Source of the DNA: an uncultured Desulfobacter sp. | Lineage (GTDB): Bacteria > Desulfobacterota > Desulfobacteria > Desulfobacterales > Desulfobacteraceae | Direction of reading: 5' to 3' | Assembly: GCA_963665095.1 (NCBI GenBank) | Contig: OY762069.1 | Span: forward strand, 4,736,001 to 4,800,000 | DNA length: 64,000 bases | Shown here: positions 1 to 64,000 of the stretch, piece by piece | Numbering within the stretch: position 1 is the stretch's first letter | How the letters are laid out: every line of letters begins with the position of its first letter | Notes under the pieces: generated by a model | What the model was told of the DNA's origin: nothing | Databases searched by the model: none | The model's input: only the letters and a program-made list of their open reading frames with translations | Translations under genes and position numbers: made by a program

Positions 1-1
1 G

Positions 2-3000
2 GACGTCATCTGCGCCATTACCAGCCGTCCCCCGGTAAGAGCGCTCCAGGTCGTTGAAAACCTGGTCAGTAACGGCTACCTTTCCAGGTACAAAGAAAAA
101 GGGGCTGGCTATTATTACTTATCCGATTTTAAATCCGCCCGGCAGCGCCTGCTTAATGAACCCAGGGACCAGGTCTTTACTCTGGCCCGGAAAGCAGTGG
201 CCGGGGTGTGCCGGTATATGCCGGACAACCTACGGCGCTGGCTGAATCTTGCCCATATTTATCAGGTGTCGGGTCTGCCCATCAAACATTTCAGGGAGGT
301 GATCAAAGCCGGCAACCACTGCCTGCACCTGAACCTTCCACTGGATGCGGCAGCATATTATCGGATGGCCCTGGAGGCCATGGAACCGGCGGAACTTAGT
401 GAAAAAGAGAAAATTTTTTTCATTGATTCGGCCATTAATCTTTGCACCTGCAGGGACACGGCTCTATCCAGAAGCCTTCAGCGCCGTTTTCTAAGCACAG
501 CGCTCAAATTCAGCAAACAGGTTGACTCCCCCATTCGTACCGTAAAGCTCACTGTTCTCATCGGGAAAACTTTTTTCAGAACCATTCACTCCCATGAAAC
601 TGAAAAGTACCTTAACGAAGCTTCGGAAATGCTCTCCAATCAGGAGTTGCCCTCCGAGCTCAGGGTTCAGGTGGCACTGGCCAATTCCGAGCTCTATTTC
701 TGGCAGGGATATATTACCAAGTCCATTGAGTGTTATGAGAACGTATTGGGCAGCCACGAAGAACTGCCCTCGGATGTGGAGACCCTGAAGTGTTATATCC
801 GCATGGGATGGGTATACGGGATTGCCGGGGAAACGGCCCGGGGGTTAGGCCTTATCCGTGCCGTACGAAAAAAAGCACGGGATCTTGAGGCCAAAGACCT
901 TGAACGGTACGCCACATTGATGATGGCCATTGTTTTGTCCGATGTCCGAAGAGTTGATGAAGGAGAGGTGTTTCTCAGAAAAGTATTTGACACCCCGCCG
1001 GAACTGCTTGACCACTGGACCCTGTGGCCGGGAAACGGCAAGCGCGCCTTTTTTGCCTATTGCCGGGGGAACTTTGAAGATGCCTTTAAATTCCAGGATA
1101 TGGCCTGGGAGAATGCCAAAGCCATCGGAACCTGCCACCACAAAGGCGCCGACAACATTGAGGTCATGCTGGGCCTGGAAGAACGGGGTATGGTTCATCC
1201 GGAGTGGAATTTTGACTATGATGTACAGCGGCTGCTGGGCTGGCCTGACATTTATATGCAGGGGGTTGCCTACCGGTTTAAGGCCCTTCGGGCGTATCGC
1301 CAGAAAAAAGATACAAGCCTGGTCAAAGAAGATTTAAAGAAAAGCCTGAGCCTTTTGAACCGGGCCGGCGCCAGAATTGAACTGGCTCACTCCCAGGTCC
1401 TCATGGCCCGGGTCTACATTGATGAAAAAAAGATTCCAAGAGCAGAACGGCTGCTGAAAAAAGCCTGGGAGATATTCCGTCAAATTAATCCCAACCTTCT
1501 CCCCAAAGACCTGAAGCCCTATCTGGATAAAACATCAAAAAATGCCCTGTGGGTGAACTCCCTTTTAAAGGTCAGCAATGCCCTGATATCCGTCAGGAAC
1601 AAAAAGGAGATGCTCAACAAAATTATCCGGCAGGCCATGCAGATTGCCGGGGCGGAACGGGGCGGTATTTTCCTTCGCCAGTCCCGGGGGCTGGAGATGG
1701 CCGCCAGCCGGAACCTGGATATGAATGAAATCCACGGTGCCCGGTTTTCCGAAGAGATGGACCTGATTAAAAAGGTGTTTAAATCAGGCAAAGAGATTAT
1801 TCGGAAACCCAAAAATTTCCAGGAGGATGACAGCCTTTGTTCCGATACCATTGGGTGGGCAGGAGGTTTTCCCATCCGGGTGAAGTCCCTTGTGATCGGT
1901 GTCATTTTTATGGACCGTGGCCCCACCCCGCTGCAGTTCCCCGAGGACGAGGTTGCCCTTTTGCGGATCATCAGCAATCAGATTGCTGCCGCCTTGGATA
2001 ATATGGATGCCTATGAAGAGATCATAGACCTGAATCAGGAGCTGGAGGCCGAGGCCCATCTTTACCGGGAAATCAATGAGTTTGACACAGACGCTCCCTG
2101 CATGATCGGGCATTCGGATGTGTTTAAAAAAATGCTGGCCCTGGTGAAAAAGGTGGCGGCATCGGACACCACCGTGATGATCACCGGTGAAACCGGCGTG
2201 GGCAAAGATATGGTGGCCCAGGCCATTCATCACCACTCCAGTCGATCTTCCCATCCATTTATCGCCGTAAACCTCGTCTCTTTAAGCCCGGAGCTGATTG
2301 CAAGCGAGTTGTTCGGCCATGAAAAAGGCGCGTTTACCGGGGCTTCCCAGGGTAGGAAAGGCCGCTTCGAACTGGCCAGCCGGGGCACCCTGTTTCTGGA
2401 TGACATTGACGCCTTTTCCCTGGATATTCAGGTTAAAATGCTCAGGGTGCTTGAAACAAGGCAGTTTGAACGGGTGGGCGGCAACCAGACGCTTAAAACA
2501 AACTTCCGGCTCCTGGCCTCGAGCAACCGAAACCTGGAGGAACTGGTGGCAAGAGGGCTGTTCAGATCAGATTTTTATTACCGCCTCAATGTCTTTCCCA
2601 TCCACATACCCCCGTTAAGGGAAAGAATAGAAGACATCCCTGTACTTGCAGCTTACTTCATGCAGATGTTTACCAAAAAACTTGGAAAGCAGTTTGATGT
2701 CATTGCCCGGCGGGATATGGAACGCCTGATAAACTACCCCTGGCCCGGGAATATCAGGGAGCTTCGCCATGTCATGGAACGGGCCGTGCTGTTGAGCCGG
2801 AACGGCAGATTGACCATACCGGAGCTGGATGCGGGTCTGTCAACGTCCAAAACAAAACAGGAGCCGATTTTACCATACAGGGAGATGGAAGCCCGGTATA
2901 TTGTCCGGGTTCTGAACCATTGCCAGGGGAAAATCAGCGGCCAGGGCGGCGCTGCCGAACTGATGGATCTAAAGCCCACCACCTTGTATTCAAAAATGAA

Positions 3001-3046
3001 ACGGCTTGGGATTAAAAAAGATATCTACCGCCGGCAGCAGACTTGA
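2..3046 (+). CDS. Sigma-54-dependent enhancer-binding protein (TPR-like + GAF + AAA+ + Fis-type HTH), 5' end outside window
   Basis: Frame is open from base 2 into the tracked ORF 197..3046. Contains Walker A GETGVGKD, ELFGHEKGAFTGA, FRSDFYYRLNVFPI, WPGNIREL and C-terminal HTH (AAELMDLKPTTLYSKMKRLG). Confidence 0.93.
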   Translation, partial: DVICAITSRPPVRALQVVENLVSNGYLSRYKEKGAGYYYLSDFKSARQRLLNEPRDQVFTLARKAVAGVCRYMPDNLRRWLNLAHIYQVSGLPIKHFREVIKAGNHCLHLNLPLDAAAYYRMALEAMEPAELSEKEKIFFIDSAINLCTCRDTALSRSLQRRFLSTALKFSKQVDSPIRTVKLTVLIGKTFFRTIHSHETEKYLNEASEMLSNQELPSELRVQVALANSELYFWQGYITKSIECYENVLGSHEELPSDVETLKCYIRMGWVYGIAGETARGLGLIRAVRKKARDLEAKDLERYATLMMAIVLSDVRRVDEGEVFLRKVFDTPPELLDHWTLWPGNGKRAFFAYCRGNFEDAFKFQDMAWENAKAIGTCHHKGADNIEVMLGLEERGMVHPEWNFDYDVQRLLGWPDIYMQGVAYRFKALRAYRQKKDTSLVKEDLKKSLSLLNRAGARIELAHSQVLMARVYIDEKKIPRAERLLKKAWEIFRQINPNLLPKDLKPYLDKTSKNALWVNSLLKVSNALISVRNKKEMLNKIIRQAMQIAGAERGGIFLRQSRGLEMAASRNLDMNEIHGARFSEEMDLIKKVFKSGKEIIRKPKNFQEDDSLCSDTIGWAGGFPIRVKSLVIGVIFMDRGPTPLQFPEDEVALLRIISNQIAAALDNMDAYEEIIDLNQELEAEAHLYREINEFDTDAPCMIGHSDVFKKMLALVKKVAASDTTVMITGETGVGKDMVAQAIHHHSSRSSHPFIAVNLVSLSPELIASELFGHEKGAFTGASQGRKGRFELASRGTLFLDDIDAFSLDIQVKMLRVLETRQFERVGGNQTLKTNFRLLASSNRNLEELVARGLFRSDFYYRLNVFPIHIPPLRERIEDIPVLAAYFMQMFTKKLGKQFDVIARRDMERLINYPWPGNIRELRHVMERAVLLSRNGRLTIPELDAGLSTSKTKQEPILPYREMEARYIVRVLNHCQGKISGQGGAAELMDLKPTTLYSKMKRLGIKKDIYRRQQT

Positions 3047-3085
3047 AAAAAAGCCTGCCGCCTCCGAGGGATGGAGGCGGCAGGC
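3046..3085 (-). terminator. Intrinsic terminator of the minus-strand methyltransferase operon
   Basis: 13-bp stem GCCTGCCGCCTCC/GGAGGCGGCAGGC (3053-3085) with an adjacent A7 run that reads as U7 on the minus strand, between convergent genes. Confidence 0.85.
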
Positions 3086-3145
3086 AATTAAGAAAGAGCG
3101 CAATAAGGACCTGGAACACAAAAAATTTTTTTATGTTCCATGGGG

Positions 3146-4123
3146 TTAAAACATCTTCTTGCTCATCTCATCAATGGCTTTGGAAGCAGCATCGTACACT
3201 CCGGGAAAGGAGCTGATGCCAAGGCCCTGGGTCAGGCAGGGGATGAAATATTTTGTGCCGCACTCGGTGCATGCCTTTTCCACGGCCTTTTCAATATCTT
3301 CCACCTTCCAGTCCTGGTGGTCCAGGGGCCCTGAATCCAGCTGCCCCATGAAGGTGAGCTGGCCGCCATACTGCTTGATCAGCTCCGGGGTATTGTTGGT
3401 GGTCATCACCCCCTGCCAGATGTCGATCCCCATCTCAATCATAAAGGGCACCAGATTGGCGGCATAGGAGTCACTGTGGTGGACAATCAGCTCCACGCCG
3501 TTGTCCTTCCAGAACCCGTAAACCTTTTTGTACGCCGGCAAATAAAATTCCTCAAACATATCCGGAGACATAAAGGAAGAGATCTGGCTGCCCCAGTCAT
3601 CATGATGAAAAAGGGCATCGGGCTTAAGGTATTTTACAACCTCTTTGGCGTGGGCAATTTCGTAATCACAGAGACAGTCAATGAGTTCAGCCATGCATTC
3701 GGGCTCTTCGTAAAGCCCCATCATGGCATCTTCCATTCCCATGAGGCTGTGGGTCATCTCAAAGATGCCCGGCGCATAAAACAGCGCCACATATTTATCA
3801 TTGCGATCCACGGATTCCGCCTGTTTGATCGCAGTCGCCCAGTTTTCTTCAGGAAAAATCACCGAAGGCACCGTGATCTCCTCTTTCCACCTGGTAATGT
3901 CTTTCAGGGCTTTGAGTGATTCAGTATGTACGGGGAACGGGCCCAGCTGATCTTTGGGCCAGCTGTAGGTAATGCCCCACTCATTGACAATGGTTTCTCC
4001 GGGCTGGGCCTTGATTCTGCGAGGTGCTGTCAGGATCACCTCCATGAACTCGTACTGGTTGACGTACCGGTCGGGATTTCCGCCTTTCATGGTTTCAATC
4101 AGATTTTGTCGTTTGGTTAGCAT
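3146..4123 (-). CDS. URO-D-family corrinoid protein methyltransferase (O-demethylase methyltransferase I-like)
   Basis: HHDDWGSQ...FMSP..F.EFYLPAYK and HHSDS motifs of the URO-D/MtaA TIM-barrel family. N-terminus MLTKRQNL..GGNPDR resembles acetogen aromatic O-demethylase MT I. Adjacent to a corrinoid protein. Confidence 0.85.
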   Translation of the reverse strand: MLTKRQNLIETMKGGNPDRYVNQYEFMEVILTAPRRIKAQPGETIVNEWGITYSWPKDQLGPFPVHTESLKALKDITRWKEEITVPSVIFPEENWATAIKQAESVDRNDKYVALFYAPGIFEMTHSLMGMEDAMMGLYEEPECMAELIDCLCDYEIAHAKEVVKYLKPDALFHHDDWGSQISSFMSPDMFEEFYLPAYKKVYGFWKDNGVELIVHHSDSYAANLVPFMIEMGIDIWQGVMTTNNTPELIKQYGGQLTFMGQLDSGPLDHQDWKVEDIEKAVEKACTECGTKYFIPCLTQGLGISSFPGVYDAASKAIDEMSKKMF

Positions 4124-4144
4124 GATATGAACCTCCTTTTGATT

Positions 4145-4783
4145 TTATGCTGCGGTGACCAGTTCCCTGGCTTTGGTAGCGGCGCCGCCTGCATCAGCAG
4201 CGTAGCCGTCAGCCCCAATTTCATCTGCAAACTCCTGGGTGACCGGGGCACCGCCCACAATGACCTTAAACCCGTCAAGGCCGCTCTTTTTGATGGCTTG
4301 AACCGTTTGCTTCAAGGCGGGCATGGTGGTGGACAACAGCCCGGAACACGCCACAATGGTCACATTTTCATTGGATTTAATGGCCTCCACAAATGCTTCC
4401 GGGGAGACATCCACGCCGAGGTCCACAACCTTGAACCCTGCACTTTCCACCATCATGGAGACCAGATTTTTGCCAATGTCGTGCAAATCCCCCTGAACCG
4501 TCCCAATAATGCAGGTGCCAAGCCCGGCGGTCGCGTCATCCCCTGCCAGATGGGGCTTCAGCACTTCAACGCCCTTTGACATGGCCTTGGCCGCAATAAG
4601 CATCTCCGGAACAAACAGGGCCCCAGTGGAGAACTTTTCCCCCACCACCCCCATGCCATCCACCATGGCCTGAAGAATATCAGCAGGTGAATCCCCGGCA
4701 TCAATGGCCTCCTGGACAATCCCGGGCAACAGTTTAGTCTTCCCCTTTTCAGTATTTTCCTGAACCTCACTCAATTTCGACAT
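4145..4783 (-). CDS. Cobalamin-binding corrinoid protein
   Basis: B12 cap motif FVPEMLIAA plus GDLHDIGKNLV (DxHxxG), SGLLSTT and VGGAPV. Confidence 0.95.
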   Translation of the reverse strand: MSKLSEVQENTEKGKTKLLPGIVQEAIDAGDSPADILQAMVDGMGVVGEKFSTGALFVPEMLIAAKAMSKGVEVLKPHLAGDDATAGLGTCIIGTVQGDLHDIGKNLVSMMVESAGFKVVDLGVDVSPEAFVEAIKSNENVTIVACSGLLSTTMPALKQTVQAIKKSGLDGFKVIVGGAPVTQEFADEIGADGYAADAGGAATKARELVTAA

Positions 4784-4849
4784 AATATCTCCTCACATTT
4801 TTTATTTTCACTTGACTTAACATACTATTAATTCTTTAACCGGGGCTCG

Positions 4850-4972
4850 TGTTTGGACGAGAAGTTGCCCAGATGCAAGGCGCTTGGGAATTTGCAACCG
4901 AGCAACCTTTTCGGTTGTGAGGATTGCAGATTCCCATGCAACGCCGCAGGTGGCTGACTTCTCGTTCAAACA
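4850..4972. repeat. Structured ~123 bp MITE/REP-like element, copy 1
   Basis: 16-bp terminal inverted repeat with one mismatch (TGTTTGGACGAGAAGT / ACTTCTCGTTCAAACA) and nested internal stems. Homologous to 57600-57714. Confidence 0.75.
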
Positions 4973-5776
4973 TCAGTTTACAGGGCCGAACAGGCCTTCC
5001 CTGTACCCGCTGATATATTCCATGCAAAACTCATCCATCCCCATGCAGGCCTCTGCTGCATAAATCAACCCCATCATATGCTTATGCAATGGATTGATAA
5101 TGGCCGAATCCATGCCCGCACCAATGGCCAGCACAAGAAACGCCTGGTTGACAAACTTTCTGGCCGGCAGATTAAAGGAGATATTGGAAGCCCCGCCGGT
5201 AATGTGAATGGCAGGATACCGGCGCTTGATCTCCTTCATAACCTCAATAATTGGAAGAATGCCCTCTTCAGCCGTGCACAGCATCTCAACCAGCGGGTCA
5301 ATGTGCAGCCGGGAGGGATCAATATTGTATGCTTTGGCTTTTTTCATTATCTCTTCAAATACCTCAAGGCGCTTTTCCGCAGATTTTGGAATCCCGGTAT
5401 CATCGCACAACAACGCGGCACATTCCCATTTGGTATCTGCAATTTTAGGAAAGATCACCTCAACTTTATCACCTTCCATGGATACGGAGTTGATCAATCC
5501 GGGCTTTTTGCAGAAATCAATACATTGGGCGCAGATTCCGGCATCCGGACTGTCAATGGCAATGGGCGTGTCCGTAACTTCCTGGACCAGGTCGATGAGC
5601 CACTTCATGGTGTCAAGTTCTATGGCAACGTCTGTGGAGGCGCATACATCAATGAAGCTTGAACCGGCTTCTGTCTGGGTGGCTGCAAGATTCTTGATAT
5701 GGCCTTCATCTTTTTCTGCAATGGCCTGGGCAACCGAGGGAATGGCCCCGTTAATTTTTTCTCCGATAATAATCAT
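4973..5776 (-). CDS. Methyltetrahydrofolate:corrinoid methyltransferase (pterin-binding, AcsE/MT II-like)
   Basis: IIIGEKING, IAIDS, INSVS, IDPLV, GASNISFNLP and AGMDSAI motifs. Confidence 0.92.
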   Translation of the reverse strand: MIIIGEKINGAIPSVAQAIAEKDEGHIKNLAATQTEAGSSFIDVCASTDVAIELDTMKWLIDLVQEVTDTPIAIDSPDAGICAQCIDFCKKPGLINSVSMEGDKVEVIFPKIADTKWECAALLCDDTGIPKSAEKRLEVFEEIMKKAKAYNIDPSRLHIDPLVEMLCTAEEGILPIIEVMKEIKRRYPAIHITGGASNISFNLPARKFVNQAFLVLAIGAGMDSAIINPLHKHMMGLIYAAEACMGMDEFCMEYISGYREGLFGPVN

Positions 5777-5893
5777 ACTGAAATATCCTTCATTTATTTG
5801 TTATCTTTCACGCATTCACAGGGTGTCCCATGAATTTCCTATACGTTGTTTCAGGCCGGGCACAGATTCAGAAAACCCGGGAACAGGTGGCGG

Positions 5894-7192
5894 TTACTCC
5901 TGGGGCACAAGTTTTAAAAACATCAGCATGCATCCTCCCAGAAGTGCGCCGCCGCCCATGACCATGGCCACGGTGGGCAGGGTGGCATGGGCCTGCAAAA
6001 GAAGGCCCGCCAGAATCGGGGAGAGTACGGCTCCGGCACGCCCGGTGCCGATGACAAACCCGGTACCTGTGGCCCTGACACCGGTGGGGAACGATATTGC
6101 CAGCATGGAATACAACCCGGATATACCGGCGTTTCCAAAAAAGCCGGCAAGCCCGGCCAGTAGTTTGATCTGCCCCATATCCGCAGAGGTCCTTCCAAAA
6201 ACAGCAATAAACACAAATGTCAGCGCAAGAATCGCGATGGTCAGTTTTTTCAGATCAAACCAGTTTGTCAGCCAACCGAAAAGTGCGGCACCAAGGGCGC
6301 CTCCCATACTGACACAGACCAGTGCCTGGCCGGCCAGAGAGGGGTGAAAGCCCATGTCTGCAACGATTTTCGGGGACCACTTCATGACAAAATAGAACGA
6401 GGTCATATGCAGGAAATAGGTCACGGTCAGAATCAGTGTAATATGGATCATTGACCCGGAAAAAATATCGGCAATGGATTGTTTTTCCAGGCTTAAACTG
6501 ATTTTTGGCAGGGATTGTACGGCGTTAAAATTCATCCGGACAAGGGCCTTATTGATTTTTTCAAGTGCATTGGCCGGCTGTTTACGGGCCAGCCAATGAA
6601 CCGATTCCGGAACGAAGAAAAAGACCAGCGGGATCAGCACACCGGTGAGAACCGCACCAAAATAAAAGATAATCCGCCAGTCATGGGTGGATAGCAGATG
6701 AGAGGCCATCATGCCGCCAAATGTGCCGCCCAGAGGATATCCGATCACCATGATGGAGATACACATTCCCCGGCGTTTGATATTGGAAAACTCTGCAACC
6801 ACCGCATTGACACAGGCCAGAATGCCGCCGATCCCCAGACCGATAATCACGCGCCAAATGGATAATTGTACCACATTGGCAGCAGTGGGAACCAGCAGCA
6901 TGCCCCCGGTCATGGAAATGAGGCACAACAAAAGGGTAGGTCTGCGGCCAAACCGGTCTGCAGTACCGCCAAGAATAAACGATCCAATGGCCATGCCGAT
7001 GAGCTCCATGGACATGACCACACCCAAGGCGGCCGGTGTGGTTCCCCACTCTTTGGCAATCCCCGGGGCGGCAAAGCTGATAGACAGTACGTCAAACCCG
7101 TCTATGGCGTTTAACAGGACGGTGATGAATACCACAAAAATCTGCAGCCGGCTCATCCTGCCGTGGTCAATGGCCTCCATTGGGTTTTTCAT
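5894..7192 (-). CDS. MFS aromatic acid:H+ symporter (AAHS family, PcaK/VanK/BenK-like)
   Basis: About 12 TM segments; TM1 motif DGFDVLSISFAAP, ADRFGRR and FPTGVRATG..GRAG. Confidence 0.85.
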   Translation of the reverse strand: MKNPMEAIDHGRMSRLQIFVVFITVLLNAIDGFDVLSISFAAPGIAKEWGTTPAALGVVMSMELIGMAIGSFILGGTADRFGRRPTLLLCLISMTGGMLLVPTAANVVQLSIWRVIIGLGIGGILACVNAVVAEFSNIKRRGMCISIMVIGYPLGGTFGGMMASHLLSTHDWRIIFYFGAVLTGVLIPLVFFFVPESVHWLARKQPANALEKINKALVRMNFNAVQSLPKISLSLEKQSIADIFSGSMIHITLILTVTYFLHMTSFYFVMKWSPKIVADMGFHPSLAGQALVCVSMGGALGAALFGWLTNWFDLKKLTIAILALTFVFIAVFGRTSADMGQIKLLAGLAGFFGNAGISGLYSMLAISFPTGVRATGTGFVIGTGRAGAVLSPILAGLLLQAHATLPTVAMVMGGGALLGGCMLMFLKLVPQE

Positions 7193-7256
7193 AATATCCT
7201 TTCTGTCTTAACAAAGGGTTAGCGATAAAATTACATCGAAAATTTTGATTCCGGTC

Positions 7257-7296
7257 TTGCAGGCTGCTGAAAGATAACGGCCTCAACAGCCTGCAA
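7257..7296. other. Intergenic stem-loop (attenuator or mRNA stabiliser after porin)
   Basis: TTGCAGGCTG / CAGCCTGCAA inverted repeat. Confidence 0.55.
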
Positions 7297-7330
7297 AACA
7301 GCGGAAGGTCTTGCTCATCCGGGTTGGGTG

Positions 7331-8569
7331 TTAGAAACTGTATTTCACATAGCTTTGCACTTTCATCATGTCGCCCTCACGTCCGTCCATGACCTCCTGT
7401 TCCATCTGGGTGAATCCCAGGGCGCATTCAACGGAGGTGGTGACTTTCCAGACCAGCATGGTGTGCCAGGCAAAGGCGTTTTTGTTGGCGGTTCCTGAAA
7501 GAACTCCGTTGTCGTAGGCATCTTCGTCATTCTCTGAATATCCGCAGCCAAGGATCCAGTTCAGTTTGTCCGTCAATTTAAAGTTGACGCCGGTGTTGAC
7601 ACTCCAGAATTCTATGGTTTCAATATCTCCGTCATCGTTGATGCCGGCGCCGCTGTTCAGACCCAGCGCTGCATAGCGGCCGATGCCGTCGCCATATGTC
7701 AGTCCCAAAGTAATTTTGTGCCCCTTTCCAAACCCGACATGGGAGGTCAGAGAGCCGGCCCAGGCCATGGTTGATTTGTCGTCCATTTCAAACCGTCTGA
7801 CCAGAACTTTGGGGGATACGTGGAACCAGCTGTTGGCCCAAAAGTATTTAACCACAACATCAGGCATGGTCTCTTCTGTGTTGGTGACTGTATGCTGGAA
7901 CAGGGTGCCGCCCTTGGTGAATCCGCGATCCGGGTTTTCAGCAGATAGGGCCAGATAGTGGCCTTTGTCAAAATTATAGGTCACTCGGACCTGGGGCTGG
8001 CGGACAAATGGCTGGCCCGGGTCTCCGGCCAGATCCATCACAGGCACGGCCCCGGCAAAGTCCATGAATGTGGACCAGCTCTGACCGGCCAGCACATCAT
8101 ACTTTTTTAACTTTAAAACCGCATAGGCATGGCGTAACCGGAACTGACGGCTGTTGGACCAGGTATCCGAGGAGTAGTCGGTATCGGAGTTATAATCACC
8201 TTCAAGACAGGTGGACAAAAGACCGATGTCCGTCTGGGTTTCGGTTTTCATGAAAAGACGGCTTTCCCTGGCTGTCATGGCGAAACGGTCCTCTTCATCA
8301 TAGGGGGCGCTGCCGTCCAGAGGGACACTGTAAGCACTTACTTCATCACCCATGCCATTGGGGATGCTGTCGTTCACTGTACCGTTAATGTCATAATTAG
8401 CAGAGAGTTTAACATACCCCCCAAGATTCACCTTGGTTCCTTTAACATCAAATTCTACAGCAGATGCTGTTCCTGCTGCCAGGCACAACGTCAGAGCCGC
8501 TACAATGCATGCAGCCGGATTTGTAAAAATCATTCCCACCATCCGGTGAGCAGTTTTAAAACAGGTCAT
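7331..8569 (-). CDS. DcaP-family outer membrane porin
   Basis: Signal peptide, GGYVKL, ARESRL, FRLRHAY, GQSWSTFMD, RQPQVR and C-terminal Phe. Confidence 0.85.
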   Translation of the reverse strand: MTCFKTAHRMVGMIFTNPAACIVAALTLCLAAGTASAVEFDVKGTKVNLGGYVKLSANYDINGTVNDSIPNGMGDEVSAYSVPLDGSAPYDEEDRFAMTARESRLFMKTETQTDIGLLSTCLEGDYNSDTDYSSDTWSNSRQFRLRHAYAVLKLKKYDVLAGQSWSTFMDFAGAVPVMDLAGDPGQPFVRQPQVRVTYNFDKGHYLALSAENPDRGFTKGGTLFQHTVTNTEETMPDVVVKYFWANSWFHVSPKVLVRRFEMDDKSTMAWAGSLTSHVGFGKGHKITLGLTYGDGIGRYAALGLNSGAGINDDGDIETIEFWSVNTGVNFKLTDKLNWILGCGYSENDEDAYDNGVLSGTANKNAFAWHTMLVWKVTTSVECALGFTQMEQEVMDGREGDMMKVQSYVKYSF

Positions 8570-8634
8570 CTTTTCTCCTCTTCTTTCTTCATTGCATTTG
8601 ATTAATGTGAACTTTCTATCCTCATATTTATTTG

Positions 8635-8685
8635 AACCATGGGGCGGCCAGGCAGACGGCTTCTCCGGGGCGCTGCCCCATGGTT
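8635..8685. other. Intergenic stem-loop
   Basis: AACCATGGGGCGGC / GCTGCCCCATGGTT inverted repeat. Confidence 0.55.
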
Positions 8686-8735
8686 GTCCGGGAAATACGC
8701 ATATCCTGTATAGGTATTTCCTTCAGAGCCGTTGT

Positions 8736-10097
8736 TTAATTTCGTGCGGCTATTTCCTCCTGGATCTGTTTGTGACGTTCGGGGGTAATGCGGTAAAGGA
8801 ATACGGTGATGATCAGGCCCACACCGATGAACAGTGCCGGTACCAGGGCAATACCGTTTTTAATGCCTGAGATCAGTTCCGGTGTCGGGGCCATGTCCGC
8901 CACATAGCCGGCGGAGACCAGGATACCTGTGATAATAACGCTTCTGATGAAAATGGCGGCTTTAATGGGAAAACTGATCAGGGACATAATAAACCCTCGG
9001 GCATTTTTCCCTGTTTTCCATTCGCCATAGTCCACTGTTGCTGAATACATGGCGACCCCGAGGGTGTCAGGCATGCCGTATCCAAGGTAGGCTACAAACA
9101 TAACCACCATGAAGGAGATATGGTTCATGGGGAAAAGCCATACGATGAGAAGGCCTGCGATAAACAGAGACAGGGAGGCAATATATGTGTTGCGCTCCCC
9201 GACTTTTTTGGCGATGGGGCCGGTGGCCATGGCGCCGAAAAAACTGACGACGTTCAGACCCGTGAAAAAGACGGCTATCATGCCCAGGTTGTTGACCACA
9301 TATTTGAAATAGTAAAATGCCAGACCGAAAATAATAAACCGTCCCAGGTAGCGGCCAAGTTCCGCCAGCATCAGGCCGATGAGCGGGGGATTGATGACGA
9401 TCTGCTTGAACATTTCACCAATGCTCATTTTATCTTTGGCGGCAGCCTTGTCGCCGGCTTTGGGATGATATGCATACTCTTTTGTCAGTGAAAAAATAGT
9501 CCAGTAGCAAAATGTCATTAATGCTCCGGATACAATAACGGTAAGCGTGCAGCCAAGGGCCTGGTTGCCGCCGCCTAAAAGCTGGATACATTTTGCCCCC
9601 ACCATGGAAAAGACAATGGAACCCGCCGCATTGAACATGCCTCTGTTGGATGCCATGGAGATTCTCTCCTCCCGAACGGTTGTCAGGGAGTTGTTCATGG
9701 CAACATGGGCGGCATAAAAAATGTTCCAGATCAGATGCGAAAAGGTAAACCCGATGGATATCAGAATGGCGTTCATCATGGGATCGCCGAATTTAAGAAA
9801 CTGGAGGGTAAAGAATAGAACCGCCAGAGGCGGGCCGATGAGCAGCCATGACCGGTAACGCCCCCAGCGCATGCTGCTTTTTTCAATAATGATACCGGCC
9901 GTGGGCACCCAGACAATGTCAATAATGCTTGTGACCATTAGCACAGTACCGGCAATGGTCACGGGAATCTTTGCATAATCGGTCAGAAACGCGGCAAAGA
10001 AAAAGATTTCCATGTTTACTAAAAGCTGAAATCCGAACGACGGCAACCCATACAGGTTGATAACGGATTTTTTCAGACTTTTACCTTGAGCCTCCAT
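8736..10097 (-). CDS. GPH-family (MelB/UidB-like) cation symporter
   Basis: RWGRYRSWLL, ERISMAS.R and VDYGEWKTG..ARG motifs; about 12 TMs. Confidence 0.88.
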   Translation of the reverse strand: MEAQGKSLKKSVINLYGLPSFGFQLLVNMEIFFFAAFLTDYAKIPVTIAGTVLMVTSIIDIVWVPTAGIIIEKSSMRWGRYRSWLLIGPPLAVLFFTLQFLKFGDPMMNAILISIGFTFSHLIWNIFYAAHVAMNNSLTTVREERISMASNRGMFNAAGSIVFSMVGAKCIQLLGGGNQALGCTLTVIVSGALMTFCYWTIFSLTKEYAYHPKAGDKAAAKDKMSIGEMFKQIVINPPLIGLMLAELGRYLGRFIIFGLAFYYFKYVVNNLGMIAVFFTGLNVVSFFGAMATGPIAKKVGERNTYIASLSLFIAGLLIVWLFPMNHISFMVVMFVAYLGYGMPDTLGVAMYSATVDYGEWKTGKNARGFIMSLISFPIKAAIFIRSVIITGILVSAGYVADMAPTPELISGIKNGIALVPALFIGVGLIITVFLYRITPERHKQIQEEIAARN

Positions 10098-10198
10098 AAA
10101 ACGTTCCTCCTTACTTTAAGTGGTGGCGGTATATCGAAATACCGTCGGGTAATTGGGTTGTTGAGCATGCTGCACATTGATGATCGTGAAGGCCTAAG

Positions 10199-10214
10199 AG
10201 CAAAACGGATGCCA
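10199..10214 (-). promoter_or_regulatory. Sigma-54 (-24/-12) promoter
   Basis: Minus strand reads TGGCATCCGTTTTGCT, GG-N10-GC, about 100 nt upstream of the operon's first start codon. Confidence 0.82.
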
Positions 10215-10230
10215 GAGACATAAAAATTTA

Positions 10231-10323
10231 TAACATACTGAAATATAAGAAAATGTATGTAACTGCTGGGGCCGGGTGGTTATAAAAGAATAATTTGTAT
10301 ATCGTATAATTACGTTATATCGT
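10231..10323. promoter_or_regulatory. Putative IHF site and upstream activator sequence
   Basis: Minus strand TTTCAGTATGTTA (10231-10243) resembles the IHF consensus. Imperfect palindrome ATATCGTA-TAAT-TACGTTAT (10299-10318) and direct repeat TATATCGT (10298, 10316). Confidence 0.45.
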
Positions 10324-10537
10324 GACGTTTCCTTCCCCGGCAGGAGAGGTCACCCGGAACCGGTTAGAAATTCAGATCAAGATACCCATTTATGGTCAGT
10401 TGGTTTTAAATGATTTTTTATGGAAGATGCGTCGGAAGAGAAGGGCTTAGAATTTTTTATTGGAAATTAGATGGTTGTATGTGGCCTGCAGGCTCTTTGG
10501 TTCGGCTGACAGTCCTGGCAAAAGCTGCCCTGAACAG

Positions 10538-11092
10538 CTATTGGGCAGCGTCAGGCGGTACATTTTTTTGAATGATTGTTTTTAAGGCAGACAGAGCCTT
10601 TGACGCTTTATTTTTGGAGGGTATGTCCTTATTTGCATTTCTGATCAGCTGCCTTAATTGCTGGCGGTCAATATCAGGACTGCCGGAGAGGATTGATTCA
10701 AAACAAGCGTCATCCCAGGTCAGCAGCTTATCAAGAACGGCCTGACATTCCTCTTCCAACTGGAGATCTGAATCGGCTTTTGGGGTATAGAGACCCACCG
10801 GAGCCGCCTTTAACTGTTCAAGTTTTTCAAGAATAGGGTCGGGATCCACCTGTCTCATCAAGGTGCCGATGTACTGTCTGTGGCGCCTGGCAGCCACGTT
10901 TGATGTGATGGATCTGGCCGCCACCAGTGCTTTGAACAGGTCTGTGTCAAGCTCCAGCAGTTTCAACTGGGTGACGGATAGCTGGCTTAACTCCTCACCT
11001 AACTTCTGGAGCGCAGCGGCCTGTTTTTTTTTCCTGGTTTTGCTCAGGGGCAGGTCGTCGCCGTTGTCTGTATCAGAAGGGTAAAAATTCAT
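10538..11092 (-). CDS. darP: Ribosome biogenesis factor DarP (YjgA/DUF615)
   Basis: SKTRKK...LQKLGEEL, ARRHRQYIGTLMR and DRQQLRQLIRNA. Confidence 0.9.
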   Translation of the reverse strand: MNFYPSDTDNGDDLPLSKTRKKKQAAALQKLGEELSQLSVTQLKLLELDTDLFKALVAARSITSNVAARRHRQYIGTLMRQVDPDPILEKLEQLKAAPVGLYTPKADSDLQLEEECQAVLDKLLTWDDACFESILSGSPDIDRQQLRQLIRNANKDIPSKNKASKALSALKTIIQKNVPPDAAQ

Positions 11093-11158
11093 TTTTTTCT
11101 TCTTTCCTGCTTATATCTTGTGCCTGGCTGCTGTCTGTAATGGATCGCTTTAAAAAAG

Positions 11159-11680
11159 TCAATGGGTGGATTCTGTCTTTATCCGGGTCAGGTAAAATGT
11201 TTCCTGGATAATCAGTGCATCCGAGCTGGCCCTGTGCCGGGTCAGTTCCATGGTGTTGATAATGTTTGCCTTGGTGGCATGCCAGATTTCCATCTGGGGC
11301 TCGGTCAGTATCCGTTCCAGGGGGCTGATGCTGAAGGTCTGGCGGATGCCGGCCTCGGAAAAAAGCCGGGTGACCCAGGGTTTGTCCACGGTCCACCCGT
11401 CAGAATAGACTGTCTGTCCTTCCAGAAGTGTGTTCAGCTCCCGGGCCACATTTTCCAGGGGCTTTCCATACCGGCTCAGCATCTGCCGGGTAATGTGATG
11501 GGTGTCCTGGGCCGCTGCATCCCAGTGGGTCCAGTGTTCACAGGGGATGATCAGGCTGCAGTATCTTTTGTCTTTTTCAAGTGCTACGCCGATCTCAATG
11601 GGATAGGATTCGTAACCAAACCCAGACGCTTCCACATCCACAATAAAAGGCCTCAGCAGGCGGTTGTTGTTTCGTTTCAT
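11159..11680 (-). CDS. 3'-5' exonuclease-like protein (DEDD fold)
   Basis: VDVEASGF...YPIEIG and HRASSDA. Start moved to the MKRNNN ATG to avoid overlap with the divergent gene. Confidence 0.7.
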   Translation of the reverse strand: MKRNNNRLLRPFIVDVEASGFGYESYPIEIGVALEKDKRYCSLIIPCEHWTHWDAAAQDTHHITRQMLSRYGKPLENVARELNTLLEGQTVYSDGWTVDKPWVTRLFSEAGIRQTFSISPLERILTEPQMEIWHATKANIINTMELTRHRASSDALIIQETFYLTRIKTESTH

Positions 11681-11946
11681 ACACAGAGAAATGGTAAAAG
11701 TTGAAAAGAAATTATGTATAAAACTACGCTGTTTTTGGCAAAATGGCAAATTTCTTTTCAGGGTTTCTGCTGTAATTTTCCAATAATCATGCCGGTTACA
11801 GGATCTGTTATGGTGCATTTTTAATCTTATTGTTACTGTTTTCCGGCCAGATTTATTTATATATCCTCGAATAAGTGGCGGACGGCTCCGACAGGGACGC
11901 CTGCCTGCCCATGCCCTAAAGACATTTTCAGAAAAGGAGTTATTCA

Positions 11947-12942
11947 ATGACCTGTCAATCTTCAACGGTTTCCGTGGCAAACGCCATGGCTGCCAGGGAA
12001 ATATTAAAAAATCACCTTAAGCCCTCCCCTCTGCGCCGGTATCCGGGTCTTGACCGGCTGATCGGCGCAAAGGTGTATATCAAACACGAAAACCAGAATC
12101 CCACCGGCACCTTTAAAATCAGGGGCGGCATTACCCTGATGCACCATCTGGCCGCCCGGGGCGTAAAGGGGGCGATTACCTATTCAACGGGTAACCATGG
12201 AACTTCTGTGGGGACCAGCGCACGGATGTTTGATCTGTCTGCCGTGATTGTTGTACCCGAGCATTCAAATCCTCTGAAAGTTCAGAGCATCAAAGATAGC
12301 GGGGCGGACCTGATCGAACATGGAAAGGATTTTGAGGCTGCCGGAGAAAAGGTTTCCCAGCTTGCGGCAGAGCAGGGCCTTTACTTTGTTCATCCGGCCA
12401 ATGAACCCCACCTGGTGAATGGCGTGGCCACTGAATTTCTGGAAATTATAGAAGCGCTGCCGGACCTGGACACCATCATTATTCCCATCGGGGCCGGCAG
12501 TGAGGCGGCCGCCGCCATCACTGTTTTCAAAGCCATCCGGCCGGATGTTGAAATTATTGCGGTTCAGGCAGAAGCTGCCAGCGCGGCCTGGCAAAGCTGG
12601 AAGGAAAAACAGATTCTCACAGCTCCCAATACCACCTTTGCCGGAGGCGTGGCCACGGGAACGGCGTATGAATTGCCGTTCTCCCTGTATAAAGACGGTC
12701 TATCCGATTTTATCCTGCTCTCTGAAAATGAGCTTTACCAGGGAATCGCCCTGACGGCCCATCATACCCGGAATCTGGTGGAAGGCGCCGGCGGATCCTG
12801 TCTGCGGGCTGCGGTAAAAATCCGGGAGCATCTTCGGGGAAAAACCGTGGCTGTCCAGATGAGCGGGGCAAATGCATCCGCGGATGAAGTGCGAAAGGCC
12901 ATGTCTCTGGCCTGCTTTGAGACCGGCGTTATTGAGAAGTGA
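11947..12942 (+). CDS. PLP-dependent threonine/serine dehydratase family protein
   Basis: KHENQNPTGTFKIRG (PLP lysine), STGNHG, PIGAGS; no ACT domain. Confidence 0.88.
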   Translation: MTCQSSTVSVANAMAAREILKNHLKPSPLRRYPGLDRLIGAKVYIKHENQNPTGTFKIRGGITLMHHLAARGVKGAITYSTGNHGTSVGTSARMFDLSAVIVVPEHSNPLKVQSIKDSGADLIEHGKDFEAAGEKVSQLAAEQGLYFVHPANEPHLVNGVATEFLEIIEALPDLDTIIIPIGAGSEAAAAITVFKAIRPDVEIIAVQAEAASAAWQSWKEKQILTAPNTTFAGGVATGTAYELPFSLYKDGLSDFILLSENELYQGIALTAHHTRNLVEGAGGSCLRAAVKIREHLRGKTVAVQMSGANASADEVRKAMSLACFETGVIEK

Positions 12943-12951
12943 TTGCGGGGC

Positions 12952-12981
12952 TTGACTTGTACTGACCAGTCAGTTTATGGT
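12952..12981 (+). promoter_or_regulatory. Sigma-70-like promoter with TetR-type palindromic operator
   Basis: TTGACT...TATGGT with the palindrome ACTGAC-CA-GTCAGT (12961-12974) in the spacer. Confidence 0.55.
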
Positions 12982-13013
12982 TTGCATAAACCATCTCTTT
13001 TCAGGAGTGAGAT

Positions 13014-14249
13014 ATGCAGACCATGATTTCCGTACGTGTATATGGATACCGTTGGGTTGTACTCGGGGTCTTTGCCCTGATTACTGCTGTTATTGAAGTC
13101 CAGTGGCTGACCTTTGCCCCCATTGCCAGGGAGGCAAGACTCTTTTACGACGTCTCACCTCTGGCCGTGGATTTCCTATCCCTTATCTTTATGGGGGTCT
13201 TTCTCATTGTCTGCATTCCGGCCTCCTGGGTCATTGACTCCTGGGGGTTAAGGCCAGGCCTTATCATCGGGGCGGTCCTCACCGGCGGGTTCAGCCTGAT
13301 GAAAGGGCTGTTTGCCCATAGCTATGCCATGGTGGTTCTGGCCCAGATCGGCCTTGCTGTGGCACAGCCCTTTATCCTTAACGCTGCGACCAAGGTGGCA
13401 GCCCTCTGGTTTCCTTTGAAGGAGAGGGCCATCGCTGTGGGCATTGGCACCCTGGCCCAGTTTGTGGGCATTATCATCGTCATGGTGGCTACGCCTGTGA
13501 TGATCGGACAGGGACCAGACATTGAGCTTTCTTTCATGCTCATGACCTATGGCTGGATATCCGTTGTTTCAGCCATAATTCTGATTATTTTTCTCCGGGA
13601 AAAACCGCCGGTGCCGCCTGAAGCCGAAACATCTGAAATGCCGCCGGATATCAAAGAGAGCGCATCCCATATCCTGTCCCGGCCGGATATGAAGCTGGTT
13701 TTCCCCATGTTTTTCATCGGCCTTGGCATGTTCAACGCTATCTCCACCTGCCTTGACCAGGTCTGCCAGCTCAAGGGCCTGAATGTGGAGCAGACCGGAC
13801 TGATCGGGGGGATTATGCTGGTGGCAGGCATTTTAGGGGCGATTATTCTGCCCCTGCTTTCGGACCGGTACCAGCGCCGGAAGGCCTTTATCGTGCTGGC
13901 CATGGCCGGGATGGCCCCGGGGCTTGCCGGCCTGGTTTTCTTTAATGCTTTTATCCCGGTGCTGGTCTCCTCCTTTGTCATGGGATTTTTTCTTTTAGGG
14001 GCGGGTGCGCCGGTGGGGTTCCAGTACTGCGCGGAAATTACCCGTCCTGCCCCGGAATCCCTGTCCCAGGGCCTGCTTTTGTTCACCGGCCAGATATCAG
14101 GTGTGCTTTTCATCCTGTTCATGAACCTGGCCGGCATCTATTTTTCCATGCTGATTTTTTTAGGCCTGGCTCTCATTAATATCGGGCTGAGCCTGGGTCT
14201 TCGGGAGTCCGCCGTGATTCTCGCTGCCCGGTTGAAAGATAAAATCTGA
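13014..14249 (+). CDS. MFS transporter (FLVCR/SLC49-like)
   Basis: VYGYRWVVL, QWLTFAPI, AQPFILN..TKVAALWFP..ERA; about 12 TMs. Confidence 0.8.
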   Translation: MQTMISVRVYGYRWVVLGVFALITAVIEVQWLTFAPIAREARLFYDVSPLAVDFLSLIFMGVFLIVCIPASWVIDSWGLRPGLIIGAVLTGGFSLMKGLFAHSYAMVVLAQIGLAVAQPFILNAATKVAALWFPLKERAIAVGIGTLAQFVGIIIVMVATPVMIGQGPDIELSFMLMTYGWISVVSAIILIIFLREKPPVPPEAETSEMPPDIKESASHILSRPDMKLVFPMFFIGLGMFNAISTCLDQVCQLKGLNVEQTGLIGGIMLVAGILGAIILPLLSDRYQRRKAFIVLAMAGMAPGLAGLVFFNAFIPVLVSSFVMGFFLLGAGAPVGFQYCAEITRPAPESLSQGLLLFTGQISGVLFILFMNLAGIYFSMLIFLGLALINIGLSLGLRESAVILAARLKDKI

Positions 14250-14406
14250 CAGTCCATTCTCCGGACCGGTTTCATGGGGAAATTACGTTTCATACCCTGT
14301 TTTTGTTGATTCATCCCATTTCATTAAATACTTCTAATTAATGCGGTTATGATCTCCGTAACGATGACCAAGGAAGTTTTTCCTTAAATTCAGAAGGAGA
14401 TTATAA

Positions 14407-15081
14407 ATGTGTCTGATCGTACTTGAAAATGTTGAAAAGCACTATCATCTGGGGCAGGTCCGGATGACGGCCCTGCAAAATGTCAGCGCAGGGTTTGACA
14501 AAGGGGAGTTTACGGCAGTCTGGGGACCGTCGGGCAGCGGAAAGACAACCCTGCTCAATTTAATCGGTACCATTGACGAGCCCAGTTCCGGAAAAATCTA
14601 TATCAACGGCAAAGACGTATCTGGGATGTCGGATAATGAAAAATCCGATTACCGGAACCGGCAGATCGGATTTGTATTTCAAAACTTCAACCTGATACCG
14701 GTGCTGTCGGCACTGGAAAATGTCATGCTGCCGCTGCAGATCCAGAAGCAGACAAAAGCAACTGCCCGCAAAAAAGCAATGAAACGGCTGGACCAGGTGG
14801 GACTCGGACATTTAGCAGAAAGCCGGCCGGATAAAATGTCCGGAGGTCAGCGCCAGCGGGTGGCCATTGCAAGGGCCCTTGTCACAGACCCGGAAGTGGT
14901 TATTGCCGATGAACCCACCGCCAACCTGGATCTTGCAACCTCCATTCATATCATTGACATCATGCAGACCCTGAATAAGGAAGACGGGGCCACTTTTTTA
15001 TTTTCAACCCATGACCCAAGGCTTTTAGACCGGATGGCCCGCCTGGTTAAATTAGAAGACGGCCATATAGCGGATGCCTAA
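14407..15081 (+). CDS. ABC transporter ATP-binding protein (LolD/MacB-like)
   Basis: GPSGSGKT, MSGGQRQRVAIARAL, ADEPT. Confidence 0.95.
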   Translation: MCLIVLENVEKHYHLGQVRMTALQNVSAGFDKGEFTAVWGPSGSGKTTLLNLIGTIDEPSSGKIYINGKDVSGMSDNEKSDYRNRQIGFVFQNFNLIPVLSALENVMLPLQIQKQTKATARKKAMKRLDQVGLGHLAESRPDKMSGGQRQRVAIARALVTDPEVVIADEPTANLDLATSIHIIDIMQTLNKEDGATFLFSTHDPRLLDRMARLVKLEDGHIADA

Positions 15082-15097
15082 ATAAAGGAGTGTTATT

Positions 15098-16345
15098 ATG
15101 AATCAGTTACGTCAATGGCTGACACTGGCCTTTAGAAATATTCTTAAAAGCAGACGGCGGACCATTGTCTCTTTAATGGCCATTGGGTTTGGTTTCGCCG
15201 CCATCGCCCTTTTTAAGGGATATATCCACAATATATATCAGGGGCTTCGGGGCTCGGCTATCCACGGGGCCGGCATCGGACACTTAACTGTTTATGCCAG
15301 GGGCTGGCAGGCCCATGGAAAATCAGATCCGCAACAGTACATGCTTTCAAAAGAGGCCATGGAAAAAATTGCCAAGATTGCCGGGAAAACCGATCATGTG
15401 GTTTTGACAAGTCCAAGGCTGTCTATCTCGGGCCTGGTTTCCAACGGTAAAGTTTCAACCATTTTTATTGCCACAGGGGTGGTACCGGCGCATGACAAAC
15501 AGATCAAAGGCGAGTTTGCCGCCTACAGCCCCATAACAGGCGAGCCGCTGAACCCGGACCAGCCGTACAGCGTGGAGATGGCCCAGGGGCTGGCGGAACT
15601 GTTTGAACTAAAATCCGGTGATGACGCCGTGGTCATGGGGACCTCTCTGGAGGGCCAGATGAATGCGCTGGACCTTCACATCAACGGCACATACAACACC
15701 GGTGTTGCCGACACCAATGATAAGTATATTAAAGTGCCGTTGTCCTTTGCCCAGTCTTTTTACGATACGCAACAGGCCGACAGCATGGTGGTTCTGCTGG
15801 ATGACTGGCAGCAGACGAATCAGGTCCGCCAGGAACTTTTAGCGCGGTTGTCACAGGCCGGGGTTGATGTGGAGATCAAAACCTGGAAAGAGCTGTCTGC
15901 CTTTTACAACAATGTGCGCAACATGTTTGACATGGTCTTTTTATTTATCTTTGCCATTGTGTTTATCATTGTGATCATGAGCACCACCAATACCATGGGC
16001 ATGGCCGTGGTGGAGCGGACAAGGGAGATCGGCACCCTCAGGGCCTTAGGCCTTAAACGCCGCGGGGTCAGTCTGTTGTTTGCGGCTGAGGGCTGGCTTT
16101 TAGGCGTGTTCGGCTGCCTGTTCGGGCTTGTTCTTCATGCCGGAGCATGGGCGCTGATATCCTTTCTTAAGCCGTCCTATATCCCGCCTGGGAATTCAAG
16201 TCCTGTGGCACTGATCGTGGATTTTATGCCGGGAAGTCTCATCCGCCTGATGATTTTCATGACATGCCTGGCCCTTATCAGCGCCATTGTTCCTGCCCGG
16301 CGGGCGGCAAAGCAGAATGTAGTGGAGTCCCTGACCCATGTTTAG
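15098..16345 (+). CDS. FtsX/LolE-like ABC permease
   Basis: AFRNILKSRRRT, large periplasmic loop, ERTREIGTLRALG, PARRAA. Confidence 0.9.
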   Translation: MNQLRQWLTLAFRNILKSRRRTIVSLMAIGFGFAAIALFKGYIHNIYQGLRGSAIHGAGIGHLTVYARGWQAHGKSDPQQYMLSKEAMEKIAKIAGKTDHVVLTSPRLSISGLVSNGKVSTIFIATGVVPAHDKQIKGEFAAYSPITGEPLNPDQPYSVEMAQGLAELFELKSGDDAVVMGTSLEGQMNALDLHINGTYNTGVADTNDKYIKVPLSFAQSFYDTQQADSMVVLLDDWQQTNQVRQELLARLSQAGVDVEIKTWKELSAFYNNVRNMFDMVFLFIFAIVFIIVIMSTTNTMGMAVVERTREIGTLRALGLKRRGVSLLFAAEGWLLGVFGCLFGLVLHAGAWALISFLKPSYIPPGNSSPVALIVDFMPGSLIRLMIFMTCLALISAIVPARRAAKQNVVESLTHV

Positions 16346-16469
16346 AAGCCATCTCAAAAAAATCTTTTGGCCCAAGTGTGAGCTGATGCTCCTCTGGTTG
16401 GATCAAAACCTTTATTTTGGGAAAGCTTCTAACAGTACTGAACTAAATATATCCGACAAAGGAAAACCC

Positions 16470-17216
16470 ATGAAATATCTTATTCTTTTATCCATGGCTG
16501 TGATGACCGTTTTTTCACCAGGCAGAGCCCGGGCCTCGGGTATGGAGGCTGCGGGTCTTGCCCTTCAGGCATCAGACCTGTCCCGGGGAAATGTATCCGG
16601 GATCCAGTGGAACATTGACATTGAATCCATTACCGCTAAAAGAACACAGGCGAACAAATTGAATGTCCTGGTCAAAGGCACCAACTGCCTGGCTGAGTAC
16701 CTGGCCCCTGCTAGGATCAGGGGGCAGAAGCTGCTCATGCAGGACCGCAACATGTGGTTTATCAAACCGGGCCTGTCCAGAGCAGTTCCCATTTCACCGA
16801 GACAAAAACTTTTAGGCGGCGCATCAAACGGAGATATTGCTTCGACCAACTATGCCGGGGATTACACCATTGAATCGGTTGAAGACGAAGATGTCAATAA
16901 TGCCCCCTGTTTTGTGTATGAATTAAAGGCCAAAAACAAAAAGGTGACCTATGACAGGATTCGCTACTGGGTGTCAAAAGAGCGGCAGGTTGGCCTGAAA
17001 GCACAGTTTTTTACCCTGTCGGGCAAAATGTTTAAAACCGCCCTGTTTGAATATGACCATACCATCAGAATCAATGGGGAGGACCGGCCTTTTGTCTCCA
17101 GAATGATCATTGAAAATGCCGTGGGGGAAGCGGAGAAGACCATCATGGTGTATCATGGCATACAGATACGGGAGATCAACGCATCCGCCTTTAACCTGAA
17201 CCTGCTGGTCCGGTAA
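16470..17216 (+). CDS. Outer membrane lipoprotein-sorting (LolA-like) periplasmic protein
   Basis: Signal peptide from MKYLILL after an AAGGA RBS; PISPRQKLLG.ASNGDIA; typical gene context. Confidence 0.75.
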   Translation: MKYLILLSMAVMTVFSPGRARASGMEAAGLALQASDLSRGNVSGIQWNIDIESITAKRTQANKLNVLVKGTNCLAEYLAPARIRGQKLLMQDRNMWFIKPGLSRAVPISPRQKLLGGASNGDIASTNYAGDYTIESVEDEDVNNAPCFVYELKAKNKKVTYDRIRYWVSKERQVGLKAQFFTLSGKMFKTALFEYDHTIRINGEDRPFVSRMIIENAVGEAEKTIMVYHGIQIREINASAFNLNLLVR

Positions 17217-17228
17217 TTGAGAGGTGTC

Positions 17229-18512
17229 ATGATTATATGTGACTTGATGGTCATACGGATTTTAGCGATTTCCTGTGTGGCATTCTTCTTAATGCCTTGT
17301 TCTGCCGCAGCCCTTGATACGGGGATCAAATTTTATACCCTTGCTGAAATAACGGAAACCGCAGAGTCGTCCAGGAACCCGGACAACCGGTTTGCAAAGA
17401 TTTCGAATCAGCACCTCAGGGCGGTTCTTAAAGCGGATTTATATGAATCCCTGGGCAAATGGCAGCTGTCTGCCCGGCCCAGATTGAAACTGGGCTGGGA
17501 CAAGGCAGAATTCGGCGGGCAAGATGAAGAAACCGCTGATATCAGCGTTGAGATGATGGAGTTTGGCATCCGCTACATGATCAGCAACGATGTTTTGGCA
17601 GGCTATGGCCGGGAAAACCTTCAGTGGGGACCATGCTTTTTATATTCACCATCCAATCCTTTTTTCACGGATAACGGCAAAAAAGATCTGATCCAGGATT
17701 TTGAGGGCAAGGGAATCGCCAAGCTGGTATGGGTCAAGGATTTTAACTGGTCTTTCTCACTGATGTGCAACACGGATAAGGGGGCTGTGGATGAAACTGA
17801 CTTTCAGAAAACCTATGCGCTGAAAATTGATTACGCGAACAGCCAGGGATACGGGTCTGCTGTGATCTCCTGCCAAGATCACAGCCGGGCAAAGCTCGGG
17901 ATGTACGGGGGAATAACCGCCACAGACGCCCTGATCATTTACAGTGAAGCCGGGTTTCAGCAGGGAAGCGATGCCTGGTATCCCCGGGAAAGCGAGAACT
18001 CGACCCTTAAATGGGAAATGGTGCAAAGCAAAGAAAACAGCGATAAAATTTTTTCAACCCTTATCGCGGGCGCAAGCTATACCTTTGAATCTGGAAATAC
18101 CCTGAGCCTTGAGTATCTTTATTACGGGCAGGGTTACGATGACAGTGAGGCATCGGATTTTAAACAGCTGATTACTGCGGCAGAGCGGTTTTATACGTCC
18201 AGCAGTGAATTGTCCGGATATGGGGAAAAGCTTTTAGGCAAAAGCGCTGCGGACGGCCGTGATTTCCTGCGGCAAAACTATCTTATGGCCCAGTACCTGA
18301 ATGATGAGATTTTACCCGATACAGACCTGATTTTGCGGATCACCTATTGCATGGATGACCAGGCAGTCCGGTTCTATTCGTCGGTAAATTATAATCTGAG
18401 CGACAGCATCGAGTTCAAAGCGGCGACCACAATAAACACAGCCGGGTCAGATGAATCCTTTGCCGGGTTCATGCGTTACCAGGTTCAGGCTGCTGTGGAA
18501 TATTCATATTGA
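17229..18512 (+). CDS. Putative outer membrane beta-barrel protein
   Basis: Signal peptide, GRENLQWG...YSPSNPF, C-terminal aromatic residue; follows the LolA-like gene. Confidence 0.6.
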   Translation: MIICDLMVIRILAISCVAFFLMPCSAAALDTGIKFYTLAEITETAESSRNPDNRFAKISNQHLRAVLKADLYESLGKWQLSARPRLKLGWDKAEFGGQDEETADISVEMMEFGIRYMISNDVLAGYGRENLQWGPCFLYSPSNPFFTDNGKKDLIQDFEGKGIAKLVWVKDFNWSFSLMCNTDKGAVDETDFQKTYALKIDYANSQGYGSAVISCQDHSRAKLGMYGGITATDALIIYSEAGFQQGSDAWYPRESENSTLKWEMVQSKENSDKIFSTLIAGASYTFESGNTLSLEYLYYGQGYDDSEASDFKQLITAAERFYTSSSELSGYGEKLLGKSAADGRDFLRQNYLMAQYLNDEILPDTDLILRITYCMDDQAVRFYSSVNYNLSDSIEFKAATTINTAGSDESFAGFMRYQVQAAVEYSY

Positions 18513-18573
18513 AAGATCAAATAAACCGTGTCAGGATACCACCTGCATTGGATAAAGCCCAAGGTTTTATAAA

Positions 18574-19653
18574 ATGAAACTACCGATGTTTGAATACCGA
18601 AAATTCTCCTGGAGTCATCTGGTACGGGAAATCGTTGTGATTTCGTTGTGCTCTGTTGTTATGGCATTGATTTTCATGTTGATAACTTCAGAAAATTGCT
18701 CCACCAATATTTATCTGAAATACCTTATTATATCTGAGATTATGGGGCTTTGTATCGGATTGCCCTGCTGTGTTTTATTTCCTTTATTAAAACCGGACAG
18801 GGCTGTTTACCAGGTTATGCTGCTCACCGGCTGCGTTTTCGGGGGATCTGTTCTTGGCGGCGTTATATCCAGTCCCATTTTGAGTAATGAGTTCGGTGTG
18901 GAGAATACACCGTTTCCCACTTCAACCATCCTGATCGGCATTATTCTGGGGTTTATCATCTCCTTTGGATTTATTGCCTGGGAGCGCTTCCTTTCAATTA
19001 AGCTGGCAATGGGCGAAGAAAAGCTTGCCCGGATCTCCCTTGAAAAGGAGAAAATCAATGCTGATTTGAAACTGCTGCAGGCCCAGGTGGAACCCCATTT
19101 CCTTTTTAATACCTTGTCTAATATTTTAAGCCTGTTGGACCATGACGTGGATACCGGAAAACAGATGCTCGAGAATCTGACCGCCTATCTGCGCACCTCT
19201 TTGCTGCAGTCCAGGAAAGAAAGAAATCTCATCGGGCAGGAGGTGGAGAGCATCCAAAGCTATCTGGATATTTTTAAGATCCGCATGGGGGATCGCTTGA
19301 GTTATTCCATGGATTTCCCGGAGGAGGTCTTACACCTTCCCATTCCTCCCATGATGATCCAGCCCCTGGTTGAAAACTGTGTCAAACACGGGCTTGAGCC
19401 CAAGATAGACGGCGGGCATATCACGCTTAAAGGTGCGTTAAAACAGAACCGGCTGATCATTGAAGTGTCAGATACCGGGGCCGGCGTTCAGGAAAAGTCC
19501 GGGTCCGGGGTTGGCACCGGCAATATTAAAAAACGGCTCAAAGCCATGTATGGGGATGAGGCGGGTCTAAGATTTGAAGACATGGCCCCCAGCGGCCTTA
19601 AAGCCATAATGGAGATCCCTTATGACCCGGATCACAGCACTGATCGCAGATGA
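18574..19653 (+). CDS. LytS-type sensor histidine kinase
   Basis: LQAQVEPHFLFNTL, QPLVENCVKHG; 4 N-terminal TMs. Confidence 0.92.
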   Translation: MKLPMFEYRKFSWSHLVREIVVISLCSVVMALIFMLITSENCSTNIYLKYLIISEIMGLCIGLPCCVLFPLLKPDRAVYQVMLLTGCVFGGSVLGGVISSPILSNEFGVENTPFPTSTILIGIILGFIISFGFIAWERFLSIKLAMGEEKLARISLEKEKINADLKLLQAQVEPHFLFNTLSNILSLLDHDVDTGKQMLENLTAYLRTSLLQSRKERNLIGQEVESIQSYLDIFKIRMGDRLSYSMDFPEEVLHLPIPPMMIQPLVENCVKHGLEPKIDGGHITLKGALKQNRLIIEVSDTGAGVQEKSGSGVGTGNIKKRLKAMYGDEAGLRFEDMAPSGLKAIMEIPYDPDHSTDRR

Positions 19654-20374
19654 TGAAGCAGAGTTAAGGGGACACCTGGAAAGACAGCTGGCACAGCTGT
19701 GGCCGGAGCTGGTTATTCTGGGCCAGGCAAAAAACGGCGTTGAGGCCCTGGAGATGGTCCAGGCACTCTGTCCGGACATTGTATTTCTTGATATCAAAAT
19801 GCCCGGCTTAAACGGCATTGAGGTGGCACGAAAGATCTGCGGGCAATGCTCAATTGTTTTTATTACCGCCTATGATCAGTACGCCATCGAAGCCTTTGAA
19901 AACGAAGCACTGGATTATATTCTTAAACCTGTGGAAAAAAAGCGACTGCTCAACTGTATCAACCGCTGTAAAAAAAGGATTTCAAAACCAAAACCGGATC
20001 TTGCTAAGCTTCTTTCCGGTCTTGAAAAAAAGCTTGGCAGGTCAAAAGAGTTCCTGCAATGGATCCGCGCCCAGCACGGGGACACCATCCGTCTGATTCC
20101 CGTGGAGGATGTGCTGGTGTTCAAATCTGCGGATAAATACACGTTGGTCATCACCGCAGACAAAGAGTCCATTATCCGCAAAACCATCAAAGAACTCGAA
20201 GCAGAACTGGACCCGGAAAAATTCTGGAAAATCCACCGGGGCAGTATTGTAAATGTCTCCTGCATCCGGCAGGTCAGCAAATCATTGACCGGTAAATATG
20301 TTCTTAAGATAAACGGATTTGATGAGCCCCTCATGGTCTCCCGTTCCTACACCCATCTGTTCAGGCAGATGTAA
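19622..20374 (+). CDS. LytTR-family response regulator
   Basis: REC domain (ADDE, FLDIKMP, TAY, KP) plus LytTR motif FWKIHRGSIVN. Confidence 0.93.
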   Translation: MTRITALIADDEAELRGHLERQLAQLWPELVILGQAKNGVEALEMVQALCPDIVFLDIKMPGLNGIEVARKICGQCSIVFITAYDQYAIEAFENEALDYILKPVEKKRLLNCINRCKKRISKPKPDLAKLLSGLEKKLGRSKEFLQWIRAQHGDTIRLIPVEDVLVFKSADKYTLVITADKESIIRKTIKELEAELDPEKFWKIHRGSIVNVSCIRQVSKSLTGKYVLKINGFDEPLMVSRSYTHLFRQM

Positions 20375-20602
20375 ATTCCGGGGCACAACTTGGATGACCG
20401 GGCGCCTTGGGGTGGGAATTGGGGGGCGCATCTTTCCCATTTTATTTTTTATCAAGTGCCGGTGTCCCTTGATAGGCAATGTTTTTCAACTTTTGTATCC
20501 CTGTGACTGTTGAAGAGATGATTATAAGAGTTGAATTTGGTATGATAAACTACTAATCTGAAAAGGTTTCATCACCATTTTAGCATATTTAAGGATATAA
20601 TT

Positions 20603-21001
20603 ATGGATATTTTAGTTGGATATAAAAAAGCGAATCAAGATCTTTTAGAGTTTTCGGCCGTTCATGCCAAAGCGTTCAATGCCAATGTGATTCTGGTCAC
20701 CTCCTTGAAAGGGGGCGATGATGATGTGGAAAAAGTTGATAAAGCTAAATACAACCTGGAAGCAGGCAAGCAATTTTTTGATCAAAGAGGAATTCAATGT
20801 GAAACGCATCTGCTTGTGCATGGCATGGAGGCCGGAGAGGATTTGGTCTCCTTTGCACAGGAAAAAAGTGTCTTTCAAATCATTATGGGGGTAAAAAACC
20901 GTTCCAAGGTCGGCAAGCTGCTTTTCGGGTCCACTGCCCAGACGGTCATTCTGACGGCACCCTGCCCGGTTCTTACGGTTAAAGGACAGGATGCTCAGTA
21001 A
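20603..21001 (+). CDS. Universal stress protein
   Basis: IIMG..RSKVGKLLFGSTAQTVIL.APCPVLTV. Confidence 0.92.
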   Translation: MDILVGYKKANQDLLEFSAVHAKAFNANVILVTSLKGGDDDVEKVDKAKYNLEAGKQFFDQRGIQCETHLLVHGMEAGEDLVSFAQEKSVFQIIMGVKNRSKVGKLLFGSTAQTVILTAPCPVLTVKGQDAQ

Positions 21002-21085
21002 TATACCCGGAGCCGCTCCTGGCGTCGGACTTTGATTCCTGCCCTTGAGGTTGACGTTTCGGTGAAATATTTTTGTGGTGAGTCT

Positions 21086-21106
21086 TGGGGTCAAGCTTTG
21101 ACCCCA
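21086..21106. repeat. Short TGGGGTCA...TGACCCCA palindrome (REP-like)
   Basis: TGGGGTCAA-GCT-TTGACCCCA shares its ends with the palindromes at 31720 and 34051. Confidence 0.55.
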
Positions 21107-21126
21107 TTTCTTTATTTTAGGCATTT

Positions 21127-21327
21127 CTATGCGGTCACTTCAACCTCAACAAACTTTTTCTTTTGTTGAAGCAGGTACTTGCATAAAAACGCAAACCCGA
21201 TACTGGCAAAGGCCACGGACACATTTGCCACTCTCCAGTTGAAATGACGGCCCAGGGGTGTGGCAAATACGCTCCAGACATATACCTGGCCAATGATGAT
21301 GTTGATGAACTCCCCCTGGCCGGGCAA
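21127..21327 (-). pseudogene. Probable remnant of an OFA-family MFS transporter
   Basis: IGQVYVWSVFATPL...NW...VSVAF resembles OFA TM1 but only 66 codons remain. Confidence 0.45.
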
Positions 21328-21433
21328 TATCCGTGGGCTTGAAAATGCGATCGAACGATCCCTGATTCTGGACCAGGAACCGGATTTTTTTCAAGGAGAT
21401 CGGCGCGTTTGATGAAACCCCTTTGCAGCCTGG

Positions 21434-22225
21434 TCAAACTCTGACCAGTTCTTCCGGATCGTACTCAATCCTTGCATTGGTAATCATGTCCGCCTCATTG
21501 TCCCTGCGGGTATGCAGGCCCGGATGGACATTGATATCCCAAAGCCTTTTCATCAGCCGAACCTGCTCTGCCATACCATCCAGGTCCTTTGCCGTTACAA
21601 GGGCTTGAATCGCTTTCATCTCCCGCCTTGAACTGCCGGACATACCGGCGCCCCGGTTAAAAATAAGCGAAAGGAGCATTGACTGGGCATCGGCAGGAAG
21701 CGCTGTCACGCCCGGGAATGCTTTTTTCGTCTGTGCCGCATAATGCGGCAGGGTTGACTCATAATGAACCTGGCTTGCTGTCGTCAGTGGAATTTGAATT
21801 GATGCCACTTCCGGGAGCGCAGTATGGGCCGCCTCCCCCTTTAATCCTGAAACGCTTATCAATTTTTCAAGATCCGCATCGGGAATTTTTCCCTGCCAGG
21901 CCTTTTTTATCTTCGTTTCAGGTTGATAGCCAAGGTCGTACCCTATTCCGATGGTGATACCGCTTTTCCCCTTGGGCCAGATGGGATGGGAGAGAAATTT
22001 TTTGTAATATGCAGCCGATGAGATTTCAAAAAAAACAATCCTTTCAAGTCCGCGTCTGGAGCAGACTAAGCTATATGCCTGTGGCTGCGCCGCCTCTTCC
22101 CCCGGCGATTTATCCAGCAGGGCCTCAATGCGTGTCAGGGTGTCTGGTCCAAGAATGCCATCTGCGGTCACGCCAAGACGCCGTTGGATGGCTTTCAATC
22201 GGTCAATGATTTTTTTTGAAGTCAT
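21434..22225 (-). CDS. Peptidoglycan-binding domain + pesticin/T4-lysozyme-like muramidase
   Basis: N-terminal IQRRLGVTADGILGPDT (PG-binding); E...SGITIGIGYDLG, LLSLIFNRG and GL..RR..EA lysozyme-like motifs. Confidence 0.75.
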   Translation of the reverse strand: MTSKKIIDRLKAIQRRLGVTADGILGPDTLTRIEALLDKSPGEEAAQPQAYSLVCSRRGLERIVFFEISSAAYYKKFLSHPIWPKGKSGITIGIGYDLGYQPETKIKKAWQGKIPDADLEKLISVSGLKGEAAHTALPEVASIQIPLTTASQVHYESTLPHYAAQTKKAFPGVTALPADAQSMLLSLIFNRGAGMSGSSRREMKAIQALVTAKDLDGMAEQVRLMKRLWDINVHPGLHTRRDNEADMITNARIEYDPEELVRV

Positions 22226-22351
22226 GTTGCCCCCATAAGGTTTTTTAACGTTGTTTCCTAAATGGTCAGTCTGTTGCTTTTTAGGCTTTCACCCTGCCAG
22301 TTTTTCAGGGTTAAGGGGCAGGATGCTCTGTCATACACCGGAATACAAATG

Positions 22352-24082
22352 TTACTCCAGAAGCCAGGATTCGTGGTTGTAATAGGAGAGAAGGACGGGA
22401 AACAGCAGGGTGTTGATTTCCGTATGCGGACTTTTATCCATACCTTTGCCAAATACCAGCTGGCGTCTGAATACCTCGGGGGTTAAAAAACGGGTGGGCA
22501 CGGTGAATTCAAGATTTGCGATCTGCTGTGTCAGTTGGATGTGGTTGTCATCGCCCCGGGTGCATAAATACCAGCCCCAGTCCCCGAAAGAGGGGACATT
22601 TTCATGGAAGGGCAGGATGGAAAAGCCAGCCGCTGCCAGGGTCCGGCCAATGCAAAGGAAGCTCTCCCTAGCCAGATAGGGGGAGGTGGACTGGACCGCG
22701 GCCATCCCGCCCTGAGCCAGCCTGCACCGGACTTTTAAATAAAATTCCTTAGAGTAGAGCTTGGTCAGTTCCGGTGTGGACGGATCGGGCATATCCACGA
22801 TTATGACATCCCACTCCCCTTTGGCCTGTTCCAGAAATTTGTCTGCATCCAGGTTCATGACCCGCACCTGGGCCACACGCCTGGTGGTTCTGTCTCTTTT
22901 CCGGGTGCCGGTATTCTGGTAGATCTGGCGAAAGGGCCCGGGCGTAATGCCCTGGCCAGTGAGGGTGGTCAGTTTGGCATTGTCAAAGGCATGGTTGTTC
23001 AGGCGGGAGAGCAGGGGATGGGTGGCGGCAAGCGCTGTCATGGCCGGGTCCAGATCCACCAGGGTAATTTTATCCACATCCGGGTATTTCAGGATTTCCC
23101 TTAATGCACATCCGTCCCCCCCGCCCAGCACCAGCACCTGTTTATGGGACCGGGCCAGGGCCATGGCCGGATGAACCAGGGGCTCATGGTACCTTGCCTC
23201 GTCCGTGCTGCACAGCTGCAGGTTCCCGTTTAAAAAGAGCCGGATTTCGTCCAGGGGTTTGAAATGGGTGAGCACAATATGCTGGTACTGGCTGGTTTTT
23301 GAATAGATGATAGGGTCATCGTACAGGGCCTGTTCATTGGTGATCTGCCACTCCCGGTTGTGAAGATATCCGTAAATAACGGCTGCACAGGTGACCGCCA
23401 TAATCGTCATCAAAATAAAGTTGCTTTTTATGATGCCTTTCCGGGTGAAATAGAGAAAGGTGATCAGGGCCAGGCTGAAATTCATGCCTGCTGTGAGAAA
23501 GGCGGCCTCGGTAATGGGGAAAAACCGCAGCAGCAAAAAGACATATATCAGCGCCCCTGCCAGGGACCCGATATAGTCTGCAGACAGAATATTGCCCAGA
23601 TTGGTGGATAACTCCCGGGAAAAGTCATTGTTGATCCGGATGATCACAGGGATTTCCAGACCGATGAGGATGCCGATAACAGAGACAAAGAAATAGAGCA
23701 CCAGGCTGTAATGGGCGGTATATCCGTATGACAGATAGGTCAGGGTGGGGGAATATCCACCTGCCAGGGCCAGGGCAATTTCAATGCCGATGAAAGCAAA
23801 CACCAGGCCCTTTTTGGGAATTCTTGCCTGGATCAGGCTGCCGAATCCCATCCAGAACATCATCAGCCCGATGACCATGGCCCACTGCTCAAAGGCATTG
23901 CCAAGAATCATGGAGGCAAGGCTTGCCTGGATATACTCAAGGATGATGCCGCAGGCCCCGGAGGCAAACATGCACAGGCATAAAAGGGCTGAGGCAAAGT
24001 TAAGTCGGGAGCGCCCCATATCATCCGGGCGCTCCTGTTGGGCCGGCAGGCCGGACAGCAATGGATCAGATGGCATGGGCAA
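22352..24082 (-). CDS. speE: Membrane-bound polyamine aminopropyltransferase (long-form spermidine synthase)
   Basis: About 7 N-terminal TMs, then DEARYHE.LVHP, VLGGGDG, VDLDP and DMPDP. Start may be 24076 or 24019. Confidence 0.88.
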   Translation of the reverse strand: MPMPSDPLLSGLPAQQERPDDMGRSRLNFASALLCLCMFASGACGIILEYIQASLASMILGNAFEQWAMVIGLMMFWMGFGSLIQARIPKKGLVFAFIGIEIALALAGGYSPTLTYLSYGYTAHYSLVLYFFVSVIGILIGLEIPVIIRINNDFSRELSTNLGNILSADYIGSLAGALIYVFLLLRFFPITEAAFLTAGMNFSLALITFLYFTRKGIIKSNFILMTIMAVTCAAVIYGYLHNREWQITNEQALYDDPIIYSKTSQYQHIVLTHFKPLDEIRLFLNGNLQLCSTDEARYHEPLVHPAMALARSHKQVLVLGGGDGCALREILKYPDVDKITLVDLDPAMTALAATHPLLSRLNNHAFDNAKLTTLTGQGITPGPFRQIYQNTGTRKRDRTTRRVAQVRVMNLDADKFLEQAKGEWDVIIVDMPDPSTPELTKLYSKEFYLKVRCRLAQGGMAAVQSTSPYLARESFLCIGRTLAAAGFSILPFHENVPSFGDWGWYLCTRGDDNHIQLTQQIANLEFTVPTRFLTPEVFRRQLVFGKGMDKSPHTEINTLLFPVLLSYYNHESWLLE

Positions 24083-24956
24083 TGATCAGGGCCACCGCAA
24101 TCATGGCGCCCTCCACCACCACCAGGGCTGCCACGTTCCTGTCCTCTTTGATCTCTGTGGCCAGGTTGGTGGTGGGCAGAAGGAACCGGTCGATAACCGC
24201 CCGGAAGCCCAGCAGCAGAATCATGCCGAATATGGTGTAGATGAAAAAGCCGCCAATATCACTGCCCCATCCGGTAAAAGGGCCTGCCAGGCTGCCCTTG
24301 AGAATAACCCCTAAGGCCACGAGAAGTCCGGCAAGGCCAATGCCTGCAGCGACATTGTTCTCTTTGATTTCATCCCTGATATTAAACGGGGTCATGGTTT
24401 CGTAAACCAGGCCAAAGGCCAGAAGAACGGCCTGGCCCAGCACAAAGAAGATGATCGCTGACAATATGGACTGAATAAATGTGCCGCCGCCACCGGAAAG
24501 GCTGCCGTTAAGGATGAAGCCTGTTGCCAGGTACATGCCGGCTTCCACCATGCCAAGGGCGGTGTTGCCGGTGATGGTACGGCCATCCTCCAGGGTAAAT
24601 ATTTTTGCACATTCCCGATCGTTGTCCAGATGTCCCATCATTATGAAATCATTAATGAATCTGGATATAAACAGGCAGGCGGTGATGATCACACCATCCA
24701 CCAGAAGGCAGCCAATGTCTTTCCAGAATCCGGCGGACCCCCCGGACAGCGCCCCTGCCATGGCAATGGCAATGGCCAGATAGAGTCCGGCCCGCCGCAG
24801 ACCCACGGCCACATTGCCGTCGTCAATATGGCGGTCATCATCAAAATTGGTGGTCCGCATGTCATCCAGCCATTTGGCCAGAAGAATAAATATGATACTT
24901 ACCAGGGCAAAACAAAAGCCCTGAACCAGATTGGTTAAAATCGTCAAGATGCTCAT
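24066..24956 (-). CDS. DUF350 (YjfL-like) membrane protein, tandem domains
   Basis: Repeated hydrophobic units with I..GNVAVG, EIKENNVAAG and EIKEDRNVAA. Confidence 0.8.
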   Translation of the reverse strand: MSILTILTNLVQGFCFALVSIIFILLAKWLDDMRTTNFDDDRHIDDGNVAVGLRRAGLYLAIAIAMAGALSGGSAGFWKDIGCLLVDGVIITACLFISRFINDFIMMGHLDNDRECAKIFTLEDGRTITGNTALGMVEAGMYLATGFILNGSLSGGGGTFIQSILSAIIFFVLGQAVLLAFGLVYETMTPFNIRDEIKENNVAAGIGLAGLLVALGVILKGSLAGPFTGWGSDIGGFFIYTIFGMILLLGFRAVIDRFLLPTTNLATEIKEDRNVAALVVVEGAMIAVALIIAHAI

Positions 24957-24969
24957 CTGTTAGGTCTCC

Positions 24970-26646
24970 TTATTTGCCTTTTGACTTGGGCCCGCCGCCC
25001 CGTATGCCTGAGCCGCCGCCCCTGACCGAAGCAGAGGCGGTTTTCACTCCGCCGGTTTTGGAAAAGGTGCTGTTCTGATATTTGGGTGACATGGTTGTAC
25101 GGGTGCCCCGGGAACCAAAGGTATCTACGCCGGTCTTACTGCTGCCGTAATAGGGTTTTTGGTGCCTGTAATCGTTGCGCCAGCGGTTCCATGAACCATA
25201 GGAGTAGTAATAGGGCGGGTAGAAAAACAGGTTGGAGAAAAAGGCATACCGTCCGTACCAGGACCAGAAGCTGTTGCCGTTGCCATCCTTTTTCCACTCC
25301 CCGTACTGGGGGTTGCCCACATAGGCCATACCGGGCGGGGCTGCCTGGGGATCCGGCTCAAACTCACCATAGGGTTTGGAGAGAATGGCCATGCCCAGGT
25401 TGTTGATATTCTGTTCGTAAAAAGAGGGGTTTACCTTGACCCAGCCGGTCTCTTCAGTTTTACCGTTTTCCTCTTTCAGGTATTTGTGAAAATATTCCTG
25501 CCGGACGCTGTCCAGATAAAAACTGGCAGCATTGTGCCCGGATCTTTGGGGCCAGTTTTCCACAGGATCAATTTTCAGCTCCTTAAAGGCGTTGGACAGG
25601 CCTGAGGCCACGTGCAGGCTTAAGCTGCTGAACCCGGGTTTCAGTTCCGCTATGCTGTCTGCCTCGGACTCATTCAGGGCCTGGAACGTGTCAAGGGAGA
25701 CCTGTCTGGTGAAGCTGGCAATTACCGGATTATAGTAATCAGACCGCTCATCCCAGGATTCCCGCTTGATGGTGACAAAATAGTCCACCTTCATGTCCTC
25801 AAGCACCTTGGTATAACTCTGGTAGAGCTGGTCAATATCCTTTTCAAGTTCAGGACCGTCCGTTGTCAGGTCCTTTCGGGCCTTTTCCACGGCATCGGCC
25901 GCAGTGACAAAGGCGGCATAATCGGCATTGCCCGCCTTGTGTGCCTCATATTGTGCCTTGACCACATTGACATTTGCCCTGGTCGCATCCGCCATTTTTG
26001 AAAACGGGGCAAACCGGGCATTGATTTTATCCAGGGAATCAGGAAACTTTTCTCTGGCCTTGGCCACCGGCCCCTGGTCCAGGGCGGCAACCGTTGACAT
26101 AATTGTGTCTGAGGCGGCCAGGGCCGCTTTTTCCATGGCCTGGGTGCCGGTCATGGCTGCCTGAATCCGGGAGATACGCTCAAACGGAGCCTGGGCCTGA
26201 CTTTTTGCCTCCTGGATCACGGAATTTACCTGTTTGATCTGGGCTTTGGCCTGGGCTGCCCCTTCAGGTCGGTTCTGTTTGATGGTTACACCAAGACCTT
26301 TGTCGTACACCTCCTTTGCCCGGGTTAAGGTGGCGCTGGCCTTGTCAAAGGCCCCATCCCATTTCTCTTTTGCTGCATAGGGCGCCATGGCAGAGAACTT
26401 CGGCGAAGCATTGGTGCTGGCATATTTATCCTTCTGGCTTTTTATATAGTCCCGGGTGGTGTCCAGGCTCTTTTTTACCGATGTGGCCTCCTGCCTGATG
26501 TTGTCAGGAAGGCCCTGGCCGCAGCCGGTAAGAAGGAAGAGACTTGCTATCAGCAGAACAAGCCCTTGGGCGGCGAATCGGGCATGCCGGAGCACGGCGC
26601 CGCCTGTGGCCCTGTGGCTATTCTGGGCTGGGTGGTTCTGTTTCAT
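24970..26646 (-). CDS. Large lipoprotein with coiled coil and aromatic/Gly-Ser-Arg-rich C-terminal tail
   Basis: Lipobox LLTGC; tail YVGNPQYGEW...FWSWYGRY...SVRGGGSGIRGGGPKSKGK. Confidence 0.75.
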   Translation of the reverse strand: MKQNHPAQNSHRATGGAVLRHARFAAQGLVLLIASLFLLTGCGQGLPDNIRQEATSVKKSLDTTRDYIKSQKDKYASTNASPKFSAMAPYAAKEKWDGAFDKASATLTRAKEVYDKGLGVTIKQNRPEGAAQAKAQIKQVNSVIQEAKSQAQAPFERISRIQAAMTGTQAMEKAALAASDTIMSTVAALDQGPVAKAREKFPDSLDKINARFAPFSKMADATRANVNVVKAQYEAHKAGNADYAAFVTAADAVEKARKDLTTDGPELEKDIDQLYQSYTKVLEDMKVDYFVTIKRESWDERSDYYNPVIASFTRQVSLDTFQALNESEADSIAELKPGFSSLSLHVASGLSNAFKELKIDPVENWPQRSGHNAASFYLDSVRQEYFHKYLKEENGKTEETGWVKVNPSFYEQNINNLGMAILSKPYGEFEPDPQAAPPGMAYVGNPQYGEWKKDGNGNSFWSWYGRYAFFSNLFFYPPYYYSYGSWNRWRNDYRHQKPYYGSSKTGVDTFGSRGTRTTMSPKYQNSTFSKTGGVKTASASVRGGGSGIRGGGPKSKGK

Positions 26647-27280
26647 TGCCGTTCTCTCCTCTGGTTACAAGGGTGATCTCGCCGGGATCCACAGGCCGGG
26701 AAATATAGATATAGTACTCCTCTTTGTCCCCGTCCTGCCACTCTTCAATGGTGATGAACAATCCGCCCCGTTCATTGACAAACTCATACATGTAGACCTT
26801 TTCTTCCCTGCCGCCACGCCGGTATATGGCTGCCCAGTCATCATCATACTCATAGGTCTCCCCTGCGTAGACAATGCTGTCCTCATCGTCGGCAATCTGG
26901 TCCAGGTCATCTTCATCAATGGCCTGCCCCTCATCATCGGTCAGGCGGTTGAACTTGGTCTGATCCAGGGTGATGGTCACCTCAAGCTCATCATCATATT
27001 CCCATTCAAAATGCCCCACAGCACCGGTTTCCAGGCAAAGGCAGGTCAGTTCGGTAACAAAGAAGTCTTTAAGCTTTGAAAAGTCCCCGCTGGTCTCCTG
27101 GTAGGTGTTGATCTCCTGGATGTAATAGGTGTTGCCAAAGCAGGTGAAAAAGTCACCTTTCCGGGTGTCCATAATTGTCAGACGGGTCTGGTCCTCATTT
27201 GAGACCAGCCTGTCCGGGTCCAGGGTGCGGATCAGGGAAAAGCGCTGGTCAAAGGATTTTTTTTCGGAAGCAGATATCAT
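26618..27280 (-). CDS. DUF4178-like protein
   Basis: Acidic; FEWEYDDELE, YMYEF and ITIEEW motifs; next to DUF350 and speE. Confidence 0.65.
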   Translation of the reverse strand: MISASEKKSFDQRFSLIRTLDPDRLVSNEDQTRLTIMDTRKGDFFTCFGNTYYIQEINTYQETSGDFSKLKDFFVTELTCLCLETGAVGHFEWEYDDELEVTITLDQTKFNRLTDDEGQAIDEDDLDQIADDEDSIVYAGETYEYDDDWAAIYRRGGREEKVYMYEFVNERGGLFITIEEWQDGDKEEYYIYISRPVDPGEITLVTRGENGNETEPPSPE

Positions 27281-27281
27281 A

Positions 27282-28514
27282 CTATTTCTCCTGGCGTCTT
27301 GACGTTAAGGCGTCGGTCCTGGCCCTGAACCGTTCATTCATTACGCCCAGGGCATTGGAACTCTGGGATGCGATGCTGATGGTCTCCTTGGAGATGGCCG
27401 CATAGGTGTCAAAGGCCTGCTCATAGGTGTTGCACGCCTCTTCCAGGGCCTGAATGTTCACGGTCATACTCTGGCTCATCTTTGCGCCCTTGACAGCGGC
27501 ATCACCGATCACCTTTGCCGTGTCCGTCATGGTTTCAGCTGCGGCCTGCTGGACCATGTCCAGGTGTTTCAGGGTCTCCATCTGCTGTTCTGCGGCCACC
27601 CGCACGGCCAGGGCGTTTTTCACGGCCGTGGACAGAATCATATCCGTACGCTGGACCAGCCGCTGGACCAGGTGGGAGTTTCTCACCATCATCTCACCAC
27701 CGAACCGGGTCTGGAGATTGGAGTTGTCAATGGTCTGAAGATCCACAACCGCCATGGCCAGATCCGATGTCAGGGTGGTCAGGGCTTCTTTGACCCGGGG
27801 ATCATCCACCGTATCAAGGTGGGCCGTCAGTTTCTCCCAGATGAGCTGGCCCACGTAAATCTGCTCCTGCAGGGTCGGCTGGATCTCCTTGAGGGCATCG
27901 CAGATCTGGGCCAGTTCTGCCGCGTCAAAGGCCACCTGGTCCGCGTCATTGCGCAGATGGTCCCGGATGCCGTCGATGGTGGAGTTTACAGTCTCCCTGC
28001 GCTCGGCAATGATGCGCAGAATCTCGTCGCCTTTGGGCAGACGGTTCACCGTACGGGTGAAAAGCCCCATCACCTTTTTGGGCAGGGGCATTTCTGTTTT
28101 TGCCACCATGGTGGGGTTGACCTTGTCCAGTTCCACCTTGATGGCCAGGATATTTTTACCCACAGGCGAACGGTCATCAGATGCCACATTTTTTAGTACG
28201 GAACCCATTTTGCGGTCGTAAAGGGAGACCTGGGCCTGGGTTTTTTCCATGATTTCCCTGCCCAGAGAAAAGACAAAATTGCCCAGCTGCCAGTTGGAGG
28301 GATCTTCTTTCACCTTGTCCACAAAGGCCTGGGCTTCCTCTTCAAACTTTTTTATATCCTCCACAGCAAGGTGCTTGGGCTGGACCGGCACCAGCTGGTT
28401 CGGGGCCTGAACAGGGGTGAGTGCACCCTGGCCGGATGCTTCAGATACTTCCGCTATTACAGGGGCTTTGGCCTGGCCGGCCACATTGGCGAGTTCCTGA
28501 GCCAAACTGGTCAT
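27282..28514 (-). CDS. Toxic anion resistance protein (TelA/KlaB family)
   Basis: All-helical coiled coil of 410 aa with TelA-like layout (LGRE, KKVMGLF, ETVNSTIDGI, ALEEA). Confidence 0.65.
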   Translation of the reverse strand: MTSLAQELANVAGQAKAPVIAEVSEASGQGALTPVQAPNQLVPVQPKHLAVEDIKKFEEEAQAFVDKVKEDPSNWQLGNFVFSLGREIMEKTQAQVSLYDRKMGSVLKNVASDDRSPVGKNILAIKVELDKVNPTMVAKTEMPLPKKVMGLFTRTVNRLPKGDEILRIIAERRETVNSTIDGIRDHLRNDADQVAFDAAELAQICDALKEIQPTLQEQIYVGQLIWEKLTAHLDTVDDPRVKEALTTLTSDLAMAVVDLQTIDNSNLQTRFGGEMMVRNSHLVQRLVQRTDMILSTAVKNALAVRVAAEQQMETLKHLDMVQQAAAETMTDTAKVIGDAAVKGAKMSQSMTVNIQALEEACNTYEQAFDTYAAISKETISIASQSSNALGVMNERFRARTDALTSRRQEK

Positions 28515-28525
28515 GGTGATCTCCT

Positions 28526-29047
28526 TTATGAAAATTTGCCCTCAAGAAAGTGGGCCATGGTTTTAAATTCAGCGGTTTCATTATTTTCCACGATCTGACG
28601 GGATCTTTTGCAGACCTCGTGCAGGCTTTCTATGGTTTTTTCAAATGCATCTTTCTGGGTTTCCCTGCTTTCCGGGGAAAGATCCAGGTATTCTTTGACT
28701 GTTTTATAAAGGTGGGTGCCCCCGATTTTTTTCAGCTCATAGGTCAGGGTTTCTCCGGGGTATCGTTCTATCATGTCCGGAAGCAGCACCTTAAGGTCAT
28801 CAATAATGGTTTCAATTCTCTGGATCAGGGTCATGGAAAAATTACGGTCTGTTCTGACCATTATATTGAGCTTGATCAGGGTATCAAGGATCTCCTTGAA
28901 ATTTGCGCCCGGGTCCTTTTTTTCAGTGGGCTGGGGTTTGGCCGAAGCCTCTTCCCTTTTGATCGTCGGGGTTTTAAACCGTTTGATGATAAGGCTGAAA
29001 ATAAATACTGCAGTAATAAATACAGCAGCTGTGATCATGAGTTTCAT
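28526..29047 (-). CDS. Membrane-anchored helical protein (XpaC/KlaA-like TelA partner)
   Basis: N-terminal TM, HLYKTVKEYLDL, ends in FLEGKF; immediately upstream of the TelA-like gene; GGAAGG RBS. Confidence 0.55.
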   Translation of the reverse strand: MKLMITAAVFITAVFIFSLIIKRFKTPTIKREEASAKPQPTEKKDPGANFKEILDTLIKLNIMVRTDRNFSMTLIQRIETIIDDLKVLLPDMIERYPGETLTYELKKIGGTHLYKTVKEYLDLSPESRETQKDAFEKTIESLHEVCKRSRQIVENNETAEFKTMAHFLEGKFS

Positions 29048-29379
29048 GAAAAATATCCTTCCAGATGTTGGTTTGAAATCGCCAGGTCGCGCATCGGGTT
29101 CGTTTCGTCTTTGTTGTCTTCCGTGCCATGAAGCCCGGAGATGCTTTAAACACAATACAGTTATACATCATATGGCGTTAAGTTCAAGCCCGTCTTCCTG
29201 CTTGACTTTATCTGCTGCAATGATTACTTCCTTTTGCCGGTCCCAGGCGGTATAATACCAGCTGGTTTTATTTTAAAGGACCATAGTTTATTTCCTTTTT
29301 GGGGCCATGGGCCGGCCCGGATTTACTGTAAAACTTCCGGAGCGGCACTGGCCAACAAAAGGAAACAGGAGGCATACTA

Positions 29380-29850
29380 ATGACAATAACCAGATCAGGA
29401 ATACATGTAATTCTCTGTGCAGTGGCCGCAGCAGTGATCATGGGCGGTTGTGCATCATCCAGTTCCAACGTATACACCTATGACCAGACCATGCGGGCCC
29501 AGACCGTTGACACCGGCACTGTGGAGTCGGTCAAAAGCGTTTTGATCCAGTCTTCTCAACCCCCGGGTGCCGGTGCTGCCATTGGTGGTGTGACCGGCGG
29601 TGTGCTCGGCAGCACGGTGGGCCACGGACCGGGACGGGATGTGGCCACGGTGGTGGGCGCGCTGGCAGGTGCAGCTCTGGGCGCTGCCATTCAAACGGAT
29701 GCAGAAACCAAAAACGGCCTGGAGATCGTTGTGAATCTGGACAGAGGCCGAACCATTGTGGTGGTTCAGGAGGCAGATGTACTCATGTATCCCGGTGACC
29801 GGGTGCGGGTAATCACCTCCCCGGACGGTACCACCCGAATATCAAAGTAA
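29380..29850 (+). CDS. Outer membrane lipoprotein SlyB-like (glycine zipper)
   Basis: Lipobox MGGC; GAAIGGVTGGVLG glycine zipper; GLEIVV.LD.G.TIVVVQ. Confidence 0.85.
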   Translation: MTITRSGIHVILCAVAAAVIMGGCASSSSNVYTYDQTMRAQTVDTGTVESVKSVLIQSSQPPGAGAAIGGVTGGVLGSTVGHGPGRDVATVVGALAGAALGAAIQTDAETKNGLEIVVNLDRGRTIVVVQEADVLMYPGDRVRVITSPDGTTRISK

Positions 29851-29859
29851 TAGGAGCAT

Positions 29860-31710
29860 ATGAAAAAAAACAGTGCAGTAAATGATAAATTAAGAAATGT
29901 TGCCATCATTGCCCATGTTGACCATGGGAAGACAACTCTGGTGGATGCCATGTTCAAGCAGAGTGGTATGTTCCGTGAGGGGCAGCAGGTGGATGACCGG
30001 CTCATGGACTCCATGGACCTGGAGCGGGAGCGTGGTATTACCATTGCCGCCAAAAACTGTTCCGTCACCTGCAATGGCGTGAAGATTAACATCATTGATA
30101 CCCCGGGCCATGCTGATTTTGGCGGTGAGGTGGAGCGGGCCCTGTCCATGGCGGACTCTGCGATTCTTTTGGTGGATGCATCCGAAGGGCCTTTGCCCCA
30201 GACCCGGTTTGTTCTGAAGAAAACCTTTGAAGCCGGGCTCCCTGTGCTCGTGATCATCAACAAGATTGACCGGAAGGATGCCCGGGCCGACGAGGTTCTG
30301 GACATGGTGTATGACCTGTTTATCGACCTGGGCGCCACGGACGAACAGCTGGATTTTACCTATCTTTATGCCATTGGCCGGGACGGAATTGTCAAACGGG
30401 AGCTGGATGAAGAGGTGGACAACCTGAAAGTTTTATTTGATATCATTATCAATGAAATGCCCGCACCGACCTATGATCCGGATGCACCCTTTCAGATGCT
30501 GGTGTCGGATCTGGGGTATTCCGATTACCTGGGCCGCCTTGCCATCGGCAAGGTATTTAACGGCTCTGCCGCATCCAATGCCTCCCTGGTCTGCCTGGAT
30601 GAGTCCGGAAAGCAGAAATCGCTTAAGGTGTCTAAACTTCAGTCCTACAGCGGGATGACCCTTGGTCCTGTGGAGATGGCTGAAACCGGTGATATTGTAG
30701 TGCTGGCCGGTATTGAGGAGGTAAAAATCGGGGATACCATCTGCACCCGGGAGGCGCCCCTGGCCCTGCCAAGAATAACGGTGGACGAACCCACCGTATT
30801 CATGCGGTTTGCCATCAACACCTCGCCGTTTGCAGGGAAAGAGGGTAAAAATGTCCAGTCCAGAAAGATCCGGGAGCGCCTGCTCAAGGAGACCCTGCTT
30901 AATGTGGCCATAGAGGTGGAAGAGAGCTCTGATGACGACAGCTTCATTGTCAAGGGCCGTGGTGAACTGCAGCTGGCCATTCTCATTGAGACCATGCGCC
31001 GGGAGGATTTTGAACTGTGTGTGGGGCGGCCCAAGGTAATTTACCGTGAGGAAAACGGCCAGACCCTGGAACCCATTGAGCATCTGTTCGTGGACTGCGA
31101 TGAGGACTTTATGGGCGTGGTCACTGAAAAGCTCTCCGTGAGAAAGGGCAAGATGACCAACCTGGTGAACAACGGAAAAGGCCGTGTGCGCCTGGAGTTC
31201 TCCATTCCCTCGCGTTCCCTGATCGGGTACAGGGACGAATTTATGACCGACACCCGGGGTACGGGCATTCTGAATTCCTACCTTTCAGGGTATGAACCCT
31301 ATCGCGGGGAGTTCCCCGTTCGTTACACCGGCTCCCTTGTGTGTGACCGCCAGGGCAAGGCCGTACCCTATGCCCTGTTCAACCTGGAACCCCGGGGGCG
31401 CCTGTTCATCACCCCGGGGACACCTGTATACGAAGGCATGGTCATTGGCGAGCACAACCGCCATTCAGACATTGACGTCAATGCCTGCAAGGAGAAAAAG
31501 CTGACCAACATGCGGGCATCCGGCAAGGATGAAGCCACCATCTGTTCTCCTGTCAAACCCATGACCCTTGAACAGGCCATCCATTTCATCCGCGACGATG
31601 AAATGGTGGAGATCACCCCGGCCTCCATCCGCATCCGCAAAGTGGAACTTAACGCTGCCAAACGCCATATCCTGGCCGGCAAACTAAAGAAAAAAGAGAC
31701 AGACGCCTAA
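29860..31710 (+). CDS. typA: Translational GTPase TypA/BipA
   Basis: IAHVDHGKTTLVD, ERERGITI, DTPGHADFGGEVER, GRGELQL, KKLTNMRASG. Confidence 0.98.
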   Translation: MKKNSAVNDKLRNVAIIAHVDHGKTTLVDAMFKQSGMFREGQQVDDRLMDSMDLERERGITIAAKNCSVTCNGVKINIIDTPGHADFGGEVERALSMADSAILLVDASEGPLPQTRFVLKKTFEAGLPVLVIINKIDRKDARADEVLDMVYDLFIDLGATDEQLDFTYLYAIGRDGIVKRELDEEVDNLKVLFDIIINEMPAPTYDPDAPFQMLVSDLGYSDYLGRLAIGKVFNGSAASNASLVCLDESGKQKSLKVSKLQSYSGMTLGPVEMAETGDIVVLAGIEEVKIGDTICTREAPLALPRITVDEPTVFMRFAINTSPFAGKEGKNVQSRKIRERLLKETLLNVAIEVEESSDDDSFIVKGRGELQLAILIETMRREDFELCVGRPKVIYREENGQTLEPIEHLFVDCDEDFMGVVTEKLSVRKGKMTNLVNNGKGRVRLEFSIPSRSLIGYRDEFMTDTRGTGILNSYLSGYEPYRGEFPVRYTGSLVCDRQGKAVPYALFNLEPRGRLFITPGTPVYEGMVIGEHNRHSDIDVNACKEKKLTNMRASGKDEATICSPVKPMTLEQAIHFIRDDEMVEITPASIRIRKVELNAAKRHILAGKLKKKETDA

Positions 31711-31719
31711 ACAAAAAAA

Positions 31720-31778
31720 ATAAATGGGGTCAGAGTAAAATTAAATTGCCAATTTAATTTTACTCTGACCCCATTTAT
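31720..31778. repeat. Long perfect palindrome (REP-like), copy A
   Basis: 29-bp arms ATAAATGGGGTCAGAGTAAAATTAAATTG around a 1-nt loop, just after the typA stop. Confidence 0.85.
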
Positions 31779-31983
31779 ATATTTCATAACAAAAGAACAA
31801 AGTTTTTTACAAATTATATTTACGGCCATAATTAAAAATAGTATACGAAGGATCTTAAGTCATAGAAGAGGCCGCAGGAGTAAATGAATTTTTGAGTAAT
31901 TCTGCGGGAATGTTGGCATTTTCACGGGGTGGGATTTGGCGTAACTGATCGGAACTTCTAGAATTTCAAGTTGAGGTGATGCC

Positions 31984-34056
31984 ATGAACAAGGAAAAAAA
32001 TTCACGGTTTTTCTGGCTTAAATCTGCTTATGGCCCCAAGGCCGACGAGGTGCTTGCGCTGCTTGGGCCTGCGCAGGATCAGATCTCTTCCGCCGTGGAC
32101 CATTTTTATCGGAAAGTCCTGGAAATCCCTGCAGCCCACACCATTTTTGAAAACGTTGCCCTGGAAGAGTTCCAATATCAGCAAACCACCCAGTCTGAGT
32201 ATCTCTCCATCATCCTGTCTCCGGGCGTTACCCTGGACCAGCATCGCCAGATGGCCCTTAAGGCCGGGTATTACCACTGCTTTGTCGGGGTCTCCACCGA
32301 GCTGCTCACAGAAGCCTTCGTTTTGTATACAGATATCGCCAACCGCCTCTCATCAGGGCGTCCCAATGAGGAGACATTAAAGGATATCATTTTCCGGCGC
32401 CTGCAGTTTGACGTGATCACCCAGATTGAAGCCTATGCCTCGGTCCAGTATAACCGCCTTGAGGTGTACAATCACATCAGCCGCCAGAAAGACCGGACCA
32501 CCACCCTGGACCTGATGCAGGCCGTGTTGAAGATGCTGCTTAAATCCTTTAACAAGGACCTGGCAGGTGTGGCGTTTGGCAGCGTGCGGAATGGCAACTA
32601 CAGACATCTTCTTTCCCAGGGGAGGGTCCCGTTTGGTCCGGGCGGGGAAAATAAGTACCCCACCGTTAAAATCCGCAAAGTTGAAGAGGCCTGGTTTCAG
32701 GAAAGATCTTTTGTAAGAAATCATATTCATGATGATGCCGAGGAAATGGGCAGCCTGGAATACGCCTGCATTGAAAAGGGGATCCGTTCCTTCGGTTTTT
32801 TCATTCTGCATGATCTTCAAAACGTGCCCAAGGCCTATCTGCTTGTCTGCGGCAACTATCCGGGCTATTTTGCCGATAAATCCATGCGCTATTACTGGAA
32901 CCATCTCGCCGATCTGGTGGGCAGTAATTTTGACATGATTGAGCGCTCCCGGGCCAAGCGCTTGAGTCGCCTGGCTGACGGTGTGATGTACCGGCAGCTT
33001 CTGGCCAGACAGCAGGTAAACATGCACTACCAGCCCATTGTGGACCCGTCCACAGGCCGGACCGTAAAGGTCGAGGCCCTTGCCCGGCTGGAGGACGGGG
33101 AGAAGATGTATTCACCAGGTCTCTTTCTGCCCATGTTTGGCGGCAGCCAGTTGCGGGATCTGTTTGAAATCGGTGTTGAACAGGTCCTCAAAGGGCTTTC
33201 CTCCATTGGCCCTGAACCACCGTTATGTAGCATTAATCTGCCTCCTGAAGTCATGCTGGACCTGGACTGGCTGACAGAACTGCCTGATTATCTCCTAAAT
33301 GCCGGTGCCACCCCGGACCGGATCTGCCTAGAAATTCTGGAAACCTCCCTCCATGATATACCTGAAGTGATGAACCGGATTTTTCAACTGCGGGAGGCCG
33401 GCTATGCCATATTCCTTGATGATGTCGGGGCCGGTGAGTCCTCCCTGCTGCGCCTGGTCAATCTGCCGGTCTCCGGTATCAAGATTGATCAAAGCTTTGT
33501 ACGCTCCCTGCCGCACAGCTGTGAAAATATAGATGTGATTCTCTCGCTACGGTTCCTGGCCCTGCACCGGGGCCTTGAGTGTGTGGCCGAAGGCGTTGAA
33601 AATACGGATATTGTGGATACGCTGTACCACATGAACAAGGGACCTGTGCTGTTCCAGGGGTATGCCTATGCCAAACCCATGCCGCTGTCCGGCCTGGCCC
33701 AATGGATGGCCCGGGATAGTGAGCGCCGGCCCGAGTCTGAGGACCCCCAGACCCTTTTCGGCTGGTATGCCGGACATGTGGGGCGGCTGTTCACCATCCG
33801 CAATGCCTTTTACTCGATCCCGGACTTGCTCAGCATTGAAAGCCTCCAGGATGCCGAGCGCTGCCCTTTGCACGAAAATATCCGGCAGATCGGCGGCAGC
33901 CCTGAAATTGAAAAGGCCCACCGGGAATGGCATGAAAAGTATGCCCGTTTTGTCAAACTGATACAGGCCGGTTCAACAGCCCAGGAGCTGTGGCAGGACA
34001 TTGAACGGTCAAACCGCCAACTCCGCAGCCTGATAAAAGAAACCACCAGCAAATAA
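31984..34056 (+). CDS. Globin-sensor + GAF-like + EAL phosphodiesterase + CZB-like protein
   Basis: N-terminal protoglobin-like region (VDHFY...AGYYHCFVGV); EAL motifs YQPIV, EALAR, EILE, DDVGAG, KIDQSF, EGVE, QGY; C-terminal H...CPL...HREWH. Confidence 0.8.
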   Translation: MNKEKNSRFFWLKSAYGPKADEVLALLGPAQDQISSAVDHFYRKVLEIPAAHTIFENVALEEFQYQQTTQSEYLSIILSPGVTLDQHRQMALKAGYYHCFVGVSTELLTEAFVLYTDIANRLSSGRPNEETLKDIIFRRLQFDVITQIEAYASVQYNRLEVYNHISRQKDRTTTLDLMQAVLKMLLKSFNKDLAGVAFGSVRNGNYRHLLSQGRVPFGPGGENKYPTVKIRKVEEAWFQERSFVRNHIHDDAEEMGSLEYACIEKGIRSFGFFILHDLQNVPKAYLLVCGNYPGYFADKSMRYYWNHLADLVGSNFDMIERSRAKRLSRLADGVMYRQLLARQQVNMHYQPIVDPSTGRTVKVEALARLEDGEKMYSPGLFLPMFGGSQLRDLFEIGVEQVLKGLSSIGPEPPLCSINLPPEVMLDLDWLTELPDYLLNAGATPDRICLEILETSLHDIPEVMNRIFQLREAGYAIFLDDVGAGESSLLRLVNLPVSGIKIDQSFVRSLPHSCENIDVILSLRFLALHRGLECVAEGVENTDIVDTLYHMNKGPVLFQGYAYAKPMPLSGLAQWMARDSERRPESEDPQTLFGWYAGHVGRLFTIRNAFYSIPDLLSIESLQDAERCPLHENIRQIGGSPEIEKAHREWHEKYARFVKLIQAGSTAQELWQDIERSNRQLRSLIKETTSK

Positions 34057-34116
34057 TTGGGGTCAGAGTAAAATTAAATTGTGCGCAATTTAATTTTACT
34101 CTGACCCCAATTATTT
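34051..34116. repeat. Long palindrome (REP-like), copy B; probable bidirectional terminator
   Basis: 31-bp arms AAATAATTGGGGTCAGAGTAAAATTAAATTG with a 4-nt loop, filling the gap between convergent stops. Confidence 0.85.
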
Positions 34117-34637
34117 TATAGTTCTGTTATTAGCCTGTTGATGGTCTGGAGGTACTCTTCCCGTTTGATTTCATGGCCGTTTTCCAGGTCTGCCTTGAAC
34201 CGCTCCAGGGCTTGCCGGGTGTGCGTGCGGACTTTATTGGTCTGATTCAGGGTTCTGGACATGGTATTGAGATCGTTTTCAAGTTCCGAAAACCAGTCGC
34301 CTTTTCTGAAGCTGATATGCTGCTCAGGCGGATGCCCCTGGGCCATTTCCGACATGATTATACGCAATTTTTTTATAGGCCCGGCAATGGTGGTGGTGCG
34401 CCTGGCAATAAAGAAGAGAACCCCTGCAATAAAAAGCAGACAGAGTATCGCCAGGATAACCAGAGAGCTGGTATTACAGGACACGGTCAGATTACTGTCC
34501 AGGTAAATCAGATAAAACCAGGACATGGCAAAACCGGTGAGCAGGATACCGGGAATTTGCAGCACAGCAACAAAAAAGGCCCACCCCAGCTGCAATTTGG
34601 GATTGACGATTACTTTACGTTTGAATTTGTTTTTCAT
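34116..34637 (-). CDS. Two-TM HAMP-like membrane protein
   Basis: 2 TMs, then IAGPIKKL...FRKGDWFSELENDLN. Confidence 0.65.
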   Translation of the reverse strand: MKNKFKRKVIVNPKLQLGWAFFVAVLQIPGILLTGFAMSWFYLIYLDSNLTVSCNTSSLVILAILCLLFIAGVLFFIARRTTTIAGPIKKLRIIMSEMAQGHPPEQHISFRKGDWFSELENDLNTMSRTLNQTNKVRTHTRQALERFKADLENGHEIKREEYLQTINRLITEL

Positions 34638-34648
34638 GCTTCTCCTCT

Positions 34649-35029
34649 TTACGGCCCTGTACGGGTCATATCATCTTCTGTTCCAATAAGTCCGTCCGGC
34701 CCGGGGCTCTGAAGGGTATAGGCTTTACCATCCCGGGAGAGCAGGTAGACCATATCATTTCCCCAATGATCCACCATGACAGCCTTTTGTTCGTTTTCCT
34801 TGAAATTCTGTTCCAGCCAGCGCTCAAACCGCTTTTCTGTGGGCAGCCGACCCTTTTTCAAATATTCATAATCCAGCATCAGGCTGATGGTCCGCATATC
34901 CCCAGCCGTGGCCACCTGGCGGGCCATGGCCGTGGTTTCATCGTAAAACTGCATGATGCTGTCGGAATTCCCGGCAATCAGCCCCAGGGTAATTCCGCCC
35001 ATAATCAGCCGTCGAATAATTTCAACCAT
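34649..35029 (-). CDS. GspG-like pseudopilin domain protein without a class III cleavage site
   Basis: DHWGN...YTLQSPGPDG..GTEDD, the GspG C-terminal motif. Confidence 0.7.
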   Translation of the reverse strand: MVEIIRRLIMGGITLGLIAGNSDSIMQFYDETTAMARQVATAGDMRTISLMLDYEYLKKGRLPTEKRFERWLEQNFKENEQKAVMVDHWGNDMVYLLSRDGKAYTLQSPGPDGLIGTEDDMTRTGP

Positions 35030-35043
35030 AATCAGTTACCGGC

Positions 35044-35598
35044 CTATGCTGCCGGATGCTCCACTGTATTTTCGCTGTTTGTAATTTTACGTTTTTTTAA
35101 CCGGAGAAGGGCCAGGATTCCCACTCCCAGTGCAAGGCCTGCAATACTGACCGGCATCACATATTTTTTATAGTAATAGGCGGTTTTTTTAACATAGGTA
35201 TACATCTCAACCGGTGTCTTGCCCGGCACCTCAAATGCCCAGATTCCGGAGTCAAGCCGGACAATAGTGGCATGGTCCTCGAAGATTCCTTTGCCCTGCT
35301 TGATATCTTTGGCTTTGAATCCTTTGCTCATATCAAGCGTTTTAAACCGGACTATGGCACGATCTCCCTGCTGGTCCACGCCCAGGAATGTGTTTACATA
35401 AAACCGTTTCTCCGGCCTTTCAAATTTCCCCTTGTAAAACTCCCTGTGTACATAGGATTCGAAAAAGTAAGCAATATCATCAATGGTGAGCACCTCCTTT
35501 TCCAGAGGCACCCTCATCCGGCCTTTGGTGCTGTGGGCCATGGCCTGGGACTGGAACCCGAACACCAGAACCAGACAAAACAGAAAAATGTGTTTCAT
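35044..35598 (-). CDS. Exported protein with C-terminal TM anchor
   Basis: Signal peptide ending AMA then HSTKGR; C-terminal TM followed by LKKRK. Confidence 0.65.
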   Translation of the reverse strand: MKHIFLFCLVLVFGFQSQAMAHSTKGRMRVPLEKEVLTIDDIAYFFESYVHREFYKGKFERPEKRFYVNTFLGVDQQGDRAIVRFKTLDMSKGFKAKDIKQGKGIFEDHATIVRLDSGIWAFEVPGKTPVEMYTYVKKTAYYYKKYVMPVSIAGLALGVGILALLRLKKRKITNSENTVEHPAA

Positions 35599-35664
35599 AA
35601 AATCACCTCTTGCAGTTTGAAGCGTTATTTCCATAATGATCTTAAAGTCAGTTAATCACATTCA

Positions 35665-36579
35665 TCAGGCCGCATCCCCGTCACCACCGCCCTTGGCCGT
35701 ACGTTCCAGGATAAAAGCGTCCAGCTTGTCCTGGTTCACCTTGACCTTATATTCTTCTTTCAGGCGGTCATAGGTGTTCTGCCACGCTTCCCGGTATCTG
35801 GCATAAAGCAGATCATTGCGGATATAGGCCGCTTTTTCTTCATAGGAATGCACCACAGGGTCTGTTTTTGATACCAGTTCAAACAGATACCATGCCGCAT
35901 CTATATTATGGGGGCCGGATAAGCTGCCCGGTTCAAGTGTTGCAATGACCTGTCGCCAGGCCGGCTTAAATTTTTTCAGGGACCTGGTTCCGATGTCACC
36001 GCCCCTGTTCGCCGTCTGTTTGTCCACGGAATAACGGGCCGCCGCCTCAATAAAATCCATCTGTGCCCCCTCAATGATCTGGCGCGCCTCAAGAGCTGTC
36101 TGTTCATCACTGGCTTTAATCATTCGTACACTGAGCAGGGACGGGCTGGTATAGCTCTCCTGGTTGGTTTCATAAAACTCTTTGAGCTGGTCCTCAGTGA
36201 ATTGGTCTTTATCGATTTGGGGCACCAGATGTTCCTGCATCACTTTTAAGAACAAGTCCGACATATACGCATGGATCTGCGCCCGGATCCGGGGATCCTG
36301 GTGCAAGTTCTCTTTCAGGCCTTTGGCAATGATCATTTCCATATTCACGGCATGATCAAAAACAAACTCAGGGGTTAGCTGTTCTGGCCGGCCTCTGAAC
36401 TGTGACGAGTTTTTTAATTTTTCATAATGGGCGTCCAGATCCTGGGCCGTGAGACACCCGCCGTCAAACTCCACCAACGCATCATCCCTGGAATTGCATC
36501 CCCAAAGGCAGACACACAAACAACTGATAAGTAGAACCGCTGGAAAAAGAAACCGAGCTTTCTTCATGTTTTTCTCCAT
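35665..36579 (-). CDS. PpiC-type peptidyl-prolyl isomerase lipoprotein
   Basis: Lipobox LWGC; F.EAAARYSVD..TANRGGDIG. Confidence 0.82.
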   Translation of the reverse strand: MEKNMKKARFLFPAVLLISCLCVCLWGCNSRDDALVEFDGGCLTAQDLDAHYEKLKNSSQFRGRPEQLTPEFVFDHAVNMEMIIAKGLKENLHQDPRIRAQIHAYMSDLFLKVMQEHLVPQIDKDQFTEDQLKEFYETNQESYTSPSLLSVRMIKASDEQTALEARQIIEGAQMDFIEAAARYSVDKQTANRGGDIGTRSLKKFKPAWRQVIATLEPGSLSGPHNIDAAWYLFELVSKTDPVVHSYEEKAAYIRNDLLYARYREAWQNTYDRLKEEYKVKVNQDKLDAFILERTAKGGGDGDAA

Positions 36580-36620
36580 TTAAATATTATATGCCTCGCT
36601 ATTTAGTTAAACGTGACCCG

Positions 36621-37820
36621 TTATTGGGCGTATAGAGCAAACATCCCTGCCACCAGCCCCCAAGCTACGTATCCCACAATCGAACCCAGGATGATAATCA
36701 GCACCGGCTCAATCATGGCAGTCATCTTGGCAATTTTGCTCTCCAGGATCTGCTCATGCAGATTCTCCACAGACCGCATGGACTGATCCATCAACCCTGT
36801 CTCCTCGCCAATTTTGATCATGGCCTGGAACATAGGCGTGAAAAACCGCTTTCCCTTCAGGGCTGAAGAGAGGGCCAGCCCGGCCATAACCCGCTGGTTC
36901 ATATCCTCGATGAGACGTTTCACCTCCAGGTTGGGCACAGTACCTGCCACGGAATTCAGGCTGTCAATCAGGGTAATCCCGCTTTCCAGAAGCGATGCAA
37001 AGGTCCTTGCAAACTGGACGATCACCCCGTAGCGCATGATCGGGCCGACCACGGGAACATGGATTTTATACCGGTCAATGTATAACCGGGTGGACGGGGT
37101 TGCCATCAGCAGGACAATAAGCCCTGTCAGGATAAAGGCGCCTGTAAAAATACCCATGACATTGGATTGCAGAAACTGGGAGGCATCCAGCAGGAACTGG
37201 GTGTTGGCGGGCAGTTTGCGCCCCTGCAGAAGTGTGGCAAATTTAGGAATCACAAAGCCCACAAAAAAGCCGATCACCACAACCGTGACCACAAGAATCA
37301 CAGAGGGGTAGATCATGCTCAACACCATTTTGCGCCGCAGGGCGGCTTTGCCCTCCAGGTAATCAGATATCCGATCCAGGACCACATCCAGAATACCGCC
37401 AAGCTCTCCGGCCCGGATCATGTTCACCACAAGCGTGGAAAAAATTTTGGGATACTTGGCAAAGGCATCCGAGAGCCGGACACCGCCTTCAATATCCCCC
37501 TTGATATTGATCAGCGCGTTCCTCATGGTCCGGGACTCCGACTGCATGTGCAAGATTCCCATGGACTCGGAGATGCTTAGATTGGAGTGGATCAGGGAAG
37601 AGAACATCCGGAAAAACAGCACCAGCTCCTTGGTGCCCACCCCAAAAGAAAACGGCATCCCGCCGATTCCGGCCGCTGCACCCGTGAGTTCATAAATATC
37701 CTGGATAATAAACCCGTCCGCCGTTAGCAGCCGGGCAGCCGCCCCTTCATCCGGAGCTGTAATAGTGTTTTTGACCTTGTTACCTTCCGGGTCCACCGCA
37801 GAGTATTTAAAAATGGGCAT
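36621..37820 (-). CDS. PilC/GspF inner-membrane platform protein
   Basis: AGELGG.LD, YP..IL, LLESGI.L, GEETG, MIEP. Confidence 0.93.
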   Translation of the reverse strand: MPIFKYSAVDPEGNKVKNTITAPDEGAAARLLTADGFIIQDIYELTGAAAGIGGMPFSFGVGTKELVLFFRMFSSLIHSNLSISESMGILHMQSESRTMRNALINIKGDIEGGVRLSDAFAKYPKIFSTLVVNMIRAGELGGILDVVLDRISDYLEGKAALRRKMVLSMIYPSVILVVTVVVIGFFVGFVIPKFATLLQGRKLPANTQFLLDASQFLQSNVMGIFTGAFILTGLIVLLMATPSTRLYIDRYKIHVPVVGPIMRYGVIVQFARTFASLLESGITLIDSLNSVAGTVPNLEVKRLIEDMNQRVMAGLALSSALKGKRFFTPMFQAMIKIGEETGLMDQSMRSVENLHEQILESKIAKMTAMIEPVLIIILGSIVGYVAWGLVAGMFALYAQ

Positions 37821-37832
37821 GATGGTAACTCC

Positions 37833-39482
37833 TTACCCCAGGGTTACCCGGGCGATCTCTTCGGGGGTGGTTCTGCCCTGCCGGATTTTGTCAATTCCAT
37901 CCGACCGCATGGTCCGGTAAGCGGTATGTGCCAGGGCATAATCCCGGATCTGCTCGAAAGTGGCCCGTTGCATGATCAGGGAGCGGATCTGTTCATCCAC
38001 GGAAAGCAGTTCATACAGCCCCATTCTGCCCCGGTAGCCGTTGGTGCAGTTGGGACAACCCTTACCCCTCTGGACATCAAAGCATTCGTCGGCATCACAC
38101 TCCAGCATGGACAATTCCGAAGGTGTCACTCTGTGGGATCCGGTACAGGAGGGACACACCTTTCTAACCAGGCGCTGGGCCAGTACCGCCCTTACAGAGG
38201 CTGCCACCAGAAACGGCTCGGCCCCCATGTCAATCATCCTGGAAAAGGCGGACGGCGCATCATTGGTATGCAGGGTGGAGAGTACCAGATGCCCGGTGAC
38301 TGCTGCCCGAAGCGCAATATCCAGGGTTTCGGAATCCCGAATCTCACCCACCATGATAATGTCCGGGTCCTGGCGCAAAATGGCCCGCAGCGCATTGGCG
38401 AAGGAGAGCTTTTCCCCGGAATCCACCTGGGTCTGGTTGATGCCCCGCAAACCCAGTTCCACAGGATCCTCAATGGTGGTGATATTGGTGGCTTCACTTC
38501 TCAATGCCTGCAAAGATCCGTAAAGGGTGGTGGATTTACCGGACCCTGTGGGCCCTGTAACCAGCACAATTCCGTAGGGTGCGGTCACAGCCCGGTTGAA
38601 TTCGGTCAGCATTTCATGGGTCATGCCCAGCCCGTCCATGTCAATGATCTCGTCATGGGGAGGCAACAGCCGCAGCACGGCTTTTTCTCCGTTGGTCACA
38701 GGCAACGTACTCACCCGCACATTCACCCCGTCCATGGAGAGATTCAACAGCTTGGGTTCAAAGAGAAAAGAGCCGTCCTGGGCCCTTCTGCGTTCAGAAA
38801 TATCCAAACCAGCCATCACCTTGATCCGGGAGACAATCCGGGCCGCCAGGTCAAAGGGCAGCACTTCGGTTCGGGTCATCTGTCCGTCGATTCTGAACCG
38901 GATCACCAGCTCATCCATCTCCGGTTCCACATGAATATCCGATGCCCCGGCATTCACCGCCCGGATCATCAGCTTTTCAAGTAGTTCAATAATTAAGGTG
39001 GAGTTCTCACCAGAGAGCATGGCCTCGGGTCGGATGGTGGTGTCAAATCCCATGCTGTAGCAATGGTTCTGCAGTTTTTTCACCCTGGACCGGGTGGTGA
39101 GCACCAGCTTAATCTGCCGCTTGGAAAGCCGGGACATATTCTGGATCACGGCCTGGGGCACTGGCCCTGAACAGGCCAGAAGAATCTCATTGTTCTCACC
39201 CAGGGCCACGGGCAACACCCCTGACTTAAGACACATCTTCTGTGGGATGAGATTCACCAGATCCCTGCGCACGTCCAGTACGGTCTCGGACATCAGTGGA
39301 ATGCCCAGGAAATCAGACAGATCCTGGAGCATGCGACCCTGTTCCAGAAGCCCGTCCTTGACCGCGACATCCCCGAATTTTTCTTTGGAGATTTTCTGCT
39401 TGGAGACAAGGGTTGTGACCTGTTCCTGGGTTAAGGCCCCCTGGTTGACCAGATATTCTCCAAATCGCTCTTTTCTTGCCAT
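37833..39482 (-). CDS. PilB/GspE assembly ATPase
   Basis: ASDIHVEP, GPTGSGKSTT, TIEDPVE, LRQDPDIIMVGEIRD, tetracysteine motif; N-terminal RFGEYLV (MshEN-like). Confidence 0.95.
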   Translation of the reverse strand: MARKERFGEYLVNQGALTQEQVTTLVSKQKISKEKFGDVAVKDGLLEQGRMLQDLSDFLGIPLMSETVLDVRRDLVNLIPQKMCLKSGVLPVALGENNEILLACSGPVPQAVIQNMSRLSKRQIKLVLTTRSRVKKLQNHCYSMGFDTTIRPEAMLSGENSTLIIELLEKLMIRAVNAGASDIHVEPEMDELVIRFRIDGQMTRTEVLPFDLAARIVSRIKVMAGLDISERRRAQDGSFLFEPKLLNLSMDGVNVRVSTLPVTNGEKAVLRLLPPHDEIIDMDGLGMTHEMLTEFNRAVTAPYGIVLVTGPTGSGKSTTLYGSLQALRSEATNITTIEDPVELGLRGINQTQVDSGEKLSFANALRAILRQDPDIIMVGEIRDSETLDIALRAAVTGHLVLSTLHTNDAPSAFSRMIDMGAEPFLVAASVRAVLAQRLVRKVCPSCTGSHRVTPSELSMLECDADECFDVQRGKGCPNCTNGYRGRMGLYELLSVDEQIRSLIMQRATFEQIRDYALAHTAYRTMRSDGIDKIRQGRTTPEEIARVTLG

Positions 39483-39517
39483 GTGTCGGGTATTCCTATT
39501 TTAGGACAGTCACTATA

Positions 39518-40675
39518 TCAACGGAACCATCTGCGCTTGCCGGTTGTTTCATTCTCAGTCTCAGGTGCCTGGTCCACCATCAGCCGCTGTTTCATCAGGT
39601 TTTTGTTTTTGGCCGCTGCCACAGCCGTCTCCACAGAAATTTTGCCCTTTTTAACCAGCTTAATCAGGCATTGCTCCATGGTCATCATGCCGTCGTTGAA
39701 CCCGGTTTCAATATTGGAATAGATCATGTCATCCTTGGCCTGGCGGATGAGATTGGCAATGCCTGGCGTTGCAAACATCACCTCAACCCCGGGAATCCGG
39801 CCGGTATTCCCGGCATTGGGCAGAAGCCGCTGGGACACCACTGCTTTGAGAGTCGATGCCAGCTGCTGCCGGATCTGGGGCTGTTCACCGGCTGGAAACG
39901 CCCCCACCAGTCGGTTAATGGTGGAGACACAGTCCCGGGAGTGAAGGGTGGAAAAGACCAGGTGGCCTGTTTCTGCGGCCATGATGGCCGTGCGCATGGT
40001 TTCAAGATCCCGCATCTCGCCAACCAGAATTACGTCCGGGTCCGCACGAAGGGCATCTCGCAGGGCGGAAGAAAAAGAGGATACATCAGAATAAAGCTCA
40101 CGCTGGTTGATTATGCTCATTCGGTTTTCATGCACGTATTCAATGGGGTCCTCAATGGTGATGATGTGGTGGTTCTGGGTGTCGTTGATCTGGTGGATCA
40201 CCGTGGCCAGGGTGGTGGACTTACCGGAGCCTGTCACCCCTGTTACCAGGACCAGACCATCCCGGATGGTGGGCAGCCGGGACAAACAGTCAGGCAGTCC
40301 TAAACTTTCAAATGTGGGAATCCCGGAAGCCAGGAGCCGGAACGCCGCTGAAATGGCACCTCGCTGGTAATACGCTGCCACACGAAACCGGCCCACGTCG
40401 TTGATGCTCACGGCAAAATCCACGGACTTCTTTTCCTCAAGCACTTCCCGGTAACGGTCCGTGAGCACCTGGTCCATGAGCCGCCGGATATCCTTGGAAG
40501 AATAGGGCGCATGCCCGGGATGAGGCGTAATTTTTCCCTTGATCCTGTACATGGGCGGCATGTCTGCGGCCAGGTGAAGGTCAGATGCCCCCATCTCAAG
40601 CGTCCGGGCAAACAGTTCCCTGATATCTTTTTCTCTGACCCCTTCGGTGAAGGGAATGTCCACACAAACTCTCAT
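39518..40675 (-). CDS. pilT: PilT-family retraction ATPase
   Basis: ASDLHL, GVTGSGKSTT, TIEDPIE, ALRADPDVILVGEMRD, AETGHLV, ANLIRQ, GMMTM. Confidence 0.9.
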   Translation of the reverse strand: MRVCVDIPFTEGVREKDIRELFARTLEMGASDLHLAADMPPMYRIKGKITPHPGHAPYSSKDIRRLMDQVLTDRYREVLEEKKSVDFAVSINDVGRFRVAAYYQRGAISAAFRLLASGIPTFESLGLPDCLSRLPTIRDGLVLVTGVTGSGKSTTLATVIHQINDTQNHHIITIEDPIEYVHENRMSIINQRELYSDVSSFSSALRDALRADPDVILVGEMRDLETMRTAIMAAETGHLVFSTLHSRDCVSTINRLVGAFPAGEQPQIRQQLASTLKAVVSQRLLPNAGNTGRIPGVEVMFATPGIANLIRQAKDDMIYSNIETGFNDGMMTMEQCLIKLVKKGKISVETAVAAAKNKNLMKQRLMVDQAPETENETTGKRRWFR

Positions 40676-40690
40676 AACAGCTCCCTGTCT

Positions 40691-42748
40691 CTAATAAATC
40701 ACATCTTTTTCCTGTTGATCGTTCAGGCTTGCCCGGCCTTTATCTGTTTTGCCCGGATTCTGGGTTTCGGCCTTTTGCCCCGCATCCACAGACTCAGCTG
40801 TCCTTTTCTCATCGGTCAGCAGATTCTCCCGGCCATCAAGTATGGTGGTGTGCGAGCTTCTGCGCTGCAAAAATAGATCGGTCTCCTCACCAGCCAGCCC
40901 GGGATGGTTGATAATATGCGGGGTGATAATGATCACAGTCTCGGTTTTCTGGGTGGAGTCGTTCTCCTGGCGGAACAGGTACTTGAGAAGAGGCACATCC
41001 CCTAAAAACGGGGTCTTTTTCACCGAGTTGTCCACGGTTTCCCGGATGATGCCACCCAACGCAATGGTCTGTCCGGACTTGGCCGTGACAATGGACTCAA
41101 TCTCGCTTTTGGTCTGGCCGTCCAGGGGGAACTCAATGAGATTGCCGTTGTCATCGGACAGGGTCACCGCGGTCATGTTGTACTGGGCCGAAGAGATTTC
41201 GGCATCAATCTCCATGGTCACGGTATTGTCTTCATTGATAAAGGTGGAGATCTCTAAGTCAGTGCCAAGCTCTTCCCTGAGGATATCAACAATAAAGGTG
41301 TTGATGGTGTCCCCGGAATCGCCGATGGGAATGGTCTCCTTGGACACATCATCCCGCAGGGGCACCTCTTCGCCTACAAAGAAATTCACCGTGGCGTTGT
41401 TGGCGCACATCAGAAAGGGCGATGATATGGTGTTGGCCCGTCCCTCGGACTCATACAGCGAGATCTGGGCCTGGATATTGCTGAAGGAGAGAATCCCGCC
41501 CAAAGTGGAGCCGGAGGCCGCGCTGCTGGCCAGGGTGCTCAGACCGCCCCCTTCATTTACTGTTCCGCCCGGTGTTATACGGCTGTCCGTAGTGCTGCCG
41601 GAATAATCTCCGAAATCAAACTGGAAAAAGCTTTCAAACTCGTCCCCCAGGGTAATCTGCAGAATTTTTACCTCCAGCAATACCTGACTTGTGGGGGTGT
41701 CCAGGGTTTCAATGATCTTTGCCATCTCGTTGATCAGGCTTTGGTCCAGAGAACGGGCAATGATGGTGTTGTTCCTCTTGAACACCGTGAGAATGGCCAA
41801 AAGCGGCTTTTTACTTTTAGTGCTGCTCTTTTTAGCTGTGGCATTATTGGCAGCGGAGACGGCAGCCGCAGCCGCAGCCAGGGTCTCCTGAAGGACCTGC
41901 TGCTGTTTCGCCTGGTCTGCCTGGGCACTGCTGCGGCTCTCCTGTCCGTAGCTACTCTGTTTTGTCAGTTGATTCATGAACACAATGCGCTGGGACGCAG
42001 AATTATCCAGGTCCGGGCCGTCATATTCCCCGCCCAGATCCACCTCCTCCTCCGGATCCACATGTCCGTATATCTTTTCATCCTCAATGGCGGCCAGGTA
42101 AACTTCCGAGCCCATGAGTGCCTGGATGATTTTGGCCATGTCCGCGGCATTGGTGTATTTAATGGAAAACGCCCGGGTATGTTCGGTCTGGCGGATCTCA
42201 ATGTCATTGACATACTCCTCCCGGGTCATCAGGGTCACAATATTATGCCCCTCCCGGAACCACAGGTTGTTGAGACGGCAGATGGTTTCAAGGGCGGACC
42301 TGAGACTGATATCCTGCATGTAAATACTGATATTGGTGTTTTCAACGGTTTTGGTGGGCACCACATTGGTGCCGCACAACCGGGTGAGCAGTTCTGTAAG
42401 CTGTCTTACCGGCACATCGCGAAGAATCAAAGAGCGGATGATTTCAGACATGCCCTTGAGCGCGTCCGCTTCCTGTGCGCCCGCGCTCATAAGTTTTTCA
42501 GCCTGTCCCGGTTCAACTTGCGTCCCCTTGATAACCTTGACAATGGGCTTCTCCCCGTCCGGATAGAGGTCCTTGATAGTGGGGTGTTTTTTCTCCACCC
42601 CGTCAATGACCATGCGGGTATTGTATGGATTGGGTGCGGCCAGGGAGTCCGGGCTTTCAGGTTTGGAATCATTGCACCCTGCCATCAGGGTGCAGGCTGC
42701 TGTGAGAACTGCCGGGAACATGAATTTTGTCAGGAATTTCTGGATCAT
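40691..42748 (-). CDS. Secretin (GspD/PilQ family), lipoprotein type
   Basis: Lipobox MAGC; QVLLEVKI, GQTIALGGII, PFLGDVPLLKYLF, VIIITPHII. Confidence 0.92.
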   Translation of the reverse strand: MIQKFLTKFMFPAVLTAACTLMAGCNDSKPESPDSLAAPNPYNTRMVIDGVEKKHPTIKDLYPDGEKPIVKVIKGTQVEPGQAEKLMSAGAQEADALKGMSEIIRSLILRDVPVRQLTELLTRLCGTNVVPTKTVENTNISIYMQDISLRSALETICRLNNLWFREGHNIVTLMTREEYVNDIEIRQTEHTRAFSIKYTNAADMAKIIQALMGSEVYLAAIEDEKIYGHVDPEEEVDLGGEYDGPDLDNSASQRIVFMNQLTKQSSYGQESRSSAQADQAKQQQVLQETLAAAAAAVSAANNATAKKSSTKSKKPLLAILTVFKRNNTIIARSLDQSLINEMAKIIETLDTPTSQVLLEVKILQITLGDEFESFFQFDFGDYSGSTTDSRITPGGTVNEGGGLSTLASSAASGSTLGGILSFSNIQAQISLYESEGRANTISSPFLMCANNATVNFFVGEEVPLRDDVSKETIPIGDSGDTINTFIVDILREELGTDLEISTFINEDNTVTMEIDAEISSAQYNMTAVTLSDDNGNLIEFPLDGQTKSEIESIVTAKSGQTIALGGIIRETVDNSVKKTPFLGDVPLLKYLFRQENDSTQKTETVIIITPHIINHPGLAGEETDLFLQRRSSHTTILDGRENLLTDEKRTAESVDAGQKAETQNPGKTDKGRASLNDQQEKDVIY

Positions 42749-42758
42749 GGTTTGTCCT

Positions 42759-43112
42759 TTAATCTACCTCCACCTCACAGGTCTCTCCGTTGCCGGCCTT
42801 TAACAAAATGCTCCTGTTTTTGATCTTTACAATCCGGTATGTATGGTCTACCCCGTTGTGGGTCACAATGATTCTGGAATCCTTTGAATAAACCGCGGGC
42901 GGCCGTTCCGGATTTGTCCGGACAATGACCTTGGCATTGGTGTCCGTGGTGATCAGGCCGATGATTTCGATCTGCTTTTTGGCGGCCTTATAGTTGAAAA
43001 GCGCCTGGGGAGGGGCTGCCGGCTCTTCAAACGGACTTCGTTCGGCAGCAGCTGAAGGCAGTGCCGCAAAGAGGTAAAGCAGGGTCAGGCAGACAAGCGC
43101 GTGGGGTTTCAT
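42759..43112 (-). CDS. PilP-like periplasmic protein
   Basis: Signal peptide, RSPF motif, beta-rich; lies between the PilO-like gene and the secretin. Confidence 0.6.
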   Translation of the reverse strand: MKPHALVCLTLLYLFAALPSAAAERSPFEEPAAPPQALFNYKAAKKQIEIIGLITTDTNAKVIVRTNPERPPAVYSKDSRIIVTHNGVDHTYRIVKIKNRSILLKAGNGETCEVEVD

Positions 43113-43135
43113 ATCAGTCCTTTAAAACATACAGG

Positions 43136-43678
43136 TTAAATTTTCAGGGTAAAGGCAATGGATAACGGGGATGATTTCACCCCCGAACTGGCCATCTGGA
43201 TGCCGGAAACCTCCACGGCATCCCCAAGCTGCTCAAGTTCCATCAAAAAGTTGACAAACCCTGTAAAATCGCCTTTCAGGTTCATGGTAAAAGGGGACCA
43301 GTCAATGTATTTTCCCGGTTCCCGCTCTTTGGGGGCAATGGTGATCACCTTCAGGTCGTTCATCACCATGATGGTGGAGATTTTGCTTAACAGCCGGGAG
43401 ATATCATCCGGGTTGCCCGCGTTCAGGGCCAGGTTGCCGTTCTCCTCTTTAAGTTCGGCCAGGCGCTTTTTATTCTGCTCAATGGTTTTTTCCAGTTGGA
43501 ACAGCGGAGGAATATCCTTTAGTTTGTTCAGTTCCGCCACCACTTTGTTCCGTTTTTTCAACGTGGTTTGAAGCACCTTGGTCTGGGGATCATACATATA
43601 TTTCATGTAGAAAAAGGTGCAGGCGATGATCAGTGCCGCCGCCAGCCCGAACTTTTCAAGATTGGTCATGGATTTCAT
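43136..43678 (-). CDS. PilO-like protein
   Basis: TM plus coiled coil plus GDFTGFVNFLMELE; ATGA overlap with the upstream stop. Confidence 0.75.
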   Translation of the reverse strand: MKSMTNLEKFGLAAALIIACTFFYMKYMYDPQTKVLQTTLKKRNKVVAELNKLKDIPPLFQLEKTIEQNKKRLAELKEENGNLALNAGNPDDISRLLSKISTIMVMNDLKVITIAPKEREPGKYIDWSPFTMNLKGDFTGFVNFLMELEQLGDAVEVSGIQMASSGVKSSPLSIAFTLKI

Positions 43679-45185
43679 TGAACTGCCTCGCTTTCCGGAT
43701 TGACATCCACCTGAACCACAAAGCTCAGCTGACTGCCGGTTTTGGCGTCCAGGGATTTGAGAACCGCTGAGGTGCACCACGCATTGTCCTGCATGGCAAC
43801 GGAAAAAAGCCCCACCCGGGTCAGATCCCAGCTCCGGCCGGTAATGGTGAAGGTGTTGGGTGTATCGGGATTCTGGGCCACGGTATCCAGCACCAGCCCG
43901 TCAGGCACGGCCCTGGCGACACCTTTAAAGCAGGTCACCAGGATGGCAAGCTTCTGGTCTGCAATCCTGTTGACAAAGTTGATGCGGTCCTGGACCGTTC
44001 GGATATCTTTTTCCAGCTGGGTGGCTTTTTTCAGCAGATCCTCATATTTCTGGATGGTACTTTTGTTTTTTTCCACCTCTGCGAGTATTGTTTGATGTCG
44101 GACTTAAACCGCCGCTCCTGGTATTTCATGAACTGATTGTGGCCCAGAAGCCCTAGGGCCAGGACAGAGGTGGCCACCAGGGGCATCACATAGACATTGC
44201 GCTTGAGCCGGACCCGTAAAGGTTCGGAGTCATCAATCCCCACCTTGTGCATGGTCTTGCCGCCAAGCTCCCTGCAGCCTGCGCCCACGGCCGTGCCGAA
44301 TATTGCATCTGCAGGGTCTGTCTCCTTGTGGGTGATCTGGGCGGTTTTGGACAGCATCAGGGGCCGGGCTCCGGATGGAGAGAGTCGGTTTACATAGTCG
44401 GCAATTTCCGGTATGGCCGCCCCAGGACCTGTCAGCACCACCGGCTCATGGTCTGGGGCCTGGGACAGGGTGAACTTGAGGCTGCTTTCCAGATCCCGAG
44501 ATCCAACGGCCGAGGTGAGGTGGGACCGAATGGCGTCTGATGAGAAGTTCAGGGTGGAGATCTGGTCCGGGTGCCGCCCCTGGAATATGGCAAAGTTGGA
44601 ATAGTCCGTGCCGATTTCCAGAATGGCCCGGGGGATGTCCGGACTTTCCAGGAACAGGGGCATGTAAAAACTGACCTCGGGCGGATAGACCCGGATCAGC
44701 TTCAGACCGGCCGCCTTAAACCGTTCCCGCACCGCCACATAAACATTTTTTTCAATGGCCGAGATATTGACCATGATCTCGTCGGTCTCATTCTCGTATA
44801 CAATCTCGCCGGGTGCGGCCTTGGGTTGGGGCTCTTTTTCCACGCCCACCAGGGCATTGCCACCGGTGATTCCTGTATAGGATTCAATCTCCCATTTGGC
44901 AGCCTCTGACAGCTGGTAGTCCGACATGTTCGACACTTTTTTGCGGTCCATGAACAGCTCTGTGGACCGGGCCAGGGCCGTGACATACACGGCATTTCTG
45001 CCCGTATACTTAAGCGTCTCCTTCAGCTCTTTGAGGCTGTCAATGGCCGGCAGGTCTTCATCGGGCTTGGAGCGCTTCATCCCAGCATAGTCCAGGATGG
45101 CAATTTTGTTGCCCCTTCCCTTGAGCAGCACGCCTCTGATGATATCTTCACTGACTTCCACGGCCAGTATGGTCTGTTGCAGCAT
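43675..45185 (-). CDS. PilM-PilN fusion interrupted by a 1-nt frameshift near 44066-44085 (tracked as two ORFs)
   Basis: ORF 44031..45185 carries an actin-like PilM region plus the PilN-type TM. ORF 43675..44076 carries the PilN periplasmic part (AVPDGLVL, ITG.S) without a TM. Confidence 0.65.
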
Positions 45186-45218
45186 TGGTCTATCCGTGCG
45201 TTTCAGGCATAATCATGG

Positions 45219-47363
45219 TTAAAATACTTGGAAAGCCGCTGTGTCCATCTCGATTGATTCCACCTGGCCGGTGCCGGCCATGGGCAGAACATTGAAGATC
45301 ACCTGTTTGAAGGACTCCCCCTCGTCCAGCACATCATCGTTATCGTCATCATTCCACACCACAAGGAACCTTGCTCCGGTGCCAAGAACAGTGCCTGAAC
45401 CGGAGAACTCAAGACAGGGACTGCCGGGCCAGGTGCCGGTACTCCAGTCATCGGAGGTCCCGTCGCTGTCCTCATCGGTCAACGCAGCACAGGTTAACAC
45501 CGTGTCATCTTCCAGGGTGCCGTCCTCATTGGTTATACCGTCCACAAAGAGCCGGGCCTTGGTGGTGGATGCCGTGGCATTGAGTACGGTGAGACTGCCT
45601 AAGGTCAGATACCCCGGCGTGAACTGATATGCCCGGATCTCCAGCACCTGGTTGTCCTGGTTTTCCGTCTGGGTCGGATCATAGTCATCAATGTCCAGGA
45701 CCTCATCAAAATCATCGGGCTCGGCCTTGGCACCATCCACAGTGGTGCCGAAATCAAACAAACCGTCCGTCCCCCGGCTCAGTATCAGCAGGGCATTGTT
45801 GCTGGTATCTTTGAAAAACAGGATCTCATTGCCCCAGGCATCCCGGATTACCTGATTCTTATCCAGGCCTTCGGGCACCGAATGATAGGCTCGGGCCCAG
45901 CCGATGCCCCAGGCTTTTTCATCCAGGTCATCCGTAACGCCGTCCTCACCCTCATCATTGTCCGCTGTGTCAGACAGATTGGGGGTCCGGGTCCAAAGTC
46001 CCCTTGGCTGACCTTTGGTATAGTCGGTGTCGGTACTGCTGACCACCATCTGATTATCCCACTGGCCTGTTTCACTTTCGCTTTCAGCCGCCTCCCAAAG
46101 AAACAGGTCCGGCAGTTCAAGCAGATCTCCTGTGTACCCGGTGTTCAGCCCCTCCGGACTTCTGCCGATGAGCGCCCGTTTAATTGAGGACAAAATTGCC
46201 GCTGTGGCTGCCCGGTTATCCGCTTCTTCCTGTTCAAACACGGTTTCATACTCATGGGAGTAAATCTTCATCACAATATTGTCCTGGTTTTCATCCAGGG
46301 TGTCGTCATAGGCTTTGCCCATGGTGTCATCGGCGTCCACACTCCAGCTGTGGCCGGTGCAGGTCCCCTTGGTGGGATATCTGGCGTCAAAGTCCGGCCC
46401 TTCGGACACTATCCAGAAGATGGTGGCATCCTCCCGGTCCGGGTCCGCTGTGATAAAAAAGCGCAATGCCCTTCCCCAGCCGTCCATGAACCGGCCGTCG
46501 GTATTCAGCAGCCGATATTTTTCCTTGTCATCAAACAGCTCGCCCATGGCAGCGTCATAATCCCCGTCTTCCCAGGTCTCCCAGCCCGAGGCGTCAATCC
46601 AGGCAGGAGGGAGCTTTTCATAGTCTGCCATACTTTTGGCATAGTGGCTGCCCGCCTCATCACTGCGGGCACTGGGCGGCAGGAGATAGGGGCCTTTCCA
46701 CTCCTCCCCCGCTTCATCTCCCAAAATTTTGCCCGGGGCTTTATGGTCTTCGGAGAGATCAAAAGGCAGATCTTCCACATAACAGGTCCACAAGCCCCTT
46801 GGCTGGCCCTCGTTTTCCGTTTCAAGGCCGCCGATGTGGTCCGCATTGTCAGTGGTGTCGTCGGTTAGCTTCCGGTAGGGGGCCAGCCATTTCCACCTTT
46901 TTTGTACAAACTCACCCGCCGGCCGGAAAAAGACGTAATCCGAGTCCATGGTGTAATCAGGCCCCTGGCCAAGGCCGGCTGTCAGGTTTTCAGGATCATC
47001 CCAGCCTGTGCCCTCAAAGCTGGGCTTGATCTCGGCCCGGGCCTCCCACAGATCCGGGAATGCCTTCATATCCCCCACATATCCGCCAATGACCCGCTGC
47101 CCGTTCTTGTCATATACCCCGGCAGGCCCCATGACGGCCTTTCTGATCCTTTCCATGGTCTCCCGGGTGATCTGCGCTTTACGGTCATTATCCATGGTGC
47201 CCAGGGCGGACCAGGCCATGGCGCTCATCATCCCTAAAATAAAGATCACGATCATGACCTCCAGCAGGGTAAAGCCGCTTTGGCAGGCAATATCTTTCCC
47301 AATGCCAATCAATGGGCTTTCCAGGGTTGTCTTGTTCTTTTTGGGGGGTGGCGTCTTTTTCAT
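45219..47363 (-). CDS. Giant acidic pilin-like protein (714 aa) with internal duplication
   Basis: G|FTLLEVMIVIFILG class III signal; two GQPRGLWT repeats and two D.WG...S.G.D GspG-like motifs. Confidence 0.8.
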   Translation of the reverse strand: MKKTPPPKKNKTTLESPLIGIGKDIACQSGFTLLEVMIVIFILGMMSAMAWSALGTMDNDRKAQITRETMERIRKAVMGPAGVYDKNGQRVIGGYVGDMKAFPDLWEARAEIKPSFEGTGWDDPENLTAGLGQGPDYTMDSDYVFFRPAGEFVQKRWKWLAPYRKLTDDTTDNADHIGGLETENEGQPRGLWTCYVEDLPFDLSEDHKAPGKILGDEAGEEWKGPYLLPPSARSDEAGSHYAKSMADYEKLPPAWIDASGWETWEDGDYDAAMGELFDDKEKYRLLNTDGRFMDGWGRALRFFITADPDREDATIFWIVSEGPDFDARYPTKGTCTGHSWSVDADDTMGKAYDDTLDENQDNIVMKIYSHEYETVFEQEEADNRAATAAILSSIKRALIGRSPEGLNTGYTGDLLELPDLFLWEAAESESETGQWDNQMVVSSTDTDYTKGQPRGLWTRTPNLSDTADNDEGEDGVTDDLDEKAWGIGWARAYHSVPEGLDKNQVIRDAWGNEILFFKDTSNNALLILSRGTDGLFDFGTTVDGAKAEPDDFDEVLDIDDYDPTQTENQDNQVLEIRAYQFTPGYLTLGSLTVLNATASTTKARLFVDGITNEDGTLEDDTVLTCAALTDEDSDGTSDDWSTGTWPGSPCLEFSGSGTVLGTGARFLVVWNDDDNDDVLDEGESFKQVIFNVLPMAGTGQVESIEMDTAAFQVF

Positions 47364-47472
47364 TTTTAAATGACCGTATGCGTTCGGTATGGTTTTTCAG
47401 TCAACTTCAATGGGTGGACCTTGTATCCGCAATGGCATCTGTTTTTAGTTTAAAATCACTCTGTTTTTGCCT

Positions 47473-48063
47473 TTATTCTCTTCCCCAGGTTTTTACTTGA
47501 ATTTTGCTGCCATACCCGAAGAAGCGGTACACACCGTCACACAATGCTTTGATATTATTAGCTGAAAGATTGGTTTCAACAAAAATGCCGGAGTCTTTGA
47601 TCGGACGACCGTCTCTGAGCCAATTGCGTTTTAAGGCAAAATAAGCCCTCTTCCCTTGGACGCCCTCAATTGCCCGGGCAAACGTCTCCCTGTTTTCGGC
47701 GTAGATTCTTGCGCATAAATCAGTGAGCAAGTGCTTCCATGAAGTAACATCATGCCTTTCCCCGCCGAGTACATACCATAGCGGTTTTGTCCCCTTATAA
47801 ACTTCTTCGTGGGAAACAGTGATATATTCAAACCCGCCGACAAAACGGTTTGAGGGTGCATCATCTGTCATGTCAGAATCCGTGACGGACAGGAACCGTT
47901 TCTGGAAATAGGCCGCCACCGCCTGTTTTTCCGGCTTGAGTCCGGTTTGGTTACCGGCTTCTCGAATAATATGTTCCATTAAAATATCCGGCATATTTCG
48001 ACCCAGCGATGCCATGGTCCGGTCAAGGGCCGCTTCCATTTTTTTGTCAAGTATGGCTGTCAT
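47473..48063 (-). CDS. Hypothetical cytoplasmic protein with putative DNA-binding domain
   Basis: ATG one base after the upstream TGA. C-terminus SWK.LL...YF...FVETNLSANNI...FGY recalls a module seen fused to restriction proteins. Confidence 0.5.
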   Translation of the reverse strand: MTAILDKKMEAALDRTMASLGRNMPDILMEHIIREAGNQTGLKPEKQAVAAYFQKRFLSVTDSDMTDDAPSNRFVGGFEYITVSHEEVYKGTKPLWYVLGGERHDVTSWKHLLTDLCARIYAENRETFARAIEGVQGKRAYFALKRNWLRDGRPIKDSGIFVETNLSANNIKALCDGVYRFFGYGSKIQVKTWGRE

Positions 48064-48064
48064 C

Positions 48065-49090
48065 TCAGTCTCCAATATCCCCGTTATCATTAAAATCAAT
48101 GCCCCAGAAGCTGGCCCCGGAAGAGGGATGAAACTTCTCCCCGATGGCGTTGATCACTGTGAAAAAAGCCGGGTCCTGGGCTTCGTACAAATTAATTTCA
48201 CGCACCTTTGCAATGGACAGGTCAGACGCTTCTGCGCTGGATGACGTGTCCATTGCAAAACTGGTGAACGTATCTGCGCCCAATGGATTATCTTGTTCCA
48301 GTCGCATGGAAGTGGCGCTGAGCCGGGGAATCACAAGGGAGTACCAGGCATAGTCAAAGTTGTGTGGTTCGGTGATGCCGTGGGGACAGACCGATGCATT
48401 GAACATATAGCCCTGCTTTATCAGTTCACTCTCCGGGCCCAGGCCAAAGAGAATGCAGAAATTAAGATCATTTTCCCCCCAGCCGGGTTCATCCGTATCC
48501 ACTTCAGTGGCCTCAATGACGCCGTCGTCATCACTGTCCCCGCCACCGATCATCAGGACTGCCGTGCCTGCGGCCACCTTTTCCATGACAGGGGAGGGGT
48601 TGGACACGGCATCGTCATAGGCGGAGTTCAGGTTGTACACATGGACAATGCCCATGTCCCGGAGTTCCTGTGCCTCATCCTCATCCAGATAATGCACAGC
48701 CGGCCGGCACCGCTGTTCAAAGGCATAGGCCAGCACCTCCCTGCCGTTGTCCGGGTCCTGGTCCGACACTTCCGGTTTCTGATAGTCACCGGAACTCTCG
48801 TCTGTGGAGACAATGTTAATAAGCCCGCCCGGATATTTGCCATAATCCTGGATATAGGCCGTGATGAACTTGATCAGTCTGGCTTCGTTCATGCGTCCTC
48901 CCGTGTCCGTGGCCTGGGCTGTCATTCCGGCAAACTTAGGCGCGGACATGGCCAGGATAAACCCGAGGACAGTGAGAACTATCAGGACTTCCATAAGGGT
49001 GAAACCTGATGAATTAAAGGGGAATGAAGGATGCCTGATTTTGGTCACCGAACTTGGCATTTTTATACCTGCAGATGCAATATTTTTCAT
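48065..49090 (-). CDS. Large type IV pilin-like protein, paralogue of the major pilin
   Basis: G|FTLMEVLIVLTVLG; shares SD.DPDNG.E.L, HYLD..EA.E...MGIV.VYNLN, PRL.AT and WGID with 49150..50292. Confidence 0.85.
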   Translation of the reverse strand: MKNIASAGIKMPSSVTKIRHPSFPFNSSGFTLMEVLIVLTVLGFILAMSAPKFAGMTAQATDTGGRMNEARLIKFITAYIQDYGKYPGGLINIVSTDESSGDYQKPEVSDQDPDNGREVLAYAFEQRCRPAVHYLDEDEAQELRDMGIVHVYNLNSAYDDAVSNPSPVMEKVAAGTAVLMIGGGDSDDDGVIEATEVDTDEPGWGENDLNFCILFGLGPESELIKQGYMFNASVCPHGITEPHNFDYAWYSLVIPRLSATSMRLEQDNPLGADTFTSFAMDTSSSAEASDLSIAKVREINLYEAQDPAFFTVINAIGEKFHPSSGASFWGIDFNDNGDIGD

Positions 49091-49096
49091 TGGAAA

Positions 49097-49123
49097 GGCA
49101 GAGGGAGATAAACTCCCTCTGCC
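49097..49123 (-). terminator. Stem-loop after the major pilin (partial terminator or stabiliser)
   Basis: 11-bp perfect stem GGCAGAGGGAG/CTCCCTCTGCC with a short U tail on the minus strand. Confidence 0.7.
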
Positions 49124-49149
49124 ATGGTGCTCAGATTAAACGATAACGA

Positions 49150-50292
49150 TTAATCTTCGGCAATGGCACCGGCAGTCGGTCCGCCGTCGGCAGCAGTCGG
49201 GTTAAGGTCAATGCCCCAGTAGTCGCCGTCATCAGCAGGATACATGTGGCCTTCAGGGCACATGGTGGCAAACTGCCAGGTTGACTGAGCTTCTGAGATG
49301 TTGAAGGTCCGAACTTTAAAGTTGTCAGCATTACCGACATAGTCATAATCTGGACTGGGTTCGTCATCGGTGTAACCCACGCAGTAAGCCTGGAGACCGT
49401 CTTCAGAAGAGTCTCCGTCAATGGCGTCAATTGCGGCACCTTCAGTGGTATCATCCATTCTTACCGTAGTTGCCGTGAGACGAGGAAGTACCAGGTTGTA
49501 ATCATTGTAAGTTACGTTGTCGGCATTCTGAATGCCACCAGGGCAATGGGCTGCGTTGGCGATAACACCGTCTTTGACCAGAGCGGATTCAGCGCCCATA
49601 CCCATAACAATACGGCCAAAAAATTCAGGCTCACCCCAGCCACGCTCATAACTCGGAAGGACAAAAGCGTTACCAGAAGCGCCTGTATTGATACCAGTGG
49701 CAACCATCATAACACCAAGCCCTTCTTCAACAGTCACTTTTTCCATTTCAGGAGCTTTGGTAACGCTTGTTGCCAAAGCGGTGTCATTGGGACCAGGGTC
49801 GGTGGTGTCTGTTGAAACAGTATTATTGTAACCGGATTTAATTGCTGTGCCATCATCCAAATACGCATCATAAGCATTAAGGTTATATACAGACACAATG
49901 CCCATATTTTTGATCTCAGCGGCTTCGTTAGCATCCAGGTAATGAATCATGAAATGATTTCTTTCATTGAATTCAGCCGCCAGAGTTTCTGCACCATTGT
50001 CCGGGTCGCCGTCAGAAATAGCTGGAATCTGATAGGTATCAGCCGCTGTTTCTTCAACAATGTTGGTCAATAGGTTCGGAAAACGATTAGTTTTTTCAAA
50101 ATAAGAAGCCATATAAGTAACCATTCTGTTCTGGTTAGTGTCGCATACCGTATCAACGGCGTCGCCGGAGATGCCGGCAAGGCGGGGTGCGACCATGGCA
50201 ATGAGGAAGCCCATGATGGTCAGGACGACCAGGATTTCAAGCAGGGTAAAACCTTTTTGATTGTTAATGTTCTTGTGCTGTTTCTTTTCCAT
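49150..50292 (-). CDS. Putative major pilin, unusually large (380 aa)
   Basis: AAGGAG RBS then MEKKQHKNINNQKG|FTLLEILVVLTIMG; first pilin of the operon, flanked by stem-loops. Confidence 0.85.
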   Translation of the reverse strand: MEKKQHKNINNQKGFTLLEILVVLTIMGFLIAMVAPRLAGISGDAVDTVCDTNQNRMVTYMASYFEKTNRFPNLLTNIVEETAADTYQIPAISDGDPDNGAETLAAEFNERNHFMIHYLDANEAAEIKNMGIVSVYNLNAYDAYLDDGTAIKSGYNNTVSTDTTDPGPNDTALATSVTKAPEMEKVTVEEGLGVMMVATGINTGASGNAFVLPSYERGWGEPEFFGRIVMGMGAESALVKDGVIANAAHCPGGIQNADNVTYNDYNLVLPRLTATTVRMDDTTEGAAIDAIDGDSSEDGLQAYCVGYTDDEPSPDYDYVGNADNFKVRTFNISEAQSTWQFATMCPEGHMYPADDGDYWGIDLNPTAADGGPTAGAIAED

Positions 50293-50522
50293 TTTGTACT
50301 TCTCCTTTAAAATAAAGTTTAAGGCTAAGTACAAACAACCCACCCTCAGAGTCTGCTGCACTATGTGGCGCCGTGGGTTTCCACGGCAATTAAAAAATTA
50401 AGTGTTTTTCCCGGTATGTTCCGGGCCTTGCGGTATACCTTGTTCCGGCGCCCTGCCGCGACACAAGAAGTATTGCCTTAAATAACGGTGGTTCAAATCC
50501 TCCTTTCGGTTAAATTTGCGGG

Positions 50523-50762
50523 TTAGGGGTTTGCTGTGGGAGACACCGCCCGGGCATGCGGCCCAGCGGGCTTGAGCTGTCCTGCGTCGTAATCCACCAC
50601 ATATCGAAAGTCCTTGCCGCAATGGATAATGACCTCTTTCTGGCCTTTTTTAAGAAACCGCATTTCTACTTTCAGCTCTCCAAATCCGTCGTGCATAAAT
50701 ATATCCGTGTACAATTCCTGGATTTTGTCCAGTATGTCGCTGTGTTCCCGGGCAAGATTCAT
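50523..50762 (-). CDS. Small hypothetical protein
   Basis: AGGAG RBS; compact core HDGFGELKVEMRFLKKGQKEVIIHCGKDFRYVVD. Confidence 0.65.
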   Translation of the reverse strand: MNLAREHSDILDKIQELYTDIFMHDGFGELKVEMRFLKKGQKEVIIHCGKDFRYVVDYDAGQLKPAGPHARAVSPTANP

Positions 50763-50862
50763 GAATCTCCTGTTCTTTTCCTTACGGCTTTGCCGGCTTT
50801 ATTGGGTGTTTTTGTCCGGGCCTGTCGGGCCCGAAGATTTGACTCATTGCTAATTCGGGGGA

Positions 50863-51270
50863 TTAACAGGCTGGAGGACCCCGGTACACCAGCCAGGCAT
50901 GAAAATCAGCCGGCACCGGAACGGGGGACCCGGGGCAGGAGAGGTCAGGACCGGGTGGGGCCGGCCTAACCTCCTGGTGACGAACGACCTGCTGCTCAGG
51001 TGCTTTGACGCATGAGTCGAAAATAGAACAGTGATGGAGGTGATACCCGTCTGTATTTCGCTTTTCAATACAGGCCACAAGACGAGGCGCACCGTTATCT
51101 GCATTCCGGTGTCCATGGGTATGAAACTGTTTCAGGTCAGACATGCCATGCCAGGACGTATGACATATTCCTGATGCGAAAAGATTGAAGGTAAACAATG
51201 CCAGCACCACAAGCACCACCATGGGCACTTCCGGTACAGTTGAATTTTCTTTTTCAAAAAGGTCAGGCAT
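50863..51270 (-). CDS. His/Cys-rich leader protein with C-terminal RGPP motif (DUF2946/CruR/CutF-like architecture)
   Basis: N-terminal hydrophobic segment, 10 His and 6 Cys, Pro-rich linker, ends YRGPPAC-stop. Confidence 0.6.
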   Translation of the reverse strand: MPDLFEKENSTVPEVPMVVLVVLALFTFNLFASGICHTSWHGMSDLKQFHTHGHRNADNGAPRLVACIEKRNTDGYHLHHCSIFDSCVKAPEQQVVRHQEVRPAPPGPDLSCPGSPVPVPADFHAWLVYRGPPAC

Positions 51271-51357
51271 TTATTCACCATATCAAACAAATCTATGTAT
51301 AAAGATTTGCCTTGTCTGTATCGACTAACTTGTATTGCTTAGACTTAAAAACAAGAT

Positions 51358-51388
51358 GCGTTATAACGCCTGATAAGATAGGTGTCAA
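51358..51388 (-). promoter_or_regulatory. Sigma-70 promoter of the filament operon with a palindrome over the -10
   Basis: Minus strand TTGACA-N17-TATAAC; perfect palindrome GCGTTATAACGC at 51358-51369. Confidence 0.75.
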
Positions 51389-51497
51389 GGGGTAATGTTT
51401 GTTTGCACTAAAAAAAAATAGATTTAAAAATAAGTTTTATTAAGCGAATTTATTGAGAGTCTATCTGGTTGAGGTAATGGCAATATAAATGCACAGA

Positions 51498-51851
51498 TTA
51501 CGGTTTGACCACCAATGCAACCGCTGTGGGTATCAGGCCGTTGGGTGGGATCAGGCCGTCAAATTTTTTTTCATATCCATGCACTGATTTTAGCCCAGAA
51601 AAACAATCCAACACTGTAAAAATTCGTTCCGGGCTTACATTTTTCAGAATGGTTCCAAAAAGCTGCTGCGCTTCATCCGTTAAATCTGCCACGATTTCCC
51701 GGGTCATTTTAATGGGGCGGGAATGTCCGATGATTTCAATGGTGTGGGCCTGGGCCGTGGTGAAGCCGGTGTCTCGGACAACCGCTTCTTCCCTGGAAGA
51801 TAGCTTTTCAAAAAATTCCACAATGCTTTTTGACAGATGGGTTAAATCCAT
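51498..51851 (-). pseudogene. MarR-family regulator remnant lacking the winged helix
   Basis: MDL..LSKSIVEFFEKLSS...TAQAHTIEIIG...IKM runs directly into the C-terminal helix TREIVADLTDE; the HTH and DRR wing are absent. Confidence 0.6.
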
Positions 51852-51917
51852 TGTTAAATAAAAAGCAATATGGTATTTGCCTGAACAAAAATCACGCACA
51901 GCACAGGAGCATAATCT

Positions 51918-52991
51918 ATGGATCCAACCCGTCTGATTCCAACACCGGATACAATCCCTGTGGCCTGGGGATGGTTTGATCTGCTGTTGATCGCCACTTT
52001 TATTCTGCATCTTCTGGTCATGAATTTCATGCTTGGCGGAGGGCTTATCTCTGTGCTCAACATGTTTCGCCCACAAAGTCAAAACCAGCTTTTAAACAAA
52101 GAGATAAGCGTTAAATGGCCCTTTACCATCGCCTTTGCCGTGAACTTGGGTGTGGCACCACTGCTGTTTATTCAGGTGATATACGGTCATTTCATTTATA
52201 CCAGCTCCATTCTGATGGCGGTGTGGTGGCTGTCTGTCATTATATTACTGATTCTGGCGTATTACGGGGCGTATATTTATGATTTTAAATTTGATCGGCT
52301 TAAAACCCTGAAAGCACCGCTTCTGTTAGTGGTGGTGGTTTTGATGCTGTATATCGCCTTTTTCTTTACCAATAATATGACGCTTATGCTTCAACCGGAG
52401 CGCTGGCAGGCCTATTTTCAAAATACCGGGGGGACGTTTCTCAACCTTGGGGACCCTGTCCTGGTCCCGCGTTATCTGCATATGGTTACAGGCTCTGTGG
52501 CGGTTGCAGGGCTGGGTGTGGCCGCGCTTGGCCATTTTAATCTGATTCGGACGGGCCTTGATCGTGAATGGATGATCCGCCGGGGTTTAGGGTATTTCCG
52601 GGCTGCAACCATGGTTCAGGTGCTGATCGGTATCTGGTTTCTCATCTCTTTACCAACCCATATTATGACCCTTTTTCTGGGAAAAAGTGTTGTGGGAACC
52701 CTTCTTTTAGTCATGGGCGTGGTTCTGGCGGTTGCCGGCCTTTTTCTGGCCAAAAGGGGCAAACCCATGGCTGTGATCGGGACAGGTTCGATACTGCTGG
52801 TGGTGATGGTACTTATAAGAGATCTGGTCAGGCAGGCCTATCTGCAGCCCTATTTTCAGTTATCAGACCTCACCCTGCAAAAGGAGAGCAGCTCGTTTAT
52901 CTTTTTTCTGGTGGTGCTTGTCATCGGGATTACCCTTATCGGGTATATGCTCAAACTGCTTGCAGGGTGTGAAAGGCAGGTGTCCAGATGA
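51918..52991 (+). CDS. Polytopic membrane protein, partner subunit of a cytochrome bd-superfamily complex
   Basis: About 9 TMs with LHLLVMN, NLGVAPLLF.QV.YG, PRYLH and IRDLVR; overlaps the next gene by 4 nt. Confidence 0.7.
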   Translation: MDPTRLIPTPDTIPVAWGWFDLLLIATFILHLLVMNFMLGGGLISVLNMFRPQSQNQLLNKEISVKWPFTIAFAVNLGVAPLLFIQVIYGHFIYTSSILMAVWWLSVIILLILAYYGAYIYDFKFDRLKTLKAPLLLVVVVLMLYIAFFFTNNMTLMLQPERWQAYFQNTGGTFLNLGDPVLVPRYLHMVTGSVAVAGLGVAALGHFNLIRTGLDREWMIRRGLGYFRAATMVQVLIGIWFLISLPTHIMTLFLGKSVVGTLLLVMGVVLAVAGLFLAKRGKPMAVIGTGSILLVVMVLIRDLVRQAYLQPYFQLSDLTLQKESSSFIFFLVVLVIGITLIGYMLKLLAGCERQVSR

Positions 52992-55630
52992 ATTATCCCC
53001 TATGGCATCTGACCACCTTTGGCGGTGGTTTTTTTATTGCACTGATTGCAGTGGTTCATGTGCTGGTTTCCCACTTTGCCGTTGGCGGCGGGGCATTTCT
53101 GGTGCTTCTGGAGAGAAAGGCGCGTAACACTGACGATGCCGACCTTTTAGCCTATGTAAAAAAACACAGCCGTTTTTTCATGCTGCTGACCATGGTGTTC
53201 GGCAGCATCACAGGCGTGGGGATCTGGTGGACCATTGCCCTGCTCAACCCCGGCGGGACATCTGTCTTGATTCACACCTTTGTTTTCGGGTGGGCTGCGG
53301 AATGGGTCTTTTTCCTGTGCGAAATTGTGGCGTTGTTTGTCTATTATTACACCTTTGATCGCATGGACCCTAAGGCCCACACGACCGTGGGGTGGATCTA
53401 TTTTATCAGTGCCTGGATGTCGCTGTTCCTGATCAACGGCATTATTGATTTTATGCTTACACCCGGGGCCTGGCTTGATACAAAGGCGTTCTGGGACGGG
53501 TTTTTTAATCCCACCTTCTGGCCCGCCCTGGTGTTCCGCACAGGCATGGCATTGACCCTTTGCGGTGTGTTTGGGTTTGTCACGGCGGCCTTTACTCAAA
53601 AAGCGGGGCTGCGGACCCGGCTGATGCGGATCTGTTCTGTCTGGACCCTTCTGCCCTTTGTTTTGATGATGATTGGCCTTTTCTGGTATGCCAAGGTGTT
53701 GCCTGAAACGGTCCATACGATGATATTCAGCCACTCTCCTGAGATGGCGCCCTATTTTACCGCCTTTATGTGGGGGCTGCCGGTACTCTTTGCCGCTGCT
53801 TTGGTGATGGCCCTGAAATTGCCGCAGGGGGTCCAAAAGGCCCTTTGCGTGGTGGTGGTCCTCGTCTCCCTGGTCTATCTCGGTGCCTTTGAATTTATTC
53901 GGGAGGGGGGACGCAGGCCCTTTATTATCCGGGATTACATGTATGCCAACCAGGTGCGCAAAACCGATGTAAAAACGATAAACGACAAGGGGTTCCTGTC
54001 CACGGCCAAATGGAGCCGACATAAACAGATCACAGACGAAAACCAGGTTGATGCCGGTGCCGAGCTGTTCCAGTTCCAGTGCGGCATCTGCCACGCAATT
54101 GACGGGCCCATGCACAATATCCGGCCCCTGATCAAAAAGTATGACAGTATGTTCGGCATGGATGCCAAGCTCAACGGTCTGGGTAAACTGAATACCTATA
54201 TGCCCGAATTCATGGGCACCTGCCGGGAACGTCTGGCCCTGGCCGCCTATCTGGTTCAGGAGATCAACGGCATTAATACTGCAATCCCGGATAATCCCGA
54301 AGTGGCAAATAAAGATCTGCCTGTATCGGTTCCTCCCTTTGATCATGACACGGACCAGTATGTGCTGCTGGCATGGAACGACCTGGGGATGCACTGCATT
54401 TCCGACAGCTCCCGGTACTGGGTGCTTTTGCCGCCGGCAAACAATATCTGGGCCCAGCTGATCCGGCGCGATGACGTGCCGGAACTTGTCACCGACGGGG
54501 TGGAACTGCGTTATGAGGTTGAAAAAGGGTTTGAGCATCCTGAAAATCACGTACCGTTCTGGGAGCACGCACAATCCATTCTCGGCAAAAAGCTTGACCC
54601 GGGTGCGGGTGTAACCGGCAACAAGGTCTCAGGCGTCATGGAAGCCAGGGAAGACCACCAGGCATTTGCAGCGGAGTTTATCCCGGTGGTGCCCTACCCG
54701 GATGACGGCAGCTTCAATCCCTATCCCATTTTCACGGTTACCGCCGTGGACAAAGCTTCCGGCAAGGTGCTGGCGGTCACGCGAACAGTGGCACCCACCT
54801 CAACGGAGATGGGGTGTAAAAACTGCCATGGCGGCGGCTGGCGGGTCAACGGCGTGGCCGGGTTCACAAAGGAGACCAGCCTGGATGTACTCAAGGCCCA
54901 TGACAAGAACAGCGGCACCCGTCTTGTGGAACGCGCCCTAAAGGGGGAACCCATGCTCTGCCAGTCCTGCCATGCGGATCCTGTGCTGGGCACCCAAGGA
55001 AAACCGGGGATTCTTAATTTTCCTGCGGCCATTCACGGGTGGCACGCCAATTTCCTCACAGACCGCGAAGGTCCTGCCGCATGCGTGGCCTGCCATCCGG
55101 CACGCGCCAACGGGCCCACCCAGTGCTTCCGAAGCCACCATGCCGATTTCCTTGACTGCACCAACTGCCACGGCACCCTTGAAGACCATGCCCTGGGCCT
55201 GCTGAAAAAGGAGAAGATGGACGGGAAGAAAGGTGCGGCCCGGCTGATGGAACGTCTGACGCCGAGGGTGGCGGATACGGTGGCGGAGATCAATCCCCGG
55301 ACCCCATGGCTGCAGGAGCCCGACTGCCTGAATTGTCATCAGGAGTATCAGCCCCCGGAAACCGACAACGGGTTCAATACCTGGACCTCAGGCGGAGAAA
55401 CACTTTTCCGTAACCGGACTGATGAGATGGGCGCGGTGATGTGTGAAGGGTGCCACAGCAGTACCCATGCCACATATCCGGCCGTAATGAACCGCCTGGG
55501 CGAGCAGCGGGATTCCATCCAGCCCCAGCAGTACCAGGACAGCGACAGGCCCATCGGCAATGACTGCACGGTCTGCCACAGGGTGCAGCCCGATTATGAA
55601 GGGCATCATCCCAACTCGCTTCGCCAATAA
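52988..55630 (+). CDS. CydA-like membrane domain fused to an octaheme cytochrome c
   Basis: HVLVSHFAVG, GSITGVGIW, AEWVFF..E, EFIREGGRRP (CydA GRQPW-like); eight CxxCH motifs. Confidence 0.85.
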   Translation: MNYPLWHLTTFGGGFFIALIAVVHVLVSHFAVGGGAFLVLLERKARNTDDADLLAYVKKHSRFFMLLTMVFGSITGVGIWWTIALLNPGGTSVLIHTFVFGWAAEWVFFLCEIVALFVYYYTFDRMDPKAHTTVGWIYFISAWMSLFLINGIIDFMLTPGAWLDTKAFWDGFFNPTFWPALVFRTGMALTLCGVFGFVTAAFTQKAGLRTRLMRICSVWTLLPFVLMMIGLFWYAKVLPETVHTMIFSHSPEMAPYFTAFMWGLPVLFAAALVMALKLPQGVQKALCVVVVLVSLVYLGAFEFIREGGRRPFIIRDYMYANQVRKTDVKTINDKGFLSTAKWSRHKQITDENQVDAGAELFQFQCGICHAIDGPMHNIRPLIKKYDSMFGMDAKLNGLGKLNTYMPEFMGTCRERLALAAYLVQEINGINTAIPDNPEVANKDLPVSVPPFDHDTDQYVLLAWNDLGMHCISDSSRYWVLLPPANNIWAQLIRRDDVPELVTDGVELRYEVEKGFEHPENHVPFWEHAQSILGKKLDPGAGVTGNKVSGVMEAREDHQAFAAEFIPVVPYPDDGSFNPYPIFTVTAVDKASGKVLAVTRTVAPTSTEMGCKNCHGGGWRVNGVAGFTKETSLDVLKAHDKNSGTRLVERALKGEPMLCQSCHADPVLGTQGKPGILNFPAAIHGWHANFLTDREGPAACVACHPARANGPTQCFRSHHADFLDCTNCHGTLEDHALGLLKKEKMDGKKGAARLMERLTPRVADTVAEINPRTPWLQEPDCLNCHQEYQPPETDNGFNTWTSGGETLFRNRTDEMGAVMCEGCHSSTHATYPAVMNRLGEQRDSIQPQQYQDSDRPIGNDCTVCHRVQPDYEGHHPNSLRQ

Positions 55631-55651
55631 TTGTACGGTGTTTTGACACAG

Positions 55652-55701
55652 CCGGTCCTGTCCGCAACTACTTTGCCGGACAGGACCGGTTCTATTTTTT
55701 T
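55652..55701 (+). terminator. Intrinsic terminator
   Basis: CCGGTCCTGTCCG/CGGACAGGACCGG stem followed by TTCTATTTTTTT. Confidence 0.8.
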
Positions 55702-55830
55702 CTAAAGTCAGACAGGTGATTTGTCTGGCCATGCAGAGTCGGTGGCCCTTCCTCGTAAGGCTGCAGAAAGGGCGGCTCCGCTGACCCTGAATAACACAGG
55801 TCTGGCGCAACAGCGCCTGACACCGATGAA

Positions 55831-56346
55831 TCAGCTTGCCGCCTGTGTGATTAAATATTGCTGATACCGGTGGATTTCATCCAGAAAATTGGGTGTAAAA
55901 ATTCCTGAATCCGCTTTTGCATCGATTTCATGCAACTGCCAGAAGCGTCCTTCCTCAATCTCTTCGACATTGGTTTTAATATCCCCGTCCCACAGGCAGT
56001 GGTAGGTGGACACATATTCCGATTCATAGTTATTTTGCATCCGGTATTTGTACAAAAAATCAAACCCGGCGCCGGTAATGCCTAACTCTTCTTTCATTTC
56101 ACGGGCAGCTGCATTCTGGTAGGATTCTCCTTTATCCACATGGCCGCCCACTGACGTATCCCATTTCCCAGGCTGGACATCTTTATTTTTATCCCGTTTT
56201 TGGAGATATACTTCGTTTTTGCTGTTAAAAACCAGAATATGAACCACCCTGTGAATCAGGTCCGGGTTTCCGTGAACCTGCTTGCGGGTGGCCTGCCCAA
56301 TAATATGATCTTCTTCATCAACGATATCGAAAATTTCTTTTGTCAT
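55831..56346 (-). CDS. NUDIX hydrolase (IDI/YfcD-like)
   Basis: HRVVH, LQKR...KD..PG.WD, GGHVDKGES...AAREMKEELG. Confidence 0.9.
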   Translation of the reverse strand: MTKEIFDIVDEEDHIIGQATRKQVHGNPDLIHRVVHILVFNSKNEVYLQKRDKNKDVQPGKWDTSVGGHVDKGESYQNAAAREMKEELGITGAGFDFLYKYRMQNNYESEYVSTYHCLWDGDIKTNVEEIEEGRFWQLHEIDAKADSGIFTPNFLDEIHRYQQYLITQAAS

Positions 56347-56484
56347 AAACAGTTCCTTCAACTTCAGGCAGACTCAATCCATGCTGCACAAGAAATACTG
56401 ACATGCGGTCCCCTTCCAGATTATTTTTAAACCGCCATAGTAGTTAAGGAATTCCTGCTCGTCAACGTCAATTCCCCATATCTG

Positions 56485-57300
56485 TCACTCTTCCAGGTGC
56501 CAGAGTTTAACCGCGTTAAAATAGTTTGCCATGTTATGGTCGGCCACGCCGTCCAGGCCCTGTTCCCTGACTGCGTTAAAGGCACCGTCAAAGTAGTCGA
56601 GAAATTTGAACCAGCATCCGGGTTCCGGACAGATTTGTTTTTCTTCGGATATGTACAGATAGGTGCCCACATGGCTGTATCCCATTAAACGGGCCGGCAC
56701 CCGGGTCACAATGTCGTTGTTGTTGTGGAATCTGAAAAACCGCTGTTTACATTCCATATTGAAAATACGGGCGGTATCCCGGGTCATGGCCCGGGGCTGC
56801 CCAAATGTGTATACGCTTGTAAATGGCTTGTCTTCATGGATATACCTTGCCGCGGCAATGGTTGCCATGGCCCCGCCCAGGCTGTGGCCGGTTATGAAGA
56901 TGGGGCGCCTTTTAACTTGCTGCAGGGCCCGGCATTTTTCATCAATGGGCTGCCACACATCTTCCACAAATTTCCAGAATCCCCGGTGAAACTGTCCGAA
57001 CAAAGCATCCGTACCAAAAGCATCAATATTGTCCAGCCAGTCTCTGAGCTCATTTGTGCCCCGAAATGCCATGCACAGATACTCTTCATGTTCGATCACA
57101 GCTGCCTGGGCACTGTTGTTATCCACACCCGATACGGAGATGAATTTATCATCCTCCCGCTGCAGGGTGTTTAAAATGCCCTCTTCATCAGGGACCTGGT
57201 TGTCATTGGATTGTTTCAAGTACACTTCCCTGGCAATTTTTGCCATCCAGTATGCATTTCCGGCATCCATCGCCGTTTTATAGGGTGATACTTTTTTCAT
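56485..57300 (-). CDS. Class 3 lipase
   Basis: AFRGT, HRGF, TGHSLGGA, YTFGQPR, DIVTRVP, DH.M..Y. Confidence 0.9.
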   Translation of the reverse strand: MKKVSPYKTAMDAGNAYWMAKIAREVYLKQSNDNQVPDEEGILNTLQREDDKFISVSGVDNNSAQAAVIEHEEYLCMAFRGTNELRDWLDNIDAFGTDALFGQFHRGFWKFVEDVWQPIDEKCRALQQVKRRPIFITGHSLGGAMATIAAARYIHEDKPFTSVYTFGQPRAMTRDTARIFNMECKQRFFRFHNNNDIVTRVPARLMGYSHVGTYLYISEEKQICPEPGCWFKFLDYFDGAFNAVREQGLDGVADHNMANYFNAVKLWHLEE

Positions 57301-57599
57301 CTGCGGGCTTCCTTTTTTTAAAATATTTTTGCCCAGGTGGTATCCAGTCCAGGTCATTCAGCGGCTGCAAGTATATTTAACAGGGACTGAACTGGTTTGA
57401 CATCGTCCCAGTGATTCGGGACAGCATATTCCACAGGCCATTGAAAATGTTGCCTGTTTATGCAGGTGAATTGGGTACTTTGTCATATATGATGGCAGGA
57501 GAGAGCAATACAAATTTTCTATTTTACTGATAAGTTACATTGGGCAACAGCCATCCTTCTGAAACGATTTCAGCGGCCGCTGGTGTCGGAACAGTTAAG

Positions 57600-57714
57600 G
57601 GGAGTACCCACCTGCGGCGTTGCTGCACAAAGCTGCAATCCTCACGCACTGGAGTACGCTTGCGGTTGGAGCTTTGCTTGGGCCTTGCATCTGGGCAATT
57701 TTGCGTCCAAACAC
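57600..57714 (-). repeat. Structured MITE/REP-like element, copy 2
   Basis: Minus strand shares TGTTTGGACG, TTGCCCAGATGCAAGGC, GTGAGGATTGCAG and GCAACGCCGCAGGTGG with 4850-4972. Confidence 0.75.
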
Positions 57715-57890
57715 TGGGTTTTCGTTCAGGCACTATATATCCTAGTTTGTATAATCAGGGCGGATAAAGGTATAAAAAGGGGAAAATTAGATAAAAATTT
57801 TCAGCAGTAATCGTTTTCTAACATTTTTATATTTAGATATGCAGGAAATAAGGACCAGGCACTGTTCCCAATTCAAAAGGAAAATAGTTA

Positions 57891-58865
57891 ATGAGATATA
57901 AAATCTGTGTCACCGTTGTTTTTACTGTTGTATGTTTGCTTTCAGGGCTGATGCCTGGACTGTCCCAGGCTTTGGCCAATGATATCTCCACCCGCAGAAA
58001 AATAGCGCCCGGTGAAAAAACGGACAGGTTCAAGGCAAATGACGATATTATTAATTTTGGTGTGGAAGCCTTAGAATCAAAAGAGGTGATGAATAAAGCA
58101 TTTACCCCTTTGCTAAACTATATTGGCGAAAAAATAGGGAAACGGTTTATTATTAACTATTTTGTTGATGATAAGACCATTTTGACTCAACTGCTCAGAG
58201 GCTCCATACAGATCGCCCATTTTTCGTCCCAGGAGTATGCCCGGTGTTTGATAAAGCATGAGCCCGACATTCACTATATTGCGACGGTATGTAATTCAAC
58301 TAAGACGCCGTCTGATTTCTACTATGGGTATATTTTTACAAAAAAGGGTCGTCCGGCCCAAACCCTTAACGATCTGGCGGGCAGGACATTTGCCTTTGTC
58401 AACCGGACATCTGGCAGCGGCTACTATTATCCGCTGATGCTTTTTCGGAAAGCAGGCATTGAGCCTGACAGTTTTTTCTCCCGCACACTGTTTCTCGGTG
58501 ACCATCCGGAAGTTACCGCCGGTGTTATCAGTGAAACGGTTTATGCCGGGGCCACCTATGACGGCAACTACCGGAATGCTGCGGAATCTTGTGGCAATTG
58601 CCTGAAGATTATTGAAAAATCTCCTCCAATACCCAATGAGCCCTGGGTGGCCGGAAAAGGCGTTTCAAAAGAAATTATAGACAATATACGCCATGTACTG
58701 CTATTGATTACGCCCGAAAGCAGGTCTTCAGACGGCAGGCCGGCTGTCAGCACCGTCCTGAGGGAGGGCCTGGAGGTTGATTCATTCACGGTTCATGATC
58801 CGTCCTTCTACCAGGTCGTGGTGGACATGCTCAATTACACAGGACTAAATTCATTTGATAATTAA
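57891..58865 (+). CDS. PhnD-like phosphate/phosphonate periplasmic binding protein
   Basis: Signal peptide; DLAGRTFAF...SGSGYYYP, GDH, SPPIPNEP. Confidence 0.8.
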   Translation: MRYKICVTVVFTVVCLLSGLMPGLSQALANDISTRRKIAPGEKTDRFKANDDIINFGVEALESKEVMNKAFTPLLNYIGEKIGKRFIINYFVDDKTILTQLLRGSIQIAHFSSQEYARCLIKHEPDIHYIATVCNSTKTPSDFYYGYIFTKKGRPAQTLNDLAGRTFAFVNRTSGSGYYYPLMLFRKAGIEPDSFFSRTLFLGDHPEVTAGVISETVYAGATYDGNYRNAAESCGNCLKIIEKSPPIPNEPWVAGKGVSKEIIDNIRHVLLLITPESRSSDGRPAVSTVLREGLEVDSFTVHDPSFYQVVVDMLNYTGLNSFDN

Positions 58866-61098
58866 GCCAGGCCGATTTTTTCATATACCCACACTTAAAT
58901 TTAAATCGATCTTCGTTTTGGGTAATCTGTTTAAAAACATCTCCCTGACGGGAAAAGCCAGGCTGTTTCTGCTTTCAATTTTACTGCCTTTCTGCCTGAT
59001 CCTCAGCATATCCCTGACCTTACTGTGGCAGCGGACCAATGCTTTTTTTGACAAGCATGTGACCCAGTCTGAAAATCTTGTGCAGCGCAGTCTTGATAAT
59101 TACAAAAAAAATGCCCTGATATACGCCCATGTGATTTCAGAAAACATTCTGGTTCGCCAGGCAGTTTATCTGGATGATGTGAGTAATTTAAAAAATATTA
59201 TCTCACACCGACTGGTATCTGAATTCAATGCCAGTAATATTTCAGTGTTTGATGCGGCCGGACTGATGCTTTACCAGGTGGCTGACACTGTGCCGATACC
59301 AGATCCATCGGGAACACGGGTGATGAAAGAGGTCCTGGACGGCAATACTCTGGTTTCCATTCATCGCAGCAGAGAAAGTATTATCCTGGAAACCTTTTGT
59401 CCGGTTTTCCACACCAACCTGGACAATATGGTGGTGGGTGCTGTCTGTGTGGATTATCGCATAAACAATGATTTTGCCCGCGCCATTAAAAATACCTGTG
59501 GTGTGGACATTGTTCTTTTTGATAACGGCCGCCTTGTGGCCTCCTCCTTTCCGGAAACAACCCGGATAAAAATGGTGTCAGGCGTTGCAGACACCGGAAA
59601 ATCAGGAAAAAAAATTCCGGTTATCGTAGACAATACCAGCTATGATGCCGTCTGCCTGAAATTCAAAGGCAAAGAATTATGCGCTCTGGCGCTTTATGTG
59701 GTCCTGGACCATTCTGTACTTAAAAATGCTTTGGGAAAAACCATTAAGATTCTTCTTGTGGCTTTTTTAATTTTAGGGGGCCTTGGGGCTGTCATGGCCA
59801 TGCTCATTGCAGGGGAAGTGGTGCAATCCATGAACAAGGTCATCCGCCATGCCAGAGACCTGTCTGTCCGGCATTTTGACAAACCCATTGAGATTACCGG
59901 GAAGGATGAATTTTCAGAAGTGGCTCAGGCGTTCAACCTGATGTCCAGGCGCTTGAAGGTAAGTTTCCGGCATATTGAAGATCAGGCTCTGGAACTTGAA
60001 AAAACCAAGACATATCTGAATAATGTTATTGATTCCATGCCGCTGGTGCTCATTGGTCTTAATCAAGAAGGAAACATTACATTTTTAAATAAAAAGGGCC
60101 GTACAATTCACGGCGAATCTGTCAGCAATAGTGCGGGCAGTGGATCAGTCCAATATAAAGAGTTATTAAAAGGCTATGATGCATCTGCCCAGACCGCTGT
60201 TGAACAGGTTATTACCACACTTCGTCCTGCCCGGCTTGAGATGGTGGGTTTTCAGAAAGACAAAGAGCAGCTGTTTCACCGTTTTACAGTCTTTCCGGTT
60301 CTGGCAGGAGATGACAGCTGTGCCATGATCTGCATTGAAGACACAACAGAACAGCATTTAATGGAACTGCGTCTGCGCCAGTCTCAGAAGATGGAATCCA
60401 TTGGCCGGCTTGCCGGGGGGATTGCCCATGACTTCAACAACATCCTTACCAGTATCTTCGGCAACATCCATCTGTCCAGAATGACAGTTAATGAGCCAGA
60501 TGCCGTCACGGGTTATCTTGATAAGCTTGACATTGCAGCACAACGGGCCGCTGGGCTGATACGACAGATTCTGACCTTCAGCCGTCAAACCAAGCCCCAG
60601 AAAAAAGAAATTCAGCTCCAGGGTGTGGTGAATGAGGCACTGAAACTGCTCAGATCAACCCTTCCCACCGCCATTGAAGTAAAGGAACAACTTGAATCCC
60701 GATCTTACATTCTGGCAGATGCCACCCAGATGCTTCAGGTGGTCATGAATCTTTGTACCAATGCCTATGCGGCAATGGAGGGAACTAAAGGCCTTTTGAC
60801 CGTGACCCTGAAAGATATAAAATTTACAGACAGCGGGATTTATTTCCCTGATTGTCCCATCAGTGAGTTATACCTTCGTCTTGAGGTCATTGATACCGGA
60901 AAGGGAATGGACGAGAAAACCCTTGAAAAGGCATTTGATCCCTATTTTACCACTAAGGAAATCGGCAGGGGAACAGGGCTTGGTCTCACCCTGGTGCAAT
61001 CCATTGTGGCAGAGCATCAGGGGATTTTGAATGTGCGGAGTATGCCTGGAAAAGGCAGCCGGTTTCAACTGTTTTTTCCCATCGTCTCGCCCTCATGA
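58855..61098 (+). CDS. Membrane sensor histidine kinase (periplasmic domain, HAMP, PAS, HisKA, HATPase)
   Basis: LAGGIAHDFNNIL, NLCTNA, DTGKGM, FDPYFTTK..GTGLGL; no receiver domain. Confidence 0.92.
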   Translation: MIIKPGRFFHIPTLKFKSIFVLGNLFKNISLTGKARLFLLSILLPFCLILSISLTLLWQRTNAFFDKHVTQSENLVQRSLDNYKKNALIYAHVISENILVRQAVYLDDVSNLKNIISHRLVSEFNASNISVFDAAGLMLYQVADTVPIPDPSGTRVMKEVLDGNTLVSIHRSRESIILETFCPVFHTNLDNMVVGAVCVDYRINNDFARAIKNTCGVDIVLFDNGRLVASSFPETTRIKMVSGVADTGKSGKKIPVIVDNTSYDAVCLKFKGKELCALALYVVLDHSVLKNALGKTIKILLVAFLILGGLGAVMAMLIAGEVVQSMNKVIRHARDLSVRHFDKPIEITGKDEFSEVAQAFNLMSRRLKVSFRHIEDQALELEKTKTYLNNVIDSMPLVLIGLNQEGNITFLNKKGRTIHGESVSNSAGSGSVQYKELLKGYDASAQTAVEQVITTLRPARLEMVGFQKDKEQLFHRFTVFPVLAGDDSCAMICIEDTTEQHLMELRLRQSQKMESIGRLAGGIAHDFNNILTSIFGNIHLSRMTVNEPDAVTGYLDKLDIAAQRAAGLIRQILTFSRQTKPQKKEIQLQGVVNEALKLLRSTLPTAIEVKEQLESRSYILADATQMLQVVMNLCTNAYAAMEGTKGLLTVTLKDIKFTDSGIYFPDCPISELYLRLEVIDTGKGMDEKTLEKAFDPYFTTKEIGRGTGLGLTLVQSIVAEHQGILNVRSMPGKGSRFQLFFPIVSPS

Positions 61099-61352
61099 CC
61101 GGTATTGCGGCAGGCGCACAAAAAAGCACTGCCAGAGATGCGCCGAAAAGGACCGGCACGCCGGTAGAAAAAGGACCGTTATCGAGCAAAGGACCGGTGT
61201 CTGTTGGGAAAAGGTCCGTATTAGAACAATCTAATATGTTCAGTTGTCAAGTTTTTTAATTTTGCGCCCTGTTTTTCCCGATTGATACTGGCCTTTTTTT
61301 TGTCAAACTGGTACTAAGATCGCCAACTGCAACCCTCTTCAGGAAAATAACC

Positions 61353-62297
61353 ATGACAGACGATTTAAAAGTATTCTCCGGCGGATCCAATCAGGATCTT
61401 GCCTTGGAGATCTGCCGGAATATCGGAATTCCTTTAAGTCCGTTACAAACCTCACGGTTTTCAAACGATAACCTGTTTGTACAGATCCAGGAGAGCGTCA
61501 GGGAGAAGGACGTGTTTGTGGTCCAGTCTCTGACCGCGCCGGTGAGCGACCACCTCATGGAACTGATGATCACCCTGGATGCCCTGCGCAGTGCATCTGC
61601 CAAACGGATTACAGCCGTAATTCCCTACTATTCCTACGCCCGGTCTGATAAAAAAGATGCCCCCAGAATTTCAATTACAGCCCGGCTCGTGGCAGATCTT
61701 CTGAAAACAGCCGGGGCTGACCGGGTGCTGACCATGGACCTGCATGCCGATGCCGTACATGGCTTTTTCAGCATTCCTGTGGACCATTTAACCGCCATGC
61801 CCACTATCTGTGATTATTTTGCCGATCTTCTGGATCTGTCCAAGGTGGTGGTGGTGGCAACCGATGCCGGCGGGGCCAAGCGGGCCGGACGGTTTGCCAA
61901 ACGGCTGGATACCTCCCTTGCCATTATTGACAAACGCCGTATCAGCGACTCCAATGTTCAGCAGGGGCTGGTTGTGGGAAAGGTGGAAGGCCTGGATGCC
62001 GTTGTCTTTGATGATGAAATTTCCACCGGCGGCACCCTGGTCAGCACTGTGGAGACGTTGAACCGGGCCGGTGCGGCCAATGTCTATGTCGGAGCGACCC
62101 ATCCGGTTCTTTGCGGGAACGCGGTGGAAAATTTAGCTGCCGCCGCCATTTCACAGATTGTGGTTGCCAACACGGTGGGTATTCCGGAATCAAAACAATT
62201 TCCAGCGCTTAAAATTCTGTCTGTGGCCCCGCTTTTTGCACGGGCTATCCAGCACATTCATACCGGGGAAAGTGTTTCAGCGCTGTTTAAGCCATGA
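61353..62297 (+). CDS. prs: Ribose-phosphate pyrophosphokinase
   Basis: IPYYSYARSDKK, MDLHA, IDKRR, DDEISTGGT, ATHPV. Confidence 0.93.
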   Translation: MTDDLKVFSGGSNQDLALEICRNIGIPLSPLQTSRFSNDNLFVQIQESVREKDVFVVQSLTAPVSDHLMELMITLDALRSASAKRITAVIPYYSYARSDKKDAPRISITARLVADLLKTAGADRVLTMDLHADAVHGFFSIPVDHLTAMPTICDYFADLLDLSKVVVVATDAGGAKRAGRFAKRLDTSLAIIDKRRISDSNVQQGLVVGKVEGLDAVVFDDEISTGGTLVSTVETLNRAGAANVYVGATHPVLCGNAVENLAAAAISQIVVANTVGIPESKQFPALKILSVAPLFARAIQHIHTGESVSALFKP

Positions 62298-62352
62298 GAT
62301 AAAGCCTGCCCACAGACATTTTGCTGCGGGCAGGCCCTGACTCAAACAGACA

Positions 62353-63441
62353 TTACCCAAAAAGTTCGCCCATCCGGAACAGCAGATCAAAGTTTCCGTC
62401 AACGGTATATTTTTTATCCATGAATGCCTGCTGACCGTCTGTTTTGCCTGTGAGCACATCCATCCACACGTCAAAGGGTGTGTTAAATACGAGATCGGCC
62501 TTGCCTGCCGTACTGTTTTCAGCAGGGCCGTGGGCACCTGTGACCTGGCCGTTATTTATTGTGAAGTGGCATATGCCTTCCACAGTGCCTGTAAAGTTGA
62601 ACTGAAGAGTTGCCTTGGTATCCCCCGCCCCTTGGGGATTAAAACCCATGGAAAAAATTTTGATAAAGGTGTCAATGGAATCAGGACGGGGGATCAGGCC
62701 TTTTTCACCGAATTCCCGGGGTGTCGCATTTTCCCCAATGCATGATTTCCAGAAAACATTAACCATTTGGGCCATTGTCTTTTTATCTTCCATAAGATCC
62801 CGGGTGATCCGGTCCATGGTTTCCGGCTGAATGGCCAGGGACTCAACAATCTCTCGTCCTGCCTGCCGTGTGGCATCTAAAATGTCATTTGCCCGGGTCT
62901 GGACAAAGGCCTGGGTCAGCATTTCAGCTGCCGGCCGATAGATCTCCGCCACAAGCCGGTCTTCTCTGCCGTAAATGAACCTCACCCATGAAGAGAGCTG
63001 GTTAAAGACACTATATTCCGGAAACCCCGCCACTGAAAGAAAAACCGCTTTAGGGGCGTTGTGTCGCTGGGGGTGAAACATATCGCCTTCTTTCCCCTCC
63101 CTGAAAAACGGTTCAAGTACGGGCAGGGTCCGTTCCACAAACGCCTTCATGGATGCGTTCAGGGTGTAATGATAAAGGGGGGATGCATAGACGGCCAGAT
63201 CGCAATTCAACCATTTTGAAAAAAGCTCCCTGCTCATGTCATCCTTGTGAATGCATACTCCCGGTGTTTTGGTCCAGCAGGAAAAACAGCCGATACAATA
63301 CCGGATGTTCTTCTTCCTTAAATTAACGGTTTCCACGGTTGCACCGGCCTCCCGCATGCCCCGGACAAGCGCATTCAGCATCAGTTCCGTTTTGCTCTGG
63401 CCGTCACCCCGGGGACTTGAATTTAAAGCAAGTATTTTCAT
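62353..63441 (-). CDS. Iron-sulfur flavoprotein/NADPH-FMN reductase-like domain fused to an SCP2 domain
   Basis: NSSPR, CIGCFSCW..TPG.C..KDDM, ASPLY; C-terminal SCP2-like GQQAFM..Y.VDG. Confidence 0.8.
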   Translation of the reverse strand: MKILALNSSPRGDGQSKTELMLNALVRGMREAGATVETVNLRKKNIRYCIGCFSCWTKTPGVCIHKDDMSRELFSKWLNCDLAVYASPLYHYTLNASMKAFVERTLPVLEPFFREGKEGDMFHPQRHNAPKAVFLSVAGFPEYSVFNQLSSWVRFIYGREDRLVAEIYRPAAEMLTQAFVQTRANDILDATRQAGREIVESLAIQPETMDRITRDLMEDKKTMAQMVNVFWKSCIGENATPREFGEKGLIPRPDSIDTFIKIFSMGFNPQGAGDTKATLQFNFTGTVEGICHFTINNGQVTGAHGPAENSTAGKADLVFNTPFDVWMDVLTGKTDGQQAFMDKKYTVDGNFDLLFRMGELFG

Positions 63442-63460
63442 AACAGACTCCTTGAAAGGT

Positions 63461-63506
63461 AAGAAAGCGCCATCTTCAGTATCCTGAAGCTGGCGCTTTC
63501 TTTTTT
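63461..63506. terminator. Intrinsic terminator-like hairpin downstream of the porin
   Basis: AAGAAAGCGCCA...TGGCGCTTTCTT stem followed by a T run. Confidence 0.6.
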
Positions 63507-63640
63507 ATCCTAAAAGCTGGGTTTTCCAGTTTCCTGAAACTTATCCCTGTGGCAAATGGGTGGTGCCCTTTGGCCGGGGACAGGTCTTAACGGGCGGAAA
63601 AACCCCTAGGTTTTATGGTATCCGGTAAATGGTTACATTG

Positions 63641-64000
63641 TTAGAAGTTGATCTGCCATTTCATGCCGTAGTAAAGAGTTTCTTTGTCGCCGTCTTCATC
63701 GCCTGCAAAGAAACCAACTTCAGGGGTAATGCATACGCCCGAGGCTATGGTGATGGGAGCTGTAACATAGTACGCGGAAACTTTATCATCAACATCATCA
63801 AGTTCAGACTGAACATAACCATAACCAGCTTCAATAGTGAACATGTCACTGATTTTGTAGCCGGCAACTAACAGGAAGCCAAAGCAATCGTTGTCAACTA
63901 CGTCTCCGCCGGCGATTGCGCCAACGCCGTCGCTCCAGCCGTTGTCGCCGTCAACGGAAATAGCGATCAGGTTGCCCGGGTTCTGTCCGAAGAAAGTATC
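63641..64000 (-). CDS. Outer membrane porin, C-terminal part (5' end outside window)
   Basis: Frame open to the window end; amphipathic beta strands, ITPEVG, ends YGMKWQINF. Confidence 0.75.
   Translation of the reverse strand, partial: DTFFGQNPGNLIAISVDGDNGWSDGVGAIAGGDVVDNDCFGFLLVAGYKISDMFTIEAGYGYVQSELDDVDDKVSAYYVTAPITIASGVCITPEVGFFAGDEDGDKETLYYGMKWQINF

Follow-up and report, generated by a model that had tools for sequence, protein, structure and literature searches.

A rare, self-contained Desulfobacter gene cluster predicted to encode a retractable surface filament built around an unusually large subunit

Within a 64,000-nt stretch of DNA from an uncultured Desulfobacter sp. (the window), we found a rare, self-contained gene cluster whose products are predicted to form a surface filament that can be retracted and that is built from an unusually large subunit. 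It apparently encodes an undescribed variant of the type IV filament, and no description of this system was found in the open-access literature. The reading we favor, and propose at a little under an even chance, is that the filament is retractile, induced by iron starvation, and serves to fetch iron.

The filament operon comprises 17 genes in one orientation on the minus strand (34116–51270), on which all features given below lie. The single co-oriented operon described in a sequence-only reading of the window was borne out by tight intergenic gaps of −4 to 66 nt, apart from three wider ones (100, 230, and 109 nt) toward the front. Its promoter was also visible, as a predicted sigma-70 element (TTGACA, 17 nt, TATAAC; 51360–51388), which our promoter scan omitted because the scan demands a T at position 6. 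The first gene encodes a His/Cys-rich leader of 135 aa with a hydrophobic N terminus (50863–51270), followed by a 79-aa protein of no named family (50523–50762), which is the system's marker first gene and a predicted regulator. Ahead of the pilin 1 gene lie a conserved leader motif with a short predicted hairpin (motif A, 50443–50463) and a conserved RNA hairpin, immediately ahead of the pilin 1 ribosome site, whose G-rich loop of 7 nt is fixed (hairpin B, 50331–50359); hairpin B matched no Rfam family. A HemP- or DUF2292-like identity for the 79-aa ORF was rejected when no Pfam family matched at E up to 5; its Atlas look-alikes are unnamed.

Three proteins with class III signals, of 380, 341, and 714 aa, were confirmed as N-methyl proteins by PF07963 and TIGR02532 scores above cut-off: pilin 1 (49150–50292), its paralogue pilin 2 (48065–49090), which is optional in relatives, and pilin 3 (45219–47363), an acidic protein of 684 aa when mature and a predicted minor or tip pilin with an internally duplicated GspG-like domain. 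An ORF of 196 aa between pilins 2 and 3 (47473–48063) had been missed in the sequence-only reading; it has a weak SeqA-C match (E 0.014) and no counterpart in other loci, and lies outside the conserved system. Downstream are a PilM-like/PilN fusion protein (43675–45185), PilO (43136–43678; PF04350, E 5.5e-9), an exported protein without family match in the PilP/GspC position (42759–43112), a lipoprotein secretin with a lipobox (40691–42748), a PilT-family ATPase predicted to drive filament retraction (39518–40675; TIGR01420, IANLIRQ motif), a PilB/GspE-type extension ATPase with an MshEN domain (37833–39482; PF00437), and a PilC/GspF platform protein (36621–37820; T2SSF, PF00482). The operon ends with a PPIase (rotamase) that is a predicted lipoprotein (35665–36579), an exported protein without family match that has a predicted mature N-terminal His and a C-terminal membrane anchor (35044–35598), a GspG-like protein of 126 aa lacking the standard class III cleavage motif (34649–35029; PF08334, T2SSG, E 2e-6), and a small two-helix membrane protein of 173 aa with a weak HAMP-like match (34116–34637; E 0.046). 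The PilM part and the PilP-like ORF lack HMM support and take their names from position only. The PilN domain was matched, and PilM and PilN form one ORF of ∼500 aa in 31 related loci. A one-base assembly error accounts for the pilMN break seen in the window: 4 of 4 runs have the extra base, and the alternatives of a pseudogene and a programmed frameshift were rejected. No prepilin peptidase gene lies in the operon, and one A24-type gene is found elsewhere in the genome; at one related locus (L059) the peptidase is inside the cluster.

Class III pilins, an extension ATPase, a platform protein, and a genomic prepilin peptidase, the features that mark the type IV filament superfamily, are all present. 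The claim that the locus fits neither T2SS, T4aP, MSHA, nor Tad is supported by component scores below the class cut-offs, PilT excepted (TIGR01420, 444 bits against a cut-off of 319). PilB scored 504 bits against the TIGR02538 cut-off of 676, a strict test in that the model also misses Escherichia coli and Thermus PilB. The secretin fell below the PilQ (TIGR02515, 145 bits; cut-off 284) and MshL (TIGR02519, 116 bits; cut-off 250) models, as did the T2SS components below theirs (GspD 166/351, GspE 491/630, GspF 300/424, GspG 28–36/89 bits). No GspH, I, J, K, L, or M was matched in the operon, beyond N-terminal matches of the GspH model on the big pilins; no Msh match was found there beyond the MshEN domain; and the TadA and ComG models scored far under cut-off, with no Flp-sized pilin in the operon. 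The PilB phylogeny that the sequence-only reading had called for placed the protein on its own branch, apart from other PilB/GspE of its class, including three PilB entries above the cut-off, in a tree built without named Tad, T4bP, or Com references. With PilB grouping apart and missing both the PilB and GspE cut-offs, the picture of a distinct, self-contained system with PilT was sustained. The system shares class III pilins, PilB, PilC, PilT, PilM/N/O-like proteins, and a secretin with T4aP; it differs from T4aP in its single compact operon, the fused PilMN, the divergent PilB, and the absence of PilY1, PilU, or PilHIJK-type matches in the operon. The host genome also has a canonical T4aP, with PilB above cut-off, and two further PilT-family genes.

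Pilin 1 is the likely major subunit, judged from its position and from codon usage at the 99.6th percentile among 3714 ORFs, which suggests bulk synthesis. Its mature length of 366 aa lies above the range of 42–297 aa given for 1955 T4aP major pilins in the available part of a published survey (PMC11046646). A structural model of pilin 1 (pLDDT 93.8) showed a pilin core split by a large insertion, and 13 of its 14 fold matches were pilins; the insertion had no match among solved structures, and sequence searches of solved structures gave matches limited to the N-terminal helix. The pilins had been read as giant Cys/His-bearing proteins pointing to metal, and here the claim narrowed. Each has 3 to 5 Cys, so that none is Cys/His-rich, and the full conserved set (C36/C236/C331/H335) is confined to pilin 1; pilin 2 retains C236 alone, and pilin 3 has one Cys that is moderately kept (18/30) and two conserved His (28/30). 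Among 84 distant relatives, all four residues were present in 34 and all four lost in 26. Because they are kept or lost as a unit and many paralogues lack them, we expect a structural, dispensable site, and the motif is likely a single Cys3His site of this kind; its repeated loss was read by eye from a quick pilin tree. The covariation of these putative ligands and the alignment range are compatible with a Cys3His site of the type in Clostridioides difficile PilJ (PDB 4ixj), a minor pilin with 228 solved residues. PilJ has no sequence match to pilin 1, which differs in its long insertion.

The order of small ORF, giant pilins, PilMN, PilO, secretin, PilT, PilB, and PilC recurs in most of 42 loci, with the 79-aa ORF in 30 of them and PilT in every full locus seen. 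Carriers include Desulfuromonas, Geobacter, and Desulfobulbus, with Desulfobulbus rhabdoformis, Desulfofustis glycolicus, Desulfotignum balticum, and Desulfuromonas thiophila as named cultured examples, and secretin-free versions exist in monoderms (L057, L060). The 3′ end of the operon is known from six copies only, since a metagenome scan with the exported protein gave no match. That protein's N-terminal His, one of the pointers to metal in the sequence-only reading, is kept in 5 of 5 copies seen, which is weak evidence.

We then asked what the neighborhood says about a metal. A survey of synteny covered the 24 loci whose upstream DNA extends for 4.5 kb or more and found feoA, feoB, or dtxR at 10 of them. 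Sixteen of the 24 have feoA/feoB/dtxR, DUF2325, DUF2023, flavodoxin, a class III binding protein, or two co-travelling small genes, a marker set expected in ∼0.7% of 10-kb windows of this genome; the other eight lack an iron-type neighbor. For DUF2325, DUF2023, and the two small genes, the argument for a link to iron is itself partly circular. A siderophore/heme-type binding protein lies within the operon, adjoining a pilin paralogue, at 6 of 42 loci and at two new loci. Using a fixed search pattern, we found exact TTAG-N6-CTAA boxes in 8 of 32 operon upstream regions (shuffles: mean 0.07, maximum 1), a count to be read knowing that the box was first spotted by eye in these same regions and that kin are not independent; 20 of the 32 lack even a one-mismatch box. 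A de novo palindrome search converged on GC-rich noise and was dropped. The box also precedes feoAB and siderophore-receptor genes, and 25 of 29 exact boxes in 628 kb stand before iron genes or first pilus genes. Out of sample, it was found before the small ORF in four of eight new loci and before the adjacent AraC gene in a fifth; the diverged system L124 has it as well, and the Bacillota locus L057 has a Fur-like box instead. A matrix built from 20 non-pilus sites, when applied to this genome, put a siderophore receptor at rank 1, DUF2325 at rank 5, and feoB at rank 8. In the window, a degenerate box with one mismatch lies just upstream of the −35 element (51398–51411), at the same position as the exact boxes in L031, L034, and L037, and is a likely DtxR/IdeR-type operator. 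It is one of two weak boxes of this copy, the better being a 9.4-bit site at 51311–51332 (genome rank 185), and no iron gene is among the scanned flanking proteins here.

Across the family, the operon shares a likely DtxR/IdeR-type operator with feoAB and siderophore genes. The feoAB/dtxR neighbors, the in-operon siderophore/heme-type binding proteins, and the DtxR/Fur-type boxes together favor iron over Zn, Ni, Co, or Cu. The DtxR-family neighbor scored closest to MntR models, so manganese is also a candidate. The earlier proposal of a metal link therefore survives on new grounds, two of its three original reasons having failed family-wide. These two are the pilin Cys/His residues described above and the leader. 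The leader ends RGPPAC (3 of 19,737 genomic ORFs of 60–300 aa end near R[AG]PP) and is a small secretory ORF with a C-proximal R[AG]PP, which makes it a candidate arrest peptide; one R[AG]PP listing took only matches at most 25 residues from a stop, so that long tails, for example in G012, escape it. The RGPP leader was found in three same-genus genomes only, with no copy outside the genus by tblastn, in 61 genomes, or in the protein database, and it was rejected as a family trait.

We propose that at low Fe(II) a DtxR/IdeR-type repressor (Fur in some lineages) would leave the promoter. Pilin 1 would then be produced in large amounts, processed by the PilD of this genome, and would fold around a structural metal site of the Cys3His kind, with zinc as the probable metal. 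Its polymerization through the secretin would fall to PilB, PilC, and PilMN/O, pilins 2 and 3 serving as minor subunits. In the two least supported steps, the strongly acidic surface (15% D+E and 5% K+R in pilin 1) would bind iron minerals or chelates, and PilT would reel in the load for import by FeoAB or a class III binding protein. Extra layers of control may come from c-di-GMP and, in this genus, from the RGPP leader. Acidic surface proteins are common among marine bacteria, and no iron-binding motif was identified. Iron regulation does not by itself show iron binding. We regard as doubtful the fullest version of this proposal: an iron-fishing pilus that would be an undescribed type IV filament subtype of diderm and monoderm anaerobes, with a major pilin that exceeds in size every one in the published T4aP survey. 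Such a pilus would lie within the DtxR/Fur regulon, would deliver iron minerals or chelates by retraction to FeoAB or a binding protein, and would be adjusted by a small regulator of its own that acts on an undescribed RNA hairpin.

Iron shortage could instead be only a cue, with the filament acting as an adhesion, aggregation, or surface-motility pilus and c-di-GMP as the lifestyle switch. Riboswitches of the c-di-GMP-I type before pilin 1 (6 of 23 loci), the MshEN domain on PilB, the presence of PilT, and the role of large modular pilins as adhesins elsewhere, as described in PMC10191384, are consistent with this possibility; AraC and Crp are further regulators found at the loci. We consider it unlikely, however, given that the genome already has a canonical T4aP and additional PilT-family genes, and that the in-operon binding proteins and feoAB neighbors suggest a closer tie to uptake. 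We hold it quite improbable that the machine makes no long filament and works as a T2SS-like exporter, or a short endopilus, secreting or displaying iron-binding proteins. The operon does resemble a T2SS in its GspG-like domains, its single-operon layout, and a secretin scoring best with GspD, but PilT is present in every full locus seen, PilN and PilO stand in place of GspL/GspM matches, GspH/I/J/K-sized pilins are absent, the monoderm versions do without a secretin, and the codon bias of pilin 1 suggests bulk synthesis.

Two further explanations keep metal at the center. The RGPP leader might sense a soft metal (Cu, Zn, Ni, or Co) that the pilin Cys/His motifs capture. RGPP is kept through a large deletion and with two different stop positions, RGPP/RAPP leaders often precede metal genes in the accounts available (PMC12992588; PMC9426467), and ZnuA, NicO, CobN, and nickel-insertion genes occur near single loci. 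Like the Bordetella CruR/DUF2946 RAPP leader (PMC9426467), the leader is a small upstream ORF of exported type that has Cys/His residues and an R[AG]PP motif at its C-terminal end; it differs in having RGPP rather than RAPP, no CXXC, and no DUF2946 match (no Pfam match at E 0.05), in preceding a pilus operon, and in its restriction to one genus. Together with the dispensable pattern of the four pilin residues, this makes soft-metal capture very unlikely. We give least credence, finally, to a conductive filament that would contact or reduce iron minerals by electron transfer: carriers of the system include Desulfuromonas, Geobacter, and Desulfobulbus, and a multiheme gene adjoins the locus in the window, but that gene is on the opposite strand and is missing from the corresponding place in G013, the neighbors scanned show no conserved cytochrome, and aromatic content is ordinary (8.4%).

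Should the iron-fetching reading hold, its closest functional analogy would be the Sulfolobus bindosome, in which large class III-signal proteins assemble for nutrient capture (PMC4471445); that is an archaeal machine of sugar-binding ABC proteins, with no PilT or secretin in the part of the account available. Precedents for pilins aiding iron acquisition are Synechocystis PilA1 (PMC4144903) and Legionella PilA2 (PMC13170364), where a type IV pilin helps growth on scarce or insoluble iron. As excerpted, both are ordinary small T4aP pilins and the Legionella effect is pilus-independent, whereas here a separate machine appears to belong to the iron regulon.

Sulfide precipitates iron in the habitats of sulfate reducers, whose enzymes nevertheless demand a large supply of the metal. 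Their predicted iron regulons hold FeoAB, porins, and a putative siderophore cluster, with no pilus listed in the available part of PMC545781. The operon brings with it a small protein family without a name and a new RNA hairpin, and a 366-residue major pilin would widen the known size range. If true, an iron-controlled retractile filament would extend the type IV filament family by a subtype for nutrient capture and would offer sulfate reducers a route to mineral iron.

The filament system occupies the minus strand of the window as 17 genes in one orientation (51270 to 34116; pilMN counted once), in agreement with the single co-oriented operon that the sequence-only reading had proposed, and its three class III proteins of 380, 341 and 714 aa (pilins 1, 2 and 3) were all confirmed. 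A 135-aa ORF, the RGPP leader, opens the operon and is followed by a 79-aa ORF, pilins 1 and 2, an inserted 196-aa ORF, pilin 3, PilM-like/PilN, PilO, a protein at the PilP position, a lipoprotein secretin, PilT, PilB, PilC, a PPIase, an exported protein, a GspG-like protein and a small membrane protein. In the window, pilM and pilN are split by an assembly error: PilM-PilN is a single ORF of ∼500 aa in 31 related loci, and an extra base was seen at the split in four of four runs. In the same-genus relative G013, pilB is split (G013:C1:861376-863025), possibly by another assembly error. The 196-aa ORF (47473-48063), between pilins 2 and 3, is missing in relatives and matches the SeqA C terminus weakly. 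A palindromic element of ∼65 bp (34052-34117) closes the operon; each of the four runs contains numerous contig variants of it at high depth, and we read it as a repeated REP/MITE-like element or a bidirectional terminator. Also in the window are an 880-aa protein (52988-55630), in which membrane segments like those of cytochrome bd oxidase subunit I are linked to a multiheme cytochrome domain, and a short ORF (51498-51851) with no Pfam match, which we take to resemble a truncated MarR-type regulator. Since the genome encodes a canonical T4aP and other PilB/GspE systems elsewhere, together with one prepilin peptidase, the operon represents an additional machine.

Three of 61 related genomes yielded a full-length pilin 1, as did 4 of 300 genomes of the phylum (in the latter, only six candidates per genome were scored); its homologues numbered 303 at 90% clustering and formed 106 clusters at 50% identity (E < 1e-30). 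A genome scan yielded 42 loci of the system, a set containing two same-genome pairs and one copy of the same-genus relative G012. By record title, carriers span Desulfobacterales, Desulfobulbales, Desulfuromonadales/Geobacter and Syntrophobacteraceae, and extend to Gammaproteobacteria, Planctomycetes and Bacillota. The 79-aa ORF, present in 30 of the 42 loci, served as a marker of the system and led in the phylum sample to two further diverged versions with pilins of ∼305 to 311 aa. Core gene order was kept wherever the contig extends far enough; the secretin was not found in the sequence stretch of either of the two Bacillota loci. The claim that the locus is neither T2SS, T4aP, MSHA nor Tad held, as the system fell outside the cut-offs tested for all four and for Com. 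In a PilB phylogeny, a branch with SH-aLRT 99 separated 13 system PilB proteins from 16 PilB/GspE rows; this was a quick tree whose comparison rows all came from the window's class, with no named outside references. These data establish that the type IV filament system, PilT included, is conserved, self-contained and patchily distributed; searches of an open-access library found no description of it.

The synteny survey for metal genes near the system, proposed from the sequence alone, turned up iron genes. Of the 24 loci whose upstream DNA reached 4.5 kb or more (L033, L053, L054 and L059 excluded), 10 had a feoA, feoB or dtxR-family gene. Counting also DUF2325, DUF2023, a flavodoxin, two small genes that travel together and a class III binding protein, 16 had at least one such neighbour; the labels were checked with Pfam on one representative each and then spread by BLAST clustering. 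The binding protein, which is similar to proteins that bind iron-siderophores and heme (best E 6.5e-6), is encoded within the operon at 6 of 42 loci. At locus L054, a flavodoxin-feoAB cluster and a box fitting the published dFUR consensus stand directly beyond the operon end. Two unnamed small families (∼97 aa, L026:2746-3039; ∼125 aa, L049:7600-7980) accompany dtxR and DUF2325 and are candidate iron-regulon members without a Pfam family. Upstream of the system, a CobN-like chelatase (L050:925-4866) and an 841-aa protein that matches HmuY weakly (L024:1349-3874) are hints that iron may be drawn from heme.

A TTAG-N6-CTAA palindrome, first spotted by eye, was taken to be DtxR/IdeR-like. Eight of 32 upstream regions contain an exact copy (chance expectation 0.07); 628 kb hold 29 exact boxes, of which 25 sit before iron genes or first pilus genes. 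The cultured carrier Desulfofustis glycolicus DSM 9705 (L038) has an exact box. A fresh set of 16 metagenome loci, four duplicating earlier ones, was then added; of eight non-redundant new loci with the 79-aa ORF (L069 among them), four carried an exact box 170 to 205 nt ahead of that ORF (three of these look mutually related), one carried it before an adjoining AraC gene, and three had none. When 20 non-pilus sites were used to train a matrix and the window's genome was scanned with it, a TonB siderophore receptor ranked 1st, DUF2325 5th and feoB 8th; rank 6 is presumably a flavodoxin-like gene, judging by a motif, and none of the remaining top matches there was recognized as an iron gene. 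Against iron control here, no site in the window scores above 9.4 bits (a weak match, rank 185), the box is missing at many loci, and the DtxR-family regulator scores closest to MntR models. The strongest box in the genome lies in an island (G000:C1:1750000-1770000) that contains genes for three TonB-dependent receptors, two AraC proteins, an ABC transporter and a fusion of a class III binding protein with a membrane domain.

Other layers of control were also evident. Riboswitches of the c-di-GMP-I class precede pilin genes at 6 of 23 scanned loci, including both same-genus relatives; an RNA scan found none in the window, and the PilB MshEN domain scored slightly below the c-di-GMP motif cut-off (35 versus 38 bits). 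A hairpin ahead of the pilin 1 ribosome site, present once in the genome, is conserved as far as Bacillota. In an alignment of the window with 35 of 44 candidates (36 rows in all, nine doubtful or near-duplicate ones having been removed), its inner helix was 91% paired with both-side changes in six of seven pairs, and covariation was 0.39 versus 0.22 shuffled and ≤0.19 slid, the structure being drawn from the same rows. Our guess is that the 79-aa protein acts on this hairpin. A second common promoter motif upstream of the 79-aa ORF (T-run, GCC/GTC, CGTTAG; L026, L043, L046, L048, L049, L050, L055), mostly directly behind an AraC gene, is a possible AraC activator site. CRP/FNR-like TGTGA-N6-TCACA boxes stand upstream of the same ORF at L021, L022, L038 and L041, and Crp-family genes adjoin L022, L038, L044, L051 and L061.

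Soft-metal capture by the filament is a rival reading, and the leader and the pilin Cys/His motifs had been offered as clues to metal. The RGPP ORF is probably real: the RGPP motif itself persists in G012 (51% identity, tail of 37 residues) and in G013, where the middle of the ORF is gone. Two reports (PMC12992588, PMC9426467) describe an enrichment of R[AG]PP-type motifs among short secretory leaders that precede metal genes. Unlike CruR, the Bordetella DUF2946 RAPP leader, which has both, the RGPP leader has neither CXXC nor a DUF2946 match. Searches of related genomes, loci and the protein database found no copy beyond three genomes of one genus; the leader is a local add-on that cannot explain the family, and it drops out as family-wide evidence for metal. 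Four residues of pilin 1, C36, C236, C331 and H335, persist in 116 of 117 close homologues; among the 84 of 89 distant rows ungapped at these positions, 34 have all four and 26 have none (co-retention phi 0.58–0.86, kinship ignored). The match of the pilin 1 model to PilJ, a Clostridioides difficile minor pilin, stops at model position 334 versus chain position 114, and we take the structural zinc ligands of PilJ to be C36, C81, C111 and H114. Given this joint retention and loss, the end of the match and those ligands, we interpret the motif as a single, probably structural Cys3His site rather than a scavenging site.

A T2SS-like exporter is a further rival; the operon encodes PilT and misses the T2SS cut-offs tested. 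Pilin 3 is internally duplicated with GspG-like motifs, and 5 of 30 members have T2SSG matches. All three pilins are acidic (D+E = 15–19%). The filament could instead serve electron transfer, or be an adhesion pilus for which iron is the cue. Pilins have been tied to iron acquisition in Synechocystis (PMC4144903) and Legionella (PMC13170364); those, however, are ordinary pilins. We consider it likely that the family is part of an iron-limitation regulon. More tentatively, the filament itself may fetch iron, which it would bring in and hand to FeoAB or the binding protein.
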